A stretch of DNA of 64,000 bases from Stegostoma tigrinum (Eukaryota): contig NC_081370.1 in assembly GCF_030684315.1 (NCBI RefSeq), forward strand, positions 34,366,728 through 34,430,727, in the 5' to 3' direction. Position numbers and translations under genes: made by a program. Every line of letters starts with the position of its first letter. Positions within the stretch are counted from its first letter, which is position 1. Shown here piece after piece: positions 1 through 64,000 of the stretch. Under the pieces are notes generated by a model that did no database searches, had not been told where the DNA came from, and worked only from the letters and a program-made list of their open reading frames with translations.

Positions 1-295
1 CCAATCCCAACATCACCATAAAACCCGCGGACAAGGGAGGCGCAGTTGTAGTATTGTGCCTGACCTCTACGTTACTGAGGCCAGGCATTAACTCTCCAAC
101 ACGTCCTCCTACTGCCCCCTTGATCATGACCCCACCCCCGAGCACCAAACCATCATCTCCCAAACCATCCACAACCTTATCACCTCAGGTGGCCTCCCTC
201 CCACAGCCTCTAAACTCATCATTCTCCAACCCCGCACCGTTTCACACCGTGTTATCTCAGATTCTCGAGCATCGGCAGCTCCAACTATCTCCGTA
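1..295 (+). mobile_element. Penelope-like element fragment
   Basis: Similar to 29205-29420 of the large element (IKPADKGGAVVV region), joined to a terminal-repeat piece. Confidence 0.75.
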
Positions 296-879
296 AGAAT
301 AGTTAGGTGGTTGTTTTTGACTGTCACAGAGTTGATGGGCCATGGTTCCTTTTTCTGTGCTGTTTACCTGTTTGACTATGTTTCCCCTGACTGAGTCTAA
401 AACCAGGGGAAATAATCTCAGGGTATGGTGGTGGCCATTTAAGATTGAGGTGAGGATGAATTTCTTCAATCCGAAGGAAGTGAATCTTTGAAATTCTTTC
501 CTACTGGGGTCTGGAAAGCTCAATCATTGAGTGTGTTCACGACAGCAATCAATAGATCTCCAGAGACAAATAATTGAAATGAACATGGAGATGGAACATG
601 GAAGTGGCGTTGAGGCAGATGATCACCTCTGACCAGAATGGAGTAGTTGAGCTGGCTTAACGAGCCGTATGGCCCGCTACTCTTATTACGTTCCACTATT
701 CTAATGGAGAAATCTTGCCACAATTGTATGAGGCATTGGTATGGTACATCTGGAATTTTGTGTGTAGGTTTGGTCTCCATGCTTAAGTGTGGACATTTTT
801 ACGTCAACCTGTTCAGATATGTTATGACATACATCTGGATGCTTGAACTCGTGCCTTCTGGCCCAGAGATAGGGACACT

Positions 880-1330
880 ATCAGAGCACCACAAATCCCT
901 TTTAAGGAAGGATGCACTTGCATCGGAGGCAACACACCAAAGGTTCATTAAGTTGACCACTAGGGTGAGAGGATTGTACATGGATGAGAAGATGAATTAA
1001 TTGAGACTCTGTTGTCTGGAGTTTAGAAGATCTCAAAAGAGATGATCTTAATGAAACATTCATGATTATAAAGGTTGTCAGGGTAGATACTGAGTTTGTT
1101 TTTCTGTCTGTCTCGGGAATCTAAAACTTGGGGTCAAAGTCTCACAAGTGAAAAGTTCATCATTTAGGATCGAAATGAAGAGAAATTTAGTTTGCTCAAA
1201 GGGATGTGACTTTTGGAATTCTCTGCCTCAGTTGGCATGTTGTCATTATTGAATTTATTTATAACAGACAGATTTTTGGTCTTAAGATCAGCCATGATTG
1301 TATTATATGGAGGAGATGGCTCAACAGACT
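880..1330 (+). mobile_element. Degenerate CR1-like LINE 3' fragment (another lies at ~400-680)
   Basis: Remnant 'RKDALASEATHQRFIKL' of the CR1 ORF2 C-terminus. Confidence 0.6.
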
Positions 1331-2438
1331 ACAGTTTTCCCCTAGTCCTATTTCTTACATTCTTACATTTAAAGAAATATTTATAATCCAAATAGTAATA
1401 AACTATGGTTCATTAAAATAAGTTCATTGTTTGTTTCTGGCCTGAGTATTTCGTATCTCTAAATTTTTCCAGGCCTTCAAGCCTTACCCAGAATTTTCAT
1501 TCTTCTGACCACCATATCCTAATATCCTGTGCTCCTCCATCTCACAATTCCTGAGTAATCTAAATGCTTAATTTTGGTATTTGTTCCATAAACAATTCTG
1601 TGTTAGCTCAGGTTTATTCACTCACGCCTCTGATTCAGAAGCTTGTAGCTTTAAGTTTCATTCCAGAATAGAAACAAAAAAGCTAAACAGCTCCCTCTCC
1701 AACATGCAGGGTACTGTGCTTTCAGAGGTGTGGTTTCTTGGATGAAACATTAAATGAAGATCCTACCTGTCTTCTCTGTTAAATGTGAAAGATTTCAAGG
1801 CTGTATTTCCGAGAAAGCGTTTACTCCTGGCCTCCTAGACAGTATTTATGGTTGCATCAACATCACAAAACCAGATTATCTAATCATTACCATATTGTTA
1901 ATGGGATCAGGCTATATCTAAATTAGCTGTAATGATTTCTACATTTCAATGTTTCACATTAAAATGCTTCAGTGGTTGTAAAAAGCTTTGCGATGACCTG
2001 ATTTTCTGAAGGGTGATGGATACATATAGTCTTTCTTTCACATTATTCTTATCTTTGGAGTTTTTATAAGGAGGGTACCAACATCTCCAAAGATAAGAAT
2101 AATGTGAAAAAAGCTGGAGTAGCTGATAAGAAAAATGAGGAGGGTACCTTGTCTTTTTCAGTTCCTCTGGCTTTTACTCATCTCTTCTTCCATTTCTTCG
2201 TTTGCTTGTAATTAATGGAGGATTTTGGAGTTTGAGGCTTTGGAGAACTTACTTAATTTACTTTAGATATAACTGTGCACCTCCTTGAAGAAATGTGGTA
2301 GATTAAATATATTATGGAAGCATGGAAAGCTTTTTGTTTTTAGCGCATATTTTTTGAGAATAATTTGGACCTAGATTTTTATGGTAAGAAATGTTTTTTC
2401 CCTGAATGACGTATTCTTACATTTGTCTTTTAATGTAG

Positions 2439-2759
2439 CTGAACCAGAGGTCCATTTGCCCACAGATGACATTGCTGTTCAGAATGGAACAGAGAGATCT
2501 GTGAGTTGTACTGTTAAAGGATTTTACCCTCAGAAACTTGATCTCACCTGGGAAAAGGAAACAACAAAGGGAATTGAGGAACTAAAAGATAATTTCTGCA
2601 CTGGTGCACTAATTTCCATGGATAATGGAACTTTCAGTGTTTCTAGCAGACTATGGATTGAGCCAACATTGAAAGATAATGGTAATGTATACAGGTGTAA
2701 TGTGAAACACCGCTCGCGCCCCGAAGGTATTATCAGCACAACTCGACTCACAGTTACAG
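2439..2759 (+). CDS. NCR3LG1-like: Gene A extracellular Ig C1 exon (321 nt)
   Basis: tgtag|CT..ACAG|gtatgt. Motifs SCTVKGFYP, LTW, NGTFSVSSRL and YRCNVKH, plus two NGT sequons. Confidence 0.95.
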
Positions 2760-5700
2760 GTATGTTCTCTTTGCAAGATATTTTTTACTCTGCTATTGTT
2801 AAAACACACACATTTAACGAATTTATGCCCTTTGTCTAATATTGAATTTCAACTGAAATATCCATCTGACTTAAATTAGGAGTTCATTCTTTTCCTAGTA
2901 CGCAACTAAATTATTTTTGCCTACAATAATGACTATTAAGAGTAACTAGATATGACATTTCAAAATCTCAGAATGTGATCCAACTGTACCCATGTTCAAA
3001 AGCTGTTAGAGTTACATGTGAATTGCTTTTAGAATCAGTTTTAATGATTTTTATGAAAATGCTAGCGAAAATAATTAAGTAGAGTTATGTTGAAGTTGAC
3101 TGTACAGTGCAGTCTGCTTATGTTCATATGGTTGATAGTGTCCAAACTAAATCGAAAATATTGGGGAAAAAATGAGAAAAGGTAAAGGGGAAAATAGGCA
3201 ATCATCGGTACACAAACCTGATTAATTATATTATCAGGTAGGTCTATGATTAATGTTGTAGTTCCATTCCTGACATCACTACTTTAGATGTAACAACTTG
3301 AATTTAACCATGGATTTCCATAGCACTCAGTGTTAAAGAGAGAGTTGGGTTCCTTTGGACACCTTTAGACTCCCAAAACATTTATTTGCCCAGAAAAACC
3401 AATATATTGAAATATTGTGCCATACACATGGTACACTGTGCATTCCGAGCCAAAAGAGTGTACAAAATAATGTAAATCACTGACTATAACAAGTACTGTG
3501 TAAATTCACATTTATTTATTTTAGTAAAGGGCCCCAGAATTGTTGAACTGTTTTATTTCTCCAGATGGGTTTATTTGCAACACTTCATGCCAAGTTTGGT
3601 ATTGGTGATACCAAATGAACATTAATGGTTTCAATCTAGATTCCTTAATTTCAAAACTGTCCAGTACAGTCTACTGGGGTGCAGCTCTGAAACAATAGTT
3701 TCAGTCATCATGTACGTAAATTATAACAGTGTTGATGTAACTTCATTTCCTTGATAATGAGTGTGACATTCTGTGATTATCCTCTCTACCCTAGAAGTTT
3801 TGTTTTCCTTCAAATGATACAAAAGTAGCTGGTGAGTACATACCATGAGGTCGGTGGATTCCTCAGCATGAGGACTGGGCTTTTTCTTTTCCTCTGATCA
3901 ACCTGTTTAGTTCATCTATGGTACACATCTAGAGTAAGTGGGAGATAAACTTGGGTCTCCTGGCTCAGGTGTAGACCCTACCACTGAATTGCCAGAGCTC
4001 CACATGAGCCATTTTTAACTTTTTTTAACTTCCTGCCCGAAGCCAGCGTGATTTTGTTTTCAAGGGAGGACATTAACTGTACAGGACTGTTATTTCAAAC
4101 TCTTTTAAAACTTTATTGTGTTTAATTATCTTAAATTATTGTTTAATACATCATAGCAAAGCTGTGACAGTTCGCATGGGGTAGTCTATTTTTTGTGGTA
4201 ATTTTAAATTCATTGCTTCTTTACTTGTGTTGCAAATTTCAGAGCCTGAGAGAGATTCTTCAGTTGGAACAGTTGTTTGGAGCGTATTTGGTACATTCAT
4301 TATTTGTGCAGCTTTATTGTTTATTGCATGGTTCTACTGGAGAAATAAAAAAGGTACCATATCCACTTGTGAATATATTATTCCTGTAATTCTTTTAGTT
4401 ACTTCTTGCATGTATTACCTATAGAAGTCCTTGTGCTCTTTAAGTCAAGTCCCCATAGTCTTCGGTCCGCCTCCCCCTCTCTCCCTATTTATTCCAGTTC
4501 CCTCTCCCCATCCCCCTCTCTGATGAAGGGTCTAGGCCCGAAACGTCAGCTTTTGTGCTCCTGAGATGCTGCTTGGCCTGCTGTGTTCATCCAGCCTCAC
4601 ATTTTATTATCTTGGAATTCTCCAGCATCTGCGGTTCCCATTATCTCTCTCCCCATAGTCTCGGATGACCATGCTCTCATTAGGGGGAGATTGACTGTTG
4701 GTGGATTAATCTGAGGGTCACCACACCTCAGAAGAGGGGAGTGGTTGAGAAAGAGGAGCTTTCATAGTAACTTAAGGCGATTCAGTAATTGAACCACACT
4801 GTTGGCATCCCATTGCATCACAAACCAGCTTTCAAGCCAACTGAGCTGTTTGTGCTCCTATTTTGGTGTAATATCAGAACTTGGAGCTTACGCTTTAGCT
4901 GCGATTGGCAATCCAGTCACAAATAGTTTTGTTAGTAGTTTTTCTATTCGAACACTCATTGCACATTCACATCATCGTTGATTCATTTCAGTTTTTTTTT
5001 CTAATTTACTCAGGCTTTGTGGATGTTGCTGTCTGAGCCAGCATTTATTGCCTATTTCTAGTTATTTTTGAACCACTGCAGCCCATTTAGTGCTAGTACA
5101 CCCACAATGCTGTTAGGGAAGAAAGTTCTTGGATTTTAGCCTGGCAACGGTAAAGGAGTGGTGAGAGATGCCCAAAGCTGAGTCGTGAGTGGCTTGGAGG
5201 GGGACTTGCAGGTGGTGATTTTCCCATGTATCTGCTGCCCTTGTTCTTCAAAATGGTAGTGATTGTGGATATCAAAGGCGCTGCCCAAGGATGATTGGTG
5301 AATTTCTGAAAGGTATCTTGTAGGTGGTGCCCACTACTGCTACTGAGTGCCTACAGTGGAGAGACTGAACGTTTGTAGATGTATTGCCAAGGCTGCTTGA
5401 TGTGGATCATGTCAAGATTCTGAAGGAGGTGGAGATAAATTGTCCACTTGGCACTTCTGGCTGAAAATGGCAGCAAATGCTTTACTTTTTTTTTTGCAAG
5501 GACTTGTTGGGCCCCAACTGTTGAGGATGGGGACATTTTCTGATCATTCTTCTTCCAGTGAGTGGATGTGGCAGGGCTGCAGAGCTTAGATCTGATCCAT
5601 TGTTTGTGGGATCACTTAGCTCTGTCTATTACTTGCTGCTTATGCTGTTTAGCATGAAGCTAGTCCTGTTCTGTAGCTTCACCAGCGTAATTCCTCATTT

Positions 5701-8700
5701 TAAGATGTGCTAGGTGCTGCTCCGGGCTTATCCTCCTGCACACTCCATTGAAGCCGAGGTGATCCCGTGGCTTGATGGTAATGGTAGAGCGGGGGTCAGG
5801 GTGGAGATATGCTGGGCTGTGGGTTGCAGGTTGTTTTGGAGTACAGTTCGGCTGCCGTTGATGGCCCACAATGCCTCACGGGTGCCCAGTCTTGAGTTGG
5901 TAGATCTGTTCAAAATCTGTTCCGTTTAGTGCGGTGATTGAGAATATCCTCAATAATGCACTATGTCTAGTAAGACTTTGTCTTCAAAGTCAATGCAGCG
6001 TTCACTCCTATGGATACAGTCATGGACAGAATGATCTGTGGCAGTCACATTGATGAGGATGACATCAACTATGCTTTTCCCATTTTTTGGTCCCCTTACC
6101 AACCATGCTGCAGACCCAGTCTGGCAACTATTTCCTTTAGGACTTGGCCAGCTCAGTTAGTGGAGCTGCTGCTGAGCCATTCTTAGCGATGGATGTCGAA
6201 GTCTCCCCACCCTGAATACATTATGTGCCTTTGCCACCCTCAATGCTTCCTTCAAATACCGTTCAAATGGATATATCCTGATGCATCAGTTCGGGTGGGG
6301 ATAGGGGATACAGGGTATGTGTTTGATCTGATGACATGAGTTACACGGACGTCAAGTCAATGTTGAGGAGACAAAGGGCAGCTCTGTTGTGACTATCTAC
6401 CATTGTGCTGCATGGGACAGGACATATTCAGGGATGGTGATGGTGCTGCCTGGGATGTTGTGTATGACTATGTAAGGTTGACTAGTCTGTGGGATAGTTC
6501 TCTCAATTTTGACACTAGCTTCCATGTGTTCATAAGGGGTGCTTTACAGGAATGACAAGTTTGTTGCTGTCATTTCCAGTGCTCTTGATAATGTCAGGCA
6601 TTCCATTCAGTTTAATTCCTTTTTACCTTTCTAGCAGTTAATATAGCTGAGTGTCTTGCTCGGCCATTTCAGAGGGCAGTTAAGAGTCAACTGCATTGCT
6701 TTGGGTCTGGAGTTGCATGTAGGCCAGACCAGGTAGTGACAGCAGTTTCCTCCCTCAAGGATATTAGTGAGCATGATGGGTTTTCCTGACAATTTCACTG
6801 TAATCCTTTGACTTTCAATTCCAAAATTTTAACAGTAGGATTTGAACCTCGGTTCCCAGAATATCACCTGAATCTCTGAATTAGTAATCCAGTGATAATA
6901 CTGCTGGGCCATCACCCTCCCACGTTCACATGTCTTCATAGAATCCCTACAGTGTGGAAACACGCTGTTTGGCCCAACAAGTCCACACTGACCCTTGGAG
7001 CATCCCACCCAGACCCACCCCCCCTAAACACTGTGGGCAATTTAGCATGGCCAATCCACCTAGCCTGCGCATCTTTCGACTTTGGGAGGAAACCGGACCA
7101 CCCAGAGGAAACCCACATAGACTTGGGGAGAATGTGCAAACTCCATACAGACAGTCGCCCAAGGTTGGAATCGAACCCAGGTCCCCAGTGCTCTGAGGCT
7201 GCCGTGCTAACCACTGAGCCACCATGCCTTCTACATTTGGTAATCAGGTATTGATTAAGAGCAATTTTTGTGTTTCTTTTCAAATTTTTCTTTTAATTAA
7301 ATTTATTTAAGCATAGTAAAGCTAAAATTATAATGTGGTTACAGTGCAGAAGGAGGCTGTTTGATTAGTTAAATCCACACTGGCTGTCTTTCAGAATAAC
7401 ACAGCTGGTTTAATTCTGTCTTTTCCCTGTTGCTCCCATAATCTCTTTTTCAAGTGCTTATAAATCAAATTGTCTTTTGCAAGACTTGATTGAATCCTTT
7501 TAAAGAAGTGCATTCCATCTCAAGAGCATTTGCTGCTTAAAAAGATTTGTCCTTATTTCGGCTGTGCTTTTTTTTTGCCATGAATTTTCACTCTTTGATT
7601 CTTGACCCCTCCACTAGTGGGAACAGCGTCCATCTGCCATGTTTGGACCCTCGTGATTTTAAATGGGGGCTGTATCGAATCTCTTTCTAACCTGCTCTGC
7701 TCTGACAAGGACAAGCCTAGCTTCTCCAATTTTTTTGATGTAATTGAAATCTTTCAGCCCTGGAACCATTCCTCACTTCTGTATCCTCTTAATAAAATGT
7801 GAAACTTCAGACTTCCCTGCATTATCTTTCTCAGCCACTCGCCCCACCTACCATTCCAGACTGCCGAAATCTTCTTGCAGTGTATCAGCAGCCTTGTCAC
7901 AGTGCACTAAATTGCTACATTGTATGTCGTCTAAGGTTTTTGAAATTTTTTTCCCATTCACCCAAGTCCAAGTCATTAATATGTCTCACATAAATCAGCA
8001 GTCTATAGTACAAATGCTTAAGAGCATTAGAATTAGGAACAGAGCCATTTGGCACCATATAGTTGATCTGATTGTACCTTTAACTCCACTGAATCCCTGA
8101 GAAACCCCATTGTATAATCTGGCTCCAGCCTGAGAAACAATCATTCGCTGCCTCTGCCTGTTTCCTGTCACTCAACCAATCTCATATCCACACTGCCAGC
8201 GTCCTGTTCATTTCAAGGGCTTCACATTTGCCGACAAGTTTATTAAGTGACGCTTCTTTGAAGACCTCTTGAACATCCACATAGATTGTACAACTACATT
8301 ACCTTCATCAATCCTCTCAGTTGTGCCTTCAAATTAAGCCTTGAGCAAAACTGTGCTGGCTTTCCTGAATACATTTATGCATGTTCAACTGATGGAGACT
8401 TGATTTTGAGAGAAAATTAACAAGGCTTCCACACCACTGAGGTTAAAAAGACAAGCTTTCGTCTGCTGGATTTATCCTCATTATTTTTTTTGAACAGGTT
8501 TTGTCATTCTTCAGTTCCCTGGCATCTCCCTCGTGTCCCTGGGAACAAAAGTACCCAGGCTGGTGCAGTTTTCTCACGCATATATACACTGTGGATTTCA
8601 AAATGAAAACAATTTAATCAGTGTCTTGGGCTAGCACTTATTGCCTATTTCTAGTTGCTCTTGAAAGGAGTGCAGTGGCCTACCTTCTTGAACTGCCGCA

Positions 8701-11700
8701 GTCCATTTGGTGCAGGTTACCCAATTTTTTAAAAAAATTTAGATGTATAGAGAACAATTTATTAGTTTTGTATGTGTGCAGTAGTCAGTTTCTTAGTAAT
8801 TTAAAAGAAAAATGATATTCAAAAGCTTTTAAATCTTGACTGCTGGTGTCCATGTATCTTCCAAAAAGGCTCATTTTGAGAGAAAAGTAAAATACTGCAG
8901 GTACTGAAAATATGAAATTATAAGCTGATAATGCTGGAAAACCTCAGCAGACCCAGCCGCGTTCTACTGAATGAATATTGACCAGAAGCATTGATTGTGT
9001 TTTCTCTCTATGGTTGCTGGTGCCCTACAGAGTTTTTATTACTCTTAATTTTAAGAAGCTCGTCAAAAGCTCGCAATTGGCCCAGTTAGTAGAGGTTGTA
9101 GTAATGATTAATTAAATCTTGGTATGCAACCAGCTTCTAGCACAAAAGACAGAATTTTTGCTTGCTACCTCTGAAATTAAGTGCTATGTGACAATGGCTA
9201 TTGGCAACTTTCTCTACTCAGCAGAGGTTAAGGACCTAAAGTAGTCTATTAATTGCCACTTGGGGGCATTACCCCACCAGTTCCTTGATCACCTACCTCC
9301 CCAGGAAGGAAGAACAGTGGCTAGTCTCCCAACTAGAAAACCGGGGTGACTGACCTGCCAGAGGGTCACCTCTGAAATTTCTCTGCCATTTGACAACAAC
9401 ATCCCCATCCCCCAAAGTCTTGCCAATTACCACCTCCTCCACAAATGTCCACATCTTGTGAGAAGACGATAAAAGACACAACTTCTCATTGCTGGATCAC
9501 CTACAGAACAGATTTTGACCAACAGACACTGGGACTCAGGGACTCTGCTGCTCTTGCTCAGTTCTTAATGAATTGATTCTATGGCAATAGGGTGAGTTAT
9601 CTCACTGGTGTAGGTGATGTGTAAGCTGCTACCTAACGTATTCCCTTTGAGATCAAAAGGGGAAAATCCCAGCCAAGGTTTCCATTGGATGTAATTTGCA
9701 TGTTTTTCATCTGTTGAGAAAAGATTGGATTGGATTGAGAAAAGACAGCGTAAACCTTTCTGAAACTCTCACTTATGTATCCTGGTGTTTGCTAATGTCA
9801 CTGGACTAGTAATCCAGAAGCCCAGGCTATTGCTTTGGTAAACATTAGTTCAAGTCCCATCACAGCAACTATTGCAGTTAAATTCAATTAATAAATCCAG
9901 AATTGAAAGTTACACGACTCCAGACGTGCGCCAGTTTACTTGAATCTCAACCGCTGTCTGAAATGACTGAACAAGTCCATCCATTCAAGGGAAATTCATA
10001 TGGGCAACAAGTGTTTGCTTTGCCAGTGACCTCCTCATCCTATGAAAGAATAATTTAAAAAAAACACAGTCATTGACTTGCATTTGCACTCTGCCTGCAG
10101 CCTAGCAAGGAAATGAAACAGAGTAAGCAAATAAGAACATTTCCATTGTTAAATTTTAATCTTCTTTATTAGTTCCTCCAGAAATTATTGAAATGAAACC
10201 CCCTTCCATCCTTCACCATTTGGAGGAAGATTTCATCGATTACCACGTCTCTGGATTTAGACCTTCGAAGATTCGCGTTGTTTTAATCTTGAAGAGGAGA
10301 GAGAATGGAAATGGAAAAAAAATTTTAGAATGGCACAGCACAGATGGGAATAATGTAAATAATGTACAAACAATGTGCCCAAATAATCAAGATGAAGTGC
10401 AGCTTTTTGTAAATAATTGTGAAGAGGATAGATCTTTTTCACCTTTGGAACCAACTTTATCCTGTAACAGTAATAGAACTTTCAAGTTAAAGGGCACAGT
10501 CAAAGTCTGTCCTGATGTGAAAAGTGATAATGGGGCTGAATTAATTCTTGAAGTTTATCATGATGCTGTTTCCCAAGTCAAGTCAATAGCCATAAGACTG
10601 GATGTTAAAGCAGGTAAACCATGTACACGTTTTTTTCACAATTTTATTTATGCTTCATGAATCCATTCTGTTTTTTTTTGTAAACTTGTGTATTTGTCCA
10701 TACAATGTAATTGTATTGTTAGTAGTGGTCGTGTAGTTTTGCCACCTGGAGTCTGTCTACATTATAGAAAATGCAATCTGTGATATTAGTATTTTCTTGT
10801 TCTTATTAATACGTGGAAATTCTTTCAGTTTCAAGAGATGACTTCTTTATTTTGTTTCCCTTTTCTAAAGTCCCGCCAAAAATTTCAAACATTGTGGTGC
10901 CACTTCGTGTCTGTCATAATGAGCCTGCAGCCTTGGTTTGTTCAATAATTGGATTTAAACCAAATTCTCTTCAAATCACATGGCAACAAATCAGGAAGGA
11001 TAATAAAGTGGAACTTGTTCGATTTCATCAGGGCAGGACTGTCTTTGCTACTAACAATGGTAACAAGTGCAAGTATCATCATCAAATCAGTGAAGTAGAA
11101 TATGAAGATAAATCCTATGGTCTTACCAGTGCCCTAGTTATTTTGCCAGCAATACCGCAAGACCAAGAAACAAGGTATATCTGTGAGGTACAACATGATG
11201 AGTCTTACACTATCAAGCAGAGAGATACAATTCTGCGAATTACAGGTATGTCATTCTTCTGACATCCCTTGTGTAGGAATATGGATTAAATGTGTTAACT
11301 GATGCTATTTTCTCATTTTTGTCTGTTAAAAGCCTACGGTATGTTTAATCTTTTCATTTCTTTTTCAGCCCCACCAAAATTGGACAGGATAGTGTGTAAT
11401 GTAGAAAAACCAGTTGCAGGAGAGTGCATAACTTTGCAGTGTCAAATACATTCTTTTTATCCTCCTGGAATAGTAATAACATGGTTGAAACAAGGTAAAA
11501 AAGTGACAGAAAAATTTGAACAAAGTGAGCCCACACTGGGAATTGATGGACTCTATCGCTTGACCACTAGTTTAAAGGTTACACTGAGCAGAACTGATGT
11601 TGGGAAGAAATATGCTTGCCAAGTAAGCCATGAAAGTCTAGAACAGCCATTGGAAGTTGACTGGAAGGTTGATCATTTCAGTAAGTAACTATTGTTAAAT

Positions 11701-14700
11701 CATCATGCAGAAACTATAAGACAATGAAACTTGCTAAATCATAGAATCCCAACAGTGTTTGGCCTGCTGACTCCATAGCAACCCTCCAAAGAACATCCCA
11801 CCTAGATCCACCCCTCCCAACCTTATCCCTGTAACCCTGCATTTCCCTTGACTAATTCACATAACCAGCAAATTCTGGGCAATATGAGCAATTTAACATG
11901 GCCAGACCATCCAACCTGCACATCTGTGGACTTTGGGAGGAAACTGGAGCACCTGGAAGAAACCCACATAGTTGGGGAGAATGTGCAAATTCCACACAGA
12001 CATTTCCCTGAGGGTGGAATCGAACCTGGATCCCCGGTGCTGTGAGGCAGCAGTGCTAACTACTGGAGCTCTGTGCCATGTGAATAATCTCCAAATTAAA
12101 ATAAATTACCAAGATTCCACTTTTTTTGTAGCTTTACATTGGTACAAATCAGAACCACCAAATTAAACATGAATTAGCAGATACGTGAAAAGGTAAATTT
12201 GCTTTATATAGTTAATACAACAAGATACAGCATATGCAACCACAAATGTTTGCTTCACTTATTGCTGAAAAGTTTTTTTATTCACATAGGGTGGTTCAGG
12301 AGTCCTATCTGACAATAACGTTCACCTCCAGGGTTCACAGATACAAGTATCATCACTATTAACTCACACCCCTACAGTATCTTCTGTTCCTTGCATCATT
12401 GACATTCCTGAGTGTGTAGCTTTCAAAATTTCTTTTCAGTTGAACAACCAAAAACAAGCTGGTTCACGGTTTGGCCACTTCTGGGAAAACACCAAGCTCT
12501 CTGGCATCTCTGAGCTATCTTCATTGAAATAATTTCAGTACTTAAGCTCTTGTGTCCTAAAGCAGCACAGCACATACAAACATCAATTGGTACTCCTCGG
12601 GTGCCTGCCTTTCTGACATATACTAGGTTATATCACAGTTCTGGAAGAATTGTCATACCTAATTTAGTTTTTATAACACCTTCACAAAACTAACCAAGAT
12701 GCCACCGTTACAAAATCCAACCTCCAAGTATGTGGAAAATTAGGCTTGAATGGCCTCACGATATTCAATAACAAAGTTGCTGGAAAAGCTCAGCAGGTCT
12801 GGCAGCATCTGTGAAGGAAAAAACAGAGTTAGCGTTTCAGGTCCTGTGACCCCTCCTCAGCTCTGAGGAAGGGTCATCGGACCCGAAACGCTAACCCTAT
12901 CTTCTCCTTCACAGATGCTGCCAGACCTGCTGAGCTTTTCTAGCAACTTTGTTTTTGTTCCTGATTTACAGCATTGGCAGTTCTTTCAGTTTTTATCACG
13001 CTATTCAATGTTCTGTCCCAAAATTGATGAGTTGCCAATCCCATCTGAAGCTGAAGCACTGGCTGCAGCTTTATGCATGTATGAGGGTGCGGGGGGTGGA
13101 ATGAGGGGCAGTGAAATGCAACACTTTGTTCAAGAAAACAACATGTGACAATTTATTAAGGGATACTTGAGATCTTTAAAAATAGTGACATTTTCATTAA
13201 TGCAAACTCAAAACACTCTATTTTGTTTGTCTGCAGTATTAGCACCAAAGGTAACAGAAGTTACAGTTGATCCTGTTCACCCAAAGGTGGGAGAACTTGT
13301 AACCCTTTCCTGTAAAGCTTACGATTTCTTCCCAAAAGACAACGAAATATTCTGGCTGAAAGGGTTTGAGAGAACTAAAGATGGAGTTGAAATGGATGAC
13401 ACTGTATTCGATAGCTCGTCTAGTTTGTACTCTCGACGGTCCAAAAGGACATTCAGTCCAACTGACATGGACCATGGAAAAGAGTTCAAAATGCAGATTC
13501 TTCACACTGGGACTTCAAATAAGCCTGTCTCATCCAGTCATGTTTTGAAACTATTTGGTAAGCCTGGTTCCCAACAAGATTTCAGAGTAACAATTACAGA
13601 ATGTTGAAACGTTATTTAGAATGGACGGATGGTTCAAGTTCATTAAGTTGACTAATGTTTTGTCAGGAAGGTTGATTAGTCCATTAAGTTAGGTCGAATG
13701 ATCCATTTCATTGAATCGCCGCAATGTGGAAGCTGGCCATTTGGTCCATCATGTCCGTACCCACCCTTCCGCCCAAACTCTACTCGAACACTGTAACCCT
13801 GCATTTCACATAGCTAATCCCCATAGCCTGCACGTTCCTGGACACTGTGGGCAGTTTAGCATGGCAGTCCGCCTAACCTGCACCACTTTGGACTGCAGGA
13901 GGAAACTGGAGTACCCGGAGGAAACCCAGATGTGGAGAGAATGTGTAAACTCCACACAGTCATCCAAGGCTGGAATTGAATCTGGGTCCCTGGTGCTATG
14001 AGGCACTAGTGCTAACCACTGAGCTACTGTGCCATAGAATATATCACAAGATTTCACTTTTGCGAAAACCAACAAAGCAAATTTTATACGGAACAGGTTA
14101 AACAAGCAAACTTGACATAATGTTTTATAACTATGTATATTGTGCATTCCAGTTTACTTCTTATTGCACCTAAGAATTATCTTCTGAGATTAATCAATCT
14201 TTAAAGTTATTTACTTATGTAGGGACCTCTGACAGGTAAGCCTCAGCTTTCAGGAAATGTCGTCTTGGTTTCAGCTATTCTCCCCAATAAAACCTTAATT
14301 TACCTTCTCTTGACTGAGGAATCTGCTTTTCATTACTTAGAAGTTAAACTGTTCTTCCCTTTTGTAACACAAAACTTCCAAGGGCCATTGTCGGCTTTCC
14401 ATTCATTTCAAGCTGCACAATCTTCCATCTTCTGTTCTCCCATAAAGTCCAAATTGAGATTAAGCCATCCCCGCTCCAAAATACATTAATGATCTTATTA
14501 GTTTTCACTCTACGTAGAGTGCAGATCTGTCTGTCATCTGTTGTGACTATCATCTCTTAGCGAGCTATGTACCACATGAAATCCAATCTGCAACTGGCAA
14601 AGAGTCAGTTTAAATGAAACCAGAAAATCTTGCCAAGAACCACCAATCTGTATAACAATTTAACATGTTCAGGATTAGTGATACCTTATTTAATGTTTAT

Positions 14701-17700
14701 TCTTTAATGTGAATGAGTTTCACAATTTTCCATCATTCACTAAATACTTTTAAATTAATTTCATTCTAAATCCCAGAACAAAGATGTCTCCAAGACTTCC
14801 CAAACTGAGGAATACAAAAATCACATTTCCATGGTTTTTTTAACGCCATAAAATCATCTGCTGTGTTATGATTTTACTTCTCTAACTGTTAACCTCAAAT
14901 AAAAATAGATTCATAGAATCCTTACAGTGCAGAAGGAGGTCATTCAGCCCATCAAATCTGCACTGACTGTCCCTCATTAGACTTCTTGCCTCATTCTGCT
15001 ACACCTATCGCTCAGACCCATCTCACATTCTACCAGCTGTTTCTACTGTTTGTCAAATGCTGCAGTACCCTCTCTGACAGGAAGACGACATTGCTTTTAT
15101 TTTGAAGATGAATTCAACACCGGCTGGAGAGTGTTTTCACTGACATTCCTTGTTTGCCAGTGACCTCCAAATCCATTTTAGTGGCTCCTTTGGCCCTGAT
15201 TTGTGGTATTCCATCTTGCTTCTGGTTTGCTAATCGCAACTTAAACTTCTTGTATCTTAAAGATTTTGACAGTTCATTATTTTCTTTGGAATGGCCAACA
15301 TTATGTATCTGTTTCACTGACCAAAGTTTGGTGGGAAAGGCTGGGGAGACAGATGTTCAAATATTTGTTGATGATGCTTAAACCTGATGCTATAAGGTTT
15401 GTAATCACTTGCGGTTTCATTCAATTTCAACAGGAATACCATATGTTGAAGATATCAAACTTGTTCCACCAGAAGCCAAATATGGTAGTGACCTTACTAT
15501 GACATGCCGTGTCACTAACTTTCTCCCACAAGACATTAATGCAGCTTGGCAACAAGATGGCAACCAGGTAGTCAAGGAAATCTCAGTTAAAGGACCTGTG
15601 AAGGAGAAAGATGGATGCTCTTCTGTGACATTTCAGTTACAAATAAGACCAACTGCACTAAATTTTAATCAAGAATTTTCTTGCCAAGTGAGCCATGTTA
15701 AATTAAAGGCTCCAGTTACAAAAAAGACAGTTTTAATACTTCCAGGTAGGTTTTACCATGACTCTTTTCTTTATAAAATTTGAAAAGTTCCAAGTCATTT
15801 TTAATTGTGGTTGACTAGGTCAAAGAGAATTAATTTGATTTCATCTTTAGAGGTAGGAGAATGGCATGAAACAAACTATTTCAAGATAAATGACCGCGAG
15901 CAAATTAGAATTCAATAACTCTTAAGAATTCAACAGATTGTAGAAGAAACCTTAACTGGTGATACATAAAAGAAGGATTTTTGATTTGAGATCATTATGT
16001 TCGCTGTTTTAAAAATATATCCAAATAAATTCAGCTTTTGAAGTAATTACATTGATAGAAACTAGATCGCAGAAGTTCTGAACATTTTTGTTTTTGCCTC
16101 AGTTTGTCAGTCTTCTAAAAAACTTTTAATATGGATCTTTCTAGTACAAGTTGGACAAAATAGTTAATATTATGATTTTTGAATCCAGTTTTGTTTTGGT
16201 CTGTCTTTTCTGTGACAGTACTTTGTGTGAGTTATAATGCAGTGAACTTTATTCTTTGGGAGCTCCTTTGATATTTATAGGTAAAAATGTCTCTCACTGC
16301 TGCTGTAAAGTGGTATATTGAAATACCCTACCACTATCTTTACTTATAAGGTCAGTGTTGTTTTCAAAAGAATCTTTTGAATATGATCATTAGTTTATCT
16401 TTCATATATTTTGTGTACATCGCAGACTATAAATGTATGTTTAGTTTCATTTTATATTGTTCATCTTAAAGATTAATGGCTGTGGAACAAAATTCAATCA
16501 TTCATAAATCTTTTATTTGTTTTTCAGCTTTGTCTCCTACCTTGTCTTCTATTAAGCTTGATCCAAATTCCTTTGAAGTTAATCAGAAACTAACATTCAG
16601 TGTTACATTGACAAAATATGCTCCTGCTGCAGTCGAAATAAAGTGGTTTAAAAACGAGACACGTTCAAATATGATTCACAAACCTGTGGAAATTGCTAGT
16701 GATGGTCTTTGCTCATCAGTTACAAGCACAGAATTTGTTGCAACTGAGAAGGATGATGAGTGTGTCATCAGATGTGAAGTGTTTCATCCAGCAACAAAAG
16801 AAATTCAAGAGAAAACTTTCACATTATTCCTTAAAGGTGAGTGCCATTTTGTTAGAGATGGGTTGAGAACAAAGCATTTCATCACAGTCACAAACAAAAA
16901 CAGAAATTGCTGGAAAAGCTCAGTGGGTCTGGCAGCACATGTGGAGAGAAATCAGAGTTAATGTTTTGGGTCTAGTGACCCTTCCACGGAACTGTGGACA
17001 GGCCACTGAACCCAAAATGTTAACTCTGATTTCTCTCCACAGATGCTGCCCGACCAGCTGAGATTTTCCAGCAATTTTTGGTTTTGTTTCTAATTTACAG
17101 CATCTGCAGTTCTTTTGGTTTTCATTTCATTAAAATGTTATAATTGTCATGTTGAGTTTCTTGAATGCAATGTATTCATTTGAATGTTTACTTGATGTTG
17201 AAACTTTGTCGATAAACAGATTTTATTGCTGTGCTGAGAATAGTTAATTTGTGATGACTTCAGATTCATTACTCTTAAAAGAGCTACTTAATACTCCAAT
17301 ATTCTAAGGATGTACTACATTTAACTAACTGTTTCTGTGCTCAGGTATTAAAAATGAAGAATCGCCTTATTCAGATCTATTGAAAGATGAAGGTAAAGTG
17401 TTCATCTTGAAAGTTTTTGTTTTGTGCATGTTTGGTTTTAATCCATATTGATGTCAGTGTAGGGTATCAGACTATGCAGAAAATAATGTAGATATAACAT
17501 TTCAGATGGAGAGGAGTGCTGTCTTCATTTCTGGCTATTAGAATGGATCTAATGGGTGATCCTTTTAAAGTGAAACAGGGATGATATGATGTAATCCAGC
17601 ATCCCATTTTCATCATCACTGCCCTAATTACACACAATTGTACCTGTGTTCAAATAGAATTACTGACTAGGGTTGCGAGCTGCTGGGTAAAAGACAAAAA

Positions 17701-20700
17701 CGCCAAACACAAATATTCATATTTCTCCCGATATTATGGATAGAGTATAGTTTGCTGTTCCTAATGCTCTATTCTTTGTAATTTTCCATGAATCTATCAT
17801 GTCAGAAAAGATACGTCATATTTTTAATTTTGTAAGAATTCTATAAGGGAAAGGAAATCAGGTTAGTGAGTGTACAGTGGAAACCCATGACATGTACTCA
17901 CCTGTGGAAGTAATGACCTTTTCCATGTTTAGCCAAGAATGAGAAGGAAATGCACAACTTCAATGCCACCATTGTTTTAATCAAAACTTGTATAGTGTGT
18001 ACATGCATGTACCTGTAGTGATCCAGGTGCTACCTAATTAACAAGGAGGTGGGAGTTAGCTTGATCTTGTACTAATGTGAACTAATCTGTCCAATTTGTT
18101 GAGACATCCCAATCTGACCTAGTCCCATTTGCCAGTGTTTGGTCTGTATCGCTCTAAACCCTTCTTATTCATGTACCCATCCAGATGTTTTTTAAATGTT
18201 TTAATTATAATCACTTACACCACTTCCTCTGGGAGCTCATTCCATATACACACCACCATCTGTGTGAAAAAATTTCCCTTTGGGTCCTTTTTAAATCATT
18301 CCCCTCTCACCTTAAACCTTTGCCCTCTAGTTAGGTGCTCCCCCAACTTGGGAAAACAACCTAATCTATTCACCGTACCCATGCCTGTCATGATCTTATA
18401 AACCTCCGTAAATTGACCCCTCAGCCTTTGATGCTCCAGGGAAAATAGCCCTAGCCTATTAACCTCTTCCCTATGACTCAAACCCACCAGCCCCAGCAAC
18501 ATCCTTGTAAGTCTTTTCTGCACCATGTCAAGTTTAACAACATCTTTCCTACATGAAGGCCACCAGAATAGTACACAGTATTCTGAAAGTGGACTCAGCA
18601 ATGTCCTATGCAGCTGCAGTGTGACATCCCACTCCTACACTCAAGTGCTCTGACCAATGAAGGCAAGCATGCCAAATGCCTTCTTCACTACCCCATCTAC
18701 CTGCCACTCCAGTTTCAAGGAACTATGCACCAGCATGCTTAGGTCTCTTATTCAGTTTACAGGGCCCTACCATTAAGTGTATACGTCCTGCCCTGGTTTG
18801 GCTTACCCAAACTGCAACACCTCACATTTATCTAAATTAAACTCCGTGTGCCACACCTCACCCCATTTGATCAAGGTCCCATTGTGCTCTGAGATAACGT
18901 TCACTGTCCATTACACCACCAATTTTGGTATAATCTCAAACTTTCTGATCATACCTCCTATATTCACATCCAAATCATTGCTATAAATTACAAAAAGCAG
19001 TGGACCCAGCACCGATCTTTGCGGCACATCGCTGATCATAGGCGTCCAGTCTGAAAAGCAACTCTCTATCACCATCCTCTGTCTCCCAGCTTCAAGCCAA
19101 TTTTGTATCCGATTGACTAACTCATCCTGGTTCCCATGTGATCTAACCTTACTAATCAGTCTACTGTGCAGAACCTTGCAAATGCTTTGCTGAAGTCACA
19201 ACAACATTTACCAATCTGTTTTCATCAATCTTCTTTGTCACCACTTCATAAAACTCATTCAAGTCAGTGGATCATGATCCCCCATGCACAAAGCCATGTT
19301 GACTATCCCTAATCAGTCCTAGCCTTTCCAAGTGCATCTAAATTCTATTTCTCAGAATCCCCTCCAACAACTTACCCACCACTAAGGTAAAGCTCACTGG
19401 TCTGTAATTCCCTGGCTTTTATTTACAGTTTTTCTTAAACAATGGCACCTTTTTAGCCAACCTCCAGTCTTCCTGCACCTCTCCCGTGGCTGTCGATGAT
19501 GTACACATTTCAGCAAGGGACCCAGCAATCACTTCCCTAGCTTCCCACAGAGTTCTGGGAAATACCTGATCAGGTCCCAGGGACTTATCCAACTTTTATA
19601 TGTTTTAGTACCTCCAACACCACCTCTTCTGTAACATGAACACTTGTCAAAGACATCACTGTTTACCTCCTCAAGTTTCTTGGCTTCCATGACCTTCTGC
19701 ACAATAAACAATGATGTAAGATATTCACTTTGCATCTCGCCCGTCTCCTGTGGTTTCACACACAGCCAGTTTGATTGTTAAGGGACCCTATCCTCTCCCT
19801 AGTTACTCTTTTTCCATTAATATGCTTGTAGAATCTCTTTGGATTCTCCTTAACCTTATTTGTAAAAGCTGCATTATGTCCCCTCTTTGCCCTTCTGATT
19901 TCCCTCTTAAGTATATTCCTTCTGCCTTTATACTCTAATGATTCACTCATTCCCAGCTGTCTATACTGGATATATACTGCGTTCTTTTTCTTGACCAGAA
20001 CCTCAATTTCTCTGGTCACCCAGCATTCCCTACTCTTACCAGCCTTGCCCTTCAGACTAACAGGAACATAGTATCTCTGAAATCATGTTATTTCATTTTT
20101 AAAGGCCTCCCACTTCCAAAATGTCCCTTTACCTTCGAATAGCCTCGCTCAATCAACATTTGAAAGTTCCTGTCTAATACTGTCAAAATTGACCTTACTC
20201 CAGTTAGAACTTTTAACTTTATGATTAATTCTATCTTTTTCATAACTATTTTAAAGCTAGTATAATTATGCTCACTTGTTCCAAAGTGGTCCCCGACTGA
20301 TTCCCCTGCTTTGCCCTGCCTTATTTCCCACCAGAAGGGCAAGTATTGCTCCTTTTCTAGTATATACATCCACCTCCTGAATAAGAAAGTTATCCTGTAC
20401 ACACTTAACAAATTCCTCCCCATCTAAGCCCTTAACAGCCCCAGTCTGTGTTTGGAAAGTTCAAATCTCCTTTTATTACAACCCTATTACTATTACAGAT
20501 ATCGGATATTTCCTTCTCCATTTCCTGCTGACTGTTGAGGTCCCGATAATGCGATCCCAACAAGTTGATCATCCCATTCTTTTTTAAAGTTCAACCCGTA
20601 TACATCACTGCCGGTCTCCCAGGAATATCCTCCCTAAGTACAACTGTAATGTTATCCCTCACCAAAAACACCCCCACCCACCACTTCTCTTGTCCCCATT

Positions 20701-23700
20701 TCAGTCCTTCCTATAGCATCTCTACCCAGGATATTGAGGTGCCAGTCCTGTCCATCCCTGAGCTGCATTTCTATAATAGCTGTAATATCCCAGTCCCATC
20801 TTCCCAACTATGCTCTGAGTTTGTCTGCCTTACAAGTCAGTCTTCTTGCATTGAAGTAAATGCAGCTTAATTTATCAGCTTGGCAGTAAATCTCTGATTC
20901 GGACCTGCTGTAGGCTCCCTGGTTTGGTACTGTATTCATTATCTCTTTGTTCCCTGTATGCCTCTGCCTAAGTCTTTTGGTCTGTACATCCTTTACTTAC
21001 TATGATCTGCCTGTATGTCATGACAGATCAAATGAGTAGCAAGAGATGCATATCTCCCTGGAAGCCACTGATTAATTGATTGATTAATTTATTGTCACGT
21101 GTACCGAAATACAGTGAAAATTTCTGTTTATGAGCTATACAGGCAGATCATAGTAAGCACGGGATGTACAGATTAAAAATAGTTAGATAGAGGCATACGT
21201 GTTACAATGCACAGAGTGTGTGCTAGGCAAGATTAGTTTTAACAAGATCAGCATTATTTGAGGCTAGAGAGTCCGTTCTTCAGTCCAATAGCGGCTGGGA
21301 AGAAGCTGTTCCTGAACTTGCTCGTACGTGTGTTCAGGCTTCTGTATCTTCTGCCTGATGGAAGAGGTTGTATGAGTTTATTAACGGGGTGTGATGGGTC
21401 TTTGATGTAGGCACCCTCTCTGCAGCAGCGAGCTGTGTAAATGGAGTCCACAGATGGAATGCTGGCTTCCGTGATGGTCTGGGATATGCACACCACCTTC
21501 TGCAGTTTCTTACAGTCCCGAGCAGAGCAGTTGCCATACCAGGATGGACATTCTTGCCGTTGAGGGAGTGCAGCGTAGGTTCACGAGGTCAATTCCTGGA
21601 ATGGTGGGATTAGCATATGTTGAAAGATTGGAGCGACTGGGCTTGTATACTCTTGAGTTTAGAAGGATGAGCGGGGATCTGATTGAGACGTATAAGATTA
21701 ATAAGCGGTTGGACACTCTGGAGGCAGCCCAGCTCGTCCTCTCCCCCCACTGCATCCCAAAACCAGCCCAGCTTGCCCTGGCCTCCCTAACCTGTTCTTC
21801 CTCTCGCCTATCCCCTCCTCCCACCTCTAGCCGCACCTCCATTTCCTACCTACTAACCTCATCCCGCCTCCTTGACCTGTCCGTCCTCCCTGGACTGACC
21901 TATCCCCTTCCCTACCTCCCCACTTATACTCTCCTCTCCACCTATCTTCTTTTCTCTCCATCTTCGGTCCGCCTCCCCCTCTCTCCCTATTTATTTCAGA
22001 ACCCTCTCCCCATCCCTGTCTCTGATGAAGGGTCTAGGCCCAAAATGTCAGCTTTTGAGCTCCTGAGATGCTGCTTGGCCTGCTGTGTTCATCCAACTTC
22101 ACACTTTGTTATCTTGGATTCTCCAGCATCTGTAGTTCCCATTATCTCTATCTCCCTTTTGTCGTTTGACTCATTGTTGTTTGATGTCCGTCCCACTACT
22201 GTGGTGTCGTCAGTGAACTTGTATATGGCATTCATTCAGAAGTTGGCAACACAGTTCTCCAGTTCACCCATCATCTGCACAATTCTTCTGAACTTGTCTT
22301 ATATCTACACACAATATAAAACTAAACTGCTAGATTATTCTGATTTTGAGCAAATGGTCAAGGAATCCTGATTCATATGCCAGTAACTTCTCACTGCATG
22401 TTCATTGCTCAATACACCCCCTTCACGTAGTCTCTGATGGATGTCTCTGCCCTGATGAATGGGAGAGAGCGAATGAATGCTTGTTTCTGCACTACAGTCT
22501 GGTTGCACTGAAATCATACTTGAAGGTATATCTAGACAAATAAAACAAATAGACTCTTTGAAATGGTACTCATCAGTTTTAGCGGAAACAGTAGTATGGA
22601 TTTCATGTTGTGCTTCTAACTTGTTGGCTGTATCACCTAAAGTGCTTTAGTTAGTATCTATATAGCTACATTCACATTGAAATGGCATATTTCAGTTTTT
22701 GGGACTTAACTGACTACTGATGCTTTGTCCCAATTTTAAAGTCTTTAACACAATTAGTGGAAGCTATGTTATGTAGTAGATAGCCATGAATGCACTATCT
22801 TCTTGGATCTTCCTGACCTGGAGGTGACTGAAGCATTTTGTGCCATGAAGTGACCTTTTGCTAAATAGATGATTTCATGCTAACTATCCTCCATATCTTC
22901 TGCAGCTCTCTTTTTGTCACTTCCCAAAGTGTATTATGTTCCATAATTGCTTCAAATTTAGTAAAAATTTCTCATGTTGGAAACATGCCCATTTTGATGT
23001 GTAACCCATGATTTTTGCCCAGGTGAATACATTCTAGTCATGTGGCTTTTAACTATTCATCTGGTGTGAGGTAACAACATTTTAATCTCACACTCAGTTT
23101 TCCCAGTTTGAAGAACAGGATTCCTTCTTATATTTTGATTCTTGAATATTTTTGTTTCTTCTCTCATCCATGACTACGCCTTCATTCTTCCATGAACTCC
23201 ATGTCTTCTGTATTGGGACAGTAGATAGCTAGATGTTCTCTCACTAATGTTATGGTTTTTATTTTCATCTTGAACATTAAGGCCCATAATTAATGCAGGT
23301 GTGTTGCTGACTGTTGGTAAAGTAGCTTAGTATTCGTAGAATGTTGGAAGTAGTTTAGGTTAGAATCAAAAGACCCCTTGTGTAGGAGTGCAGAGTGTTC
23401 GCTGGAACTACTGAATATCATTGTTTTCCTTTTGGTAATTAAAGTAAAATCTATTTATTTGTTATATTATTAAGAGTTTTACCGATCTCAATTTTTATTC
23501 CACCCTGCAATTTTACAGGGGTATCACAGATAACTTGCGAGACACCACATCCTCAAGCTGGCCAACCTGTAACGATTTCCTGCACTGTTACGGGATCTTC
23601 TTTAGAAGACACACACATCACTTGGTACAAAGATATTTATCCTTTAGATGAAACCAGCTGCATTAAAAAGAAACCATTTGAAACTGGTGTAGGTTTCACC

Positions 23701-23811
23701 ACTGCATTAACTTTCACACCAAAGCAAGAAGATGATAATTGTCAGTTCCAAGTTAATATTATCACTGAGATGGACCCAGTCAGCAGATATTTCAAACTGA
23801 AATTAAGTTGA
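2439..23811 (+). CDS. NCR3LG1-like: Gene A (5'-partial, 10 exons in window): B7-H6-like receptor, [leader-V outside window]-C1-TM-(Ig)x6-ITIM-Ig-stop
   Basis: Ten AG..GT-bounded phase-1 exons join into one open frame ending at TGA 23809-23811. Exon order and sizes mirror gene B. Confidence 0.88.
4243..4353 (+). CDS. NCR3LG1-like: Gene A transmembrane exon (111 nt)
   Basis: tttcag|AG..AAAG|gtacca. Encodes EPERDSSVGTVVWSVFGTFIICAALLFIAWFYWRNKK, a hydrophobic helix followed by a basic stop-transfer. Confidence 0.92.
4462..4649 (+). mobile_element. Penelope-like terminal fragment with 12-bp target-site duplication
   Basis: TCCCCATAGTCT at 4450-4461 and 4650-4661; the body matches the 3' end of the 28585-31401 element. 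Confidence 0.85.
4520..4547 (+). ncRNA. Minimal type I hammerhead ribozyme motif within the Penelope-like terminal repeat
   Basis: CTGATGA-A-GGG(TCTAGG)CCC-GAAA-CG-TC: conserved core, short stem II and palindromic ACGT stem III. Confidence 0.7.
5010..6920 (-). mobile_element. Patchwork of old LINE/SINE remnants
   Basis: Segments recur at ~8620, ~38400-38580, ~44880-45050 and ~62390-62700; family not assigned. Confidence 0.5.
6938..7227 (-). mobile_element. tRNA-derived V-SINE (HE1-like)
   Basis: A box TGGCTCAGTGG, B box GGTTCGATTCC and the V-domain GGAGTTTGCACATTCTCCCC..GGTTTCCTCCC. Confidence 0.85.
10173..10613 (+). CDS. Gene A post-TM Ig domain 1 (441 nt; atypical, long insert, no canonical Cys)
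   Basis: tttattag|TT..GCAG|gtaaac. Encodes VPPEIIE..IDYHVSGFRP..LILEVYH. Homologous to 56925-57356. Confidence 0.88.
10871..11245 (+). CDS. Gene A post-TM Ig C1-like domain 2 (375 nt)
   Basis: ctaaag|TC..ACAG|gtatgt. Motifs LVCSIIGFKP, ITW and YICEVQH. Confidence 0.93.
11369..11680 (+). CDS. Gene A post-TM Ig C1 domain 3 (312 nt)
   Basis: ttttcag|CC..TTCA|gtaagt. Motifs LQCQIHSFYP, ITW, DGLY and YACQVSHESL. Confidence 0.95.
11740..12077 (-). mobile_element. V-SINE (HE1-like)
   Basis: Same B box and V-domain as 6938-7227. Confidence 0.8.
12771..12952. repeat. Palindromic element made of two inverted Penelope-type termini (second family)
   Basis: Arms of about 90 bp around 12860, with a CTGAGGA..GAAA motif. 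A related palindrome lies at ~16890-17120. Confidence 0.75.
13237..13557 (+). CDS. Gene A post-TM Ig C1-like domain 4 (321 nt; F-strand Cys replaced by Met)
   Basis: ctgcag|TA..TTTG|gtaagc. Motifs LSCKAYDFFP, IFW and FKMQILH. Confidence 0.92.
13710..14033 (-). mobile_element. V-SINE (HE1-like)
   Basis: tRNA-like head and V-domain. Confidence 0.78.
15434..15745 (+). CDS. Gene A post-TM Ig C1 domain 5 (312 nt)
   Basis: caacag|GA..CCAG|gtaggt. Motifs MTCRVTNFLP, AAW and FSCQVSH. Confidence 0.93.
16528..16836 (+). CDS. Gene A post-TM Ig C1-like domain 6 (309 nt; B-strand Cys replaced by Val)
   Basis: ttttcag|CT..AAAG|gtgagt. Motifs FSVTLTKYAP, IKW and IRCEVFHP. Confidence 0.92.
17345..17392 (+). 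CDS. Gene A 48-nt micro-exon encoding GIKNEESPYSDLLKDE (ITIM consensus SPYSDL)
   Basis: gtttctgtgctcag|GT..GAAG|gtaaag. Phase 1-1 and frame-preserving; not in the ORF track. Confidence 0.72.
18110..20880 (-). mobile_element. Degenerate CR1-like LINE (ORF2 remnants, internal deletions)
   Basis: Minus-strand remnants EYCVLFWWPSCRKDVVKL..QKRLTRML, KENPKRFYKHI and GDHFGTSEHN. Confidence 0.85.
21080..21543 (-). mobile_element. Rex1/Babar-like LINE 3' end (continues at ~22150-22255)
   Basis: DPSHP..LPSGRRYRSLNTRTSKFRNSFFP motif. Confidence 0.7.
21544..22148 (+). mobile_element. CR1 fragment fused to a Penelope-like 3' end, nested in the Rex1-like LINE
   Basis: LAVEGVQRRFTRSIPGM..DLIETYK up to ~21725, followed by the Penelope terminal repeat. 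Confidence 0.75.
23519..23811 (+). CDS. Gene A terminal exon, post-TM Ig domain 7 with stop codon
   Basis: ttttacag|GG. Translates GVSQITCETPHPQAGQPVTISCTVTGSSLEDTHITWYKD..FTTALTFTPKQEDDNCQFQVNII..VSRYFKLKLS*. Found manually; not in the ORF track. Confidence 0.87.
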
Positions 23812-23904
23812 GTTGGTATGGCAGTTTCTGAAACAGTAATCAATGTATTCTGATTTAGTAGCTACAAAGTGGAGGGATATTCTTGCTTACACTTCATAAT
23901 GTAT

Positions 23905-23910
23905 AATAAA
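23905..23910 (+). terminator. Candidate polyadenylation signal of gene A (alternatives at 24002 and 26549)
   Basis: AATAAA 94 nt after the stop codon. The region is AT-rich, so specificity is low. Confidence 0.4.
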
Positions 23911-24344
23911 ACATTTCATAGTTGAAATGTTGGATTTGGGATCAACATTAGCTTTGTTTATTTTATCTTCATCCATTTTAGTCTGAGATTTACTGGTCAC
24001 TAATAAATTTATCCTGGAGCATTGTAATCTCTATATTTTCTACTTGAATGAACAGTACTAATATTTTTGTTCTTGTTAGCTGAATGATCAAAAGCAATGG
24101 AGAAAAGCCATTAACTAGCTAATAACAGATTGAATATTAAAAATATACCTTAAAAGCCAATCTTTGTGTCAAAACAGAATATATTAATGAAAGATAGTCA
24201 CAACTGTTACTGTGAAGGGGGAAATGGCTGCTAAAATAAATTCCACATAGCATGTGGACTGAGAGAGAAGTGTGAAAAAACCAGGATAAAGTGTGAGGAA
24301 ATATTGTGTGATATCACCTTCAGTGTTGCTTTTGTTCACAGTCA

Positions 24345-24940
24345 TGACTGGCCTGAAACAACACAGTGTTGGAGCTGGAGGAGCAAAGCAGGTCAAACAG
24401 CATCAGAAAGTTGACGTTTCAGGTTGGGACGCTTGGAGGGTGAAGGGAGCTCAGAAATAAACAGAGAGAGAAGAGCTGGGGCTGGGGAAGGTAGGTGAGA
24501 TGGTGGTAGGTGAAAACAGGGAGTGGTGGGGATTGGTTAGCGGATGGGTGGGACACACAGGTGGCAGGAGAAGATGGACAGGATGTGTCAGGTCATGGAG
24601 GCAGTGATGAAAGGGAGGGTTGGATATGGGATGAGGCCGGGGTGGGAAGACTTTAAAACTGGCGAATTCTATGCTTAGGCCATCAGGTTGTAGGCTCCTG
24701 AGGCAAAATATGAGGTGTTGCTCCTCCGGTTTGCATTTGGTGCCATTGTGGCACTGGAGGACGCCCAAGATGGACATATCACCCAGGGAGTGGGAGGGAA
24801 GTTAAAATGGCTGGTAAGCGGATGGTGTTGCCGTTTGTTCATCATGCCTGTAATGTTGCACATGACCTCTTGAATAGAGAAATTGGCTCTGGTGTCTCCA
24901 GTTGCCATTTTCTGTATACATTGTGTGCAACCTTCTCCTG
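24345..24940 (-). mobile_element. Old Penelope-like fragment (GIY-YIG C-terminus and terminal repeat), possibly within the gene A 3'UTR
   Basis: MSILGVLQCHN..EEQHLIFCL.SLQP.GL.IEF. Confidence 0.75.
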
Positions 24941-27900
24941 CAATGCAAAAAATGTAACAACCATATGTGCCTGAGATAATGTTGCGTAGTACCAATGTTA
25001 TTGAGTAAGTTGAGGTTGCAGCAGTGGTGAGAGCAGTTGGAGGAAAATAGACTGGTAAAGTAATTGTAGGAAGTGAAGTAAAACAGGGGAGCAGAATGTT
25101 AGGAGTAGTTGTAGGTGTGCGGAGAACCATTGAGATAAGAGGTGGAATTCCTGGCCATATCTGAAAGATTTGCCAGAACTGCAGCTATGTCCTATGAGCT
25201 AAGATGACATTAGTTTCCTTCGTTGTCTTATTTTTGTGTTGATACTTGAAAAACTTTCTAGCTCTTGGTTGTTTCAGCTAAGTGTTGTGTCTATGAGGCT
25301 AAAGTTGCTTGAAGCCTAATCCTTTGATTAGTAACAAGTATCTTGCTCGGATTTATGAATTTTCAGCCTGCAAATGGCATGTGCGTTTTGATACTCATCC
25401 CACTCTAATGGAGCAGAGAAATGAGTAAGTAGTATATATTGTCCCACTTCAGTTTGATAGGTATTTTTAGTTTTCAAAGAAAAAAATCAATTAGTTTAAT
25501 TCAAGACTCAGCAGTGCTGAAGATATACAGTAATAGCATAATTGAAGAGACAGCTCAATACCATAACAACGTGTGTTTTTGTGCTGTTTAGGAAGCCCAC
25601 TTTATAGTTCATTTCATACACAAAGTACATTACTTTGTAATAATAAGGTGCATTTGTTGATGACTATTGGATCCACTTTAAAATGAAGACAGTTTATTCA
25701 CAGACTGTTGTTTGGATGCTTCATCTGAAAATTTATGAACAAACAGTATTAATAACCATTTCAAAAAATGGAAACTTTGTGAACTATTTTTGTATTCCAC
25801 ATTTGAGAATATGTCTGAATTTGCCATTTTGCCAAGGTGTATGTTTATGCAATGTTACTATATTGGAACAGTTATTTTTGTATTTTGACTACCTATTCAA
25901 CTAACTGAAAATTATTATTTGAGAAATAGTTGCAATAATAGATATTTCTGCTTTTTCCTCTTGACTCTTCCCCAACAACACACTCTTTCTGAATTGGAAA
26001 GATAATTCAAGAATCTTTTCCAGCACAAAATCTAAACTGACACCTCGGATTAGTACCAAGGGAAGTCCTGCAGTGCTAAGAATACTGTGTCCTCCATATG
26101 ACACATTAAAAGCAGGCCCATTGACCTTGTGGTCATTGTAATTGTGGCTGCCTTTTTGGGCAGATGATTTATATTAGCTAGGAATTAGAACATGTTTCAA
26201 TTCCTCTAACCTTTTCTGGCTAACTATTAATGTATGCAATTGGAAGCCTTCTGAAGTTGATTACTGTGACTCAGAGTTGACAACTTTTGTAGAGACTTCC
26301 AAATGGCTGGTAATTGTCCATTAGAAATTACGAGTTGCCAAGACATTATTGGAGAGTCAATGTCATTCCCCAATTATCAGGAAACCAAAATATCTGGGCC
26401 ATTGTATGAAATGGCTTACAATTGAGATTTGTTTTTATTAATATCAATTTAAATATCAATTTTAATTGTTTTTTTAAAAAAGTCAAATTAAGATTTAGTT
26501 GACAGAACTTTCTTTGTATCTATTTGGTGTTTAATTTTTGTATATGTAAATAAAGTATATATTTCTGTATTCTAAGTTCAGCAATATTGTCACTTCATTG
26601 TAGGAATGTAAAATAGCAGTAATTGGATTTTGTGTTTGCCAAGATAGAAGAGTCATTGACTTTCATTTCACCACTCCCTCGATCACAACATAAATTTAAA
26701 AATATTTTACCCAGGTTCCCTATTTGGTGTATGCTTTCTATATATTATACTTGGAATTAAAAGATCCATCAACTGGATATCTTTGCTAAACACAAAATTA
26801 ATTTATTTTGAAATAAAACGGTCCAATAAAGATGCAGAATTGGTTAACACTCTCAACTTGTAATCTGAAAAATATAAACATCTGCCGGCTGTGATGATGC
26901 AATGGGTTTAAGAGGTTATTTTGTCCTTTTTTTTTGTAGAGCGGTTGTAAGGCAAAGCCGGCTGGGTAATGTAAACAACTTGGGAGGCTTTGGCTTTTTT
27001 TAAAAAAAGTAGCCTGAATGCGATGTGGCCAGCTCTCTCAGATCATTATCTATGGGGTGTTGTGGACCAGACCAGATCCCCTAAAATTATTTTAAGGAGG
27101 TCACCTAGCTCCAAATTTTTTCTTATTTTAAAGGCAGATATAAAGCCCCATGTTGCAGATACAATGCAACTGGTCAAACTACTCGCCGTTAAGGACGTCC
27201 TATCTAAAAGTTGGGAGAAATTGCTGCATCTCAATGCATTTGCTGAGCGCCAAGGTGAGTTTCTCACAGGCAGCAGCTAATGGCCAATTAAGAGGGATTA
27301 TAACTTGTTAAATGCTTTATTAACATCACAAATCACCTCATTAATATTCAGCCTCCAGACTTACCAAATGTGCTGAACAAACTAGACTTCAGTAATTCTT
27401 ATAATGGAGGGTGGTGGAGGCACCTGGCAACTTTAGCTCACTGCCAGCTGTACTGTTGTGATGTGAAGCAGGAGGATTTATACATGAATATACATCCAAA
27501 GAAAGCCTGAGAAGGATGCCATACTTGAGGGAAGTGTTGTCCAAAGTCAGGAGTGACCTGGTTTCAAGGGGAATGCAGTCAATGATCACACCTGACATGG
27601 TTACTTCATATGCAAGGGGCTGGTTGGGAAAAATAGGCACATGGGTTGGGTGGGTACTTTGGGAAATGTGAAGCCTGTGGTGTCAACAGACAGGGCCACC
27701 AGGAAGGAAATATTTATGTTTGGGACGTTCCAGCTGAGTCTGGAAATCATTGGTTGCGGAGTGCTCGCTGTGCTGTGATGGAGATGAAAAGAGCTATCAC
27801 GACACTGAGTGGATGAGCTAAGTGACTCGACCTTTAAGGAACGGCACTGCAACCAGCACTAATCCTGAGGCTTTTAGTGGGAAAGAACGTTGGTCAAAAT

Positions 27901-28584
27901 CCAGTGCAATGTACAACACGGACTGCCTACTCCATGACTGTCCTACAATGTTGACCCTGTTTGTACATGGAATCTCCCTGCTACAGCTGCTGCTGGTAAA
28001 CCCTTTGACAGATACATCCTTCACAGAGGGAGCTAACAATTAAGAATATTGAATGGGGATGGACAAACGTGTCACCATTGGCCAATGTCAGGTGTATGCA
28101 CCTTTTCCCCAGATGCCTATTCAGGGAGCAATGTACGTAGCCATAAAGTACTGCTGGAGGTCTTCAGATGCATTTACTGTCTACATAGAAATTAACAAAC
28201 TCCTGACAGTTCACACCAAAAACATTTATGCAGAAAGTTATATTGCCTTCTACCTTTTATTATATAAGCCTCTAAAATACCTTCAGTAGGTTTTCTTCAC
28301 GCTCTCCCTCCCATTGAGTCATTCTACAGTCTCTGGCTCCCCAGTTGTAGAGAGGGCCAGCCAGAAGTGAAGCCCTTTGGCCGTAGAATGTTGGTGGGAT
28401 AACCACAGGGCCAAGTGTCTGGATGGGTCTGACGTACTGAAGGTCGCCTTTTCTAGAGGCAGCTTGAACCTCTTAGGGTCAGAGAGGTCAAGTAGGATTT
28501 TGGCTTCAGAAGCTCAGAGACAGGAAGTGTTTCAGAGGCGAGACACATTTTCTCTACGAGAAAGCAGGAAATATCTTAGTAGGA

Positions 28585-31401
28585 GAGAGATAATGGGAAC
28601 TGCAGATGCTGGAGAATCCAAGATAACAAAGTGTGAAGCTGGATGAACACAGCAGGCCAAGCAGCATCTCAGGAGCACAAAAGCTGACGTTTCGGGCCTA
28701 GACCCTTCTTCAGAGAGGGGGATGGGGTGAGGGTTCTGGAATAAATAGGGAGAGCCCCGCCCACGGCTGACAACCTCATCGCTCCGCCCACAACCTCCAC
28801 AGCCAGCAAACCCCAGAGTAGACAGCCACACTGAGCCCTGCCGAATCTTCACCATCCCCCCAGACGTCCCACTGACTGAGGACGAACGGTCAGTCCAAAG
28901 CAAGGGGCTCACCTTTGTCCCCCTACAACCACACATCAACGCATACCAGTCACGTTTGGACATAGAGCAGTTTTTCCGCCGCCTTCAACTCCACGCTTAC
29001 TTCTTCAACCGGGAACCTAACCCTCCCTCCACTGACCCCTTCACCCGTTTCCAACACAAGTCCTCCTCCTGGACACCACCTCCAGGCCTCCTACCCTCCC
29101 TCGAACTCTTCATCTCCAACTGCCGTCGAGACATTAACCGCCTCAACCTCTCCACCCCCTCACCCACTCCAACCTCTCCCCTGCAGAACGGGCAGCCCTC
29201 CGCTCCAACCCCAACCTCACCATCAAACCCGCAGACACGGGTGGCGCAGTGGTAGTATGGCGCACTGACCTCTACATTGCCGAGGCCACCTCCTATCGCC
29301 CCCTTGATCATGACCCTACCCCCAAGCACCAAACCATCATCTCCAACACCATTCATGACCTCATCACCTCAGGGGACCTCCCACCCACAGCCTCCAACCT
29401 TATTATTCCCCAACCCCGCAGGCCCGTTTCTATCTCCTTCCCAAAATCCACAAACCTGTCTGCCCTCGTCGACCCATTGTCTCAGCCTGTTCCTGCCCCA
29501 CCGAACTCATCTCCAACTATCTGGACTCCATTTTCTCCCCTTTGGTCCAGGAACTCCCTACCTACGTCCGTGACACCACCCACACCCTCCACCTCCTCCA
29601 GAATTTCCAATTCCCTGGCCCCTAACACCTCATGTTCACCATGGACGTCCAGCCCCTATACACCTGTATTCCGCATGCAGATAGCCTCAAGGACCTCCGC
29701 TTCTTCCTGTCCCGCAGGCCCGACCAGTCCCCCTCCACCGACACCCTCATCCGCCCAGCCGAACTCGTCCTCACCCTCAACAACTTCTCTTTTGATTCCT
29801 CCCACTTCCTACAGACAAAGGGGGTGGCCATGGGCACCCGCATGGGCCCCAGCTATGCCTGCCTCTTTGTAGGTTACGTGGAACAGTTCCTCTTCCGCAC
29901 CTACACAGGCCCCAAACCCCACCTCTTCCTCCGTTACATTGATGACTGTATCGGCACCGCCTCTTGCTCCCCAGAGGAGCTCGAACAGTTCATCCACTTC
30001 ACCAACACCTTCCACCCCAACGTTCAGTTCACCTGGGCCATCTCCAGCACATCCCTCATCATCCTGGACTTCTCAGTCTCCCTCTCAGGCAACCAGCTTG
30101 CAACTGATGTCCATTTCAAGCCCGCCGACTCCAACAGCTACCTAGAATACACCTCCTCCCACCCACCCTCCTGCAATAATTCCATCCCCTATTCCCAATT
30201 CCTCCGCCTCCACCGCATCTGCTCCCACGATGAGGCATTCCACTCCCGCACATCCCAGATGTCCAAGTTTTTCGAGGACCGCAACTTTCCCCCCACAGTG
30301 GTCGAGAACGCCCTTGACCGCGTTTCCTGCAACACATCCCTCACACCCTGCCCCCCGCCACAACCGCCCAAAGAGGATCCCCCTTGTTCTCACACACCAC
30401 CCCACCAACCTCCAGATACAAGGCATCATCCTCCGACACTTCTGCCATCTACAATCCGACCCCACCACCCAAGACATTTTTCCATCCCCACCCTTGTCTC
30501 CTTTCTGGAGAGACCACTCTCTCCGTGACTCCCTTGTTCATTCCACACTTCCCTCCATCCCCACCACACCCGGCACCTTCCCCTGCAACTGCAGGAAATG
30601 CTACACTTGCCCCCACACCACCTCCCTCACCCCCGTCCCAGGCCCCAAGATGACTTTCCATATTAAGCAGAGGTTCACCTGCACATCTGCCAATGTGGTA
30701 TACTGTATCCATTGTACCCGGTGTGGCTTCGTCTACATTGGGGAAACCAAGCGGAGGCTTGGGGTCAGCTTTGCAGAACACCTCCGCTCGGTTTGCAATG
30801 AACAACTGCACCTCCCAGTCGCGAACCATTTCAACTCCCCCTCCCATTCTTTAGATGACATGTCCATCATGGGCCTCCTGCAGTGCCACAATGATGCCAC
30901 CCGAAGGTTGCAGGAACAGCAACTCATATTCTGCTCGGGAACCCTGCAACCCAATGGTATCAATGTGGACTTCACCAGCTTCAAAATCTCCCCTTCCCCC
31001 AACGCATCCCAAAACCAGCCCAGTTCGTCCCCTCCCCCCACTGCATCCCAAAACCAGCCCAGCCTGTCTCTGCCTCCCTAACCTGTTCTTCCTCTCACTC
31101 ATCCCTTCCTCCCACCTCAAGCCGCACCTCCATTTCCTACCTACCACCTCATCCCGCCTCCTTGACCTGTCCGTCTTCCCTGGACTGACCTATCCCCTCC
31201 CTACCTCCCCAGCTATACTCTCCTCTCTACCTATCTTCTTTTCTCTCCATCTTCGGTCCACCTCCCCCTCTCTCCCTATTTATTCCAGCACCCTCACCCC
31301 ATCCCCCTCTCTGATGAAGGGTCTAGGCCCAAAACGTCTGCTTTTGTGCTCCTGAGATGCTGCTTGGCCTGCTGCGTTCATCCAGCTTCACACTTGATCA
31401 T
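28585..31401 (+). mobile_element. Near full-length, frameshifted Penelope-like retroelement (RT plus GIY-YIG endonuclease)
   Basis: RT motifs TMDVQPLYTCIP, GVAMGTRMGPSYA and RYIDD; GIY-YIG motif NVVYCIHCTRCGFVYIGETKR; inverted 3'-end copy at 28585-28752; 13-bp TSD TATCTTAGTAGGA at 28572 and 31402. Confidence 0.93.
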
Positions 31402-31699
31402 TATCTTAGTAGGAAATTAGTTTGTGCAATGTCCAGACCAGGAATATTTGGTTAGAAATCTGCAAATCCTTAAAAGACTGAGAAAATATAAACTTTCAGT
31501 TTCGTGGCTGATCATGTAAGATAATTAATATTCACAGGAAAGAAATAGGAAGAATCAGATGCATCAAATTTAATGATGTGGGACAATGGGCTAACTTCTC
31601 TGAATTTTGATCACTGTAAAGTGATGGCTTTAGGGAACTGATGAGACTTTGCTCTGTATTTTCACTGACATCCATATTTAGGGTGCTTAGTTAGTTTCA

Positions 31700-32054
31700 A
31701 AGAGACATATAAACATGTAAAATAATCAGAGGCTTAGATAGGGTGGATAGGGAGAGCCTTTTTCCTCGGATGGTGACGGCGAGCACAGGGGGCGTAGCTT
31801 TAAATTGAGGGGTGAAAGATATAAGACAGATGTCAGAGGTAATTTCTTTACTCAGAGAGTAGTAAGGGAATGGAACGCTTTGCCTGCAATGGTAGTAGAT
31901 TCGCCAACTTTAGGTACATTTAAGTCGTCATTGGATAAGCATATGGACATACATGGAATAGTGTTGGTTAGATGGGCTTGAGATCGGTATGACAGGTCGG
32001 CACAACATCGAGGGCTGAAGGGCCTGTACTGTGCTGTAATGTTCTATGTTCTAT
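31700..32054 (+). mobile_element. CR1-like LINE 3' end (an opposite-strand CR1 end follows at ~32060-32530)
   Basis: TYKIIRGLDRVD..FFTQRVV.EWNALP remnant and a (GTTCTAT)n tail. Confidence 0.8.
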
Positions 32055-32553
32055 AGACAATAGAGTTCAGCCCATCATGCCTGTACCAGCCATCAAACAC
32101 CTCTCCATTCCCACTTTCCAGCACTTGCTATGGTAAGCGTTCTTCGAAATGCTTCTTAAATGTTGCAATGATTCCTCTATTACCCTTCAAGTCAGTGAGT
32201 TCAAGAAAGCCTCTGGATGAAAAATTCTTCCTTAAACCCCTTCTAAATATATTTGCCCCTTTTCTTAAAAGTCTGAATCTGGTTATTGATCCCTCTATTA
32301 AGGGGAAAAGTTTCATCCTTTCTATTCTATCTATGCCCCTCATAACTTTATATACCTCATTCAGATTCCCTATCAACCTTCTCTCCCCAAAGGAAAACAA
32401 CCCAAGCCTGTCTCCATATCACAGTGAGTCTCCTCTTCTTCCTGTCCAGGTTAATTACATCCTTCCTTTAATCTTGGCAATCAGACTGCACACAGTACTC
32501 CAGCTTTAGCCTAAATAACATCTTACACCAACATCCATCTTAACCCTGTGATC

Positions 32554-32772
32554 AGAGATAATGGGAACTGCAGATGCTGGGGAATCTGAGATAACAAAGT
32601 GTGGAGCTGGATGAACACAGCAGGCCAAGCAGCATCTTAGGAGCATAAAAGCTGACGTTTCGGGCCTAGACCCTTCATCAGAAAAAGGGTCTAGGCCCGA
32701 AACGTCAGCTTTTGTGCTCCTAAGATGCTGCTTGGCCTGCTGTGTTCATCCAGCTTCACACTTTGTTATCTT
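32554..32772. repeat. Palindrome of two Penelope-like termini
   Basis: Inverted arms centred at ~32680, flanked by CATCTTAACCCT at 32536 and 32773. Confidence 0.85.
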
Positions 32773-33384
32773 CATCTTAACCCTACCTGTTCTTTTACTC
32801 AATGCCTTGATTAATAAAAGCAGGTATTCCACATATATTTTAACCCTCAACAATCTGTCCTGTTGTCTTTGTTAAATTTTACTTTGTTTTCCGTTAATGA
32901 AAATCTGCAGACTTGTGTACTCACCTTTCAGTAAATGACTACACTAAACTCGAAACAATCAATCAAATGAGATTTGGGTTGCCCAATAGTAACATGGACT
33001 GAGATCATAACAAGTTGCCCTGGTAGCCCTCAGTAATATGACAGGCTTGCTGACTTCATCATGTGGAATTGTGACCACCCTTCCTTTGAGCACAAAATCC
33101 TGGTAGCTCCCAGAGATTTATCTAATTTCATCTATACCCACAACTGGGCCTTTGCAGGAATTTACAGTGCAGTTGGATCCACAATCTAGTGTTGTCTGCC
33201 AGCACTCAGAACAAGAAAGAGTCTTTCTTTCTTTTACCTGTAGTCTAGGGCTGTTTAATAACTACTCTCAAGTTGTGACTTCCAGCACACTGATGCATCA
33301 GGGCACTAACGCATGGACCAGGGGTTGCAGTCGGTTTTTAACCTCCTTTGTGTTTATCCCCGTGAAACAAAAATAATTCAAAAA

Positions 33385-35345
33385 TAAGATAACAAGAGTC
33401 CAGAGACAGTATGTTCCTGTTAGGGTGAAGGGCAAGGCTGATGGGTTTAGGGAATGCTGGATGACTACAGAAATTGAAGGAATATTTTTAATACAGAAAT
33501 CAGGAGGGCAAAAAGGGAACATGAGATAGCTTTGGCAAATAAGGTTAAGGACAACCCAAAGGGATTCTACAAATACATTAAGAACAAAATACAATAGGAC
33601 CCCTTAGAGAGTAGCAAGGTCACCATTTGTGGAACTGCAGGAAATGGGGGGGATACTTAAACAAGTATTTTGCACCAATGTTTACTGAGGAGAACGATAT
33701 GGAAGATAGAGAACATGAGCAAATAAATGGCGACATCTTGAAAAATATCCATATTCCAAAGGAGGAGGTGCTTAACGTCTGAAAATGCATAAAAGTGGAT
33801 AAATCCGCAGGACCTGATTAGATGTACCCTAGAAATCTGTGGGAACTGAGGGAAGTGATTGCTGGGCCTTTTGCTGAGATATTTGTATCAGTGAAAGACG
33901 CAGGTGAGGTGCCGGAAGACCGGAGTTTGGCTAATGTTCTGTCATTATTTAAGAAAGGTGGTAAGAAAAAGCTAAAGAACTATAGACCAGTGAGATGACA
34001 TTGGTGGTGGCCAAGTTGTTGGAGGAATCCTGAGGGACAGGATTTACATGTATTTGGAAAGGCAAGGACGGATTAGGGACAGTCAATATGGTTTTATGCT
34101 TGGGAAATTGTGTCTCACTATCTTGATTGAGTTTTTTGAAGAGGTAACAAGTACTGATGAGGATAAAGTTATGAATGTGATCTCTATGGATTTCAGTAAG
34201 AAATTCAACAAGGTTTCTCATGGTAGACTGTTTCACAAGGTTAGATCACATGGAAATAGAGGGACATCTATATGTTTGATTCCAGAACTGGCTTGAAGGT
34301 AGCAAGCAGAGAGTGGCGGTGGTGGAGAGTTGGTTTTCAGACTGGAGGTCCGTGACCAGCAATGTGCCACAAGGGATTGGTGCTGGGTCCTCTGTTTTTT
34401 TTGTCATTTATATAAGTGATTTGGATGTGAACATAGGAGGTATGGTTAGTAAGTTTGCAGATGACATTAAAATTGGAGATGTAGTGGACAGCAATAAAGT
34501 TACCTCAAAGTACGATGGGATCTTGATGAGATAGCCAATGGGATGAGGAGTGGCAGATGAACTTTAATTTAGATAAATGTCAGGTGCTGCATTTTGGAAA
34601 GGCAAATCACGGCAGGAGTTATACACTTAATGGTAAGGTTCTAGTGATTGTTGCTGAAGAAACAGACCTTGGAGTGCAGGTTCATAGTTCTTTGAAAGTA
34701 GAATCGTAGATAGATAGGATAGTGAAGAAGGTGTTTAATATGCTTCCCTTTATTGGTCAGTGCATTGAGTATAGGATTAGGAGGTCATGTTGTAGCTCTG
34801 CAGGACATTGGTTGGGATACTTTCTGAGTTTTGCATGTATATCTGGTCTCCCTCCTATAGGAATGATGTTGTGAAACTGGAGAGAGTTCAGAGAAGATTT
34901 ACAAGGATATTGCCAGGTTTGGACGGTTTGAGCTATAGGGAGAGTCTGAATAGACTGGGGCTGCTTTCTCTGGAGCATTGGAGGCTGAGGCGTGACCTTA
35001 TAGAGGTTTATAAAATCCTGGGGTTCATGGATAGGACAAACAGGCAAGGTCTTTTCCACTGAGGAGGGAGTCAAAAATAGAGGGAATAGGTTTGAGTTGA
35101 GAGGGGAAAGATAAAGTAGGGACTTTTCAAGCAGATATTTGGACTGAGGTGCCAGCAGAAGTGATAGAGGCCGGTATAATTACAACATTTAAAAGGCATC
35201 TGGATGGATATATGAACAGGAAAAGTTACAGGGATATGGGCCAATTGCTGGCAAATGGTACTAGATTTATATAGGATATCTGTTCGGCATGGACGAGTTG
35301 GACTGAAGGGTCTGTTTCCATGCTGTATATGACTCTGTGACTCTG
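33385..35345 (+). mobile_element. Degenerate CR1-like LINE ORF2 and 3' end
   Basis: SQYGF..CLT.LIEFFEEVT, MDFSK.F.KV.H, VSKFADDIK, LERVQRRFTR and a (GACTCT)n tail. Confidence 0.88.
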
Positions 35346-37339
35346 TCTGAGGGAGATGGTGTCTTGCTGAGAGGAAAGGGTAGTCAGCCTCTGGTTAACT
35401 TTTTATCGGCTTCCTGTTTGAACTTTCCCACACTTCTCCCCCATCTCAAAGTTAAAAGGTACCAGTCCTTAGTGAGGTCAAGGGCACTTATGGTCAATTA
35501 CGGAGAGTCACCACAGTTGGTCAAAGGACTCATTCAATTGCAGTAAGGGAATTTCTACCCAGTCTGTCACTTGAGCCCACCACTGCCTGGGGATCATTGT
35601 CTTTCCTGTCTGTGGATGGGCCTCAGTTATTCCTGCAGGTCAGCCATTCTGAAGATTATAAGCTCATAATTCAAGGATCTATGGAAACATCACTCTAGGG
35701 CCTGGATGATACTCAGCTGGAGATATCTTCACCAGTCAGTCTGAGGATTGGGCCATGGTTAGAACTGGGATTTAGATAATAAGCATTAAGGGTCTTTATC
35801 AGATGATCCATGGAGTGTCGAATAAGTGGGAAACTCAGGTCTGGGGATGGGCTATATCATGCTGTGATGCTGAGGGGTGAATGACAATCAAGTTGCCCAA
35901 GTTCCACTGTAAGGCTGGAATGATTTACAGTGTAGGAGTGCTTGGATGCTGTGGAATCCAAATCACTATCACTCTATTTCAGTGGGAGGACAGTGGATTA
36001 AAATCATAGACATGGCAAAGTGGTAATCCATGGGCTGAGGGGGGAAAATTGGGGATGCTAAAAGTCAAATAAAGTGTTGGATGATGGGACATGAAAGCTG
36101 ATGGGGTTGACAGGAACAGCAACTCAAAACCCAGAACATGAAGGGTTAGGACTATTGGGCAGACTCTAAAATTACTTGCAAGAGCATGAACTAGATAGTG
36201 TGCCATTTTCAACTGAAACTTAACAAATCTAAAAACAAAAAAGGTGAAAACACATAAATTTATTTCTTTTTCCTGCTAGTGCAGGACAGGGCAGACTGAT
36301 TTGTTACGTATGTCTTTGCTAGGGGCAATTGCATTAATCAAGCGTCTGTAGATTCAATAATGCCACGTGTACAATCAAATTGCATTTCATATGCAGCTTG
36401 TGCATTGACCAAAATTGTACATTAAATATTCTGGAGATCTGAAATAAAAGCAGGAAGTGATGAAGAAACTCAGCAGGTCTGGCAGCATCTGCAGCAAGAG
36501 AAACATAGGTACTGTTTTGAGGCTGATGAATCTTTGGAAGCTCTGTTTCTAAAACACATTAAAAACCTTGGCCTCAAGCAATCGTGACAATTTCATCACT
36601 TATAATAATGGATCTTCGCCATCTCCGCAAAGCTGATGTGACTGCTGGAAATCTTGAAAGTGACACCTCAGTGCACCAGTTCACATACATATTTCACAGG
36701 TGTCACTGCTGCACACTGCTTTAGAGCTGCTACCCTGCCACAATGAACTCCAAATATGTAAGAACATTGTCTGTTAAATCCACTAGTGTATTTCTTAGCT
36801 GAGTGAGTGGGATGGGGGAAGAGTGCAATGACAGTCTAGTCCTACCAGATTTGTAATCTTGCTCTGTTGTTTGGTGACATGTTTTTCACTACATATATCT
36901 AAATAAGGTGAAATAACTGAGGTCCACATGGAGGCAAGTACATTGCCTTCTGTTATGAGAGTTGTCCATATCATAATGTATTGCAGCCTAACATGAAACT
37001 TCATTTCCATTTGTTATGACTGCTCAGGAATCATATCACCGAGAAGCTGTTTTGGTTATGATATTCCCCTCAGAGTATAAGTGCACCTATTTCAAATGGA
37101 TCTACAATGGCTGGGACTATTGTTACTGATACAGTCCCACACAGACAGCCCAAAAGGAGGCAACAATTACAAAAGCAAATCTTTGAACAACAGAAACATC
37201 AATGTCTGATGAGCAGCTTCCAGAGAGAGAGAGAGAAGCAGCAACAGGAAGTCTTTGCAGGATGCAGAGGAGGATGAGGAGACTCAGAATCTGCCATTTG
37301 CCCTGTCTTTCTTTCAGACATCCACGGTTCAATATTGGC

Positions 37340-37560
37340 TGGCGTCCCTAGACACCATACCAGAACTGTGTCATTTACTGAAACAGGACATGCAATCAGA
37401 AGGCGTGGGCAGTCATCCCATTACAGTGGCCATCAAGGTAACAGGAAAGCTTAACTTCAATGCATTCTGGTCCATTCCAAGGAGCTGCTTGCTGATCGAG
37501 TCAGGCCTTGTCCTCTTCACGGCTGTGGATGCCACTGCAAAAGAGAAGAGAGGTCATTAG
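37340..37560 (+). mobile_element. Possible fossil PIF/Harbinger transposase fragment
   Basis: ELCHLL..D....HPITVAIKVT..LNF resembles the Harbinger transposase N-terminal region; short and degenerate. Confidence 0.45.
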
Positions 37561-37619
37561 TTGTACAAGGGGTTCGAAGTTTGAGCACCCGAAGAATGAG
37601 TTCAAATTGGCACATTGAT

Positions 37620-37905
37620 GGCACAGTGGTTAGTCTTGCTGCCTCACAGCACCAGGAACTTGGGTTCGATTCCACCCTCGGGTGACTGTGTGAAGTTTGC
37701 ACATTCTCCCTGTGTCTGAGTACATTTCCTCCAGGTGCTTCAGTTTCTGCTGACAGTCCAAAGGTGTGCAGGTTAGGTAGATTGTCTTTGACAAATGTGG
37801 AGATAGGGTGGTAGTGGGGTTGTCTGTGTGGGAAGTTCTTTTGAAAGTCACTGCAGACTTGGTGGGTCAAATGGCCACTTTCTATGCTGCAGGGATTCTT
37901 TGATT
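37620..37905 (+). mobile_element. V-SINE (HE1-like)
   Basis: A and B boxes plus V-domain. Confidence 0.8.
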
Positions 37906-38584
37906 CTATGATGGTCGTGGGAGGGCTGCGCAGCACAGAACATGAAGCTGATGGGTTGCCTGAGCATGGAGCATTCACTATTTCCATGAGTGGTCTCAAC
38001 TCCCTCTAGATATTGTGAAGATCACCTCTTTATATCGAGCAAGGAGTCAAACATTACCCATCCATCTTTTCTCCTCAAATCCTGCTGTGACACATTCCAT
38101 TTCAATGTTTTCAGTGTTTCAAAAGGCCATCTCTCATTCTTCTAAACTCCAATGCATACATACCCAACTTTCTCAATCTCTCCTCAGAAGATAGTGTCTC
38201 TATATCCAAGACCAACTAAGTGAATCTTCTCCAGAGTGATTATCTCTTTCTTGAGGTCAGGAGATCAAAACCATTCACAGATGTTCGTGAGAAGAACTTT
38301 GCAGCATGGAAAGGGCTGTTTCTGCTGTTGTCTTTTCTGGTGCCTAGGCCAATGCCAATTGATCCTTCCGGTTTCATTTCTTTGAGACTTTGTACCGATT
38401 GGTACAACTGAATGGCTTGCCAGGCTACTTCAGAAGGCAATTAAGAGTCAACCACATGGCTGTGGGTCCACAGTCACTTTTAGGCCAGACCAGGTGGGGA
38501 TGGCAGATTTCCTTCCCTGAAAGATAATAGTGATCCAGATGGGTTTTTCTAACAATTGGTGATGGTTTCATGGTGATGTTAGGA

Positions 38585-39853
38585 AGGAGATAATCAGCAT
38601 GGCTTTGTGAGGGACAGGTCATGCCTCAAAAGCCTTATTGAATTCTTTGAGGATGTGACTAAACACATTGATAAAGGTCGAGCAGTGAATACAGTGTATA
38701 TGGATTTTAGCATGGCATTTGATAAGGTTCCCCACGGTAGCCTCATTCAGAAAGTAAGGAGACATGGGATTCAGGGAAATTTGAATGTCTGGATAAAAAA
38801 ACTCGCTGTCCAATAGAAAACAGAAGGTGGTAGAGATGGAAAGTATTTAGCCTGGAGCTCGGTGACCAGTGGTGTTCCGCAGGGATCTGTTCTGGGATCT
38901 CTGCTCTTTGTGATCTTTATAAATGACTTGGATGAGGAAGTGGAAGTGTGAGTTATGGAGTTTGTTGATGACACAAAGGTTGTTGGAGTTGTAGATAGCG
39001 TGGAGGGCTGTTGCAGGATGCAAAGGGACATTGATAGGATGTAAAGCTGGACAAAGAAGTGAAAGATGGAATTCAACCCAGAAAAGTGATTCATTTTGGA
39101 AGATCGAATTTGAATGCAGAATACAAAGTTAACGGTAGGATTCTCAGCAGTGTGGAGGAACAGAGGGATCTTGGGGTCCATCCATAGATCCTTCAAAGTT
39201 GCCACCCAAATTGATAAGGTTTTAAGAAGGCATATAGTGCGATGGCTTTCATCGGCAGGGGTATTGAGTTTAAGAGTCGTGAGATTATGCTGCAGCTCTG
39301 TAAAACCCTGGTTAGACCACTCACAGAATATTGTGTTCAGTTCTGGTCACCTCATTATAGGAAGGATGAGGAAGCTTTAGAGAGGGTGCAGAGGAGATTT
39401 ACCAGGATGCTGCCTGGACTGGAGAGCAGGTGTTCTGAGGAAAGGTTGAGGGAGCTAGGGCTTTTCTTACTGGAGTTAAGAGGATGAGACGTGATTGATA
39501 GAGGTTTACAAGGTGATGAGAGGCATAGATCAAGGAGACAGCCAGAGACTTTTCCCCAGGGTGGAAATGACTATTACAAGTTGGCATAATTTTAAGGTGA
39601 TTGGAGGAAGGTATAGGGGAAATGTCAGAGCTAGGTTCTTTACACAGAGAATGGTGGGTACATGGAATGCTCTGCCAGTGATGGTAGTGGAGTCAGATAC
39701 ACGAGGGATATTTAAGTGACTCTTGGATAGGCACATGGATGACAGTAAAATGAAGGGTATGCAGATTAGTTTGATTTTTAGAGTAGGATAATAGATCAGC
39801 ATAATATCGTGGGCTGAAGGGCCTGAACTGTGCTGCACGGTTCCATGTTCTAT
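38585..39853 (+). mobile_element. CR1-like LINE RT C-terminus and 3' end
   Basis: [31 protein letters not shown] and EYCVQFWSPHYRKD. Confidence 0.88.
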
Positions 39854-40188
39854 GAAGCAATTGAGGTTTGAAGGAAGTCTACATTTTTAGATAACACAGT
39901 GTGGAGCTGGAGGAACACAGCAGACCAGGCAGCATCAGAGGAGCAGGAAAATTGACGTTGGTGGTCGGGAGAAGGATCCCAAACCAAAACGTCAGTTTTC
40001 CTGCTCCTCTGATGCTGCCTGGTCTGCTTTGTTCCTCCAGCTCCACACCTTGTTATCTCTGACTCCAGCGCGGGCTGTTTGACAGCTGGGCACTGATCAT
40101 GGGTAGGACCTTGGTCTCCCTCCATGGCTCCTAATCTGAGGTTCTGACCCAGTGCCCCATCAACTAACTAGGCAGTTCTTGCTATCTC

Positions 40189-41326
40189 AGATAACAAAGT
40201 GTGAAGCTGGATGAATACAGCAGGCCAAGCAGCATCTCAGGAGCACAAAAGCTGACGTTTCGGGCCTAGACCCTTCATCAGAGAGGGGGATGGGGAGTGG
40301 GAACTGGAATAAATAGGGAGAGAGGGGGAGGTTGGGATGGGGAGAGGGAACTGGAATAAATAGGGTGAGGGGGGAGGTGGACCGAAGATGGAGAGAAAAC
40401 AAAATAGGTAGAGAGGAGAGGATAGGTGAGGAGGTAGGGAGGGGATAGGTCAGTCCAGGGAAGATGGACAGGTCAAGGAGGCGGCATGAGGTTGTAGGTA
40501 GGAAATGGAGGTGCTTGAGGTGGGAGGAAGGGATGGGTGAGAGGAAGAACAGGTTAGGGAGGCAGAGACAGGCTGGGCTGGTTTTGGGATGCAGTGGGGG
40601 GAGGGGAAGAACTGGGCTGGTTTTGGGATGCAGTGGGGGGAGGGGAAGAACTGGGCTGGTTTTGGGATGCAGTGGGGGGAGGGGAAGAACTGGGCTGGTT
40701 TTGGGATGTGCATCCCCCCACTGCATCCCAAAACCAGCCCAGCCTGTCTCTGCCTCCCTAACCTGTTCTTCCTCTCACCCATCCCTTCCTCCCACCTCAA
40801 GCCGCACCTCCATTTCCTTCCTACCACCTCATCCCGCCTCCTTGACCTGTCCGTCTTCCCTGGACTGACCTATACTCTCCTCCTCACCTAAGATAATAAA
40901 ATGTGAGGCTGGATGAACACAGCAGGCCAAGCAGCATCTCAGGAGCACAAAAGCTGACGTTTCGGGCCGAGACCCTTCATCAGAGGATGAAGGGTCTAGG
41001 CCCGAAACGTCAGCTTTTGTGCTCCTGAGATGCTGCTAGGCCTGCTGTGTTCCTCCAGCCTCACATTTTATTATCTTGGAATTCTCCAGCATCTGCAGTT
41101 CCCATTATCTCTCTCCTCCCCACCTATCTTCTTTCCTCTCCATCTTCGGTTTGCCTCCCCCTCTCTCCCTATTTATTTCAGAACCCTCTCCCCATCCCCC
41201 TCTCTGAAGGGTCTAGGCCCGAAACGTCAGCTTTTGTGCTCCTGAGATGCTGCTTGGCCTGCTGTGTTTATCCAGCTTCACACTTTGTTATCTTGGATTC
41301 TCCAGCATCTGCAGTTCCCATTATCA
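40189..41326. mobile_element. Composite inverted array of Penelope-like termini with 16-bp TSD
   Basis: CAGTTCTTGCTATCTC at 40173 and 41327. A minus arm runs to ~40710 and a plus arm follows, with a nested palindrome at ~40891-41110 and a 39-bp tandem unit (about 3.4 copies) at 40573-40708. Confidence 0.85.
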
Positions 41327-41464
41327 CAGTTCTTGCTATCTCTACGTTTTTAGGTTGTTCTGGTTGGGGCGTTTTGATTTAATAGATACAAATTCAGTAT
41401 TCGTACCCAAGAGTAGTTCTAATGAGTTTGCATATTTTCTTTTTAAAACGGATATGGGTGCTCA

Positions 41465-42629
41465 GAGATAATGGGAACTGCAGATGCTGGAGAATTCCAA
41501 GATAATCAAATGTGAGGCTGGATGAACACAGCAGGCCAAGCAGCATCTCAGGAGCACAAAAGCTGACGTTTCGGGCCTAGACCCTTCATCAGAGAGGGGG
41601 ATGGGGAGAGGGAACTGGAATAAATAGGGAGAGAGGGGGAGGCGGACCGAAGATGGAGAGTAAAGAAGATAGGTGGAGAGAGTATAGGTGGGGAGGTAGG
41701 GAGGGGATAGGTCAGTCCAGGGAAGATGGACAGGTCAAGGAGGTGGGATGAGGTTAGTAGGTAGCTGGGGGTGCGGCTTGGGGTGGGAGGAAGGGATGGG
41801 TGAGAGGCAGAACCGGTTAGGGAGGCAGAGACAGGTTGGACTGGTTTTGGGATGCAGTGGGTGGGGGGAAGAGCTGGGCTGGTTGTGTGGTGCAGTGGGG
41901 GGAGGGGACAAACTAGGCTGGTTGAGGGATGCAGTAGGGGAAGGGGAGATTTTGAAACTGGTGAAGTCCACATTGATACCATATGGCTGCAGGGTTCCCA
42001 GGCGGAATATGAGTTGCTGTTCCTGCAACCTTCGGGTGGCATCATTGTGGCAGTGCAGGAGGCCCATGATGGACATGTCATCTCGAGAATGGGAGGGGGA
42101 GTGGAAATGGTTTGCGACTGGGAGGTGCAGTTGTTTGTTGCGAACTGAGCGGAGGTGTTCTGCAAAGCGGTCCCCAAGCCTCCGCTTGGTTTCCCCAATG
42201 TAGAGGAAGCCGCACCGGGTACAGTGGATGCAGTATACCACATTGGCAGAGGTGCAGGTGAACCTCTGCTTAATGTGGAATGTCATCTTGGGGCCTGGGA
42301 TGGGGGTGAGGGAGGAGGTGTGGGGACAAGTGTAGCATTTCCTGCGGTTGCATGGGAAGGTGCCGGGTGTGGTGGGGTTGGAGGGCAGTGTGGAGTGAAC
42401 AAGGGAGTCACGGAGAAAGTGGTCTCTCCGGAAAGCAGACAGGGGAGGGGATGGAAAAATGTCTTGGGTGGTGGGGTCGGATTGTAAATGGCGGAAGTGT
42501 CGGAGGATGATGCGTTGTATCCGGAGGTTGGTGGGGTGGTGTGTGAGAATGAGGGGGATCCTCTTAGGGCGGTTGTGGCGGGGGCGGGGTGTGAGGGATG
42601 TGTTGCGGGAAATACGGGAGACGCGGTCA
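41465..42629 (-). mobile_element. 5'-truncated Penelope-like element (intact GIY-YIG reading frame) abutting the gene B promoter
   Basis: Minus-strand frame ..NVVYCIHCTRCGFLYIGETKRRLGDRFAEH..; close paralogue of 30315-31400. Confidence 0.92.
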
Positions 42630-42639
42630 AACGTGCTCA

Positions 42640-42839
42640 GTTTCGGAACTGTGTCCACCTTCACCAAGCTGACTCTGCAATCGCTGCGCCCCCCAGCGGT
42701 GGAAATTGGACAGTCGGCTCCGCCCGAGCCCGGTGAAAGTGAAACTCGGGCCGAGCGGAAGCTGCCCGTTGGTGTGCTGTCGGGTTTACAACGAGAGAAG
42801 CGCCGGATCGGGTCACGCACACACACACAGAGAGGGGCC
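42640..42839 (+). promoter_or_regulatory. CpG-rich promoter and 5'UTR of gene B
   Basis: Local CpG enrichment, inverted CCAAT (ATTGG 42705), GC box (CTCCGCCC 42718), ISRE (42735) and ETS-like CGGAAG (42756), all just upstream of the leader ATG. Confidence 0.75.
42735..42746 (+). promoter_or_regulatory. ISRE / IRF-binding element
   Basis: GAAAGTGAAACT matches the GAAANNGAAACT consensus and lies about 95 nt upstream of the ATG. Confidence 0.8.
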
Positions 42840-42912
42840 ATGGGCCCGGTGAGGAGCTCGCTGCCGCCTCTGGTCCCGGTGTTAGCACTGCTGACCCTGG
42901 TACCGCACTCAG
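42840..42912 (+). CDS. NCR3LG1-like: Gene B signal-peptide exon
   Basis: Kozak context GCCATGG. Encodes MGPVRSSLPPLVPVLALLTLVPHS; donor CAG|gtaaag is phase 1. Confidence 0.88.
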
Positions 42913-45900
42913 GTAAAGGTCGGGGATGGGGGAGCGGCCATTCGGCCGTCTTCGGGAATGCTGGGCTCAAAAGTTCAGGCTTTGTACTTTGCCCGTGCAT
43001 TTTCTCCGGGTGTAAAATAGGAGATGGGCATTTCCTCTCCTAGGACGCTATTTAATATGTTTTGTGTTGAAATTGGCTAAATAAAGCTTAAATTCCTCGT
43101 CGAGCTGGAGAAACTCAGAAATTCACCGTCTGGAGAGAGAAAATAGAATTAATGTTTCGGGTCCAGTGACCTTTCTTCAGCACTTCTGCGCTTTTAAAAA
43201 TACAATTGTACCCATTTGGACGTACATGGAATAGCGTAGGTTAGATGGGCTTGAGATAGGTATGACAGGTCGGCACAACATCGAGGGCCGAAGGGCCTGT
43301 ATTGTGCTGTAATGTTCTATGTTCATTTTGCTTCTACTTTCGTTACGGAAATAGCATTAGTTTGAATAATGTGTTTCAAAAATATATATAAGGTGTAGAG
43401 CTGGATGAACACAGCAGGCCGAGGAGCATGAAGGCTGACGTTTCGGGTCGAGACTTTCTGGAGAAGCTCTGCACCGTGTTACCTCAGATTCTCCAACATC
43501 GGCAGCTCCTACTATCCCTTTCAAAAATATATGTCGTTATTCTGCCTTGCACGGGCTGTTTGACAGCTGGGCACTGACTACTGGTAGGATCTTGGTCTCA
43601 CTCCAGAGCTCCTGACCTGAGGTTCTGACCCAGTGCCCCATCAACTAACTGGGCACAGCCTGCTTTAATACAGGGTTGTGGAATCATACTGTACACTAGA
43701 GGTCCATGGAGTCTGCACCAATGGAAGACTACTCGAAGTCTACACTAGTTCCCCAGACCATCACTTGGCCCCCAGCCTTCAATGTTATGACATTTCAAGA
43801 GCTCATCCATGTACCTTTTAAAGACTTTTGAGGTTTCCCAACTCAGCTTCCTTCCTGTGTAGTGCATTCCAGATTTCCGTCACCCTCTGGTTGAGAGAAA
43901 ATACCTCCAAACACCCTCTAAGCCTCCTGTCTGTCACCTTAAAATCACACCCCCTTATTATGTGCTATTTAGCTAAGGGCAAAGGCTGCTTTCTGTTTGT
44001 GCTGTCCCTGTCCCGCATAATCTTACGTCTCTGGCTTAGGTCTCCTTTCAGCCTTCCCTGCAACAATGGTAATAACCTGAGTTTCTGCAGCCTCTTTCCT
44101 TAGCTAAACATCATGAAAATGCAAGGCAACCAATTTAATGGGTTGTGAGACTATCTTACATCTATTGCTTGCTTTCTTTTAATTTTCGCTTCAAGCAATG
44201 TATTCACTGCTTGTGGAAGCCCCCAGTTTCATCAGGCAAATACTATGTTGATAATGTTACAATTTCCCGCAAGTAAAATTTTCACCTAAGTGCTGCTTTG
44301 TGACTAAGTACTTTTTTTGGAACACAGACAGAAATAGGGAAAGCAGCTACCCTTCATATCTCAGCACCTAGCATCTTTGTGCTGATTAGGAAATGTTTGT
44401 TGCCAATACTCTCTTTTCAGAATGGCGATAAAAGTCGTGACATCTGTCCAACTTTGCCCCGGAGATATTTGAGGAGTTATCCTTGGTCTAACCTTATTTT
44501 CAACTATATGGGGTCTAGGTGATATATAATGAAGACATAGCCTCTTTGGCTACATGTACAGCAATCACACCCAGCTTGACACCACCACCACCTCTCTTCA
44601 AACTCTGTCATTTTCTCTCTCAGCTTGATTGTCTGACATCCAGTTCAATCAAAAACAGGTTGAAATTTCTTTTAAACTGAAAATCACTAAGCCATGACCG
44701 ACTGCAGTATAGGCACCTTTATCATAGTTGGATTCCCTCAGTTTCAGCTTTCCTATTTACAATTGCAGTGTCCTGCTTGATCCCAAGTTGGAGTTCTGAC
44801 CTCATTTTCTCTTCATGCCAAGACCGTCTACTTCCACGTTTTTATCTATACCTTTGTTTTAAATTGTATCCTTGAGATACGGGCATATCTGGCTAGGCTG
44901 GGATTATTTGCATATCTCTAAATGCCCAGAGTGCACTTGAGAGTTGCTCTGGGTCTGGAGTTGCATGCAGGCCAGAACAGGTAAAAGCAGCAGCATCGTT
45001 CCTTAAATGATGTTAATGAGCCAGTGTGTGTTTTTTCACAACTATCAGCAGTGGTTGCATTTTATTGTAGAGCTATTTTTTAAAATTCCTCCTTCTATTG
45101 AATTCAGATTGGACCCTTTTACTCAGATAAAAACCAAAAGAACTGCAGATGCTGTAAATCAAAAACAATGCCGCTGGAAAAGCTCAGCAGGTCTGGCAGC
45201 ATCTTTGACAGAGAAAACAAAGTTAATGTTTCGGGTCCAGTGACAAATAATTCTAGCCTAGCCAGATATGACCATATCTCAGTTTTGAGTTACTAGTCCA
45301 GTGACATTAAAATACACCACTTGGGCCTCGTTTGTTTTATGAAGACCCTCATGCAATCTTTTGACACCATCTAGGCTCCTGTTTTGTCTGAGCATTGAAC
45401 TTTTTTTTTCTGCAATGCTTGGTGCATTATTGTTGTCCAGGGTGTTCTACAAATGCAGGATGTTGGTGGAATTGTTGAAATGACAGTAATCCTTCAGTCG
45501 ATTCAGGACTTAATGTTCAAGATACATATTGTTCTGATAGCATCTTTATTGAAATAGTTGGGCTGCTGGATGAATTATCTGCTGATAATTTTGATCTTGA
45601 TTGTTGCAGAACAAGGTGACCTAATTGTGTCGATGAATTCAGGAATTGTGAAAGCCACCGTAAATAAAGATGTTGTTCTGGAGTGCCGAGTTTCTGACTA
45701 CAGAAGAAAAATTGAGCTTAAAAACATGGGCGTCCAGTGGTTCTACCAAGAATCAGGCTCTCTAGATGCGCAGAAACGAGAGGTTTATCAATTCATTGCT
45801 GGCAAACATATACCATACAGAAAAGGAGCCACAATTATTGACGATTATTTGAAGGAAGGAATAGCTTCCCTTTTTCTTCCAAGTGTGCAATTTTCTGAAG

Positions 45901-48900
45901 CGGGAGATTACACTTGTATTGTTTTTATAACCCCGGACAGTGGAAGTGGATGGTCATCAATGACTGTTTCAGGTAAGAGTCACAACCTGATTCTTATTGT
46001 CTGCTGAATTGTGCCTGCATTAAATTTTAAAATGGGTCAACTGAAAACAGTCAATCATACCATCTGCACACAAATATGAGCAGTCTACTGCAGTGCTGTC
46101 CATTGCACTTGCCACAAGTAGCAAATCAGTCACAGTCATGGCGGATTAATGCTGTTGGGTTATTTTTGGGCCATGCAACACTGAGCTTCATCAAAGTTGT
46201 AGCTGTAGGTGTGAGGACGCTTACTGCTTGCTAGATCATAATATGTCGCCTGCCCCCAGCTGAGCAAAGAAGGAATTCACTTTGCTGCTTGACAGGCCGT
46301 AGATATTGGTTTGACTGTGTTGTTATTAGGCAGACATCCCATGCCAGTCAGGCCATGATACGTTTATCAGAACATTAAGTTATTGGTCTCTCGTGACCGG
46401 GAAGCTGAAGGACCACTTTCTCAATGAAACAAGTCATTAGTTAACCTTCTCTGTTCCTGTTCTCTCTGATGCCTCCAGCTGATGCGTTTAGATCACCAGG
46501 ACCACTTTGTGATGCACTATGAAAGAAGGGCAGTCAACAACACAAATATATTTGTTCTCAAAATTGATCTTGGAGAAGTTAGTGACATAGGAGATATGAA
46601 ATGAAAACTTCGTTGGTTAGCAAGCAGATGGCTTTTTCAAAACAGTTAAGATATATGAATTACAGACAGTACAGCATGGCTAGCTATAAGGCTAGAACTG
46701 TGCAATTTTGACAGCTGGAGCAACACTAGTGTGTTCAGCCTTCATCCCAATTGCAGGAGGTTTTTGATGAGATAAAAATACAGCATCGTGAAAGGCCTGG
46801 TGACAACACAACCAAAGCAGGTATCAGAACAGAACCCAGAACATTGATACTTTTCAATTCTAGTGGGCTGCCATGTCTCCTAAAATATTAATTTTAATAA
46901 AGCATAGTTACCGCTTGAAAATCTTATTTTTGGAACAAACTGGAGTATTCAAAACAGAATATATCAGTCAACAGCCTGTCACCAGCCTTTGAGAGCAGAC
47001 AGAGCGGTGACAAAGTTATATGGGACCATGAAGCAACAGGAATAAAAGGAACAGTCAGAGAGGACAAGATAATAAAGTGTGAAGCTGGATGAACACAACA
47101 GGCCAAGCAGCATCTCAGGAGCACAAAAGCTGACGTTTCGGGCCTAGACCCTTCATCAGAGAGTCAGAAAGGACAGGTGTGAGGAAAGGATATTTTGAAC
47201 ACCAGACATTTCTGTGCAATCATTACATAACCAGAAGATGTGAACGGGTGAATACTTACGCCAAATATTAAACATCTGATATATTGTTATTTGCAGCCCC
47301 GCCAAAGGTAAGCTTATCTGCGACTGCAATCACAATTGAACATGGTACGGAGAAATCAGTGAAATGTGACAGTGTTGATTTTTATCCTGTCTCAATTGAG
47401 ATGGGCTGGATACAGAAAACCAAAAACGAGGAACAAATGCTTTCAAAACACATCTGCACAGGATCCCCAGTTCAACATGAAAATGGAACCTACAGCGTTT
47501 CCAGCCGACTGAGGTTGAGACCAACCCTTGAAGACAGTGGCAATATTTATATCTGCTATGTGAGGCACTCATCACTTAATAAGGATTTAAAACTGGAAGC
47601 CCAACTGACTGTCAAAGGTATGTTTCATGTTTCTGTGATCTTGTACGTGAGGTCTGGTTTATGTTAGGGAATGCAGCTTCCAAAAAAAAACACTGTAAGT
47701 TTACTCTTATTACACATGAAGGTTTAACACAGTCATTTGAAATTCTTCTGTGGTTTACGGTTAGTGGCACTGATGAAATAGGCAAAAGGGAATTTTGAAC
47801 AGAATGGTATTTGTGCTTAAATTTCAAATTATGGATTTATTTGGTCCATTTTTAAACTGAACCTTCAGTGCCCCTGTTTTGGTAATAATTTGAAATTTAC
47901 ATTAACTAAATAAACTCTGTTGAAAGTTGTGCTTATGGAGTTTGATGGCTGTATCAAGTTTGATTTAAAGTTTTTCACAATTAACAGCTTTCCAAAACTG
48001 ACTTTCAAGTTTGGCATTTCAACAATACTTGAACAAAATATTTGATAGTTATAGCCTATCAAGGTTTCTGAAAAAAACTTGAAAGAAAAATATCACCAGA
48101 AGAGCCCTGAGTGGTTCGGTCATTCCTATTGTATGTGTTGCCTTTCCACAAGTTTGACACGCAACAATTTTGAAAAGTGCTATTGTAGTGGTAAAGCATT
48201 TAAAATAATTTATATGTCATGAGACTTTCTGTTTTTAGCTACATGAAAAGAAATTGCCCTTTGCTTGGTCAAACATTTCACTTCCCTTTTAAACTTGCCC
48301 TATATCCCTACATAAGTACATAACTTCTGTTGGCTTTCCAACTAGTCAGGAGCAATTGTAGCAATGAGCCATATTTTGCTTAGAAGTAAAAGGGAGCTTT
48401 TGCTGATAAATGTAAATTAACCAGCGATTTGTAGCAAAGAAGTTACATCCCGTGAACTGAGAACCAATAGAAGTTGCTAGTTGATTTTTTTTTAGCTGTG
48501 CGATTAGTTTTGCAAAAATGCTAACCTTCTCATAATTTCCATGAACTTGCTATGCTTGAATACTAACTATCCGTTAAATTTACCACAGAGAGTTAATTCT
48601 AATAATCAGCATAAGTAGCTTTTAACAGTAAGATTATTGTTAAGGACTGACAATCAAGCTGTCTGCCCTAGAAAGTGGCCACTCATACGTGTGATCTTTC
48701 CTTCTTTCTGATTGTGAATTTTAGGTTTTTTCTAACATTTTAAATCTTAATGTTTTTGCCTTAGTTTTTCTATCTTTTCAGATGCTTTTGTGTCATAGAG
48801 TCATGGAGTCATACAGCATGGAAACAGGCCCTTTGGCCCAAACTGGTCCATGCTGACCATGGTGCCCACTCAGCTAGTTCCAATTGCCCACATTTGGTCC

Positions 48901-51900
48901 ATGTACCTACCCAAATGCTTTTTAAATGTTGCTATTGTACCTGAACTCAACCACTTTCTCTGGAAGCCCATTCTGTGTGCACACCACTCTCTGCATGAAG
49001 AAGTTGCTCCTTAGGCCCTTCTCAAATCTTTCCCCTCTTGCCTTAAACCTATACCCTCTAGTTGAAAAAGTCTGTGTGCGTTCATCCTATCTGTGCCCCT
49101 CATTCTCCTATGTTCCAAGGAATAAAGTCCTATCCTGGCCAACGTCTCCCAAAACTCAGGCCTACTAGTCTTGGTAACATCCTTGTAAATCTTTTTGCAT
49201 TTTCAAGTTTAACCTTGTCTTTCCTATAACAGGGAGACCAAAACTGTGCATGATACTCCAAGTGCGGCCTCACCAGCAACTTACACAACTGTAACATAAC
49301 ATCTCAACTCCCACATTCAGTGCCTTGACCAACGAAGGCCAGCATGCTAAATGCCTTCTTCACCACCCTGTCCAACGGTGACTCCACTTTCAACAAACTA
49401 TGTACCTGTACTGCTAGATCCTTCTGTACCACAACACTCTTCAGCATCTACATGATTTACTGTATAAGTCCTATCTTTCTGTTTCATATCCTTCTTCCTT
49501 AACTTGATTTGACATTCAATTAACCCAGGCTATTTCATGTTCCTTTGTTGTCCTTTCTCACTTTGTTCTCAATCCTTAATTCTCATTGTTTAGAGAAATA
49601 AGGTGTTTGTTCTGCTTTGGACTATCCCAGTTACTCTTCCTTTGCAGCATTATTTTCTGATCATACCTCAGCAAACTTGTCTTTAAAATGCTTTAAAATT
49701 CTCCACAGCAGTAAAATCTGGTCCCATACTGTTTAGAACTTGGTCAGTATTGCCAATATACCATTTGAGCTGGGACAATGCCTTGCTGTTAATCACTTGG
49801 TCATTTTCATCATAATGTTACTGCAAACATTGATTAACGTCTTGCTTCCTCTCTGCCTTTGTTCAGTCTTTCCTCATGTTTCAACAGCAACCATCTATTC
49901 AGCCTTTTTATTTGCTTAATTTCTCCAGTTGCTTCAGTTCAGGGCTGCAGTGTCTTTGTTTCCAAAGTCTGTACTTATCAACCTTTCTCCCTCTAATTCT
50001 GATCAACAGCCCTTTTAGATTTTTGAACGCCAATGCTTGATCTAACTCAATCACTTTTCTTTGTATCCTTCCAACTGGCTGAGTATCCTCTGCCACATGT
50101 TTCAAAAGCTGTTATCTTACTCTCGCCTTCTTTCTGAATGTTCAGAATTGACCTTTCACATCCCTTAGAATGCAACGTTTTGCACTATTGACTGTGGGGT
50201 TTTTTTCAGCATCATGTTGAGGCATTTGGATTTAAGATACTACTTATGTAATTTTATCATGCTTCTAACTATAGCTAATGTAACCTTTAATTCATTCTTG
50301 GATGTAACTTAGATGTTCATCATCAAGCTGAGGTGGTTGAAATCGGCATTGTTAATACTCTTATGTTAATTCTGGATTATCTCGGACAATCCAGGATTCC
50401 TAACTAGATTTGTTTGTTTGTTTGTTCATTCATTTAACTATTAAGTAAACTCAAAACATCCTTCCACAAAAACTTAAGCTTCATCTCTTGATATCCCAAC
50501 AAAACTAATTTCAACTTTGACCTGACTAATTAAATATTTTTCAGTCACTTCATTTCCAGCGTTGATTTATGATTGTGTGTTTTTTTTCTTCTCGTGTTAC
50601 TGCTTCCTTTTCCATGCGAACCCATGTTGCCTGCCTCTTGTCCTCAAGATCATTTTTGCAAGTGTTGCTGACACACCCACGCCTATGGAATAGGACTAAA
50701 AGTTGACCATATTAAACTGTTGAGCCTTTTCCATCAATAGGATAATTGCTGACCTCTAGCTTCAGCTGCAGTTTCACACCTCTGACTCATTGAATTGTTC
50801 CAGTGCAGTAGGCAGTCATTTGACCCATTATGTCGACAACTGCCCTCCGAACATTTAATGCCAATCGTTTTGCAGTTCCTCATAAATGTGTGCACTGTTC
50901 CTACTGTTGGTGCCATAACTTGGTTGATTAAAGTGCCAGTCCAATAAACAGGTGATTCTGGATTTGCATTCCAACAATGCCTGCACTTCACTCATCGTTT
51001 TAGGGTTTGGTTAGCTCAGTGGCTGGCTGGCAGGTTTGCCACACAGTGAGGTAACCAGCATGGTTTTAATTCCCACAGCGCAACAGGTTACCATTGAAGG
51101 ATTCTTCTTCTCAATTTCTCCCTTCACCTGAGGTGTGGTGAGCTTCTGATACAACCACCATCAGTTGTTTCTTCCTTGAATGACACCACAGCCCTATGAT
51201 TATTTTATCTTTTTGCTTCTTACTTTTATTTAAATAACCATCTAATACCATCTTGAATGTTTCAGTTGAACTTGACTTCTTCACGCTTCTGGTAGAGCAC
51301 TTCAAACCTTCATGACTCACTATGTGAACAAGTTTCTTCTCATTTTGAATCTGCTCCTTTTGCAAAAGTCCTCCAAACTGTTCCCTCTGGTTCTCAAACC
51401 TTTTACAAAGTGAGGGCAGTTTTTCCCTCTCCACTCTAGACCCCTCAAGATTTGAAAATTTTCTTTCAGCTCTCCTCTGTCTAAGGAAAACAGTCCCAAA
51501 TATTCCAATCATTAGGAAGTTTCTCATTCTGGAATGTTTTCATAAGTCTCTTCCATACACTGCCTAGTGCAATCACATCTGTCCTATAGCGTGGTGTCCA
51601 GAACCGTACACAGTGCTCCAGCAGAGGTCCAACTCGTGTCCTTTATATGTTCAGCACAGCCTCCCTCCTGTTATGCGCTATGACCCTCTAATGAAGCTAG
51701 AAAACTGTATGCCTTATTAATAGCTGTCATGATCTGTCCTGGCATCTTTTCATGACTTGTGTGTGTATATATACACACCAAGGTCTCTCTTCTCCTGCAC
51801 AACTTTTAGAATCATACAGTTTTGCACTGTCTCTCCATGTTCTTTGTACCAAAATGTGTCAACCCTCTCTTCTCTGTATTCAACATCATCGGCTGTCTGT

Positions 51901-54900
51901 TGTCCACTGCAGCAGCTATCCCTGAATGGCCTTTAGAAGTTCTGCACTGCCCTTCTTTACATCAACATCTTGGAACCGTGAGGAGACAGAAATAATTTAT
52001 GTATAGGAAAAGCAAAGGCTCCAGTTATTATTGTCCGCAATTATTATCCTTTTTCTTTCTGCAGTTTTCTCAGGAATTCCACTACACAACTTCCTCAAGC
52101 CCAAAAATATCCATTAATCATTTCCTATCCCGCAACCAATTCTTGCTACTGTCTGTTTAACTCCGTGACTTGCAGCTTGCTTGGCCAGTCCGCTAATAGC
52201 AATGTACTGAAAGAATTTTGCAAATCCATGTACTTCACATCAACAGCCTTGCTCTCGTCAACCCTTGATGTTATCTCTTCAAAAACAATACATGTTAGTT
52301 AGACATGACCTACCTTGAATAAATCCATGCTGACCCTTCCAAAGTAATCCACAATTTTCATTTTTGCCTATTAATTTTATCCCGAACAATTTCTCTCAAG
52401 ACTCCCCCACCACCACAGAGAGATCAGATGGTTGGTAATTGTTAAGTTGATTGTTTGAAATTTTTTTTGAGTAGGGGCACAATGTTTCCTGAATCCAGGC
52501 AAGCTTGAAAGATTATTGCCAGTATCTCTGCAATTTCTACTTTCACTTCCTTTATCTTCGGATACAGCTCATCTGATCCCAATGCCTCATGAACTTTAAG
52601 TAGTGAAAACTTAGTTAATACCTCCTTATTGATTGTAAGCCCTTCTAGACTGAGTTTCCTCCTGTCTCACCATGGCATAGGTAGCATCCATCCCAGTGAT
52701 AGATGCAGTGTGTTCATCTAACACCTTGGCTCTGCCTTTTGTCTCTGTGTAAATCCCCTTTTTGATTCCTAATCAGTCTTGCTTCTCCTTTCATCACCAT
52801 TTTACTGTTGATGTTCTTATGGAAGACTTCTTGTTGTTTTATTTTGTTAGCTGCCTGCTTTTTTGTTAATTATTATCTCTCTTTGCTCTTACTTGCCCCT
52901 CCACCTCCCTTTTGAACCATATGTATTTAGTTTGGTTCTCAGTTGCATTTACTACCCTACACACGTCATGATTTTTCTTCTATCTCATCCACGGAGCTCT
53001 AGATTTGTTTGTCTTAGCTTTTTTTACTAGTTTGAGTATATTTATCCTGACTGTATTCAAACCATCTCCCATTTGAAGATAGCCTATCGATCAGCTAGTA
53101 TTTATCCCACCAATCGATGATTCCAGTCTATTTAGCCCAACTGTCCCAGTTGGTTATTCTTGCTCTGGATGTTCAGCGTCATTTTCTAACATTATCCTAA
53201 ACCTTGTGATACAAGATCACTGTCCACTAAATGTTCCTCCACTGTCACATGAGAATCAGGTGGGCTAAGTAGGTCAAAAAATAGGTCTAGCAGTACCTTG
53301 TTTCTTGTTGGATTGAAGGCAGACTATGGTAAGAAATTCTCCTGAATGCAATCTAGCAATGGTTGCCCCTTCCTGACCCTTTATAGTACCATTATCTCCT
53401 ATCCCATAAATTAAATAAGAAGATATCTCATATGAATAATTAAAGCCCATCTTTATAACTGCTCACTGTTAACATCTATCATTTCTCTGCAGATATGTTC
53501 TTCTGTATCTTTCCCACTAGTTGATGGTTTGAAGTCTGCAGTAAGCAATGCAATTGCACCCTTTTTTATTCCTAAGCTCTCATCAAATCATTTCTGTCCG
53601 TAACCTCTGAAAAAATCCTCTTTCTTTATTGTTGTATTCTTCTTCTTAACCTGAAACACCTCCCCTCCCTTTATTTCCTTTCTTATATTTATGAACACCT
53701 TGTAACCTGAAATATTTAACACTTATACCTGCTCTTCCTTGACACAGGTATCTGTCCTTATAGAGACATCGTAATTCCATGTGACAATCTGTAACTTATA
53801 ACTCCCCAATTTTAATGATGTTCTGTGAATTCACATACGTGCAGTTTAATTCTGATTTTAGACTTCATTACTTACACCTGTATTCCGACTTCACTTATTA
53901 ACATGTTTTTCTCTGCTTCTGCACTAGCAGCCTCTCTTTGGCATTTTATGTACCTTGATATTAGGTCCTGCCTTCTGTTCCCATGTCCTACTGAATTCTT
54001 TTAAACCTTTCCCAACCACACCAGTAAAATGCCCTGCGTTCTGTCAGGGGTGGGCTATATGGCTTGCACAGGTGCCACCTTTCAAGAGTCAGACCTGGTG
54101 TTCCAGGAATCTAAAGCTCTCCTTCCTTCATGAGCTTTCCAGTCAAGATACATCTGCCTATTTCTACTCATTTGGCACTGAGAATAATCTGGTGATCACT
54201 ATTTTAGAAGTCTGCTTACTATTTTTCTCCATAACTCGCTCAATTTTGATTGCAGACCTCATCCCCCTTCCTGCCTTTGTTGCTAATACTAATTTGGATC
54301 ACAACCTCCGGCTGTTCATCCTCTCCAAGAAGAACATCATGCAGTTGTTCAGTGACATCATTGTTCCTATTACTAGATGGGCAACATATCCACCTGGACT
54401 CAAGTCAATGGTGCCCCTATTTATTAACTCCAGGATCTAATAAGTTGCCTAAGCAATTTCAACTTGCCTAGCTACCTGCAGAGAATTATACATTTGAATC
54501 CTGAGGTCCCTCTGCTCTTATACTCCCCTCTAAGTTATCCTGTTGAGCCTGCATTGTCTCTCTGTGTTCTTCTATAAAAAATACGTTACTTCACATTTCT
54601 CTGCATTGAAATTCAACTGTCAGGCGTTTGTCCATTTGACCAACTTGCTACTTTATTGGATTTAGGCTCCTGAAATCTCTTCTCTCCTCTGTCCTGAGGA
54701 AGTGTTACTCGCCCCAAAATGTGTACTCTGCTTTGTCTTCGCAGATGCTGTTGTTCTCTTTGAGGGCGGCTCAGTGACTCAGCGTTTGCACTGCTGCCTC
54801 ACAGCACCAGGGACTCTGGTTTGATTCAACCCTCGGGTGACTGTCTGTGTGGAGTTTGCACATTCTCCCCGTGTCTGTGCGGGTTTCTCCTGGGTGCTCC

Positions 54901-57900
54901 GGTTTCCTCCCACTTTCCAAGGATGTGCAGTCTAGGTGGATTGGCCATGCTAAGTTGCCCGTAGTGTTCAGGGATGTGTAGATTAGGTAGGTTATAGGGG
55001 GGATGGGTCTGGGTGGGATGCTCTGAGGGTCAGCATGGACTTGTTGGGCTGAAGGGCCTGTCCCCACATTGTAGGGATTCAATGATTCTACGATCTATGC
55101 TGCCAGGCCTGCTGAGCTTTTTTCTGTTTTTTTTTTAAATTTAGTCAGAATCTCTGCCATTTCTTTCTCCATAATTTCTTCTCTCTCTGTTTCTAAGGCA
55201 CCAACATTTGCATTAGCAATTCTCTTCATTTTTTTAAATGTTGTTAAATATCTAACTAGTTCACACTCATTTCTCTCCCCCCCCCTTTTTTAAATCAACC
55301 TTTTGGTGATGATGCTGAAGAATTTTTATAAGTCTTCAAATTCTGGAGTTCATGTAAGTTCAAGAAATGTTGAAAATGCTAACTGACAGTTGCTGGAAAT
55401 AAACGAATGTTATTTACAACTGTGAAGATGCTAACGTGAGATGTTCAGCTTTCTCCATCAACTTGCAATGCATTTCTAGTTGTATATACTTTAAACCATT
55501 GTCTTGAAGCAAGTCTCAATTTTCAGATATGGTTCTGTTTTGCTATTCACTGTTAAAACAACTGTTTATTTTACCAACAGAGCCAGAAGTTGTTGTACCA
55601 GTAGGGATAATAACTGGATGTGTAATCCTTAGTATATTGGCATGTACAGCAGTTGCAGGCATTGGATTTTTTGTGTATCTGAAGTACCTTAAAAAAGGTA
55701 ACATATCCTTCAATTCACTTTAAGAGTACAGAATATGCAAAATATTAGATAATTCTTGCTTTGTATCATGATGGCTCATCTCTGTTGCAGTTTTTGTTTA
55801 GAACACTTTTCTGGGAACACGGCAGCATCTGACTGTATCAGCATTGATAGTAAAATCATACAACAAGCAATATTAATATGTAGGGAAGGAGGCCCGATAC
55901 CATGGGTTTGCTCATAAAACAAACTTCAGATTTTCAGTAAAACTTCATGTATTTGTAAATGATCGGTGGATAATAATGTGACAAAGTAATCATGAGATGA
56001 AAGTTACCAAATTAAACATTTTTCAAAAATAATGCTACTTTGGATTATTTTATATCTGAACAAGTTAGTTAAAAGATACAAATGTCCAGTAAAGGAGGAA
56101 GATTAAATATCTTTGCAATGTCATGCACTTCTGTTCTCTGTCTTCAGCATTTGACTCGAGATGAACTAGCTCTGAACTGAGGAGCAAATTAAATGCATGG
56201 AAAGAAGCTCAAAAATGAGCACTACTTTGCTACCGTAGTTTTGTATGAAGTCATGCTGTCAGCTGTTTGTTTTCGCAACTATCTTACACTTTTTAAATGT
56301 ATTTTGAGTTCTCAAACTGATCTGTTAATCTTTATTCTGTCTCTGTCAATTCACCAGAGCTTTGTCTGTCTTTTGTGTGCATAATGTGTTTCTATTTTAT
56401 CATCTCTCTCCCTTCTGGGGATTTGTGACTAGCATTTTGTTTGTTGTCCATCCTTATGTCTACTGATCTTTCTCCCCCATACCCCTCTCTTTACCTGATT
56501 TCCCTGTAGATCAATCTTTTGCTCAGATGATCTTTCTCATTATATTGTTAAACACTGGCTTCCACACATATGTTACTGATCTCTGCTACTCTGCTTGTTT
56601 ACTTTATTTGTATCCTTCTGTCCTAAATATTCTGCTCTTCTGCCTCAATTTTCTATTTTGGTAGATGATCTGTCTGTTTGTGTCTCCCTATCTCCCAGAA
56701 CTTTATTTTAACTTTAAGGAGGCTAATGATTATTTTGGTCAAGACAAATTTATTTCAATGAGAAATGTTATGTAATTTCATTACTATTTATATATGAACC
56801 TACTGTCGTTGATCTTTGTTATTCCAGTAAGAGTATTTTGTCATAGAATAGATTAATGTTGATGTTTTGAGATGACCGACCCTGTGGTAAAGAGTGAATA
56901 AATATCCAGGTGTTTCTTTTATAGTTCCTCCAAAAGTTTCCGCTATCAGCCACCCTCCAAGAATTATACATTTCCAAGAGGCTCTCATGAATTGTCAGAT
57001 TTCCGGATATAGACCTGGGAACATTTCTATTTGTTGGTTGCTACAAAGAAAAAACAGTAGGGAACCAAATGTAATTTATTCATGGAGCTCTACACCTCAG
57101 AGCTTACAGGATTCTGGACCAGATGAGCAGAAGAAACTAATTTCAAAACATACATCTCAAATTGAAGAAGATAAATCCTTTAATTTTAAGGTGCCGATTG
57201 TTAAGCTCAACAACGATGGTAGCACCAGCGTGAATTGTGAAGTTTCGTTCTGGCCTGATATAAATACAGATAATCAAGCTATCCTCCAGGTTCAAGTACA
57301 CCATTGTGCTCTCAAAATGCCTATAATTAAGCAGACTTGCCTGAAAGTTGAAGGAAGTAAGTAAATTACAAGTGATGCCAATCAAACATATTCAAAGAAA
57401 TTTTGTTTACAAGGAGGTATGTATGTACACTTGCACACGGAGGTTGGTTTGTATAGTTAGCTAGATGGTTGGTTTGTGATGCTAAGTGATGCCAACAGTG
57501 CAAGTTCAATTCCCACATCAGCTGAGGTCACCATGAAGGTCCAGCTTTCTCAACCTCTCTCCTCCCCTTACCACCAGTCATCTCTCTCCAATTGTACCAG
57601 CCTCCACCACTTCCTCTGGCAGCTCATTCCATACACACACGCACCCTCTGCATGAAACTGTTGTCCCTAAAGTCCCTTTTAAATCTTGCCCCTCTCGCCT
57701 TTAACCTTATGTCTTCTAGTTTTGCATTCCCTTATCCTGGAGTGGCAGGGTGGGGACATTGTCAGCCACCCTATCCATGCCCGCCATGATTTTTATAAAC
57801 TGCTATAAAGTCACCCCTCAACCTCTGACATTCCAGGGAAAATAGCCCCTGCCTATTCAGCCCACCATCCTCTGCTTCCACTGTCCCAATGTTCTGTATT

Positions 57901-60900
57901 TCACAACCTTGTTATAGTAGTTGTACAATGAATAAAGCAGGATTGAAAAATTTAGACAACAGATGTTACCTTGCTACACACTGGTGAATAATTCCTTAAT
58001 CTTGTGCATGTAGGCCAGCATTGACTGCCTTTTTATTAGTTGAAGAGTGTTTTTAAAATAAGCATCGGGAGCCTCAAGACTCTAAGAAAAAAACAATGGA
58101 GTAAAGACATAAGTATACATTAACAGGAAAACGATTGTTTATTGACAATCCAAGGATCATTATGCATCGGCTTCATGCTGCAAAAAAGTAATTGCTTTGA
58201 CTTCTGACAATTGTATGAGTGACCACAGTTACTACTGAATTTCCTGTAATTACAATCCTGTACATAGTTGGACAAAAATCTATTTTTGACATCCCTGGAA
58301 TAGATAGAACAATTATTTTTGCTTTCAAATTTGTTTCACGGATCTTGATTTTGACCTCCACTTTATCACCTTTTTACCAAAAAATCAGAGCAGTGTGTTT
58401 CCTTTCATGTAGAATCCAGACATACTTCCACTTGTCGATTCTAATGTGACAGGCTTTAATAACATGTTCAATTCATTGTTTTGGCTATGGTAGAAATAGT
58501 AACGGTTACAGTTACTGTTCATTGAGCTAAACATTTTAAGTAACTGTGTTGCAGCTATACTGATCAGTGTTGTTTTAGATTAAAATTAAGGTATGATTTC
58601 TCTGGTTAGTGCACAAAAGAATACTTTTCACTGTGTCTTGGTACATGTGACAATGATAAATCAAATTAATGTTTCTGCAAACTCCTTAGCTATCTCTTTC
58701 AGAACCCTGAGTGTAGTCAATCCAATTTGGGTGGTTTATCTGCCTTCAGATCTTCCAGCTTCCCCAGCACCTTTGGCTTAGGGATGGCCACTGCACTCAC
58801 TTCTATACTCAGACTTGTGAAGTTCTGGTATGCTACGGGTGTGTTCCAACATGAAGAATGATGCAAAGTCTCTATTGGTTACATATATAAGCCCATTTTT
58901 GTACTTTTCCATATTACTGGAAGGTGGACTTGTCTATTATTGGGGAACTTTAAGGATCAGTTCATATTTATGACTTGTAAATTAAAAAAGACTATTTTTG
59001 AGTGAATTGACAGTAAAATAAATAATGACTAAGTGATCAGTAGGAACTATATCATAATAAAAATCTCCCACCATCTTTCAAATGATCAGGAACAACTGTC
59101 TCTGCTTGCATTCAACATGATAAAAAATATTAGCGGGAATCAGTTACAGAATTATATCATTTTCTAAAGATATTTGTGGACGCCAGGCAACATACATACA
59201 GTAATCCTAATTGTAGGCACAGTCCTCACTTCACTCAGGTGTTTACACCTTCTCTGCATTCCTGTACTACTATGATGCTCACAAAATCAAAAGAATTGCA
59301 TTTTTCTGTACTTGTACTGGTTTGCATGGCAATGCCTTATTTTTCAAAGTAGAACAGATGAAGAAAGCTTTGGCTGACATGTCCCCAACCTTAAGCCCAA
59401 ACTGTGAAGAAAGTAGTCCAGTTTCTGTTGTGATTGGTTTATTAAGTCAAGCACATAGTGTTCCACATTGTAACTGTACTGCTTGCCATGTGGAGGTATA
59501 AATTTATATGACAGTGAAAGACCTATGATGTTGGGAGAAGTCTTGACATGAGTCAGCAAGGTAATGCCTTATGACATGGAATCTTTGATTTATTTAGCAG
59601 AAATATGGTACTGACGGCTAAGGTTGAGAGATTCTTTAAAGAGCAAGATCTTCACCCACGTTTGCTCTCCAATTATGTAGATTATGTATCTTGCTTACAT
59701 TTTTTCTTCCTTGCTACATTTGTGAAGAATAAAATGTTTAAAAAGATATTTTGAGCCTTTATGTAATTTTATTTGTTCTCATTTGACCATTTCTCATTAA
59801 GTGGATACTTCCTTTTGAATTTGAGCCTTAATAACTGCACAGTTGCAATATTTGGTATAGTCTCCCACAGTTACATTGGCTGCATAAGACTGCAGTTGTA
59901 CAGACCAGACCATGTTTTAAAATCATGTACCTAGCTGCATTATAGCATTTTATGAAACCAGCTGACCAGTCTTCCGACACAGTTGGAACCTCACACACCA
60001 ATATTAGCAGTTTTTTTCAAAAGATGGGGATTTCCAAATTGCCCTTTTTTTCCAGTTAACATATTATAGATAGCATAATTGTCAGATTTCACTTTAAGTA
60101 GTCTACATTTATTGACTCTGAGAACTTTTAAAACATAATTGTATTTTCTCTCTTGTTTTAAAAACAAAGTTGGACCAAGAATGACTGACCCAGTGATACC
60201 ACAGTGTATTATTCATGAAGAAGTGCTTGCTGTGACCTGCCCAATCAATGGATTTAAACCTAGACCGCTGGCTATCACCTGGTACAAAGAAAAGAATGCA
60301 GTAAAAAAAGAAATTGGGAAACTTCAACCAGGAAAAACAGAGTTCTTTGAAATAACAGAACCAGGGCAACAAAAGTACACCCACAGTACAACTGAGCTGA
60401 AACATGAAGACCACACGCACACTGTTGCCAGTGTTTTGTATTTTATACCAACTATTAAGGAAGATCATGAAGCAGCATATATTTGTGAAGTAACACATCC
60501 AGCCACAGACACACAAATAAGTGAACGGATTAAGCTAAATTTAACAGGTACCATCAGCATTTCTCCATTTTTATTTTGTTTGTCTTACCACAGATTTTGC
60601 TATGATCGCTTAACAATCAGCATAGAATCAATTATTGAAGTGCACATTTAGAAGTTAAGAGCTACAGTATCGAATGGATAAGTAGTTGATTAGCAGTAAG
60701 AGCCATTACCTAACGTTGATATTGTTGCAATTTTTAAATTGTCTCTCAAAATATGACAACATTTAGAAGATCTTGGATAAAAATTGTATGTGCATCAACA
60801 TAAATGGTGGACCATTCCACCTGGGAATGAGAAACGCATTTGTTATATTTATGAAGTATTACTTGGAGGTTATATTTTTCCTGTAAAAATAAACAAAAAG

Positions 60901-61843
60901 AAGAAATTGAACGGTTTCTGGCTATGATATCTAGTGCTCTCCTTTCTACAATGAATTTATTTTATTGAACAAGTCTAAAATATTGAATTGAGTGGTTACA
61001 ACTTCAATTTGTTCTGAATTTCACTTTAGTATCAATCTTATTGTGTTTTACTTCTGGTCTCCTATTCTTCGGGTTGTTGTTGTGGTTGCTGTAATTGAGA
61101 AAAGATGCTTCCTAAATGCATACTTGGCCGGGCAACCAGATTTTAGCAGGATAAGGAAAATATCTCAAAACTACAGAATGAGGTAGAGAGGCATAGAAAT
61201 TTGGGAAAGGAATTCCAAAGCTTGAAGGCTAGCATTATGAAGTCAGAACAGCCCTTCTCATAGGAGAACTTTTCAGAATTTCAAAAAAAAAAGATCAGCA
61301 AATATCCAGGGTTAGAATGGATATTAGCTTATCATCTTTACTCAGCTACCTTGTATTTTGTAATTCAGATGCATAGTTAAGATCAAATATTTGTACAGTC
61401 ATTTGTAACTTTGCTAAGCAGATGCTTTTTTTTTGTTGTTTAAACATGAAATAAGTTTTAAAAACTTCAGTTTAGAACAAAGACCTAATGAAACAATCAA
61501 AATTTATGTTTTCCCATTTTGTTTTCCACAGCTGTCCCAAAATGTGATAATATAAAACTGTCACCAGAAACTCCGATTGTTGATGAACAAACAATGGCAT
61601 CTTGCAGAATATACTCATTCTTTCCAAAAAGCATTAAAGTTATCTGGAAAAAGGGTGATATTGTATCAAAGGAAGTGAATGCTGATGCTGAAGCAAACTA
61701 TGGAAAGGATGGCCTTTATTATTTCACAAGTCGTTTTGAATTCATTCCTTGTAGGGAAGATTTGGGGAAGGCATTAACTTGTGAATTCCAGCATGGAAGT
61801 ATCACTGGGTCCAGAAGAATTGAATGTGTACTGAATCAGTTAG
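42840..61843 (+). CDS. NCR3LG1-like: Gene B (3'-partial, 7 exons in window): B7-H6-like receptor, leader-V-C1-TM-(Ig)x3...
   Basis: Seven in-frame phase-1 exons. The last has a donor (G|gtaagt) and no stop, so the gene continues beyond the window. Confidence 0.9.
45610..45972 (+). CDS. NCR3LG1-like: Gene B Ig V-set exon, B7-H6-like (363 nt)
   Basis: ttgcag|AA..TCAG|gtaaga. Encodes DLIVSM..VVLEC..MGVQWF..YRKGA..GIASLFLP..EAGDYTCIVFITP, matching recalled B7-H6 V motifs (MGITWF, RPGA, GDASLRLP, EAGEYRCEVVVTP). Confidence 0.93.
47067..47161 (-). mobile_element. Short Penelope-like terminus with imperfect 14-bp TSD
   Basis: AGTCAGA(G/A)AGGACA at 47053 and 47162. Confidence 0.8.
47297..47617 (+). 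CDS. NCR3LG1-like: Gene B extracellular Ig C1 exon (321 nt)
   Basis: ttgcag|CC..AAAG|gtatgt. Motifs VKCDSVDFYP, NGTYSVSSRL and YICYVRHSSL; about 43/107 identical to gene A C1 by manual alignment. Confidence 0.95.
48795..49475 (-). mobile_element. CR1-like LINE 3' end
   Basis: Homologous to 18110-18800. Confidence 0.78.
51200..53950 (-). mobile_element. Very old CR1-like LINE remnant
   Basis: Scattered minus-strand motifs: LEHCVRFW at ~51600, YMDLQNSF at ~52220 and QHGFIQG at ~52320. Confidence 0.55.
54764..55092 (+). mobile_element. V-SINE (HE1-like)
   Basis: V-domain TGTGTGGAGTTTGCACATTCTCCCCGTGTCTG and a CR1-type tail. Confidence 0.85.
55581..55697 (+). CDS. NCR3LG1-like: Gene B transmembrane exon (117 nt)
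   Basis: caacag|AG..AAAG|gtaaca. Encodes EPEVVVPVGIITGCVILSILACTAVAGIGFFVYLKYLKK. Confidence 0.92.
56925..57356 (+). CDS. Gene B post-TM Ig domain 1 (432 nt; long insert, F-strand Cys replaced by Val)
   Basis: tttatag|TT..GGAA|gtaagt. Motifs MNCQISGYRP, ICW and LQVQVHH. Confidence 0.9.
60170..60547 (+). CDS. Gene B post-TM Ig C1-like domain 2 (378 nt)
   Basis: acaaag|TT..ACAG|gtacca. Motifs VTCPINGFKP, ITW and YICEVTHP. Confidence 0.9.
61532..61843 (+). CDS. Gene B post-TM Ig C1 domain 3 (312 nt)
   Basis: ccacag|CT..TTAG|gtaagt. Motifs ASCRIYSFFP, VIW, DGLY and LTCEFQH. Confidence 0.93.
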
Positions 61844-63339
61844 GTAAGTAAGATGTTTTGTTATTATTGACATTTTCTGAAATAAACATGACAGTGTTCA
61901 ATATGAAATGCACATGTGGTTGACTTTGTTAACTTTTTGTGAAACAAATGATTTTAGCGGAATCTATAAACTGGATTCATGCATGCATTTTAATCTCTGG
62001 ATTTTAGCCAAATTAATTAAATGCAGGCTTCCTATCCTTGCAAGCAGTCTTCAATGAAATGAAATTAGAACTTCAGTCAGTTCCTTGTTAACTTGAGCTC
62101 GGTAACCCTCAACTCAAAACAATTCATGACATAAACAGAAAACTAGCCAAAAATACTGTAATGTTGTCTCATGAGTGTATATAGTATACCATTATACCTT
62201 TAAGGGAAGCATTTATGGCATCATCAGTGTATCATAGCACGGAATTATAACCATATAAAGGCCTCAGTCCCCATCTTAACTGGGATCACTTGAAGCATGA
62301 AGTGATTGGAAGTGCAATGTTCTTCTGTATTCCCACAACTTAATGTTAGCCAAAACACTGATTTTTTTTTTTCTTTCCGTTCTTCATTCATGGGATATGG
62401 GTATAGCTGGCTTGGTCAGCATTTATTGTCCATCCCTAATTGCCTCTGGTAGTTAAAAGTCAACCACACTGCTGTGGGTCTGGTGTCACATGAAAGACAA
62501 GGTAAGGTGACAGATTTCCTCCTGTAAATGACATTAACAAACTCAGTTGGCAGTGGTTATATGGTTGCTGTTAGACTAGCTTTTTAATTCGAGGTTTTGT
62601 TTGTTTTTAATTGAACTCCAATTTCGACATCTGCCACGTCCTCAGAACTTGAGCCTGTGACAGGATTACAAATCCATTGATATTTTTTGCTATGCCACCA
62701 CTCCTCTGTATGCCTGTGAATGTTTGTACACATTGGCTAGGTGTAATTAACGTCTGTGGGATTGTTTAATGCCACATTACCTATTGCCAGTTTATGTTAC
62801 GAGGGATCACATAAGCAGTGTCATATCGGGCAAAATACCTGCAGGGGGCAAAATCACTTAAAATGTCAGAATGGATATTTGCAAAAAGTAAGAAAGGTAG
62901 AAAGTGAAGTTGAGCCTGCACAATCCTGGGAAGGCTGAATGGAGTTTGTTCCATAGCTGACTGTATTAGACTTGATATGCATTACTTGATATTAGTGGAG
63001 ACAATATTGGAAAAAAACAATTTCATCAAACAAAACTGACACTTACTTCTTGCAGGCCATCATTTTAAAACTAATGTGGAAATGAAGGTTTTGAATTACA
63101 TTGTATAATAATACAGAAACAAAAGAATGTACAGGCTAAGAAGTCCATGTTGATGTTTACGCGCAGCAGAAGTGTTTCTGCTCTCCCACTCTCCAATGTC
63201 CCCCTCTCCAAAAAGCAAAATGTTATTTGTCTAATGTTCTCAACATTGCCTTTATTTCTCTCACCATTTTGCATTATCCATCACCATCCATCTTTTAAAA
63301 TGAATTTGCTACAGTCACTTTCTGGTAATTTGCCCAATC

Positions 63340-63990
63340 TATTATTACCAGAAGGGTGAGGTGAAACACTTTAGGAGGAATAATAAGACAATGGAGTAAA
63401 TGATCAATGGTAGGATAGTAGGAAATATAGAGGGTCAGAGGAAATTTGGGGTTGCATGTCCACAGATCCTTGAAGGCAACAGGATGGTTGAATAAAGTAA
63501 TTATTAATGCCTGTGGGATAGTGACCTTTATTAGCTGAGGCATTGAATACAGGAGCAAGGAGATTACAGTGAAACTGTAAGTTGGGCCACAGCTGGAATA
63601 TGTTATGCAGTTCTGGCCGTTGTCCTACAGGAAGGATGCAATTGCATGAGAGAGAGTGCAAAGGAGGTTCATCAGAATGTTAATCTATGACACAAGAGCA
63701 GAAGGAGCCATTTGGTGCGTGGAGTCCATTCTACTATTTAATAAGATCATAGTTGAATTGATAATCCTCAATCCCTCTTTCCTGTCTTTTCCCTGTTACC
63801 CTTGATTTACTTACTGATTAAAATTCTTCTCGGCCTTGAATACATTCAGCAGCCTGACCTTTACAGCCTTTTGCAATAAAGAATTCTATAGATTCACCAG
63901 CACCTGAGAGAAGAAAAACTTTGCCATCTTTGAATTAAGTGAGTGACCCCTTACTCTGCAGTTATGCCCACCGTCCTGTTTCGAAAAGAG
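63340..63990. mobile_element. CR1-like LINE fragments (+ strand to ~63680, then - strand)
   Basis: LEYVMQFW..YRKDAIA.ERVQRRF remnant. Confidence 0.65.
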
Positions 63991-64000
63991 GAAATAATCT

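Follow-up and report, generated by a model that had tools for sequence, protein, structure and literature searches.

Two genes of the zebra shark (Stegostoma tigrinum) place a string of immunoglobulin (Ig) constant-type exons behind the exon of the membrane helix, which raises the question of what these genes are and what such a string may be kept for. The genes, A and B, are adjoining paralogues on one strand of the stretch of DNA that was analysed (the window; 64,000 nucleotides, GCF_030684315.1, NC_081370.1:34,366,728-34,430,727, forward strand).

Gene structure

Each copy follows the order (leader-V)-C1-TM and then C1-type Ig exons, seven in gene A and six in gene B, three of the latter being located inside the window.

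2439..2759, + strand: gene A, ectodomain C1 exon (100% to RefSeq model P0001; leader and V upstream of the window)
4243..4353, + strand: gene A, TM exon (basic on the C-side; KD19 2.48)
10173..10613, + strand: gene A, D1, Ig constant-type (long disordered insert; neither canonical Cys)
10871..11245, + strand: gene A, D2, C1-set (AAG acceptor)
11369..11680, + strand: gene A, D3, C1-set
13237..13557, + strand: gene A, D4, C1-set (no F-strand Cys)
15434..15745, + strand: gene A, D5, C1-set
16528..16836, + strand: gene A, D6, C1-like (no B-strand Cys)
17345..17392, + strand: gene A, linker exon of 48 nt (acidic, predicted disorder; ITIM-like SxYxxL motif)
23519..23811, + strand: gene A, D7, final Ig domain, and stop codon
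42840..42912, + strand: gene B, leader (signal peptide) exon, within a GC-rich stretch
45610..45972, + strand: gene B, V domain (top PDB match human B7-H6; FG-loop Thr-Pro present)
47297..47617, + strand: gene B, ectodomain C1 exon
55581..55697, + strand: gene B, TM exon
56925..57356, + strand: gene B, D1 (no F-strand Cys)
60170..60547, + strand: gene B, D2 (AAG acceptor)
61532..61843, + strand: gene B, D3 (D4-D6 outside the window, in RefSeq model P0047)

Within the window, gene A has four Ig exons and the 48-nt linker exon in addition to those of gene B, while the leader and V exons belong to gene B; scanning the window in all six frames with family profiles revealed no additional Ig exons. 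The compared exons of both genes (C1, TM, D1, D2 and D3) have AG/GT ends, are in phase 1-1 and contain no stops, and the AAG acceptors that the preliminary description had assigned to D2 are used by the RefSeq models P0001 (10871) and P0047 (60170) as well. The N-terminal extension of gene B in RefSeq (exon 37390-37443) was rejected, as the whale shark and nurse shark orthologues begin at the Met equivalent to 42840. Besides, the RefSeq model of a third paralogue, C, begins with the same 24 residues as the gene B leader exon.

Age and distribution of the layout

The preliminary description had proposed an ancient tandem duplication, and our comparisons bear this out. The exon sizes of A and B are equal or near (C1 321/321, TM 111/117, D1 441/432, D2 375/378 and D3 312/312), and the ectodomain C1 domains are 40% identical, just as estimated, with 26%, 35% and 30% identity in D1, D2 and D3 of the tail. 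The introns are devoid of extended similarity, as had also been stated: a blastn comparison between the two gene regions returned 24 matches, none in exons and none colinear, which we read as dispersed repeats. Nucleotide identity followed the order 2>1>3 of codon positions in all four exon pairs (e.g., 0.52/0.65/0.38 in D2). Both the ectodomain tree and the tail tree, which have no outgroup and include a frog sequence annotated as NCR3LG1 as well as nurse shark B7H6, feature an A clade and a B clade, each with a chimaera member, and on these sequences the A/B split is placed before the chimaera-shark split. The suggestion of selection on the post-TM array is likewise upheld, since conservation in the tail domains is roughly on a par with that of the ectodomain C domain; between gene A and its chimaera counterpart, identity amounts to 50% in V, 39% in C and 36-52% in D1-D7. 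The larger cluster considered earlier is also supported by the third paralogue, which was found on a contig of equal length. For the idea that the two genes act as a pair, by contrast, this analysis yielded no evidence.

Of 212 proteins that were retrieved, 118 have the V-C-TM-D layout. Chimaera, coelacanth, lungfish, reedfish and frogs are among the sources, so that the layout ranges across jawed vertebrates, more widely than the preliminary description had indicated. All seven full-length proteins from Logan showed it too, on contigs of 3.2-7.5 kb that are intron-less, being too short for introns of the size seen in the window genes. Both genes are already known in the sense that their nurse shark orthologues, QTT61906.1 and QTT61907.1, are deposited as B7H6; these are 76-95% identical per domain and share the full-length layout without structural difference. 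An artefact of annotation or assembly, in which a short B7-H6 gene was fused by prediction to unrelated Ig exons downstream, might be suspected because the named carriers of the layout are mostly RefSeq predictions and a sequencing-run search found no zebra shark RNA (3 of 7 rows with shares of 0.06-0.08). Nevertheless, this reading is already contradicted by the identical order from chimaera to frogs, by A, B and C clades that are the same in both trees, by the full frame on the intron-less contigs, and by a TM exon that is not followed by a stop, and we give it practically no credence. The earlier view that the array is not a chance fusion therefore holds.

Relationship of the ectodomain to B7-H6

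The supposed affinity of the ectodomains to B7-H6 was recovered in sequence as well as in fold. Human B7-H6 was the first PDB match of the gene B V exon (E 4e-14, compared with 1e-7 for CD276) and of P0001 (1e-35 versus 1e-21), and it also ranked first with the family profile (3e-58 versus 4e-50). The predicted model superimposes on B7-H6 with a TM score of 0.87-0.90 and an rmsd of 2.1-2.4 A over about 220 columns. Titin and DSCAM, which led the Foldseek search with the whole model, were discounted, as their rank is due merely to many Ig domains. Among B7 members, B7-H6 is hence the one to which the IgV and IgC domains of the ectodomain are nearest. According to passages of PMC3135353, Thr127-Pro128 accounts for 44% of the contacts of human B7-H6 to NKp30. 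This Thr-Pro of the FG loop is present in A, B and 56 of 84 V domains, and the equivalent of Lys130 is found in A but not in B. These residues suggest that the shark ectodomain likely binds NKp30.

Predicted topology of the tail

The gene B leader exon, the single TM and the positive-inside rule predict a type I single-pass protein. Topology was evaluated in 85 non-redundant members, which were picked for one TM and are related, so that the counts are not independent. Residues on the C-side of the TM were more basic in 75 members and less basic in 3. The observed/expected ratio of N-glycan sequons was 1.67 before and 1.08 after the TM, with a higher density before it in 73 of the 85 members, and four shared sequon columns were located in V/C and none in D1-D7. 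Both canonical Cys residues occur in 82 of 84 V and 84 of 84 C domains, while in five of seven tail domains the pair is mostly lost (D1 2/79, D4 0/38, D5 11/45, D6 4/32, D7 7/17) and it is retained in D2 (42/46) and D3 (53/58). On account of the basic residues behind the TM, the sequon enrichment only before it and the loss of the Cys pair, the array is likely cytosolic. Some values point the other way: the part behind the TM is not poorer in Cys overall (3.0%, against 2.3% before the TM), sequons reach 1.43 in D5 and 1.24 in D2, and gene B has one sequon before and four after the TM. No convincing second TM was detected, a KD19 of 1.6 being reached in 4 of the 85 members, and hydropathy of the gene A model exceeds 1.3 at the TM peak only.

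AF2 predicted each tail domain confidently, whereas a pTM of 0.44 suggests that they may lack a fixed relative packing. The D1 model matched SIRP gamma D2 with a Z of 12.3, tied with the B7-H6 C domain (Z 12.0) and C2-type domains, D3 resembles Ig constant regions, UrIg2, MHC/beta-2-microglobulin and SIRP, and a search of the ESM Atlas returned generic C1-set clusters. C1-set domains of SIRP alpha/gamma, tapasin/TAPBPR and shark UrIg2 thus resemble the tail domains, but in those proteins they precede the TM, and their ectodomain matches are far weaker. Membership in the SIRP family (V-C1-C1, TM, short ITIM tail) does not fit one C domain before the TM and an Ig array after it. UrIg2 consists of VJ, nine C1 domains and then the TM (PMC12227049), and assignment to UrIg/UrIg2 or Ig heavy chains, whose C1 array precedes a C-terminal TM or secretory tail, is at odds with a TM that precedes the array.

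Alternatively, selection might act on the array in a secreted form, an antibody-like V-C1-C1n chain made by skipping the TM exon, and the array would be a passenger in the membrane form. The Ig and TM exons are all in phase 1-1, so that the frame survives skipping; the TM between C and D1 is absent in 5 of the 212 proteins, the X2 RefSeq isoforms of white shark and basking shark B lacking it where X1 has it, as do three further unnamed proteins, and D2 and D3 retain both cysteines. However, the two nurse shark deposits contain the TM, as do all seven full-length proteins from Logan, and the tail, unlike V and C, has mostly lost its Cys pairs and shows no sequon enrichment, which makes this explanation quite improbable.

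Possible roles of the tail

On balance, we lean towards A and B being tandem B7-H6-family genes with an ectodomain that likely binds NKp30 and a cytosolic C1 string that would serve as a docking scaffold. In these proteins the V-C1 ectodomain is followed by a single membrane helix and then by six or seven domains of Ig constant type, likely in the cytosol; the ectodomain likely engages NKp30 receptors of the shark, and the role of the string would be to set the amount of ligand displayed and pass signals into the cell (back-signalling). Both NKp30 binding and the scaffold role are inferred.

Butyrophilin B30.2 domains are cytosolic and switch on ligand display. Butyrophilins (V-C-TM-B30.2) resemble the shark proteins in their B7-like ectodomain, folded cytosolic module and tandem clusters, but the shark module is a C1 array, and no B30.2 (PRY/SPRY) domain is among the Pfam families given for these proteins. 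By the same plan, the shark string might be an inside-out sensor or tripwire, which a pathogen or stress factor would bind, cut or modify to turn on ligand display, with A and B possibly cooperating. Tails do differ widely on one ectodomain type, with 1-8 domains found by profile, a D1 repeated in seven near-identical copies in Heterodontus, four copies resembling D4 in Heptranchias, low-complexity tails, D1 with a tachylectin domain, and, in a frog, a C1 string of some 10 or more domains; moreover, several paralogues are located on a single contig. On the other hand, the core order D1-D6 is stable from chimaera to frogs, the tails of orthologues are no more variable than their ectodomains, unlike a fast-evolving decoy, and neither a ligand pocket nor a partner of the tail was found in this analysis. 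We regard a sensor as unlikely.

We find it very improbable that the C1 string serves for dimerisation or clustering in the manner of antibody CH3, a module through which A-A, B-B or A-B pairing would raise NKp30 avidity. C1 domains usually pair, and 33 of the 85 members have GxxxG in their TM region (12.5 expected from shuffling), but the motif is absent from the TM exons of A and B, and by our reading the outward B/E-strand positions of the consensus are mostly small or polar, unlike those of CH3. Human B7-H6 has a monomeric ectodomain as described in passages of PMC3135353, so clustering would need another part.

Implications for the B7-H6 family

Returning to the scaffold reading, the shark proteins share with human B7-H6 (NCR3LG1) the type I V-C ectodomain and, in gene A, an ITIM-like motif, located in the disordered linker exon and found in 6 of the 85 members, i.e., not family-wide. 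They differ in their size of about 980-1090 aa, their 6-7 C1-type tail domains and their several tandem paralogues. In the passages of PMC2715080, human B7-H6 is a protein of 454 aa with a Gag-homologous tail containing ITIM, SH2- and SH3-binding motifs. No Gag-homologous tail is present in P0001 and the B orthologues, which show Ig Pfam families only and a tail tiled by Ig domains, and the C1-type tail would be the ancestral tail of B7-H6 where the human protein has the Gag-like one. A bolder scenario, which we consider doubtful, is that the ancestral jawed-vertebrate B7-H6 was an inside-out stress sensor whose cytosolic C1-set array read intracellular infection and licensed NKp30 recognition, that the human lineage swapped this array for a retroviral Gag-like tail, and that two whole genes of the shark cluster may be served by a single promoter and leader exon.

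In the titles, abstract starts and passages covered by our literature search, we found no description of Ig domains that follow the TM in B7-H6, or of cytosolic C1-set arrays, while key shark and Xenopus B7H6 papers lie outside this coverage and may mention them. To our knowledge, C1-set domains are known from extracellular or luminal parts, as in antibodies, TCR, MHC, tapasin and SIRP. A conserved cytosolic C1 string older than the chimaera-shark split would break this pattern, and the shark array would provide a baseline for the poorly understood tail of human B7-H6, a tumour-immunology target.

Gene structure of the tandem pair

Genes A and B carry their exons at the positions and sizes given in the preliminary description; all exons are open, with splice sites in phase 1-1, and the AAG acceptor is present at both D2 exons (D1-D7 being the Ig domains encoded after the transmembrane, TM, exon and here called the tail). 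Within the window, gene A reads C1-TM-D1 to D6-linker-D7-stop and gene B leader-V-C1-TM-D1-D2-D3, the rest of B lying past the window edge. The identity of the ectodomain C1 domains, put at about 40%, was measured as 40%, and the introns, held to share no extended similarity, gave only 24 non-colinear blastn matches, which we read as dispersed repeats. Nucleotide identity between A and B was highest at codon position 2 and lowest at position 3 in 4/4 exon pairs, a pattern expected under purifying selection. Smaller features of the window are as follows:

17345-17392, A-specific linker exon of gene A (48 nt); the encoded linker is acidic and disordered and contains an ITIM-like tyrosine motif
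28700-31400 (+), degenerate retroelement copy between A and B
40200-42600 (-), degenerate retroelement copy between A and B
42840-42912, leader exon of gene B

Whale, nurse and white shark share the ITIM-like motif, which is not family-wide; in the Chiloscyllium and Hemiscyllium models of A, D5-D6 or D4-D6 are missing and short repeats stand in place of the linker exon. The retroelement copies, which we take to be Penelope-like, give weak RVT_1 and GIY-YIG Pfam matches under the curated cut-offs, and one of them ends about 250 bases upstream of the B start codon. The 24 residues of the B leader also open the RefSeq model of a third paralogue, C (P0030); the V domains of C and B share only 26% identity. 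P0083, another C-clade protein, has a B-type leader too, and the whale shark C model is without one; a single promoter and leader may be spliced to two gene bodies, or the leader may be a converted copy.

Kinship with B7-H6

The A-D2 exon matches a 1091-aa RefSeq protein of Stegostoma tigrinum (P0001) at 100% identity, B corresponds to the RefSeq model P0047, and the nurse shark orthologues of both were deposited under consecutive accessions as 'natural killer cell cytotoxicity receptor 3 ligand (B7H6)'. The proposed affinity to B7-H6 holds: among PDB sequences, the B V exon, P0001 and a 60-sequence profile all match human B7-H6 best, and the AF2 model (mean pLDDT 86) superposed on human B7-H6 at a TM-score of 0.87-0.90. 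An FG-loop Thr-Pro, which makes 44% of human B7-H6 contacts to NKp30 according to PMC3135353, is kept in A, B and 56/84 V domains. The ectodomains of A and B would engage NKp30-type receptors.

Distribution and age

A set of 212 proteins was gathered by three word-indexed searches together with a profile search, of whose 386 matches at E<=1e-30 the best 150 were used, and was scanned with domain profiles built from 15 cartilaginous-fish sequences. The V-C-single TM-D layout was found in 118 of them, or 85 once pairs of >70% identity were removed, and its carriers include sharks, rays, Callorhinchus, Latimeria, Protopterus, Erpetoichthys, Xenopus laevis, Leptodactylus and Rhinophrynus, the last labelled NCR3LG1. 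The same layout occurs in 7/7 full-length proteins from assembled reads (Logan) of species other than zebra shark, on contigs of 3.2-7.5 kb (8 were seen, and 1 partial protein was left out); since B alone spans >19 kb in the window, these contigs probably represent spliced mRNA. As the preliminary description had maintained, a chance fusion or assembly artefact is effectively ruled out.

A, B and C clades were recovered in both the ectodomain tree (51 rows) and the D1-D3 tree (47 rows, quick method), which were midpoint-rooted and held no mammalian row. Chimaera LOC103174894 grouped with B (support 100/98 and 100, respectively) and LOC103174895 with A (89/71 and 99), bearing out the claim of an ancient tandem pair; because these chimaera genes have consecutive ids, and the contig is of the same length for both, the pair is older than the chimaera-elasmobranch split.

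Fold and origin of the tail

AF2 confidently predicts a beta-sandwich for each tail domain and no fixed arrangement of the domains relative to one another (pTM 0.44). D1 contains a disordered insert and starts about 15 residues or fewer from the TM in most members. Its model matched SIRP gamma D2 over 101 residues (Z 12.3, rmsd 1.9) and B7-H6 C over 99 residues (Z 12.0, rmsd 1.9), at a level shared with C2-type domains, and beta-2-microglobulin ranked top in Foldseek. In profile comparisons D1 pairs with D2, D3-D6 form one group, and the ectodomain C scores 120-135 against D3 and D5, which would fit an array built up by serial C1-exon duplication.

The same or similar ectodomains occur with different tails in P0076, P0109, P0147, P0165, P0171 and P0100. 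Tail variants among the paralogues comprise D1 in seven nearly identical copies, D4-like domains in four copies, D1 with a tachylectin domain, repeats of low complexity and, in a frog, about 10 or more C1 domains. Isoform models P0014, P0019, P0071, P0082 and P0115 are without the TM exon (predicted secreted), and P0002 and P0013 without D1.

Topology of the tail

Topology statistics were drawn from 85 related members chosen for a single TM. Of the two 12-residue flanks of the TM, the one behind it is the more basic in 75/85 and the less basic in 3/85. The 20,072 aa of V+C hold 271 sequons, an enrichment (O/E 1.67), but the 41,014 aa of tail domains hold 247 and show none (O/E 1.08); sequon columns shared between members number four in V/C and zero in D1-D7. 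V and C keep the canonical cysteine pair of the B and F strands almost without exception (82/84 and 84/84), but the pair is mostly broken in D1 (intact in 2/79), D4 (0/38), D5 (11/45), D6 (4/32) and D7 (7/17). Against a cytosolic tail, however, stand the pairs retained in D2 (42/46) and D3 (53/58), a tail Cys content of 3.0%, and sequon O/E values of 1.43 in D5 and 1.24 in D2; B taken singly is uninformative. No second TM returning the chain outside was found, with 4/85 members reaching KD19 1.6. On these sequence features the array is very probably cytosolic.

A secreted form that skips the TM exon is a rival to the scaffold role proposed below; the phase 1-1 exons make the skip possible in frame, and 5/212 proteins are without TM, including two RefSeq X2 isoforms. 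Within the TM region, 33/85 family members have GxxxG, where shuffling would give 12.5, and all 15 cartilaginous-fish sequences of the alignment share a mid-TM cysteine.

Possible role of the tail

A full-text literature search, with key comparative papers outside its reach, found no account of a B7-H6 with Ig domains after the TM, nor are such domains mentioned in the available portions of PMC12227049, PMC10751288, PMC3964593 and PMC6514059. Because the nurse shark deposits are full length, their depositors probably saw the layout, and our guess is that it could already have been noted in print, with the balance slightly against. PMC2715080 describes the human B7-H6 tail as Gag-like, with ITIM, SH2- and SH3-binding motifs, and PMC7654602 repeats this. 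Since the Ig array occupies the same position, it may by analogy be a docking scaffold governing display and back-signalling. Butyrophilins are inside-out sensors, and a butyrophilin-like sensor is one rival to such a scaffold; a dimerisation module is another. The layout of A and B is real and ancient, and belongs to a known family with an unusual, functionally unexplained tail.

Follow-up and report, generated by a model that had tools for sequence, protein, structure and literature searches.

The window analysed here is a stretch of 64,000 nucleotides from the zebra shark Stegostoma tigrinum, without a single N. Its content is limited to two paralogous genes, referred to as gene A and gene B, and retroelement remnants. 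Gene A is represented by ten exons, which encode an ectodomain C1 domain, a transmembrane (TM) segment, six Ig domains (D1-D6), a 48-nt micro-exon, and a seventh domain (D7) ending in a stop codon at 23809-23811 (Table 1). These exons are all in phase 1-1; their acceptors are of the polypyrimidine-AG type and their donors GT, that of the TM exon reading gtacca, without G at +5. Each exon was found at the position given in the original prediction, and the joined exons match, exon by exon and with 100% identity, the RefSeq protein of Stegostoma tigrinum LOC125459327 (P0083, 1091 aa), the codons split by the splice sites giving this protein exactly. The frame had been proposed to stay open through seven Ig-fold exons and one micro-exon to a stop, for about 803 aa in total, and the tail after the TM is indeed 803 aa long (P0083 residues 289-1091). 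By itself, in-frame continuation is uninformative, given that all exons share phase 1-1; the exon chain of genes A and B is taken as real because transcript joints and database proteins carry the same chain. As judged from its sequence and an AF2 model, P0083 begins with a signal-like N-terminus, followed by V, C1 and a single helix ahead of this tail.

Table 1. Exons of genes A and B in the 64,000-nt window and the evidence for each
Feature	Position	Strand	Evidence
Gene A leader and V exons	upstream of window
Gene A ectodomain Ig C1	2439-2759	+	Pfam C1-set 47.5 bits; 100% to P0083 residues 145-251
Gene A stalk, TM and basic stop-transfer, end ..YWRNKK	4243-4353	+	phase 1-1 cassette; mean KD 2.48
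Gene A D1, divergent Ig C1-like	10173-10613	+	family HMM E 4e-15, full length; without Pfam match
Gene A D2, C1-set with canonical Cys pair	10871-11245	+	Pfam C1-set 35.6 bits
Gene A D3, C1-set with canonical Cys pair	11369-11680	+	Pfam 65 bits
Gene A D4, C1-set, F-strand Cys to Met	13237-13557	+	Pfam 33.5 bits
Gene A D5, C1-set, Cys pair present	15434-15745	+	Pfam 52 bits
Gene A D6, C1-like, B-strand Cys to Val	16528-16836	+	Pfam C1-set 20.7 bits (cut-off 21)
Gene A 48-nt micro-exon, acidic linker with Tyr motif SPYSDL	17345-17392	+	in P0083 (100%) and nurse-shark B7H6 (80%)
Gene A D7, divergent Ig, terminal exon, ..YFKLKLS*	23519-23811	+	family HMM E 2e-20; 100% to P0083 C-terminus
Gene B leader (signal peptide)	42840-42912	+	ATG, phase-1 gtaaag donor; tblastn with Rhincodon B-type P0101 residues 1-37
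Gene B Ig V, B7-H6-like	45616-45972	+	Pfam V-set
Gene B ectodomain C1	47297-47617	+	Pfam C1-set 42.4 bits; 40% identity to gene A C1
Gene B stalk and TM, end ..KYLKK	55581-55697	+	RNA-like contig coverage 55579/55581-55695
Gene B D1	56925-57356	+	exon-only contig coverage, joints on both sides; 27% identity to gene A D1
Gene B D2	60170-60547	+	joint 57356 to 60170, GT..AG
Gene B D3	61532-61843	+	tblastn with P0101 89.5%; splice sites

The original prediction labelled all seven post-TM domains C1-like, and this label is well founded for D2-D6. Against the Pfam C1-set profile (PF07654, gathering cut-off 21 bits), the ectodomain C1 and D2-D5 score above the cut-off, D6 falls just short of it (20.7 bits), the Pfam Ig matches of D7 stay under their cut-offs (C1-set 20.0 bits), and D1 has no Pfam match. 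D1 and D7 are divergent. A family-trained HMM matches all seven domains, D1 and D7 over their whole length. D1 lacks both canonical cysteines and has some 27 inserted residues that are disordered; its AF2 model is an Ig sandwich (pLDDT 82), for which the best structural matches (Foldseek probability 1.0) are beta2-microglobulin, MHC C1 domains and the B7-H6 C domain. The C-strand Trp is present in D2-D7 and absent in D1, and the His two residues past the F-strand Cys position, near-invariant in the family alignment, is found in D1-D6 of gene A. The best PDB relatives of the ectodomain C1 are Ig heavy-chain constant domains, and D3 matches an IgA1 heavy chain (phmmer, E 4.5e-25), with MHC, beta2m, UrIg2 and SIRP also matched. 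Pfam and AlphaFold runs, as had been proposed, find C1-set domains and, in the full-length AF2 model, nine predicted beta-sandwiches (pLDDT ~80-94) with a single helix at 266-286; the micro-exon region is modelled as disordered (pLDDT <50, residues 981-993).

Gene A has an old tandem paralogue, gene B. Its leader, V, C1 and TM exons, the last ending in KYLKK, are followed by the same post-TM exons, as had been claimed; D1-D3 lie within the window and the later exons past its end. The gene B V exon has human NCR3LG1 as its best PDB relative (6yjp/3pv6/4zso, phmmer E 2.6e-13 to ~3e-13), with weaker matches to CD276 (1.4e-7) and BTN1A1 (2.4e-5). On this PDB ranking, the V domain appears nearer to B7-H6 than to the other B7 members tested, which bears out the B7-H6-like ectodomain of the original prediction.

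Whether the TM exon and the Ig array belong to one gene can be read from transcripts. The original prediction had called for reads joining 55697 to 56925, and this joint (TM to D1), together with 57356 to 60170 (D1 to D2), was seen with GT..AG borders in RNA-like contigs, whose coverage is confined to exons, from three runs in two studies; the TM piece ends at 55695 and the next piece starts at 56923/56925. A DNA run contained neither joint. One contig of 904 nt extends 356 nt upstream of the TM piece, which fits the C1 exon and part of the V exon. These contigs come from a close relative (~95-97% identity), represent paralogue B only, and do not allow isoform ratios to be derived. The Callorhinchus protein V9K7L7 carries the TM and D1-D7 and differs from genome models at several residues; in the study it comes from, transcripts were assembled out of polyA RNA. 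The same TM-plus-array chain occurs in RefSeq and in the nurse-shark deposit QTT61906.1. It could still be argued that the gene model is an artefact, in which the TM exon closes a short B7-H6 gene and D1-D7 form a separate downstream gene with an unrecognised leader, kept in frame by phase 1-1; phase symmetry would put any TM-D1 join in frame, and leader-like chance ORFs do occur within the TM-D1 introns. However, these leader candidates show poor donor sites and are unconserved between A and B, the direct joints in three RNA-like runs contradict a two-gene reading, and the Callorhinchus and nurse-shark proteins cover both parts, so that we regard this artefact as having a negligible chance of being correct. 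The claim of a single gene therefore stands: one pre-mRNA runs leader-V-C1-TM-D1...D7, with the TM exon spliced to D1, and the exon chain is confirmed as a genuine gene, both transcribed and ancient, that encodes a B7-H6-type membrane protein.

The signal peptide and topology were judged by simple hydropathy and charge counts. In P0083, the TM is the sole hydrophobic segment; the best 19-mer past residue 300 reaches a mean Kyte-Doolittle value (KD) of only 1.23, compared with 2.48 for the TM. Across the family, the TM exon is conserved, the segment is 21-23 residues long with mean KD 2.2-3.4, and an acidic stalk precedes and Lys/Arg follow it in 87% of 47 proteins. The net charge of these 47 proteins changes from -0.8 ahead of the TM to +2.2 behind it; the proteins are related, so that P values for the charge and sequon statistics are inflated. 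Full-length family members have no second hydrophobic segment, save two models resembling fused genes. The prediction of a single TM with a positive-inside flank, and of no second TM, was upheld. By these sequence criteria, the protein would be of type I, with a cleavable leader, one stop-transfer and a cytosolic C-terminus, and standard topology rules would place the post-TM array inside the cell.

To our knowledge, C1-set domains had previously been described only in extracellular or lumenal proteins of adaptive immunity, namely Ig, TCR, MHC, beta2m, tapasin, SIRP and B7-H6. On this general ground, and because D2 and D3 retain their Cys pairs, it might be supposed that the segment fails as a stop-transfer, or that the protein is cleaved or re-inserted, which would leave the array of the TM form lumenal or extracellular. 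The length, strong hydrophobicity and charged flanks of the segment, the single hydrophobic stretch, and the modelling of the TM as one helix all speak against such a topology, to which we assign a very low probability.

The sequence of the array carries further signs of its compartment. The canonical Cys pair is kept family-wide in the ectodomain C1 (57/58), D2 (56/60) and D3 (66/74), but one of its cysteines is nearly always gone in D1 (pair kept in 0/71), D4 (2/62), D5 (6/42), D6 (0/32) and D7 (5/33); in gene A, only D2, D3 and D5 of the post-TM domains have the pair. N-glycosylation sequons, likewise counted in related proteins, occur at 1.38 times expectation in the ectodomain vs 0.98 after the TM, and P0083 has three in about 230 ectodomain residues vs two in the 803 of the tail. 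The Tyr motif of the micro-exon is kept in most sharks (orectolobiform, lamniform, scyliorhinid, hexanchiform and pristiophoriform) and absent from rays, chimaera and hemiscylliid sharks. Cysteine loss after the TM, chance-level sequons and a disordered acidic Tyr micro-exon fit an array in the cytosol, a reducing, non-glycosylating compartment. D2 and D3, on the other hand, retain their cysteines as strictly as the ectodomain does, which is most simply accounted for by a genuine disulfide formed under oxidising conditions and counts against a cytosolic array. The shift in composition is small, and was counted against the cytosolic reading.

It is important to note that the TM exon, as a phase-1/phase-1 cassette, can be skipped without loss of frame to give a TM-less isoform. 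Isoforms of this kind, which splice C1 precisely to D1, appear in the annotation of Heterodontus, Hemitrygon, Bombina, Carcharodon, Cetorhinus and Scyliorhinus torazame, that is, from sharks to a frog. Secretion of the array is thus predicted as well, and it would be cytoplasmic only in the TM-containing isoform; the claim of a cytoplasmic array would hold, by topology rules, for that isoform and would fail for the TM-skipped ones of these six species. The original interpretation is partly supported: it was right about one gene, a B7-H6-like ectodomain and a single TM, but overlooked the TM-less isoforms and the divergence of D1 and D7.

The spread of these isoforms suggests that the array may have been selected for an extracellular role. 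The selected product would then be a secreted, TM-less, nine-Ig soluble B7-H6, acting, for example, as a decoy, opsonin or oligomerising stalk, and the tail of the TM form would be a tolerated, functionless cytosolic by-product. The exact C1-D1 joins, the cysteines of D2 and D3, the retained C1-set hallmarks (Trp, and His after the F strand) and a D2 sequon common to 6/17 sequences are all in keeping with it. Tyrosines with acidic neighbours are also known to be sulfated in secreted proteins, and the micro-exon could be such a site. Yet a disulfide cysteine disappeared from five of the seven domains before sharks and bony fish separated, and none of the five has recovered it, whereas the ectodomain C1 domains and all crystallised domains (V-C1-C2-C3) of the extracellular shark UrIg2 keep the canonical pair (PMC12227049). 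Moreover, the tail shows no enrichment of sequons, and the TM exon is conserved family-wide and present in the dominant assembled transcript (three runs), the X1 RefSeq isoforms, the Callorhinchus transcript and the nurse-shark deposit. On balance, we consider a purely extracellular role unlikely, while giving it appreciable weight.

Several known proteins resemble parts of this architecture. The closest is nurse-shark QTT61906.1, 'natural killer cell cytotoxicity receptor 3 ligand (B7H6)' (1092 aa), with which gene A is collinear: the order V, C1, TM, D1-D6, micro-exon, D7 is the same, identity is 76-86% per domain, and both micro-exons read SPYSxL. By sequence, gene A is the zebra-shark orthologue of this protein deposited as B7H6 (NCR3LG1). 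RefSeq likewise names the Bombina and Ambystoma family members NCR3LG1. Human B7-H6 has a short, non-Ig tail, reported to be gag-like with ITIM/SH2/SH3-type motifs. It shares with gene A the leader-IgV-IgC1-TM layout of a type I ligand (NCR3LG1; PDB 3PV6, 4ZSO, 6YJP) and supplies one of the structural matches of D1, but its tail differs from the 803 aa and seven Ig domains of the shark protein; because the nurse-shark deposit has a long tail, the short one is a mammalian rather than a family trait.

Butyrophilins (BTN3A1, BTN1A1; V-C-TM-B30.2) likewise combine a B7-related V-C, one TM and a folded cytosolic beta-sandwich, which can govern what the ectodomain does. Their cytosolic module, however, is a single non-Ig B30.2/SPRY, and no B30.2 occurs here. 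Cytosolic strings of beta-sandwiches without structural disulfides occur in titin, obscurin, filamin and the tail of integrin beta4, a type I membrane protein with four FN3 domains there; these are I-set, filamin-type or FN3 domains, and none is C1-set or of antigen-receptor/MHC constant descent. Shark UrIg2 (VJ, 9-11 C1 and a C-terminal TM; PDB 9DMX), a non-rearranging shark IgSF gene matched by D3 in sequence and by D1 in structure, also has a long C1-set array, but with the TM at its C-terminus all of this array is extracellular (PMC12227049).

The architecture had been expected in other chondrichthyans, amphibians and basal bony fish, and more than 25 species were found to share it, ranging from chimaera to amphibians and including sharks, rays, bichirs, coelacanth and lungfish. 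In the tree, every positional domain forms its own clade, and among orthologues the post-TM domains are conserved on par with V and C1. In the accessible papers that were searched, neither this architecture nor the post-TM Ig domains of QTT61906.1 were described.

Taken as a whole, the evidence is, in our view, probably best explained by a surface V-C1 ligand joined to a cytosolic platform of seven Ig domains that would recruit partners, plus a TM-less form predicted to be secreted. By topology rules, the V-C1 part would be displayed outside the cell as a putative NKp30-type ligand, with the 803-residue tail of seven C1-derived domains held in the cytosol. These domains would fold without disulfides, since five of the seven long ago swapped one core cysteine for a hydrophobic residue, and would form a beads-on-a-string platform with a disordered acidic Tyr motif between D6 and D7. 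Most likely, this platform would recruit cytosolic partners, such as SH2 or adaptor-type binders or the cytoskeleton, which may control how the surface ligand traffics, clusters or signals, with butyrophilin B30.2 as a functional parallel. Skipping of the TM exon would yield the second isoform, secreted with the entire array outside the cell.

A further proposal, which we make tentatively and hold at somewhat less than even confidence, is that the ancestral jawed-vertebrate B7-H6 already had this largely disulfide-free, seven-domain cytosolic C1 array as a signalling or sensing tail, tying internal cell state to NK-ligand display. Cartilaginous fish, basal bony fish and amphibians would then have retained the array for about 450 million years; the human protein lacks it. 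If true, C1-set constant domains would have gained a second life in the cytosol, beyond extracellular and lumenal adaptive immunity.

Both genes of the window, the B7-H6 (NCR3LG1)-like gene A and its tandem paralogue gene B, lie on the plus strand of a stretch without any N and encode, behind the transmembrane (TM) exon, a chain of Ig-fold domains (D1 to D7, here the tail or array), with V and C1 forming the ectodomain. The leader and V exons of gene A are located upstream of the window, and gene B continues past its end after D3. Every exon is of phase 1-1, and because Ig exons of this phase always join in frame, in-frame continuation alone is no evidence of a single gene. The TM-D1 intron of gene A is 5.8 kb long.

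Exons of genes A and B in the window
Feature	Positions	Strand
Gene A C1	2439-2759	+
Gene A TM	4243-4353	+
Gene A D1	10173-10613	+
Gene A D2	10871-11245	+
Gene A D3	11369-11680	+
Gene A D4	13237-13557	+
Gene A D5	15434-15745	+
Gene A D6	16528-16836	+
Gene A micro-exon, 48 nt	17345-17392	+
Gene A D7, stop included	23519-23811	+
Gene B leader	42840-42912	+
Gene B V	45616-45972	+
Gene B C1	47297-47617	+
Gene B TM	55581-55697	+
Gene B D1	56925-57356	+
Gene B D2	60170-60547	+
Gene B D3	61532-61843	+

Splicing was examined on paralogue B, where contigs from sequencing runs were placed on 6,000 letters (window:55500-61499). Three small contig sets from two studies, belonging to another organism and ~95-97% identical to the window, cover only exons in this stretch, with GT..AG joints from 55697 to 56925 (TM to D1) and from 57356 to 60170 (D1 to D2). 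The label 'RNA?' of the three runs is a guess; their exon-only coverage and canonical joints show them to be spliced RNA. The same letters are covered without a gap by a DNA run from the window's own species, which has no such joint. Contigs of 2.4 kb contain TM, D1 and D2 followed by ~1.5 kb more, and a 904-nt contig extends 356 nt upstream of its TM piece, a length that corresponds to the C1 exon and a small part of V. The original prediction had placed a joint from 55697 to 56925, and it is present in all three RNA-like runs. A separate gene downstream of the TM was also considered, and both TM-D1 introns were scanned for leader-like exons and an extra TM; only chance-level AT-rich ORFs with poor donors, none common to A and B, were found there, and the RNA joints decided against this candidate. 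The TM-D1 joints rule out the reading in which transcripts end after the TM and the downstream exons form a gene of their own, and with the database proteins they place the TM and D exons in a single gene. The D1-D2 intron of gene B also holds dispersed repeats (57500-57900 and 58500-58900) on which contigs pile up to depths of 10^4-10^5 in all runs compared, the RNA-like ones too; these are probably SINE/LINE families that are also transcribed.

The same chain is carried by database proteins. A HMMER scan with the D1 exon gave 37 cluster representatives, and many of the matches are 950-1200 aa long, with D1 starting at about residue 290, directly behind the TM. The Stegostoma tigrinum protein LOC125459327 (P0083, 'uncharacterized protein', 1091 aa) is 100% identical to every gene A exon, micro-exon and split codons included, and matches the 803 aa after the TM that had been counted from the DNA. 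Deposited as 'natural killer cell cytotoxicity receptor 3 ligand (B7H6)', a nurse-shark protein (P0081, QTT61906.1, 1092 aa) has the domains of gene A in collinear order, each 76-86% identical. The nearest relatives of gene B are a Rhincodon protein (91-97%), then Heterodontus and Pristis proteins. In Callorhinchus, the UniProt entry V9K7L7 has the TM and D1-D7, with several residues unlike those of genome-derived models, and originates from polyA transcripts of this species. Such polyA RNA transcripts were assembled de novo and deposited in the Callorhinchus genome study (PMC3964593). The sequence itself is thus not new, since public gene models exist and the depositors of one of them chose the name B7H6.

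The identity of the domains is supported by solved and predicted structures. The best solved relatives of the gene B V exon are three human B7-H6 entries (E ~3e-13), followed by CD276 (1e-7). The ectodomain C1 and D3 match Ig heavy-chain constant domains, and D3 also matches MHC alpha3, beta2-microglobulin, shark UrIg2 and SIRP-alpha, down to E 4.5e-25. In Pfam, D2-D5 are over the C1-set cut-off, D6 and D7 just under it, and D1 has no match; a family-trained HMM covers D1 and D7 over their whole length. The AlphaFold2 model of D1, built from the family alignment, is an Ig sandwich (pLDDT 82) that contains a disordered loop insertion of ~25 residues, and its best Foldseek matches include beta2m, MHC class II beta2, the B7-H6 C domain and UrIg2. 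The full-length P0083 model (mean pLDDT 81.7) has nine sandwiches and one helix (266-286), and confidence is low only in the leader, the stalk, the D1 loop and residues 981-993, which correspond to the micro-exon. Taken together, Pfam, the family HMM and the AlphaFold2 models show that seven Ig-fold exons had been read correctly from the sequence; the description 'C1-like' is solid for D2-D6, but D1 and D7 have diverged.

Symmetrical in phase (1-1), the TM exon forms a cassette, and RefSeq isoforms in five species join C1 exactly to D1: Heterodontus (XP_067902349), Hemitrygon (XP_072905590), Bombina (XP_053576614), Carcharodon (LOC121283124 X2) and Cetorhinus (LOC144684899 X2). This C1-D1 join also occurs in a Scyliorhinus torazame model (GCB65803), so that TM-less isoforms are known from annotation in six species; contigs drop minor variants, and the stretch on which they were placed begins just before the TM exon. 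The donors of the TM exons have no G at +5 (gtacca in gene A, gtaaca in gene B). We take the TM-containing protein as the main product, because it is the dominant contig in three runs, RefSeq X1, the Callorhinchus transcript and the nurse-shark deposit. The array of the TM-less isoform is predicted to be secreted, since the leader is kept and the anchor lost, and splicing is thus predicted to decide on which side of the membrane the array lies. The original prediction, which had placed it on the cytoplasmic side, holds by inference for the TM-containing isoform, but overlooked the TM-less one.

Several features of the TM-containing protein point to a cytosolic tail. As had been read from the DNA, there is no second TM: past residue 300 of P0083, the best 19-mer has a mean KD of 1.23, compared with 2.48 for the TM, and two hydrophobic segments occur only in family models that look like fused genes. 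Across 47 proteins, net charge is -0.8 in the 12 residues before the TM and +2.2 in the 12 after it, and it is higher after than before in 87%. The canonical B-F cysteine pair, kept in 57/58 ectodomain C1 domains, is kept rarely or never in D1 (0/71), D4 (2/62), D5 (6/42), D6 (0/32) and D7 (5/33), where Met, Val, Ile, Phe, Leu or Trp takes the place of the lost cysteine, in the same strand from sharks to amphibians. By comparison, in the extracellular, multi-C1 shark UrIg2 the disulfide is kept in every Ig domain of the crystallised V-C1-C2-C3 part (PMC12227049). The ectodomain is enriched in N-glycosylation sequons (1.02 per 100 aa, observed/expected 1.38), which are at chance level after the TM (0.59 per 100 aa, 0.98), with P values that overstate the case because the proteins are related. 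Shared sequon columns (one in 6/17 and one in 4/12 sequences after the TM, versus an ectodomain site in 10/17) are alone not discriminating, and the shift in amino-acid composition between ectodomain and tail domains is small and was given no weight. It counts against a cytosolic tail that the cysteine pair is almost always kept in D2 (56/60) and D3 (66/74). The main rival explanation, that the array was selected for the secreted isoform, accounts better for these D2/D3 cysteines; it accounts worse for the ancient cysteine loss in the other five domains and for the absent sequon enrichment. Selection for the secreted isoform and a cytosolic tail may both be true at once.

The micro-exon between D6 and D7 encodes the acidic IKNEESPYSDLLKDE, with a tyrosine at its core, and is present in the RefSeq and nurse-shark proteins; the AlphaFold2 model predicts it to be disordered. 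Orectolobiforms have SPYS[DN]L as the tyrosine motif, lamniforms V[HL]YENI, S. torazame GTYENI, Heptranchias SYCNI and Pristiophorus IYSNI; five shark orders thus retain the Tyr-x-x-[LI] core. SH2- or adaptor-binding motifs have this form, which favours a cytosolic tail. Two points count against one: rays, chimaera and hemiscylliids lack the motif and have acidic or Ser/Thr repeats instead, and the acidic context also fits the tyrosine sulfation of secreted proteins. The tyrosine may be a site of phosphorylation or of sulfation.

Relatives with the same architecture, which the original prediction had suggested seeking in chondrichthyans, amphibians and basal bony fish, occur in all three. Members are present in sharks (Stegostoma, Rhincodon, Ginglymostoma, Chiloscyllium, Hemiscyllium, Carcharodon, Cetorhinus, Mustelus, Scyliorhinus, Heterodontus, Heptranchias, Pristiophorus), rays and skates (Pristis, Narcine, Amblyraja, Leucoraja, Rhinoraja, Hemitrygon, Hypanus, Mobula), chimaera (Callorhinchus), bichirs, coelacanth, lungfish and amphibians (Ambystoma, Pleurodeles, Microcaecilia, Bombina, Leptodactylus, Phyllobates). 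Most carry the label 'uncharacterized'; those of Bombina and Ambystoma are annotated as NCR3LG1. In a domain tree (FastTree, indicative only), the ectodomain C1 and each position from D1 to D7 form their own clades containing cartilaginous and bony vertebrates, which would therefore make the seven-domain array older than the split between the two groups. Between Stegostoma and Ginglymostoma, identity is 91% for V, 84% for C1 and 75-87% for D1-D7. Tail domains are as conserved among orthologues as V and C1, and judged by this sequence conservation the tail is under selection and no decaying appendage.

The number of tail domains is plastic. An extra D5-derived domain is found in coelacanth (P0042, Latimeria) and reedfish (P0021, Erpetoichthys), some middle tail domains are lost in hemiscylliid sharks (P0091/P0092/P0094), and a B-type paralogue of Rhincodon (P0101) ends after D6, without D7. 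A sister subfamily (P0001/P0038, Heterodontus XP_067902348/7; P0002, Callorhinchus; P0005, S. torazame; P0013, Stegostoma LOC125459499) shares the V-C1-TM head, with a tail of D1-type domains only, in 2 to 7 copies, none with the canonical cysteines. P0001 (1515 aa), the best match, was rejected as the window's own protein, as it belongs to this subfamily and has seven D1-type repeats. Acidic linkers with DDSDRSLL lie between the D1-type copies in Heterodontus; this sequence resembles the acidic-cluster/DXXLL sorting signals of cytosolic tails.

Genes A and B are related at the protein level only (27-40%), and the matches in their DNA comparison are dispersed repeats only. An open, hydrophobic stretch adjoining the gene B V exon on its 5' side (45558-45615, …MNYLLIILILIV…) was considered as a leader and rejected as intron, the family-type leader being a separate exon. 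The space between the genes is filled with retroelement remnants, including two decayed copies of a retroelement at ~28500-31400 (+) and ~40200-43000 (-), the second of which adjoins the gene B leader exon. Their matches to reverse transcriptase and GIY-YIG endonuclease are weak (19.5 and 20.2 bits, under the Pfam cut-off in each case) and suggest a Penelope-like element. A shared tail peptide is repeated at ~4460-4665, 22000-22370, 28530-28960 and 41050-41380.

We propose that the tail of the TM-containing protein would be cytosolic and functional, forming a platform of Ig domains that is mostly free of disulfides and exposes a tyrosine motif. Such a platform could recruit cytosolic partners and thereby govern how an NKp30-type ligand is trafficked, clusters or signals, much as the unrelated B30.2 tail of butyrophilins works. 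The accessible literature contains no mention of Ig domains after the B7-H6 TM, nor of C1-set domains in a cytoplasmic tail, and an earlier description is possible; literature on 'intracellular Ig domains' gave few matches, namely muscle proteins and an echinoderm NLR. The array offers natural C1 domains that fold without disulfides, which is relevant to intrabody and protein engineering, and a TM cassette by which splicing would set the membrane side of the array is unusual in itself. Should the tail be cytosolic, we know of no earlier receptor or ligand that carries C1-set Ig domains on the inner face of the membrane. The ancestral NKp30 ligand would then have been far larger than the mammalian one, and two-sided, raising the questions of which partners the array has, whether it gates ligand display as B30.2 does in butyrophilins, and why it is absent from the mammalian protein.

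Follow-up and report, generated by a model that had tools for sequence, protein, structure and literature searches.

The 64-kb window of zebra shark (Stegostoma tigrinum) DNA analyzed here holds two tandem B7-H6 (NCR3LG1)-like genes, A and B, laid out as a V domain, a C1 domain and a transmembrane segment (V-C1-TM), after which come as many as seven immunoglobulin (Ig) domains of C1 type (D1 to D7, Table 1). On inspection of the sequence, every exon of both genes is open, flanked by AG and GT and in phase 1, and the gene A model is identical to RefSeq XP_048401614.1. The V and leader exons of gene A lie upstream of the window start, and the exon order leader-V-C1-TM-D1 can be read in gene B. 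Judging from its whale shark orthologue, which has D4-D6, gene B likely extends past the window end.

Table 1. Exons of the two B7-H6-like genes and their canonical cysteine positions (numbered from the first nucleotide of the window).
Feature	Position	Strand	Remarks
Gene A ectodomain C1 exon	2439..2759	+	Cys pair 2507, 2696; one further conserved Cys; C1-set 2e-12
Gene A transmembrane exon	4243..4353	+	111 nt, phase 1-1; basic residues past the helix
Gene A D1	10173..10613	+	C1-like, long insert; Tyr on B strand, Leu in place of core Trp, Leu on F strand
Gene A D2	10871..11245	+	C1-set with insert; Cys pair present
Gene A D3	11369..11680	+	C1-set; Cys pair present
Gene A D4	13237..13557	+	C1-set; F-strand Met (13491), B Cys alone
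Gene A D5	15434..15745	+	C1-set; Cys pair present; F-strand Cys TGC at 15682
Gene A D6	16528..16836	+	C1-like; B-strand Val (16602), F Cys alone
Gene A acidic linker exon	17345..17392	+	48 nt; tyrosine motif S-x-Y-x-x-L
Gene A D7 and stop codon	23519..23811	+	F-strand Val (23752); A-strand Cys conserved
Gene B leader (signal peptide) exon	42840..42912	+	Matches whale shark N-terminus
Gene B V exon	45610..45972	+	Cys pair 45684, 45915
Gene B ectodomain C1 exon	47297..47617	+	Cys pair 47365, 47554
Gene B transmembrane exon	55581..55697	+	117 nt, phase 1-1; orthologous segment missing from white/basking shark isoform X2
Gene B D1	56925..57356	+	B Cys 56993, F Val 57290, additional E-strand Cys 57236
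Gene B D2	60170..60547	+	Cys pair present
Gene B D3	61532..61843	+	Cys pair present

An earlier, sequence-only reading of the window had stated that all three ectodomain exons (gene A C1, gene B V and gene B C1) keep both the B- and F-strand cysteines and that several post-TM domains do not, and alignment together with the codons confirmed each assignment. In gene A, D1 has Tyr at the B position (10241), Leu at the C-strand Trp position (10283) and Leu at the F position (10547), D4 and D7 have Met and Val, respectively, on the F strand, and D6 has Val on the B strand; gene B D1 has Val on the F strand. The canonical pair is intact in the other five post-TM domains (gene A D2, D3 and D5, gene B D2 and D3). 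Gene A D1 is the sole post-TM domain of the window that lacks both canonical cysteines, and it contains four others. At the F-strand position of D5, where zebra shark gene A has Cys, whale, nurse and the other sharks of the gene A clade have Phe. Inside the window alone, the contrast between ectodomain (pair intact in 3/3) and post-TM domains (5/10) is within chance (one-sided Fisher p = 0.20).

Assembly error at the cysteine codons was ruled out for D1-D6 by contigs from four public sequencing runs, which over positions 10100-16900 differ from the window at a single, intronic site (14262), and also by the orthologues. These contigs represent at most two samples from one study, possibly the source itself, and cover D1-D6 of gene A alone. 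It is very improbable that the gene model is an artefact and that D1-D7 come from another gene or transcript unjoined to the TM exon. Although most homologues are predicted models, the joined architecture recurs in 104/206 proteins across jawed vertebrates, the GenBank nurse shark protein QTT61906.1, named B7H6, has all nine domains, and D1 continues the reading frame of the TM exon and has no start or leader of its own.

In predicted structures the post-TM domains adopt the Ig constant-type beta-sandwich fold. All seven were predicted as confident beta-sandwiches, in line with the earlier proposal that the fold is kept without the disulfide. The predicted model of gene A D1, a domain with no Pfam match, aligned over about 100 residues to the C domains of SIRP-gamma (Z = 12.3, rmsd 2.0 Å) and B7-H6 (Z = 11.9, rmsd 1.9 Å), with V-type domains scoring within about 1 Z of C-type. 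With a cut-off of 21 bits, the Pfam C1-set profile (PF07654) recognized gene A D2 (35.6 bits), D3 (65 bits), D4 (33.7 bits) and D5 (52 bits) as well as gene B D2 and D3, while gene A D6 (20.7 bits), D7 (20 bits) and gene B D1 (17.8 bits) fell just below it. Every post-TM domain was under the cut-off of the I-set profile; conserved extra cysteines lie on strands A and E, with no CysB-F-G triad. By sequence, the post-TM domains matched only generic C1 domains among solved structures, and atlas searches returned nothing but generic C1 clusters. A homodimer prediction for D1-D3, run without an alignment, gave no informative result (score 0.00).

The genes read as type I single-pass proteins with a leader, and the post-TM array likely sits inside the cell. 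Lys and Arg are commoner after than before the TM segment in 78/100 relatives, N-glycosylation sequons occur at 1.86 times expectation before it and 1.17 times after, and conserved sequon columns are found in the ectodomain C1 only. Taken per domain, sequon enrichment in D1 (1.40-fold) and D3 (1.44-fold) is similar to that in V (1.41-fold) and C1 (1.46-fold). The possibility that another membrane helix brings the array back outside was rejected, as the best 19-residue hydropathy after the TM segment was 1.2. A D2-like domain with both cysteines is also found fused to PYRIN in a protein without signal or TM segment (P0115).

Cysteine retention was surveyed in 48 homologues from chimaera, sharks, rays, coelacanth, reedfish, lungfish and frogs, where the contrast between ectodomain and post-TM domains is clear and position-specific. 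Both cysteines are present in 47/47 V and 48/48 C1 domains, compared with 1/48 for D1, 0/46 for D4, 17/39 for D5, 2/38 for D6 and 11/40 for D7; D2 (45/46) and D3 (47/48) keep both. Among 100 cluster representatives, the pair is intact in 94/102 pre-TM C domains and 196/302 post-TM domains. Parsimony places no Cys/non-Cys changes at four ectodomain sites and 20 at 14 post-TM sites (p about 0.007, or 0.018 leaving out D7), with domain divergence being similar; when domain classes are taken as units, the cysteine contrast is not significant (p = 0.17). In support of the sequence-only reading, loss is concentrated after the TM segment. Family-wide, the statement that the pair is lost "only" in post-TM domains fails, since 8/102 pre-TM C domains of wider relatives are without it. 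These eight, from a divergent group with two named members, both of them amphibian, occupy one subfamily position and carry small replacements (Ser in five, Ala in two, Gly in one).

The eight exceptions and the class-level p value would fit a compartment-independent divergence, in which old, divergent C1 domains lost cysteines as some extracellular Ig domains have and no location is implied. We consider this quite improbable, as the exceptions are confined to a single subfamily position with small residues whereas post-TM replacements are large and hydrophobic, and repeated independent changes in the 48-protein set occurred after the TM segment only. Because D2 and D3 retain both cysteines, cysteine state is nevertheless not diagnostic of compartment, and the claim that the loss "independently supports" an intracellular location could not be upheld (p = 0.20 in the window, 0.17 by class, D2/D3 pairs intact). 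The loss supports a cytosolic location without proving it, the topology evidence being stronger, and the absent pairs likely reflect folding where disulfides do not form.

As the earlier reading had it, the replacements are hydrophobic (110/116 in the family survey). The commonest post-TM pattern is a single cysteine exchanged for a larger hydrophobic residue with its partner retained, the partnerless cysteine persisting in 45/46 D4 and 33/35 D6 domains; because one cysteine is usually replaced in this way and the other stays, the latter is likely retained for packing. Among the 48 homologues, an aromatic residue occupies either the B position of D1 (in 23) or its C-strand position (in 10), with no case of both. 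Cysteine content is higher in post-TM regions than in ectodomains (2.77 versus 2.15 per 100). The suggestion that these domains are "disulfide-free scaffolds" finds no support in that form: both canonical cysteines are missing from gene A D1 alone, which contains four others, the post-TM regions are Cys-rich, and the B- and E-strand cysteines of gene B D1 could form a candidate alternative pair.

Such non-canonical pairs (B-E in D1, A-B or A-EF in D7) could have replaced the canonical bond and serve as metal sites or as redox switches like those of titin, although we regard this as unlikely. The B- and E-strand cysteines of D1 are both present in 20 and both absent in 18 of 48 homologues (E only in 7, B only in 3), gene B orthologues have both in 7/7 examined, the D7 A-strand cysteine is present in 39/41, and a non-classical CysB-CysG bond forms in titin according to PMC5766482. 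However, the D1 B and E sites change five and six times on the tree and nine times jointly, and hence mostly apart, Tyr at B is paired with Gly at E in six sharks, which fits volume compensation, and ranid frogs retain the D7 A-strand cysteine without the B cysteine.

For each of D1-D5 and D7, the sequences from chimaera, sharks, rays, coelacanth, reedfish and frogs fall into a single group. The cysteines make up a mosaic: D2 and D3 have pairs, D4-D7 have lone cysteines, and D1 has either an aromatic swap or a B-E pair. This mosaic appears to be old and common to sharks through frogs.

Overall, we favor, at a probability of roughly 0.7, a reading in which genes A and B encode a V-C1 ectodomain, one helix and a chain of C1-type domains that folds in the cytosol without the B-F bond, the canonical cysteines serving as small buried residues. 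With the bond gone, one position would have been enlarged in D1, D4, D5 and D6 (to Met, Phe, Val, Ile or Leu), probably before cartilaginous and bony fish split, while the neighboring position would have stayed Cys and preserved core volume; D2 and D3 may have retained both cysteines for the same packing reason. The ectodomain is a putative ligand of NKp30-family receptors, the array a putative docking scaffold for cytosolic partners, and the acidic tyrosine motif linking D6 to D7, which is specific to sharks, a likely SH2 site. As a family-wide signal the motif was rejected, because 8 shark linkers contain it and rays, chimaera and frogs lack it. Counted against the cytosolic reading are this limited spread, the sequon excess of D1 and D3, the class-level p of 0.17, the eight pre-TM domains without the pair, and the retention of both cysteines in D2 and D3 nearly as strictly as in the ectodomain.

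The two TM exons of the window, both of phase 1-1, could be skipped in frame. Skipping would yield secreted V-C1-D1-Dn forms whose domains fold in both cytosol and ER, the D2/D3 pair forming upon secretion and the other domains having evolved to need none. We hold this to be rather unlikely. In the databases, predicted isoform pairs differ by exactly the TM segment in white shark (39 aa), basking shark (39 aa), horn shark (31 aa), Bombina (34 aa) and Rana (37 aa), C1 stands directly before D1 in 7/206 proteins against 104 with C1-TM-D1, and all four TM-less proteins checked have a hydrophobic leader. In such isoforms the array would enter the secretory pathway, which could account for the D2/D3 pairs being intact, and the sequon excess in D1 and D3 fits a dual topology. 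Conversely, the TM-less isoforms are predicted models, low-level skipping is possible for any symmetric exon (whale shark X2 skips D1), and none was found for zebra shark gene A (database cluster of one). Moreover, retention is equally strict for lone cysteines and for the D2/D3 pairs, and can thus be explained without a disulfide. Elsewhere, the C1-set domain type is associated with the exterior of immune cells. In a broader scenario, which we offer as speculative, an ancestral jawed-vertebrate B7-H6 would have had a cytosolic C1-set array that conserved TM-exon skipping switches between cytosol and secretion; the mosaic would record selection for both redox compartments, and the tails would have gained sensor modules (tachylectin, in frogs) or given domains to cytosolic PYRIN proteins.

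The tail of human B7-H6 is Gag-derived, a mammalian feature, and is absent here, where Ig domains run from residue 290 to the end. B7-H6 is the best solved match of V-C1 (PDB 4zso, 3pv6, 6yjp; E = 1e-35, with CD276 at 1e-21 and TAPBPR at 2e-18), the human match being limited to residues 40-250. Nurse shark QTT61906.1 is 82% identical over residues 290-800 with its nine domains alike, and the Bombina and Ranitomeya homologues carry the NCBI name NCR3LG1, which is a database name and not a function. Because the two paralogues lie in tandem, they are likely co-orthologous to human NCR3LG1. The C1-set domains known from SIRP, tapasin-related protein, MHC and Ig constant regions lie outside the cell or in a lumen and contain a disulfide, whereas those of the zebra shark array are post-TM and often one cysteine short; its D1 and D2 also carry inserts of about 20-40 residues relative to known C1-set domains.

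The Ig domains of titin and obscurin are sarcomeric I-set domains, unlike the zebra shark array, which is C1-type and forms the tail of a surface receptor. They nevertheless resemble it as cytosolic Ig folds with partial CysB/CysF retention and extra cysteines, and PMC5766482 gives CysB in 43% and CysF in 42% of intracellular titin Ig domains. Shark UrIg2 (PDB 9dmx) is described in PMC12227049 as VJ and nine C1 domains followed by a TM/cytoplasmic region; it shares with the B7-H6-like genes a non-rearranging V and a long C1 array, but that array precedes the TM segment and the zebra shark array follows it. The nurse shark orthologue was already deposited as B7H6, while the TM-less isoforms are a new observation. 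Intracellular Ig domains have reportedly been described in fish type I proteins; our literature search, incomplete and with the likeliest papers outside its coverage, located neither that report nor any paper describing B7-H6, or another type I receptor, with an Ig array on the cytoplasmic side. A search of the PMC3964593 supplement gave no match.

Taken alone, the cysteine loss is a by-product that was to be expected and is moderately interesting, and the TM-skipped isoforms are the more striking idea. A surface immune ligand whose membrane helix is followed by six or seven C1-type domains, conserved from chimaeras to frogs, alters the picture of the ancestral NKp30 ligand, and the array suggests that this ligand signalled back into the cell displaying it. 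The family also amounts to a natural experiment on the fate of Ig constant-domain cysteines once the disulfide is not made, in which hundreds of sequences reveal core-preserving substitutions that are useful for intracellular antibody-domain design.

The cysteine pattern of the two tandem NCR3LG1 (B7-H6)-like genes, gene A and gene B, is real and ancient, and the interpretation offered by the sequence-only reading, that the canonical B- and F-strand cysteine pair is lost only in immunoglobulin domains after the transmembrane segment (TM) and that this supports an intracellular location, is right in part. Exons were placed from splice sites and are phase 1 throughout. Zebra shark XP_048401614.1 (1091 aa) is 100% identical to the D2 exon, its sequence matching the gene A model; gene B likely extends past the window end, judged from its whale shark orthologue. 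The surrounding repeats were labelled by appearance alone.

Features of the two genes and of the surrounding repeats in the window
Gene	Feature	Position	Strand
A	C1	2439-2759	+
A	TM	4243-4353	+
A	D1	10173-10613	+
A	D2	10871-11245	+
A	D3	11369-11680	+
A	D4	13237-13557	+
A	D5	15434-15745	+
A	D5 F-strand Cys (TGC)	15682-15684	+
A	D6	16528-16836	+
A	Linker, 48-nt exon	17345-17392	+
A	D7 with stop	23519-23811	+
B	Leader	42840-42912	+
B	V	45610-45972	+
B	C1	47297-47617	+
B	TM	55581-55697	+
B	D1	56925-57356	+
B	D2	60170-60547	+
B	D3	61532-61843	+
	High-copy interspersed repeats and degenerate retroelement-like reading frames, intronic and intergenic	28700-31400, 40200-42500, 18100-21600, 34000-35100, 38800-39500	

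Alignment and codons bore out every earlier residue call. The post-TM domains are C1-like, yet five in the window lack the canonical cysteine pair; the pair is kept in 3/3 ectodomain and 5/10 post-TM domains (window alone, p=0.20). Exons D1-D6 carry no listed change in four public runs (from one study, possibly the sequence source). A gene-model artefact, with D1-D7 belonging to a separate gene or transcript, is unlikely. The zebra shark gene A D5 F-strand cysteine, at a position that is Phe in whale and nurse shark, is likely a recent regain of the canonical pair, and the usual loss count of gene A is therefore 5/7 rather than 4/7. A third, apparently unpaired cysteine in the C1 exons of both genes (residue 198 of protein P0001) is kept in 47/48 homologues and could join dimers.

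Among 48 proteins hand-chosen from 177 for shark-type architecture (rows gapped at a site excluded), the pair was kept in 47/47 V and 48/48 C1 domains. After the TM it was kept in D1 1/48, D2 45/46, D3 47/48, D4 0/46, D5 17/39, D6 2/38 and D7 11/40, the D7 column being untrustworthy in four proteins with an added domain ahead of D7; without four internally duplicated ray proteins and poorly covered rows, D5, D6 and D7 gave 15/36, 2/35 and 11/38. Counted by parsimony to allow for kinship, Cys/non-Cys changes numbered 0 across the 4 ectodomain sites and 20 across the 14 after the TM (p of about 0.007; 0.018 without D7). With domain classes as units, loss occurred in 0/2 ectodomain versus 5/7 post-TM classes (p=0.17). 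Mean identity is similar across domains (0.33-0.44), and plain divergence, independent of compartment, is an unlikely explanation. In a single-domain tree (86 domains, 11 proteins; few columns, local support 80-99), C1, D1-D5 and D7 each formed one group and D6 needed two changes. Since domains group across lineages, and named homologues come from chimaera, sharks, rays, coelacanth, reedfish, lungfish and frogs, most of the cysteine pattern, like the array itself, is likely older than the cartilaginous/bony fish split.

A broader survey took the 100 of 145 cluster representatives with a single internal TM and a tail of at least 150 residues, scored by half-domain profiles. The pair was kept in 94/102 pre-TM C domains versus 196/302 post-TM (Fisher 2e-8; rows not independent), and loss is undercounted because the profile overlooks some cysteine-less domains, including gene A D1. 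Post-TM replacements were hydrophobic in 110/116, as had been proposed. Exclusive post-TM loss held in the window and in V and C1 of the 48 proteins but failed family-wide: all eight exceptions come from one divergent group (P0053, P0077, P0088, P0110, P0112, P0126, P0144 and P0151; the two named members are Xenopus tropicalis and Bombina), in whose first ectodomain C1 the B cysteine is replaced by Ser, Ala or Gly and, in three, the F cysteine by Ile.

A cytosolic array is supported mainly by the topology predicted from sequence, with one TM and a positive-inside bias in 78/100 representatives (Lys/Arg 305 versus 139). Sequons occurred at 1.86 times expectation before the TM and 1.17 times after it, and conserved sequon columns were confined to C1 in the 48-protein set. 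Counting against a cytosolic array, the sequon ratios of D1 (1.40) and D3 (1.44) in that set are level with those of V (1.41) and C1 (1.46). If TM-less transcripts were abundant, the array would also be secreted, and the D2/D3 pairs could form there. We consider this improbable, although C1 is joined directly to D1 in 7/206 proteins and predicted database isoforms from three sharks and two frogs, paired so that the TM segment is the sole difference (P0204/P0207, P0206/P0208, P0198/P0196, P0060/P0209, P0066/P0210), would imply a secreted form; the counterparts in the window are the two TM exons.

The proposal that the fold survives without the pair was upheld as a prediction. AlphaFold2 modelled all nine domains of the full protein as beta-sandwiches (39 sequences, mean pLDDT 82), with low confidence limited to leader, TM flank, D1 insert and linker. 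D1 modelled alone (pLDDT 83) matched beta-2-microglobulin, MHC and nectin-like domains in Foldseek and aligned to SIRP-gamma (VIA-align Z 12.3) and the B7-H6 C domain (11.9). The B-F bond does not form in the cytosol. A cytosolic array would thus leave packing as the sole constraint on each cysteine, a likely reading given that partnerless cysteines are retained in D4 (45/46) and D6 (33/35) with the same strictness as the D2/D3 pairs, D1 has an aromatic at B or the C-strand core Trp position (both in 0/48), Tyr at B accompanies Gly at E in six sharks, and cysteine content is greater post-TM than pre-TM. Alternative bonds, such as D1 B-E, replacing the canonical one are quite improbable: D1 B and E cysteines co-occur (both 20, neither 18, E only 7, B only 3), gene B included, but mostly change separately on the tree. 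The intracellular Ig domains of titin use CysB and CysF similarly loosely (PMC5766482).

The nurse shark gene A orthologue is named B7H6 (GenBank QTT61906.1), and human B7-H6 is the top solved-structure match of the ectodomain (E 1e-35); on the sequence features examined the protein appears to group with B7-H6 and probably works like it. Because it is already in databases as B7H6, depositors may have reported the tail; no description of it turned up in the portion of the literature searched. An acidic tyrosine motif in the D6-D7 linker occurs in eight shark proteins and was absent from the rays, chimaera and frogs compared. P0115 (703 aa, unnamed gene model) joins an N-terminal PYRIN domain (E 2e-17) to D2-like C1 domains with both cysteines, with neither signal nor TM seen. 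Long repeated-C1 proteins (P0040, P0094, P0117, P0105, P0140), also without visible signal or TM, may be fragments or cytosolic arrays; several replace the B cysteine with Tyr or Phe in every second repeat. The tail of a horn shark paralogue (P0011, P0196-P0199) consists of seven near-identical D1 repeats, and Xenopus P0176, P0177 and also P0065 carry V-C1-TM-D1 with tachylectin domains in the tail. Such tail variety fits a modular platform, and the array may serve as a docking scaffold through which an NKp30-family ligand would signal into its own cell.

Follow-up and report, generated by a model that had tools for sequence, protein, structure and literature searches.

The 48-nt linker exon of a zebra shark B7-H6-like gene and its candidate phosphotyrosine site

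A 48-nt exon between the last two Ig exons of a zebra shark (Stegostoma tigrinum) gene encodes a tyrosine motif, SPYSDL, and raises the question of what role, if any, such a motif plays far behind a membrane helix. The initial annotation of the window (the whole stretch of 64,000 nucleotides that was analysed) had proposed a hidden micro-exon carrying an ITIM that splicing could turn on and off. The results presented here show the linker exon to be real and already annotated and make its tyrosine a plausible phosphotyrosine site, and the hidden ITIM switch is weakly supported.

The linker exon and its gene

The exon belongs to gene A, one of two paralogous genes in the window. The features discussed below are listed with their positions in the window and strand. 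Cys counts give the rows of a 36-row alignment that keep both canonical Cys residues of a domain, with rows gapped at either position excluded.

2439..2759, +, extracellular C1 exon of gene A (the leader and V exons precede the window)
4243..4353, +, transmembrane exon of gene A, 111 nt, phase 1-1, with RNKK after the helix
10173..10613, +, post-membrane Ig domain 1, with a disordered insert containing DEVQLF (10391-10408); Cys pair 2/36
10871..11245, +, post-membrane Ig domain 2; Cys pair kept, 31/32
11369..11680, +, post-membrane Ig domain 3; Cys pair kept, 35/35
13237..13557, +, post-membrane Ig domain 4; both Cys 0/36
15434..15745, +, post-membrane Ig domain 5; both Cys 8/33
16528..16836, +, post-membrane Ig domain 6, B-strand Cys lost; both Cys 2/30
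17320..17344, +, acceptor region of the linker exon with a CTAAC branch-like site and AG; 6.5 bits
17345..17392, +, linker exon in gene A (48 nt, phase 1-1), single copy (sequence and XP_048401614.1; disorder predicted)
17362..17379, +, SPYSDL tyrosine motif (Tyr987); orthologues have SPYSNL, GTYENI, VLYENI, RSYCNI/SSYCNI or AIYSNI
17393..17398, +, donor GTAAAG; 4.7 bits
23519..23811, +, post-membrane Ig domain 7 in the final coding exon, which includes the stop codon; AATAAA at 23905 and 24002; Cys pair 8/26
45610..61843, +, paralogous gene B with V, C1, membrane exon and three post-membrane Ig exons, running past the window

Gene A encodes a B7-H6/NCR3LG1-like type I protein with V and C1 domains, one membrane helix and seven Ig domains. 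The best solved relative of its ectodomain was human B7-H6 (E 1e-35), followed by CD276 (1e-21), and the modelled ectodomain superposed on B7-H6 with a TM of 0.86-0.89 (target length), 34% identity and an rmsd of 2.1-2.6 A. A whole-chain fold search was rejected as a guide to identity: most of its matches were unspecific multi-Ig proteins of low TM, and only its B7-H6 ectodomain matches were used. In a quick version of the tree, calculated without mammals, genes A and B formed two cartilaginous-fish clades; the gene A orthologues made up a 16-row clade with support 98. Relatives of gene A with the same domain order, and with the linker ahead of the last Ig domain, were found in whale shark, catsharks, white shark, sevengill shark, sawshark, rays and chimaera.

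A search with domain 6 yielded four full-length proteins from three species, and the linker is present in all four: XP_048401614.1 (S. tigrinum), XP_020389249.2 and XP_048462991.1 (isoforms of Rhincodon typus) and QTT61906.1, a Ginglymostoma cirratum protein of 1092 residues deposited in GenBank as B7H6. The zebra shark record agrees with the window exons to 98-100% where single exons were aligned, its residues 979-994 are encoded by the micro-exon, and the nurse shark orthologue is 82% identical to it. The exon can therefore not be called hidden: it is annotated in these records, including that of the zebra shark itself. Its family is known, and whoever deposited the nurse shark protein already had the complete architecture before them. 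Among the papers listed in literature searches none treated the exon, the shark-wide form of its motif, the behaviour of tandem copies or a B7-H6 post-membrane Ig array; the architecture may well be described in Flajnik et al. 2012 or Ohta and Flajnik 2015, the likeliest sources on non-mammalian B7H6 tails, supplements included. There is reportedly also a study of shark NCR3 genes.

The position and frame given initially were confirmed by both the sequence and the four protein records. The exon is preceded by AG at 17343-17344 and followed by GTAAAG from 17393, and in frame it encodes GIKNEESPYSDLLKDE with phase 1-1; CTAAC at 17325-17329, upstream of it, resembles the branch-site consensus. 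The Tyr codon of SPYSDL occupies 17368-17370 and specifies Tyr987. The preceding exon ends at 16836 and the next one starts at 23519. With 48 nt the exon lies below the limit of about 51 nt that defines micro-exons, and it is frame-neutral, as cassette micro-exons are. Every other internal gene A exon mapped in the window is, however, likewise 3n in length and phase 1-1, so frame neutrality says little on alternative splicing.

The splice sites, initially described as good, proved adequate rather than strong. Scored with a crude matrix built from the other sites of the window, the acceptor (6.5 bits) outscored 4 of 15 other acceptors and the donor (4.7 bits) 2 of 14 other donors. Among 925 open phase-1 3n pseudo-exon candidates from 32.9 kb of intron, the micro-exon ranks 7th, and one other candidate matches or exceeds it at both ends. 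Splice signals alone would be insufficient as proof of the exon; the protein records do prove it. Positions 17099-17600 were covered without letter differences by one contig per run in four runs from a single sample. These contigs read through the intron, as DNA would, and contain no splice joints; the GAT codon for the Asp of YSDL was confirmed in reads from one sample. The window contains one copy of the micro-exon, and blastn and tblastn found no further copies in it.

Several repeats were noted nearby. The intron before the micro-exon contains, at about 16890-17130, a very high-copy short repeat, tentatively labelled SINE-like, with a summed contig depth of up to 2 million versus about 10 on its flanks, and the intron after it holds LINE-like fragments (18300-21900). 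Between genes A and B, broken ORFs occupy 28500-31400 and 40100-43100; they resemble pieces of reverse transcriptase and GIY-YIG and are tentatively labelled Penelope-like.

The tail behind the membrane helix

Whether Tyr987 could meet a kinase depends on the side of the membrane on which the tail lies. XP_048401614.1 consists, in order, of a signal peptide, V, C1, one membrane helix and seven Ig-like domains, and hydropathy, the basic residues after the helix and a predicted helix at 266-286 mark it computationally as a type I single-pass protein. A strong single hydrophobic segment, with basic residues after it, follows C1 in 29 of 30 relatives (three of the 29 have an extra, weaker hydrophobic segment inside domain 2), and Bombina isoform X2 has no membrane segment. 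The canonical Cys pair is kept in V (35/35 rows) and C1 (36/36). After the membrane it is lost in most relatives in five of the seven domains, and a cytosolic Ig array fits this loss; its retention in domains 2 and 3 adds no support to that location. Sequons number 0.94 per 100 residues before and 0.61 after the membrane, a difference that is weak as a topology test. Topology, Cys loss and predicted disorder speak for a cytosolic and accessible site, as the initial reading of the motif had required, whereas domains 2 and 3 keep their Cys; the seven post-membrane Ig domains and the linker are probably cytosolic. Tyr987 lies about 700 residues past the helix, close to the roughly 690 residues estimated before.

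A different possibility is that the relevant product is luminal. If the membrane exon were skipped, nine Ig domains and the linker would enter the secretory pathway and the tyrosine would at most be sulfated. The membrane exon (4243-4353) is frame-neutral and is absent in Hemitrygon X6 and in a partial S. torazame model; these models and Bombina X2 are hinting at secreted forms, and the Cys pairs kept in domains 2 and 3 would suit such a product. With a membrane segment in nearly all relatives and the Cys pair lost in most of the post-membrane domains, a luminal role for the linker is highly improbable.

Human B7-H6 (NCR3LG1, the NKp30 ligand) resembles the shark protein in its V and C1 ectodomain, its type I topology and the presence of tyrosine motifs in the tail. 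The human tail is Gag-homologous and has its own ITIM-, SH2- and SH3-type motifs, as set out in passages of PMC2715080, whereas the shark tail is made of seven C1-like Ig domains with the tyrosine in a separate micro-exon, and the tyrosine motifs of the two are not homologous. Long proteins of this kind are not confined to sharks: they were found in rays and chimaera, and also in reedfish, coelacanth, lungfish, amphibians and alligators; those of coelacanth, reedfish, lungfish, amphibians and alligators share with the sharks the V-C1-membrane helix order followed by an Ig array, and the linkers of amphibians and alligators are longer than the shark linker and carry no motif. This post-membrane layout, found from chimaera to alligator, probably deserves more attention at this locus than the micro-exon. 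A C1-like Ig array follows a single membrane helix in both gene A (4243-23811) and gene B (55581-61843). Its length varies: bamboo shark gene A records are without two or three of the post-membrane Ig domains, and whale shark isoform X2 skips domain 1. At the position of the shark micro-exon linker, an additional full Ig domain is found in the coelacanth and reedfish proteins and in one from lungfish.

The disordered insert of domain 1, about 80 residues from the membrane, carries a [DE]xxxL[LI] motif, presumably of the acidic dileucine sorting class, in 15 of 36 relatives, compared with a mean of 1.7 and a maximum of 7 in 2000 shuffles. Gene B has EQKKLI at 57125-57142; the counterpart in zebra shark gene A, DEVQLF (10391-10408), is non-canonical. 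The motif is more widely kept than the linker tyrosine and is a candidate sorting signal, judging by its sequence pattern.

The tyrosine motif across cartilaginous fishes

In the AlphaFold model (mean pLDDT 82, pTM 0.42; the domain folds are usable, their mutual arrangement is not) linker residues 981-994 have pLDDT <50 and no secondary structure, and both flanking domains are modelled as beta sandwiches. The linker is thus predicted to be disordered between two predicted Ig folds. The part of the protein after the membrane contains four YxxPhi sites, and Tyr987 is the only one in a predicted disordered segment. SRYFKL, TWYKDI and YDFF were rejected as signalling sites since all three are in predicted beta strands, and the second post-membrane ITIM match is likewise in a predicted strand.

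Tyr987 could also be a YxxPhi sorting signal that recruits adaptor complexes and controls internalisation of the ligand. YxxI/L is the best-kept pattern of the linker (see below), its context is disordered, and trafficking control is plausible because the family has an acidic dileucine motif in domain 1. That motif is, however, the better candidate for sorting, and a sorting role leaves the acidic run and the +2 Asn of the linker unexplained. Sorting signals are usually membrane-proximal, which also counts against this reading of Tyr987, and it is considered improbable.

SPYSDL does fit the ITIM consensus, S/I/V/L-x-Y-x-x-I/V/L as printed in Table 1 of PMC7226588. Two matches were observed after the membrane, whereas shuffles of these 806 residues contain 1.3 on average and at least one in 75% of cases; the chance of a match in a given 16-mer is 1.8%, and 28 of the 925 pseudo-exons contain one. 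For the protein as a whole, an ITIM match alone is near chance.

Conservation was assessed in nine shark species of five orders that have the domain 6-linker-domain 7 layout and a 16-residue unit. The Tyr is present in 8/9 units, YxxI/L in 7/9, YxN(I/L) in 6/9 and the ITIM consensus in 4/9; the second Heptranchias copy raises the number of ITIM species to 5/9. The +2 Asn occurs in 7/9 units, and Tyr and +2 Asn are each found in 5/5 orders, as is the YxN core (6/12 shark species). The residues at the ITIM -2 position of the nine units are S, S, S, G, G, A, V, R, A, the modal one occurring in 3/9, all from one order. The ITIM consensus of the zebra shark is shared by the whale shark, the nurse shark, the white shark and one of the Heptranchias copies. 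The zebra shark has SPYSDL where R. typus and G. cirratum have SPYSNL: with Asp in place of Asn the Y-x-N core is absent, and the +2 Asn is also missing in Mustelus.

Three bamboo sharks, assigned to gene A by the quick tree, were kept outside the nine-species count as their records are without domain 6. Their units contain no Tyr, and with them included (n=12 shark species) the Tyr is found in 8, YxN(I/L) in 6 and the ITIM consensus in 5. The Tyr is absent in Scyliorhinus canicula, the three bamboo sharks, Pristis, Narcine, Hemitrygon and Callorhinchus, and the Amblyraja linker offers YGKK as its only tyrosine context. Conservation of the Tyr was seen in 8/9 sharks of the same layout and in all their orders, and the Tyr motif is absent from bamboo sharks, rays and chimaera. 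Measured as columns kept in 5/5 orders, the linker (3/16) resembles the stalk (2/12) and the domain 1 insert (4/25), so that conservation of the Tyr is modest against these controls. In Tyr-less units of S. canicula, bamboo sharks, skate and stingray an Asn lies equally far from the end of the unit; hence the linker Asn may not be kept for Grb2. On the accepted species tree the simplest history is a gain of the Tyr motif in the shark stem followed by several losses.

Because the ITIM consensus fits fewer units than YxN(I/L), SPYSDL appears to be a lineage variant of an acidic YxN(I/L) motif of Grb2 type, and the ITIM did not hold as the conserved identity of the site. YxN is given as a Grb2-family site in sections of PMC4263166, PMC11599192 and PMC7226588, including Table 1 of the latter. 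Similar Y-x-N sequences after acidic residues, as in 6/9 shark units, characterise the ITT and ITT-like motifs of mIgG, CD28, DAP10, DNAM-1, TIGIT and CD28H, for which consensus sequences appear in parts of the same three papers. Those motifs are in short, membrane-near tails; the shark site is about 700 residues off and, in the zebra shark, without the Asn. With the classical ITIM receptors (KIR, NKG2A, LAIR-1, PD-1) SPYSDL has the six-residue consensus in common. It differs from them in the non-conserved -2 residue, the single Tyr and the distance from the membrane.

Copy number and the role of the linker

The proposal of an on/off cassette was compared with isoform evidence in the form of gene models. 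No linker is lacking among 15 records (whale shark 2, S. torazame 3, Pristiophorus 2, Callorhinchus 8) of the four multi-record species without a skipped repeat, and no record examined drops a sole linker copy; for the zebra shark an inclusion model is the only one on record. In species with tandem units, isoform models do drop one unit, of 16 aa in Heptranchias and Chiloscyllium plagiosum and of 15 aa in Amblyraja and Hemitrygon. Heptranchias perlo X1 has two tandem 16-residue units, YCNI-x12-YCNI, and X2 has one, the missing copy being the one that fits the ITIM. The x12 spacing equals the upper limit for an ITAM in Table 1 of PMC7226588. The switch is not supported for the single-copy zebra shark and holds only in modified form, as skipping of one copy, in the tandem species. 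From these sequences the exon seems to act as a spacer that can be repeated and adjusted in number, rather than as an on/off switch for an only copy. Gene B, in which a counterpart had also been looked for, lent no support: the linker or domain 7 was found in 0/12 gene B records, all from other species. Domain 6 is the last domain in seven of these records and domain 4 in the remaining five.

An alternatively spliced ITIM cassette that recruits SHP-1, SHP-2 or SHIP on demand would explain the consensus match in the zebra shark and in the other species that share it. The micro-exon splice sites are on the weak side, human B7-H6 has S-x-Y-x-x-L in its non-homologous Gag-like tail (from passages of PMC2715080), and sharks possess SHP-1 and SHP-2 (from passages of PMC12151841). 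The -2 residue is nevertheless G, G, A, R or A in 5/9 units, one match in the tail is expected by chance, whole-linker skipping is absent from the records, and the Tyr is single and distant from the membrane. Such a cassette is judged quite unlikely.

The linker could also be a pure spacer, a flexible acidic hinge before domain 7 whose Tyr was inherited without a function. It is present in all chondrichthyan gene A records examined, and tetrapod relatives have linkers unrelated to it in sequence; its tandem expansion occurs with or without the Tyr, the Tyr or Asn was lost in at least four shark lineages, and the proportion of kept columns is that of other disordered segments. A pure spacer does not account for the identity of those columns: an acidic pair is followed by precisely the Y, the +2 N and the +3 I/L that a kinase and SH2 site would have, and this arrangement holds over five shark orders, with the adjoining columns varying freely. 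The spacer reading is a serious possibility, although a doubtful one.

The best explanation, to which we give about an even chance, is that the exon encodes a constitutive, acidic, disordered cytosolic linker whose Tyr is a phosphorylation and SH2 docking site, ancestrally of Grb2 type rather than a dedicated ITIM. The annotated, frame-neutral micro-exon, likely to be constitutively included in the zebra shark, supplies this acidic linker between the last two of the seven Ig domains. Engagement of the ectodomain, presumably by shark NKp30, would lead to phosphorylation of the Tyr by what we infer to be a Src- or Syk-family kinase, and the phosphotyrosine would dock an SH2 protein. The shark-wide acidic-x-x-Y-x-N-I/L pattern would point to Grb2-family adaptors as the binder. 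In the zebra shark the change of Asn to Asp would have removed the Grb2 consensus and left YxxL, so that the site may bind an SHP-type or another SH2 protein with preference for a hydrophobic +3 residue, or may be decaying. The exon also seems to serve as a modular spacer with fast turnover of copy number and sequence, isoforms adjusting how far away domain 7 lies and how many tyrosines there are. Against docking speak the frequent loss of the motif, its position about 700 residues from the membrane and the Cys pairs retained in domains 2 and 3.

A broader and rather unlikely extension of the docking reading is a two-way receptor, in which non-mammalian B7-H6 would carry a cytosolic rod of C1 Ig domains resembling those of antigen receptors, with the micro-exon as an evolvable signalling cassette at its far end. 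The gene A orthologues differ among themselves in linker sequence and copy number, with YSDL in the zebra shark versus mostly YxN(I/L). Point changes might convert such a cassette into a Grb2-type (YxNI/L), an ITIM-type (S/VxYxxL/I) or a silent form, and the tyrosine number might be set by duplication in tandem together with skipping; in Heptranchias, splicing between YCNI-x12-YCNI and the short isoform with one Tyr could switch between two- and one-tyrosine docking.

As an annotated feature the exon is unremarkable. It does, however, mark the sole Tyr motif predicted to be exposed in an unusual tail, that of a B7-family type I protein with a long, likely cytosolic Ig array, found from chimaera to alligator and replaced by Gag-like sequence in humans. 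If the Tyr is phosphorylated, reverse signalling via the NKp30 ligand would have evolved in sharks separately from humans, and the natural variants YSNL, YENI, YSDL, none and two copies would form a ready peptide panel for SH2 binders. If it is not, the locus cautions against ITIM calls from a six-residue match.
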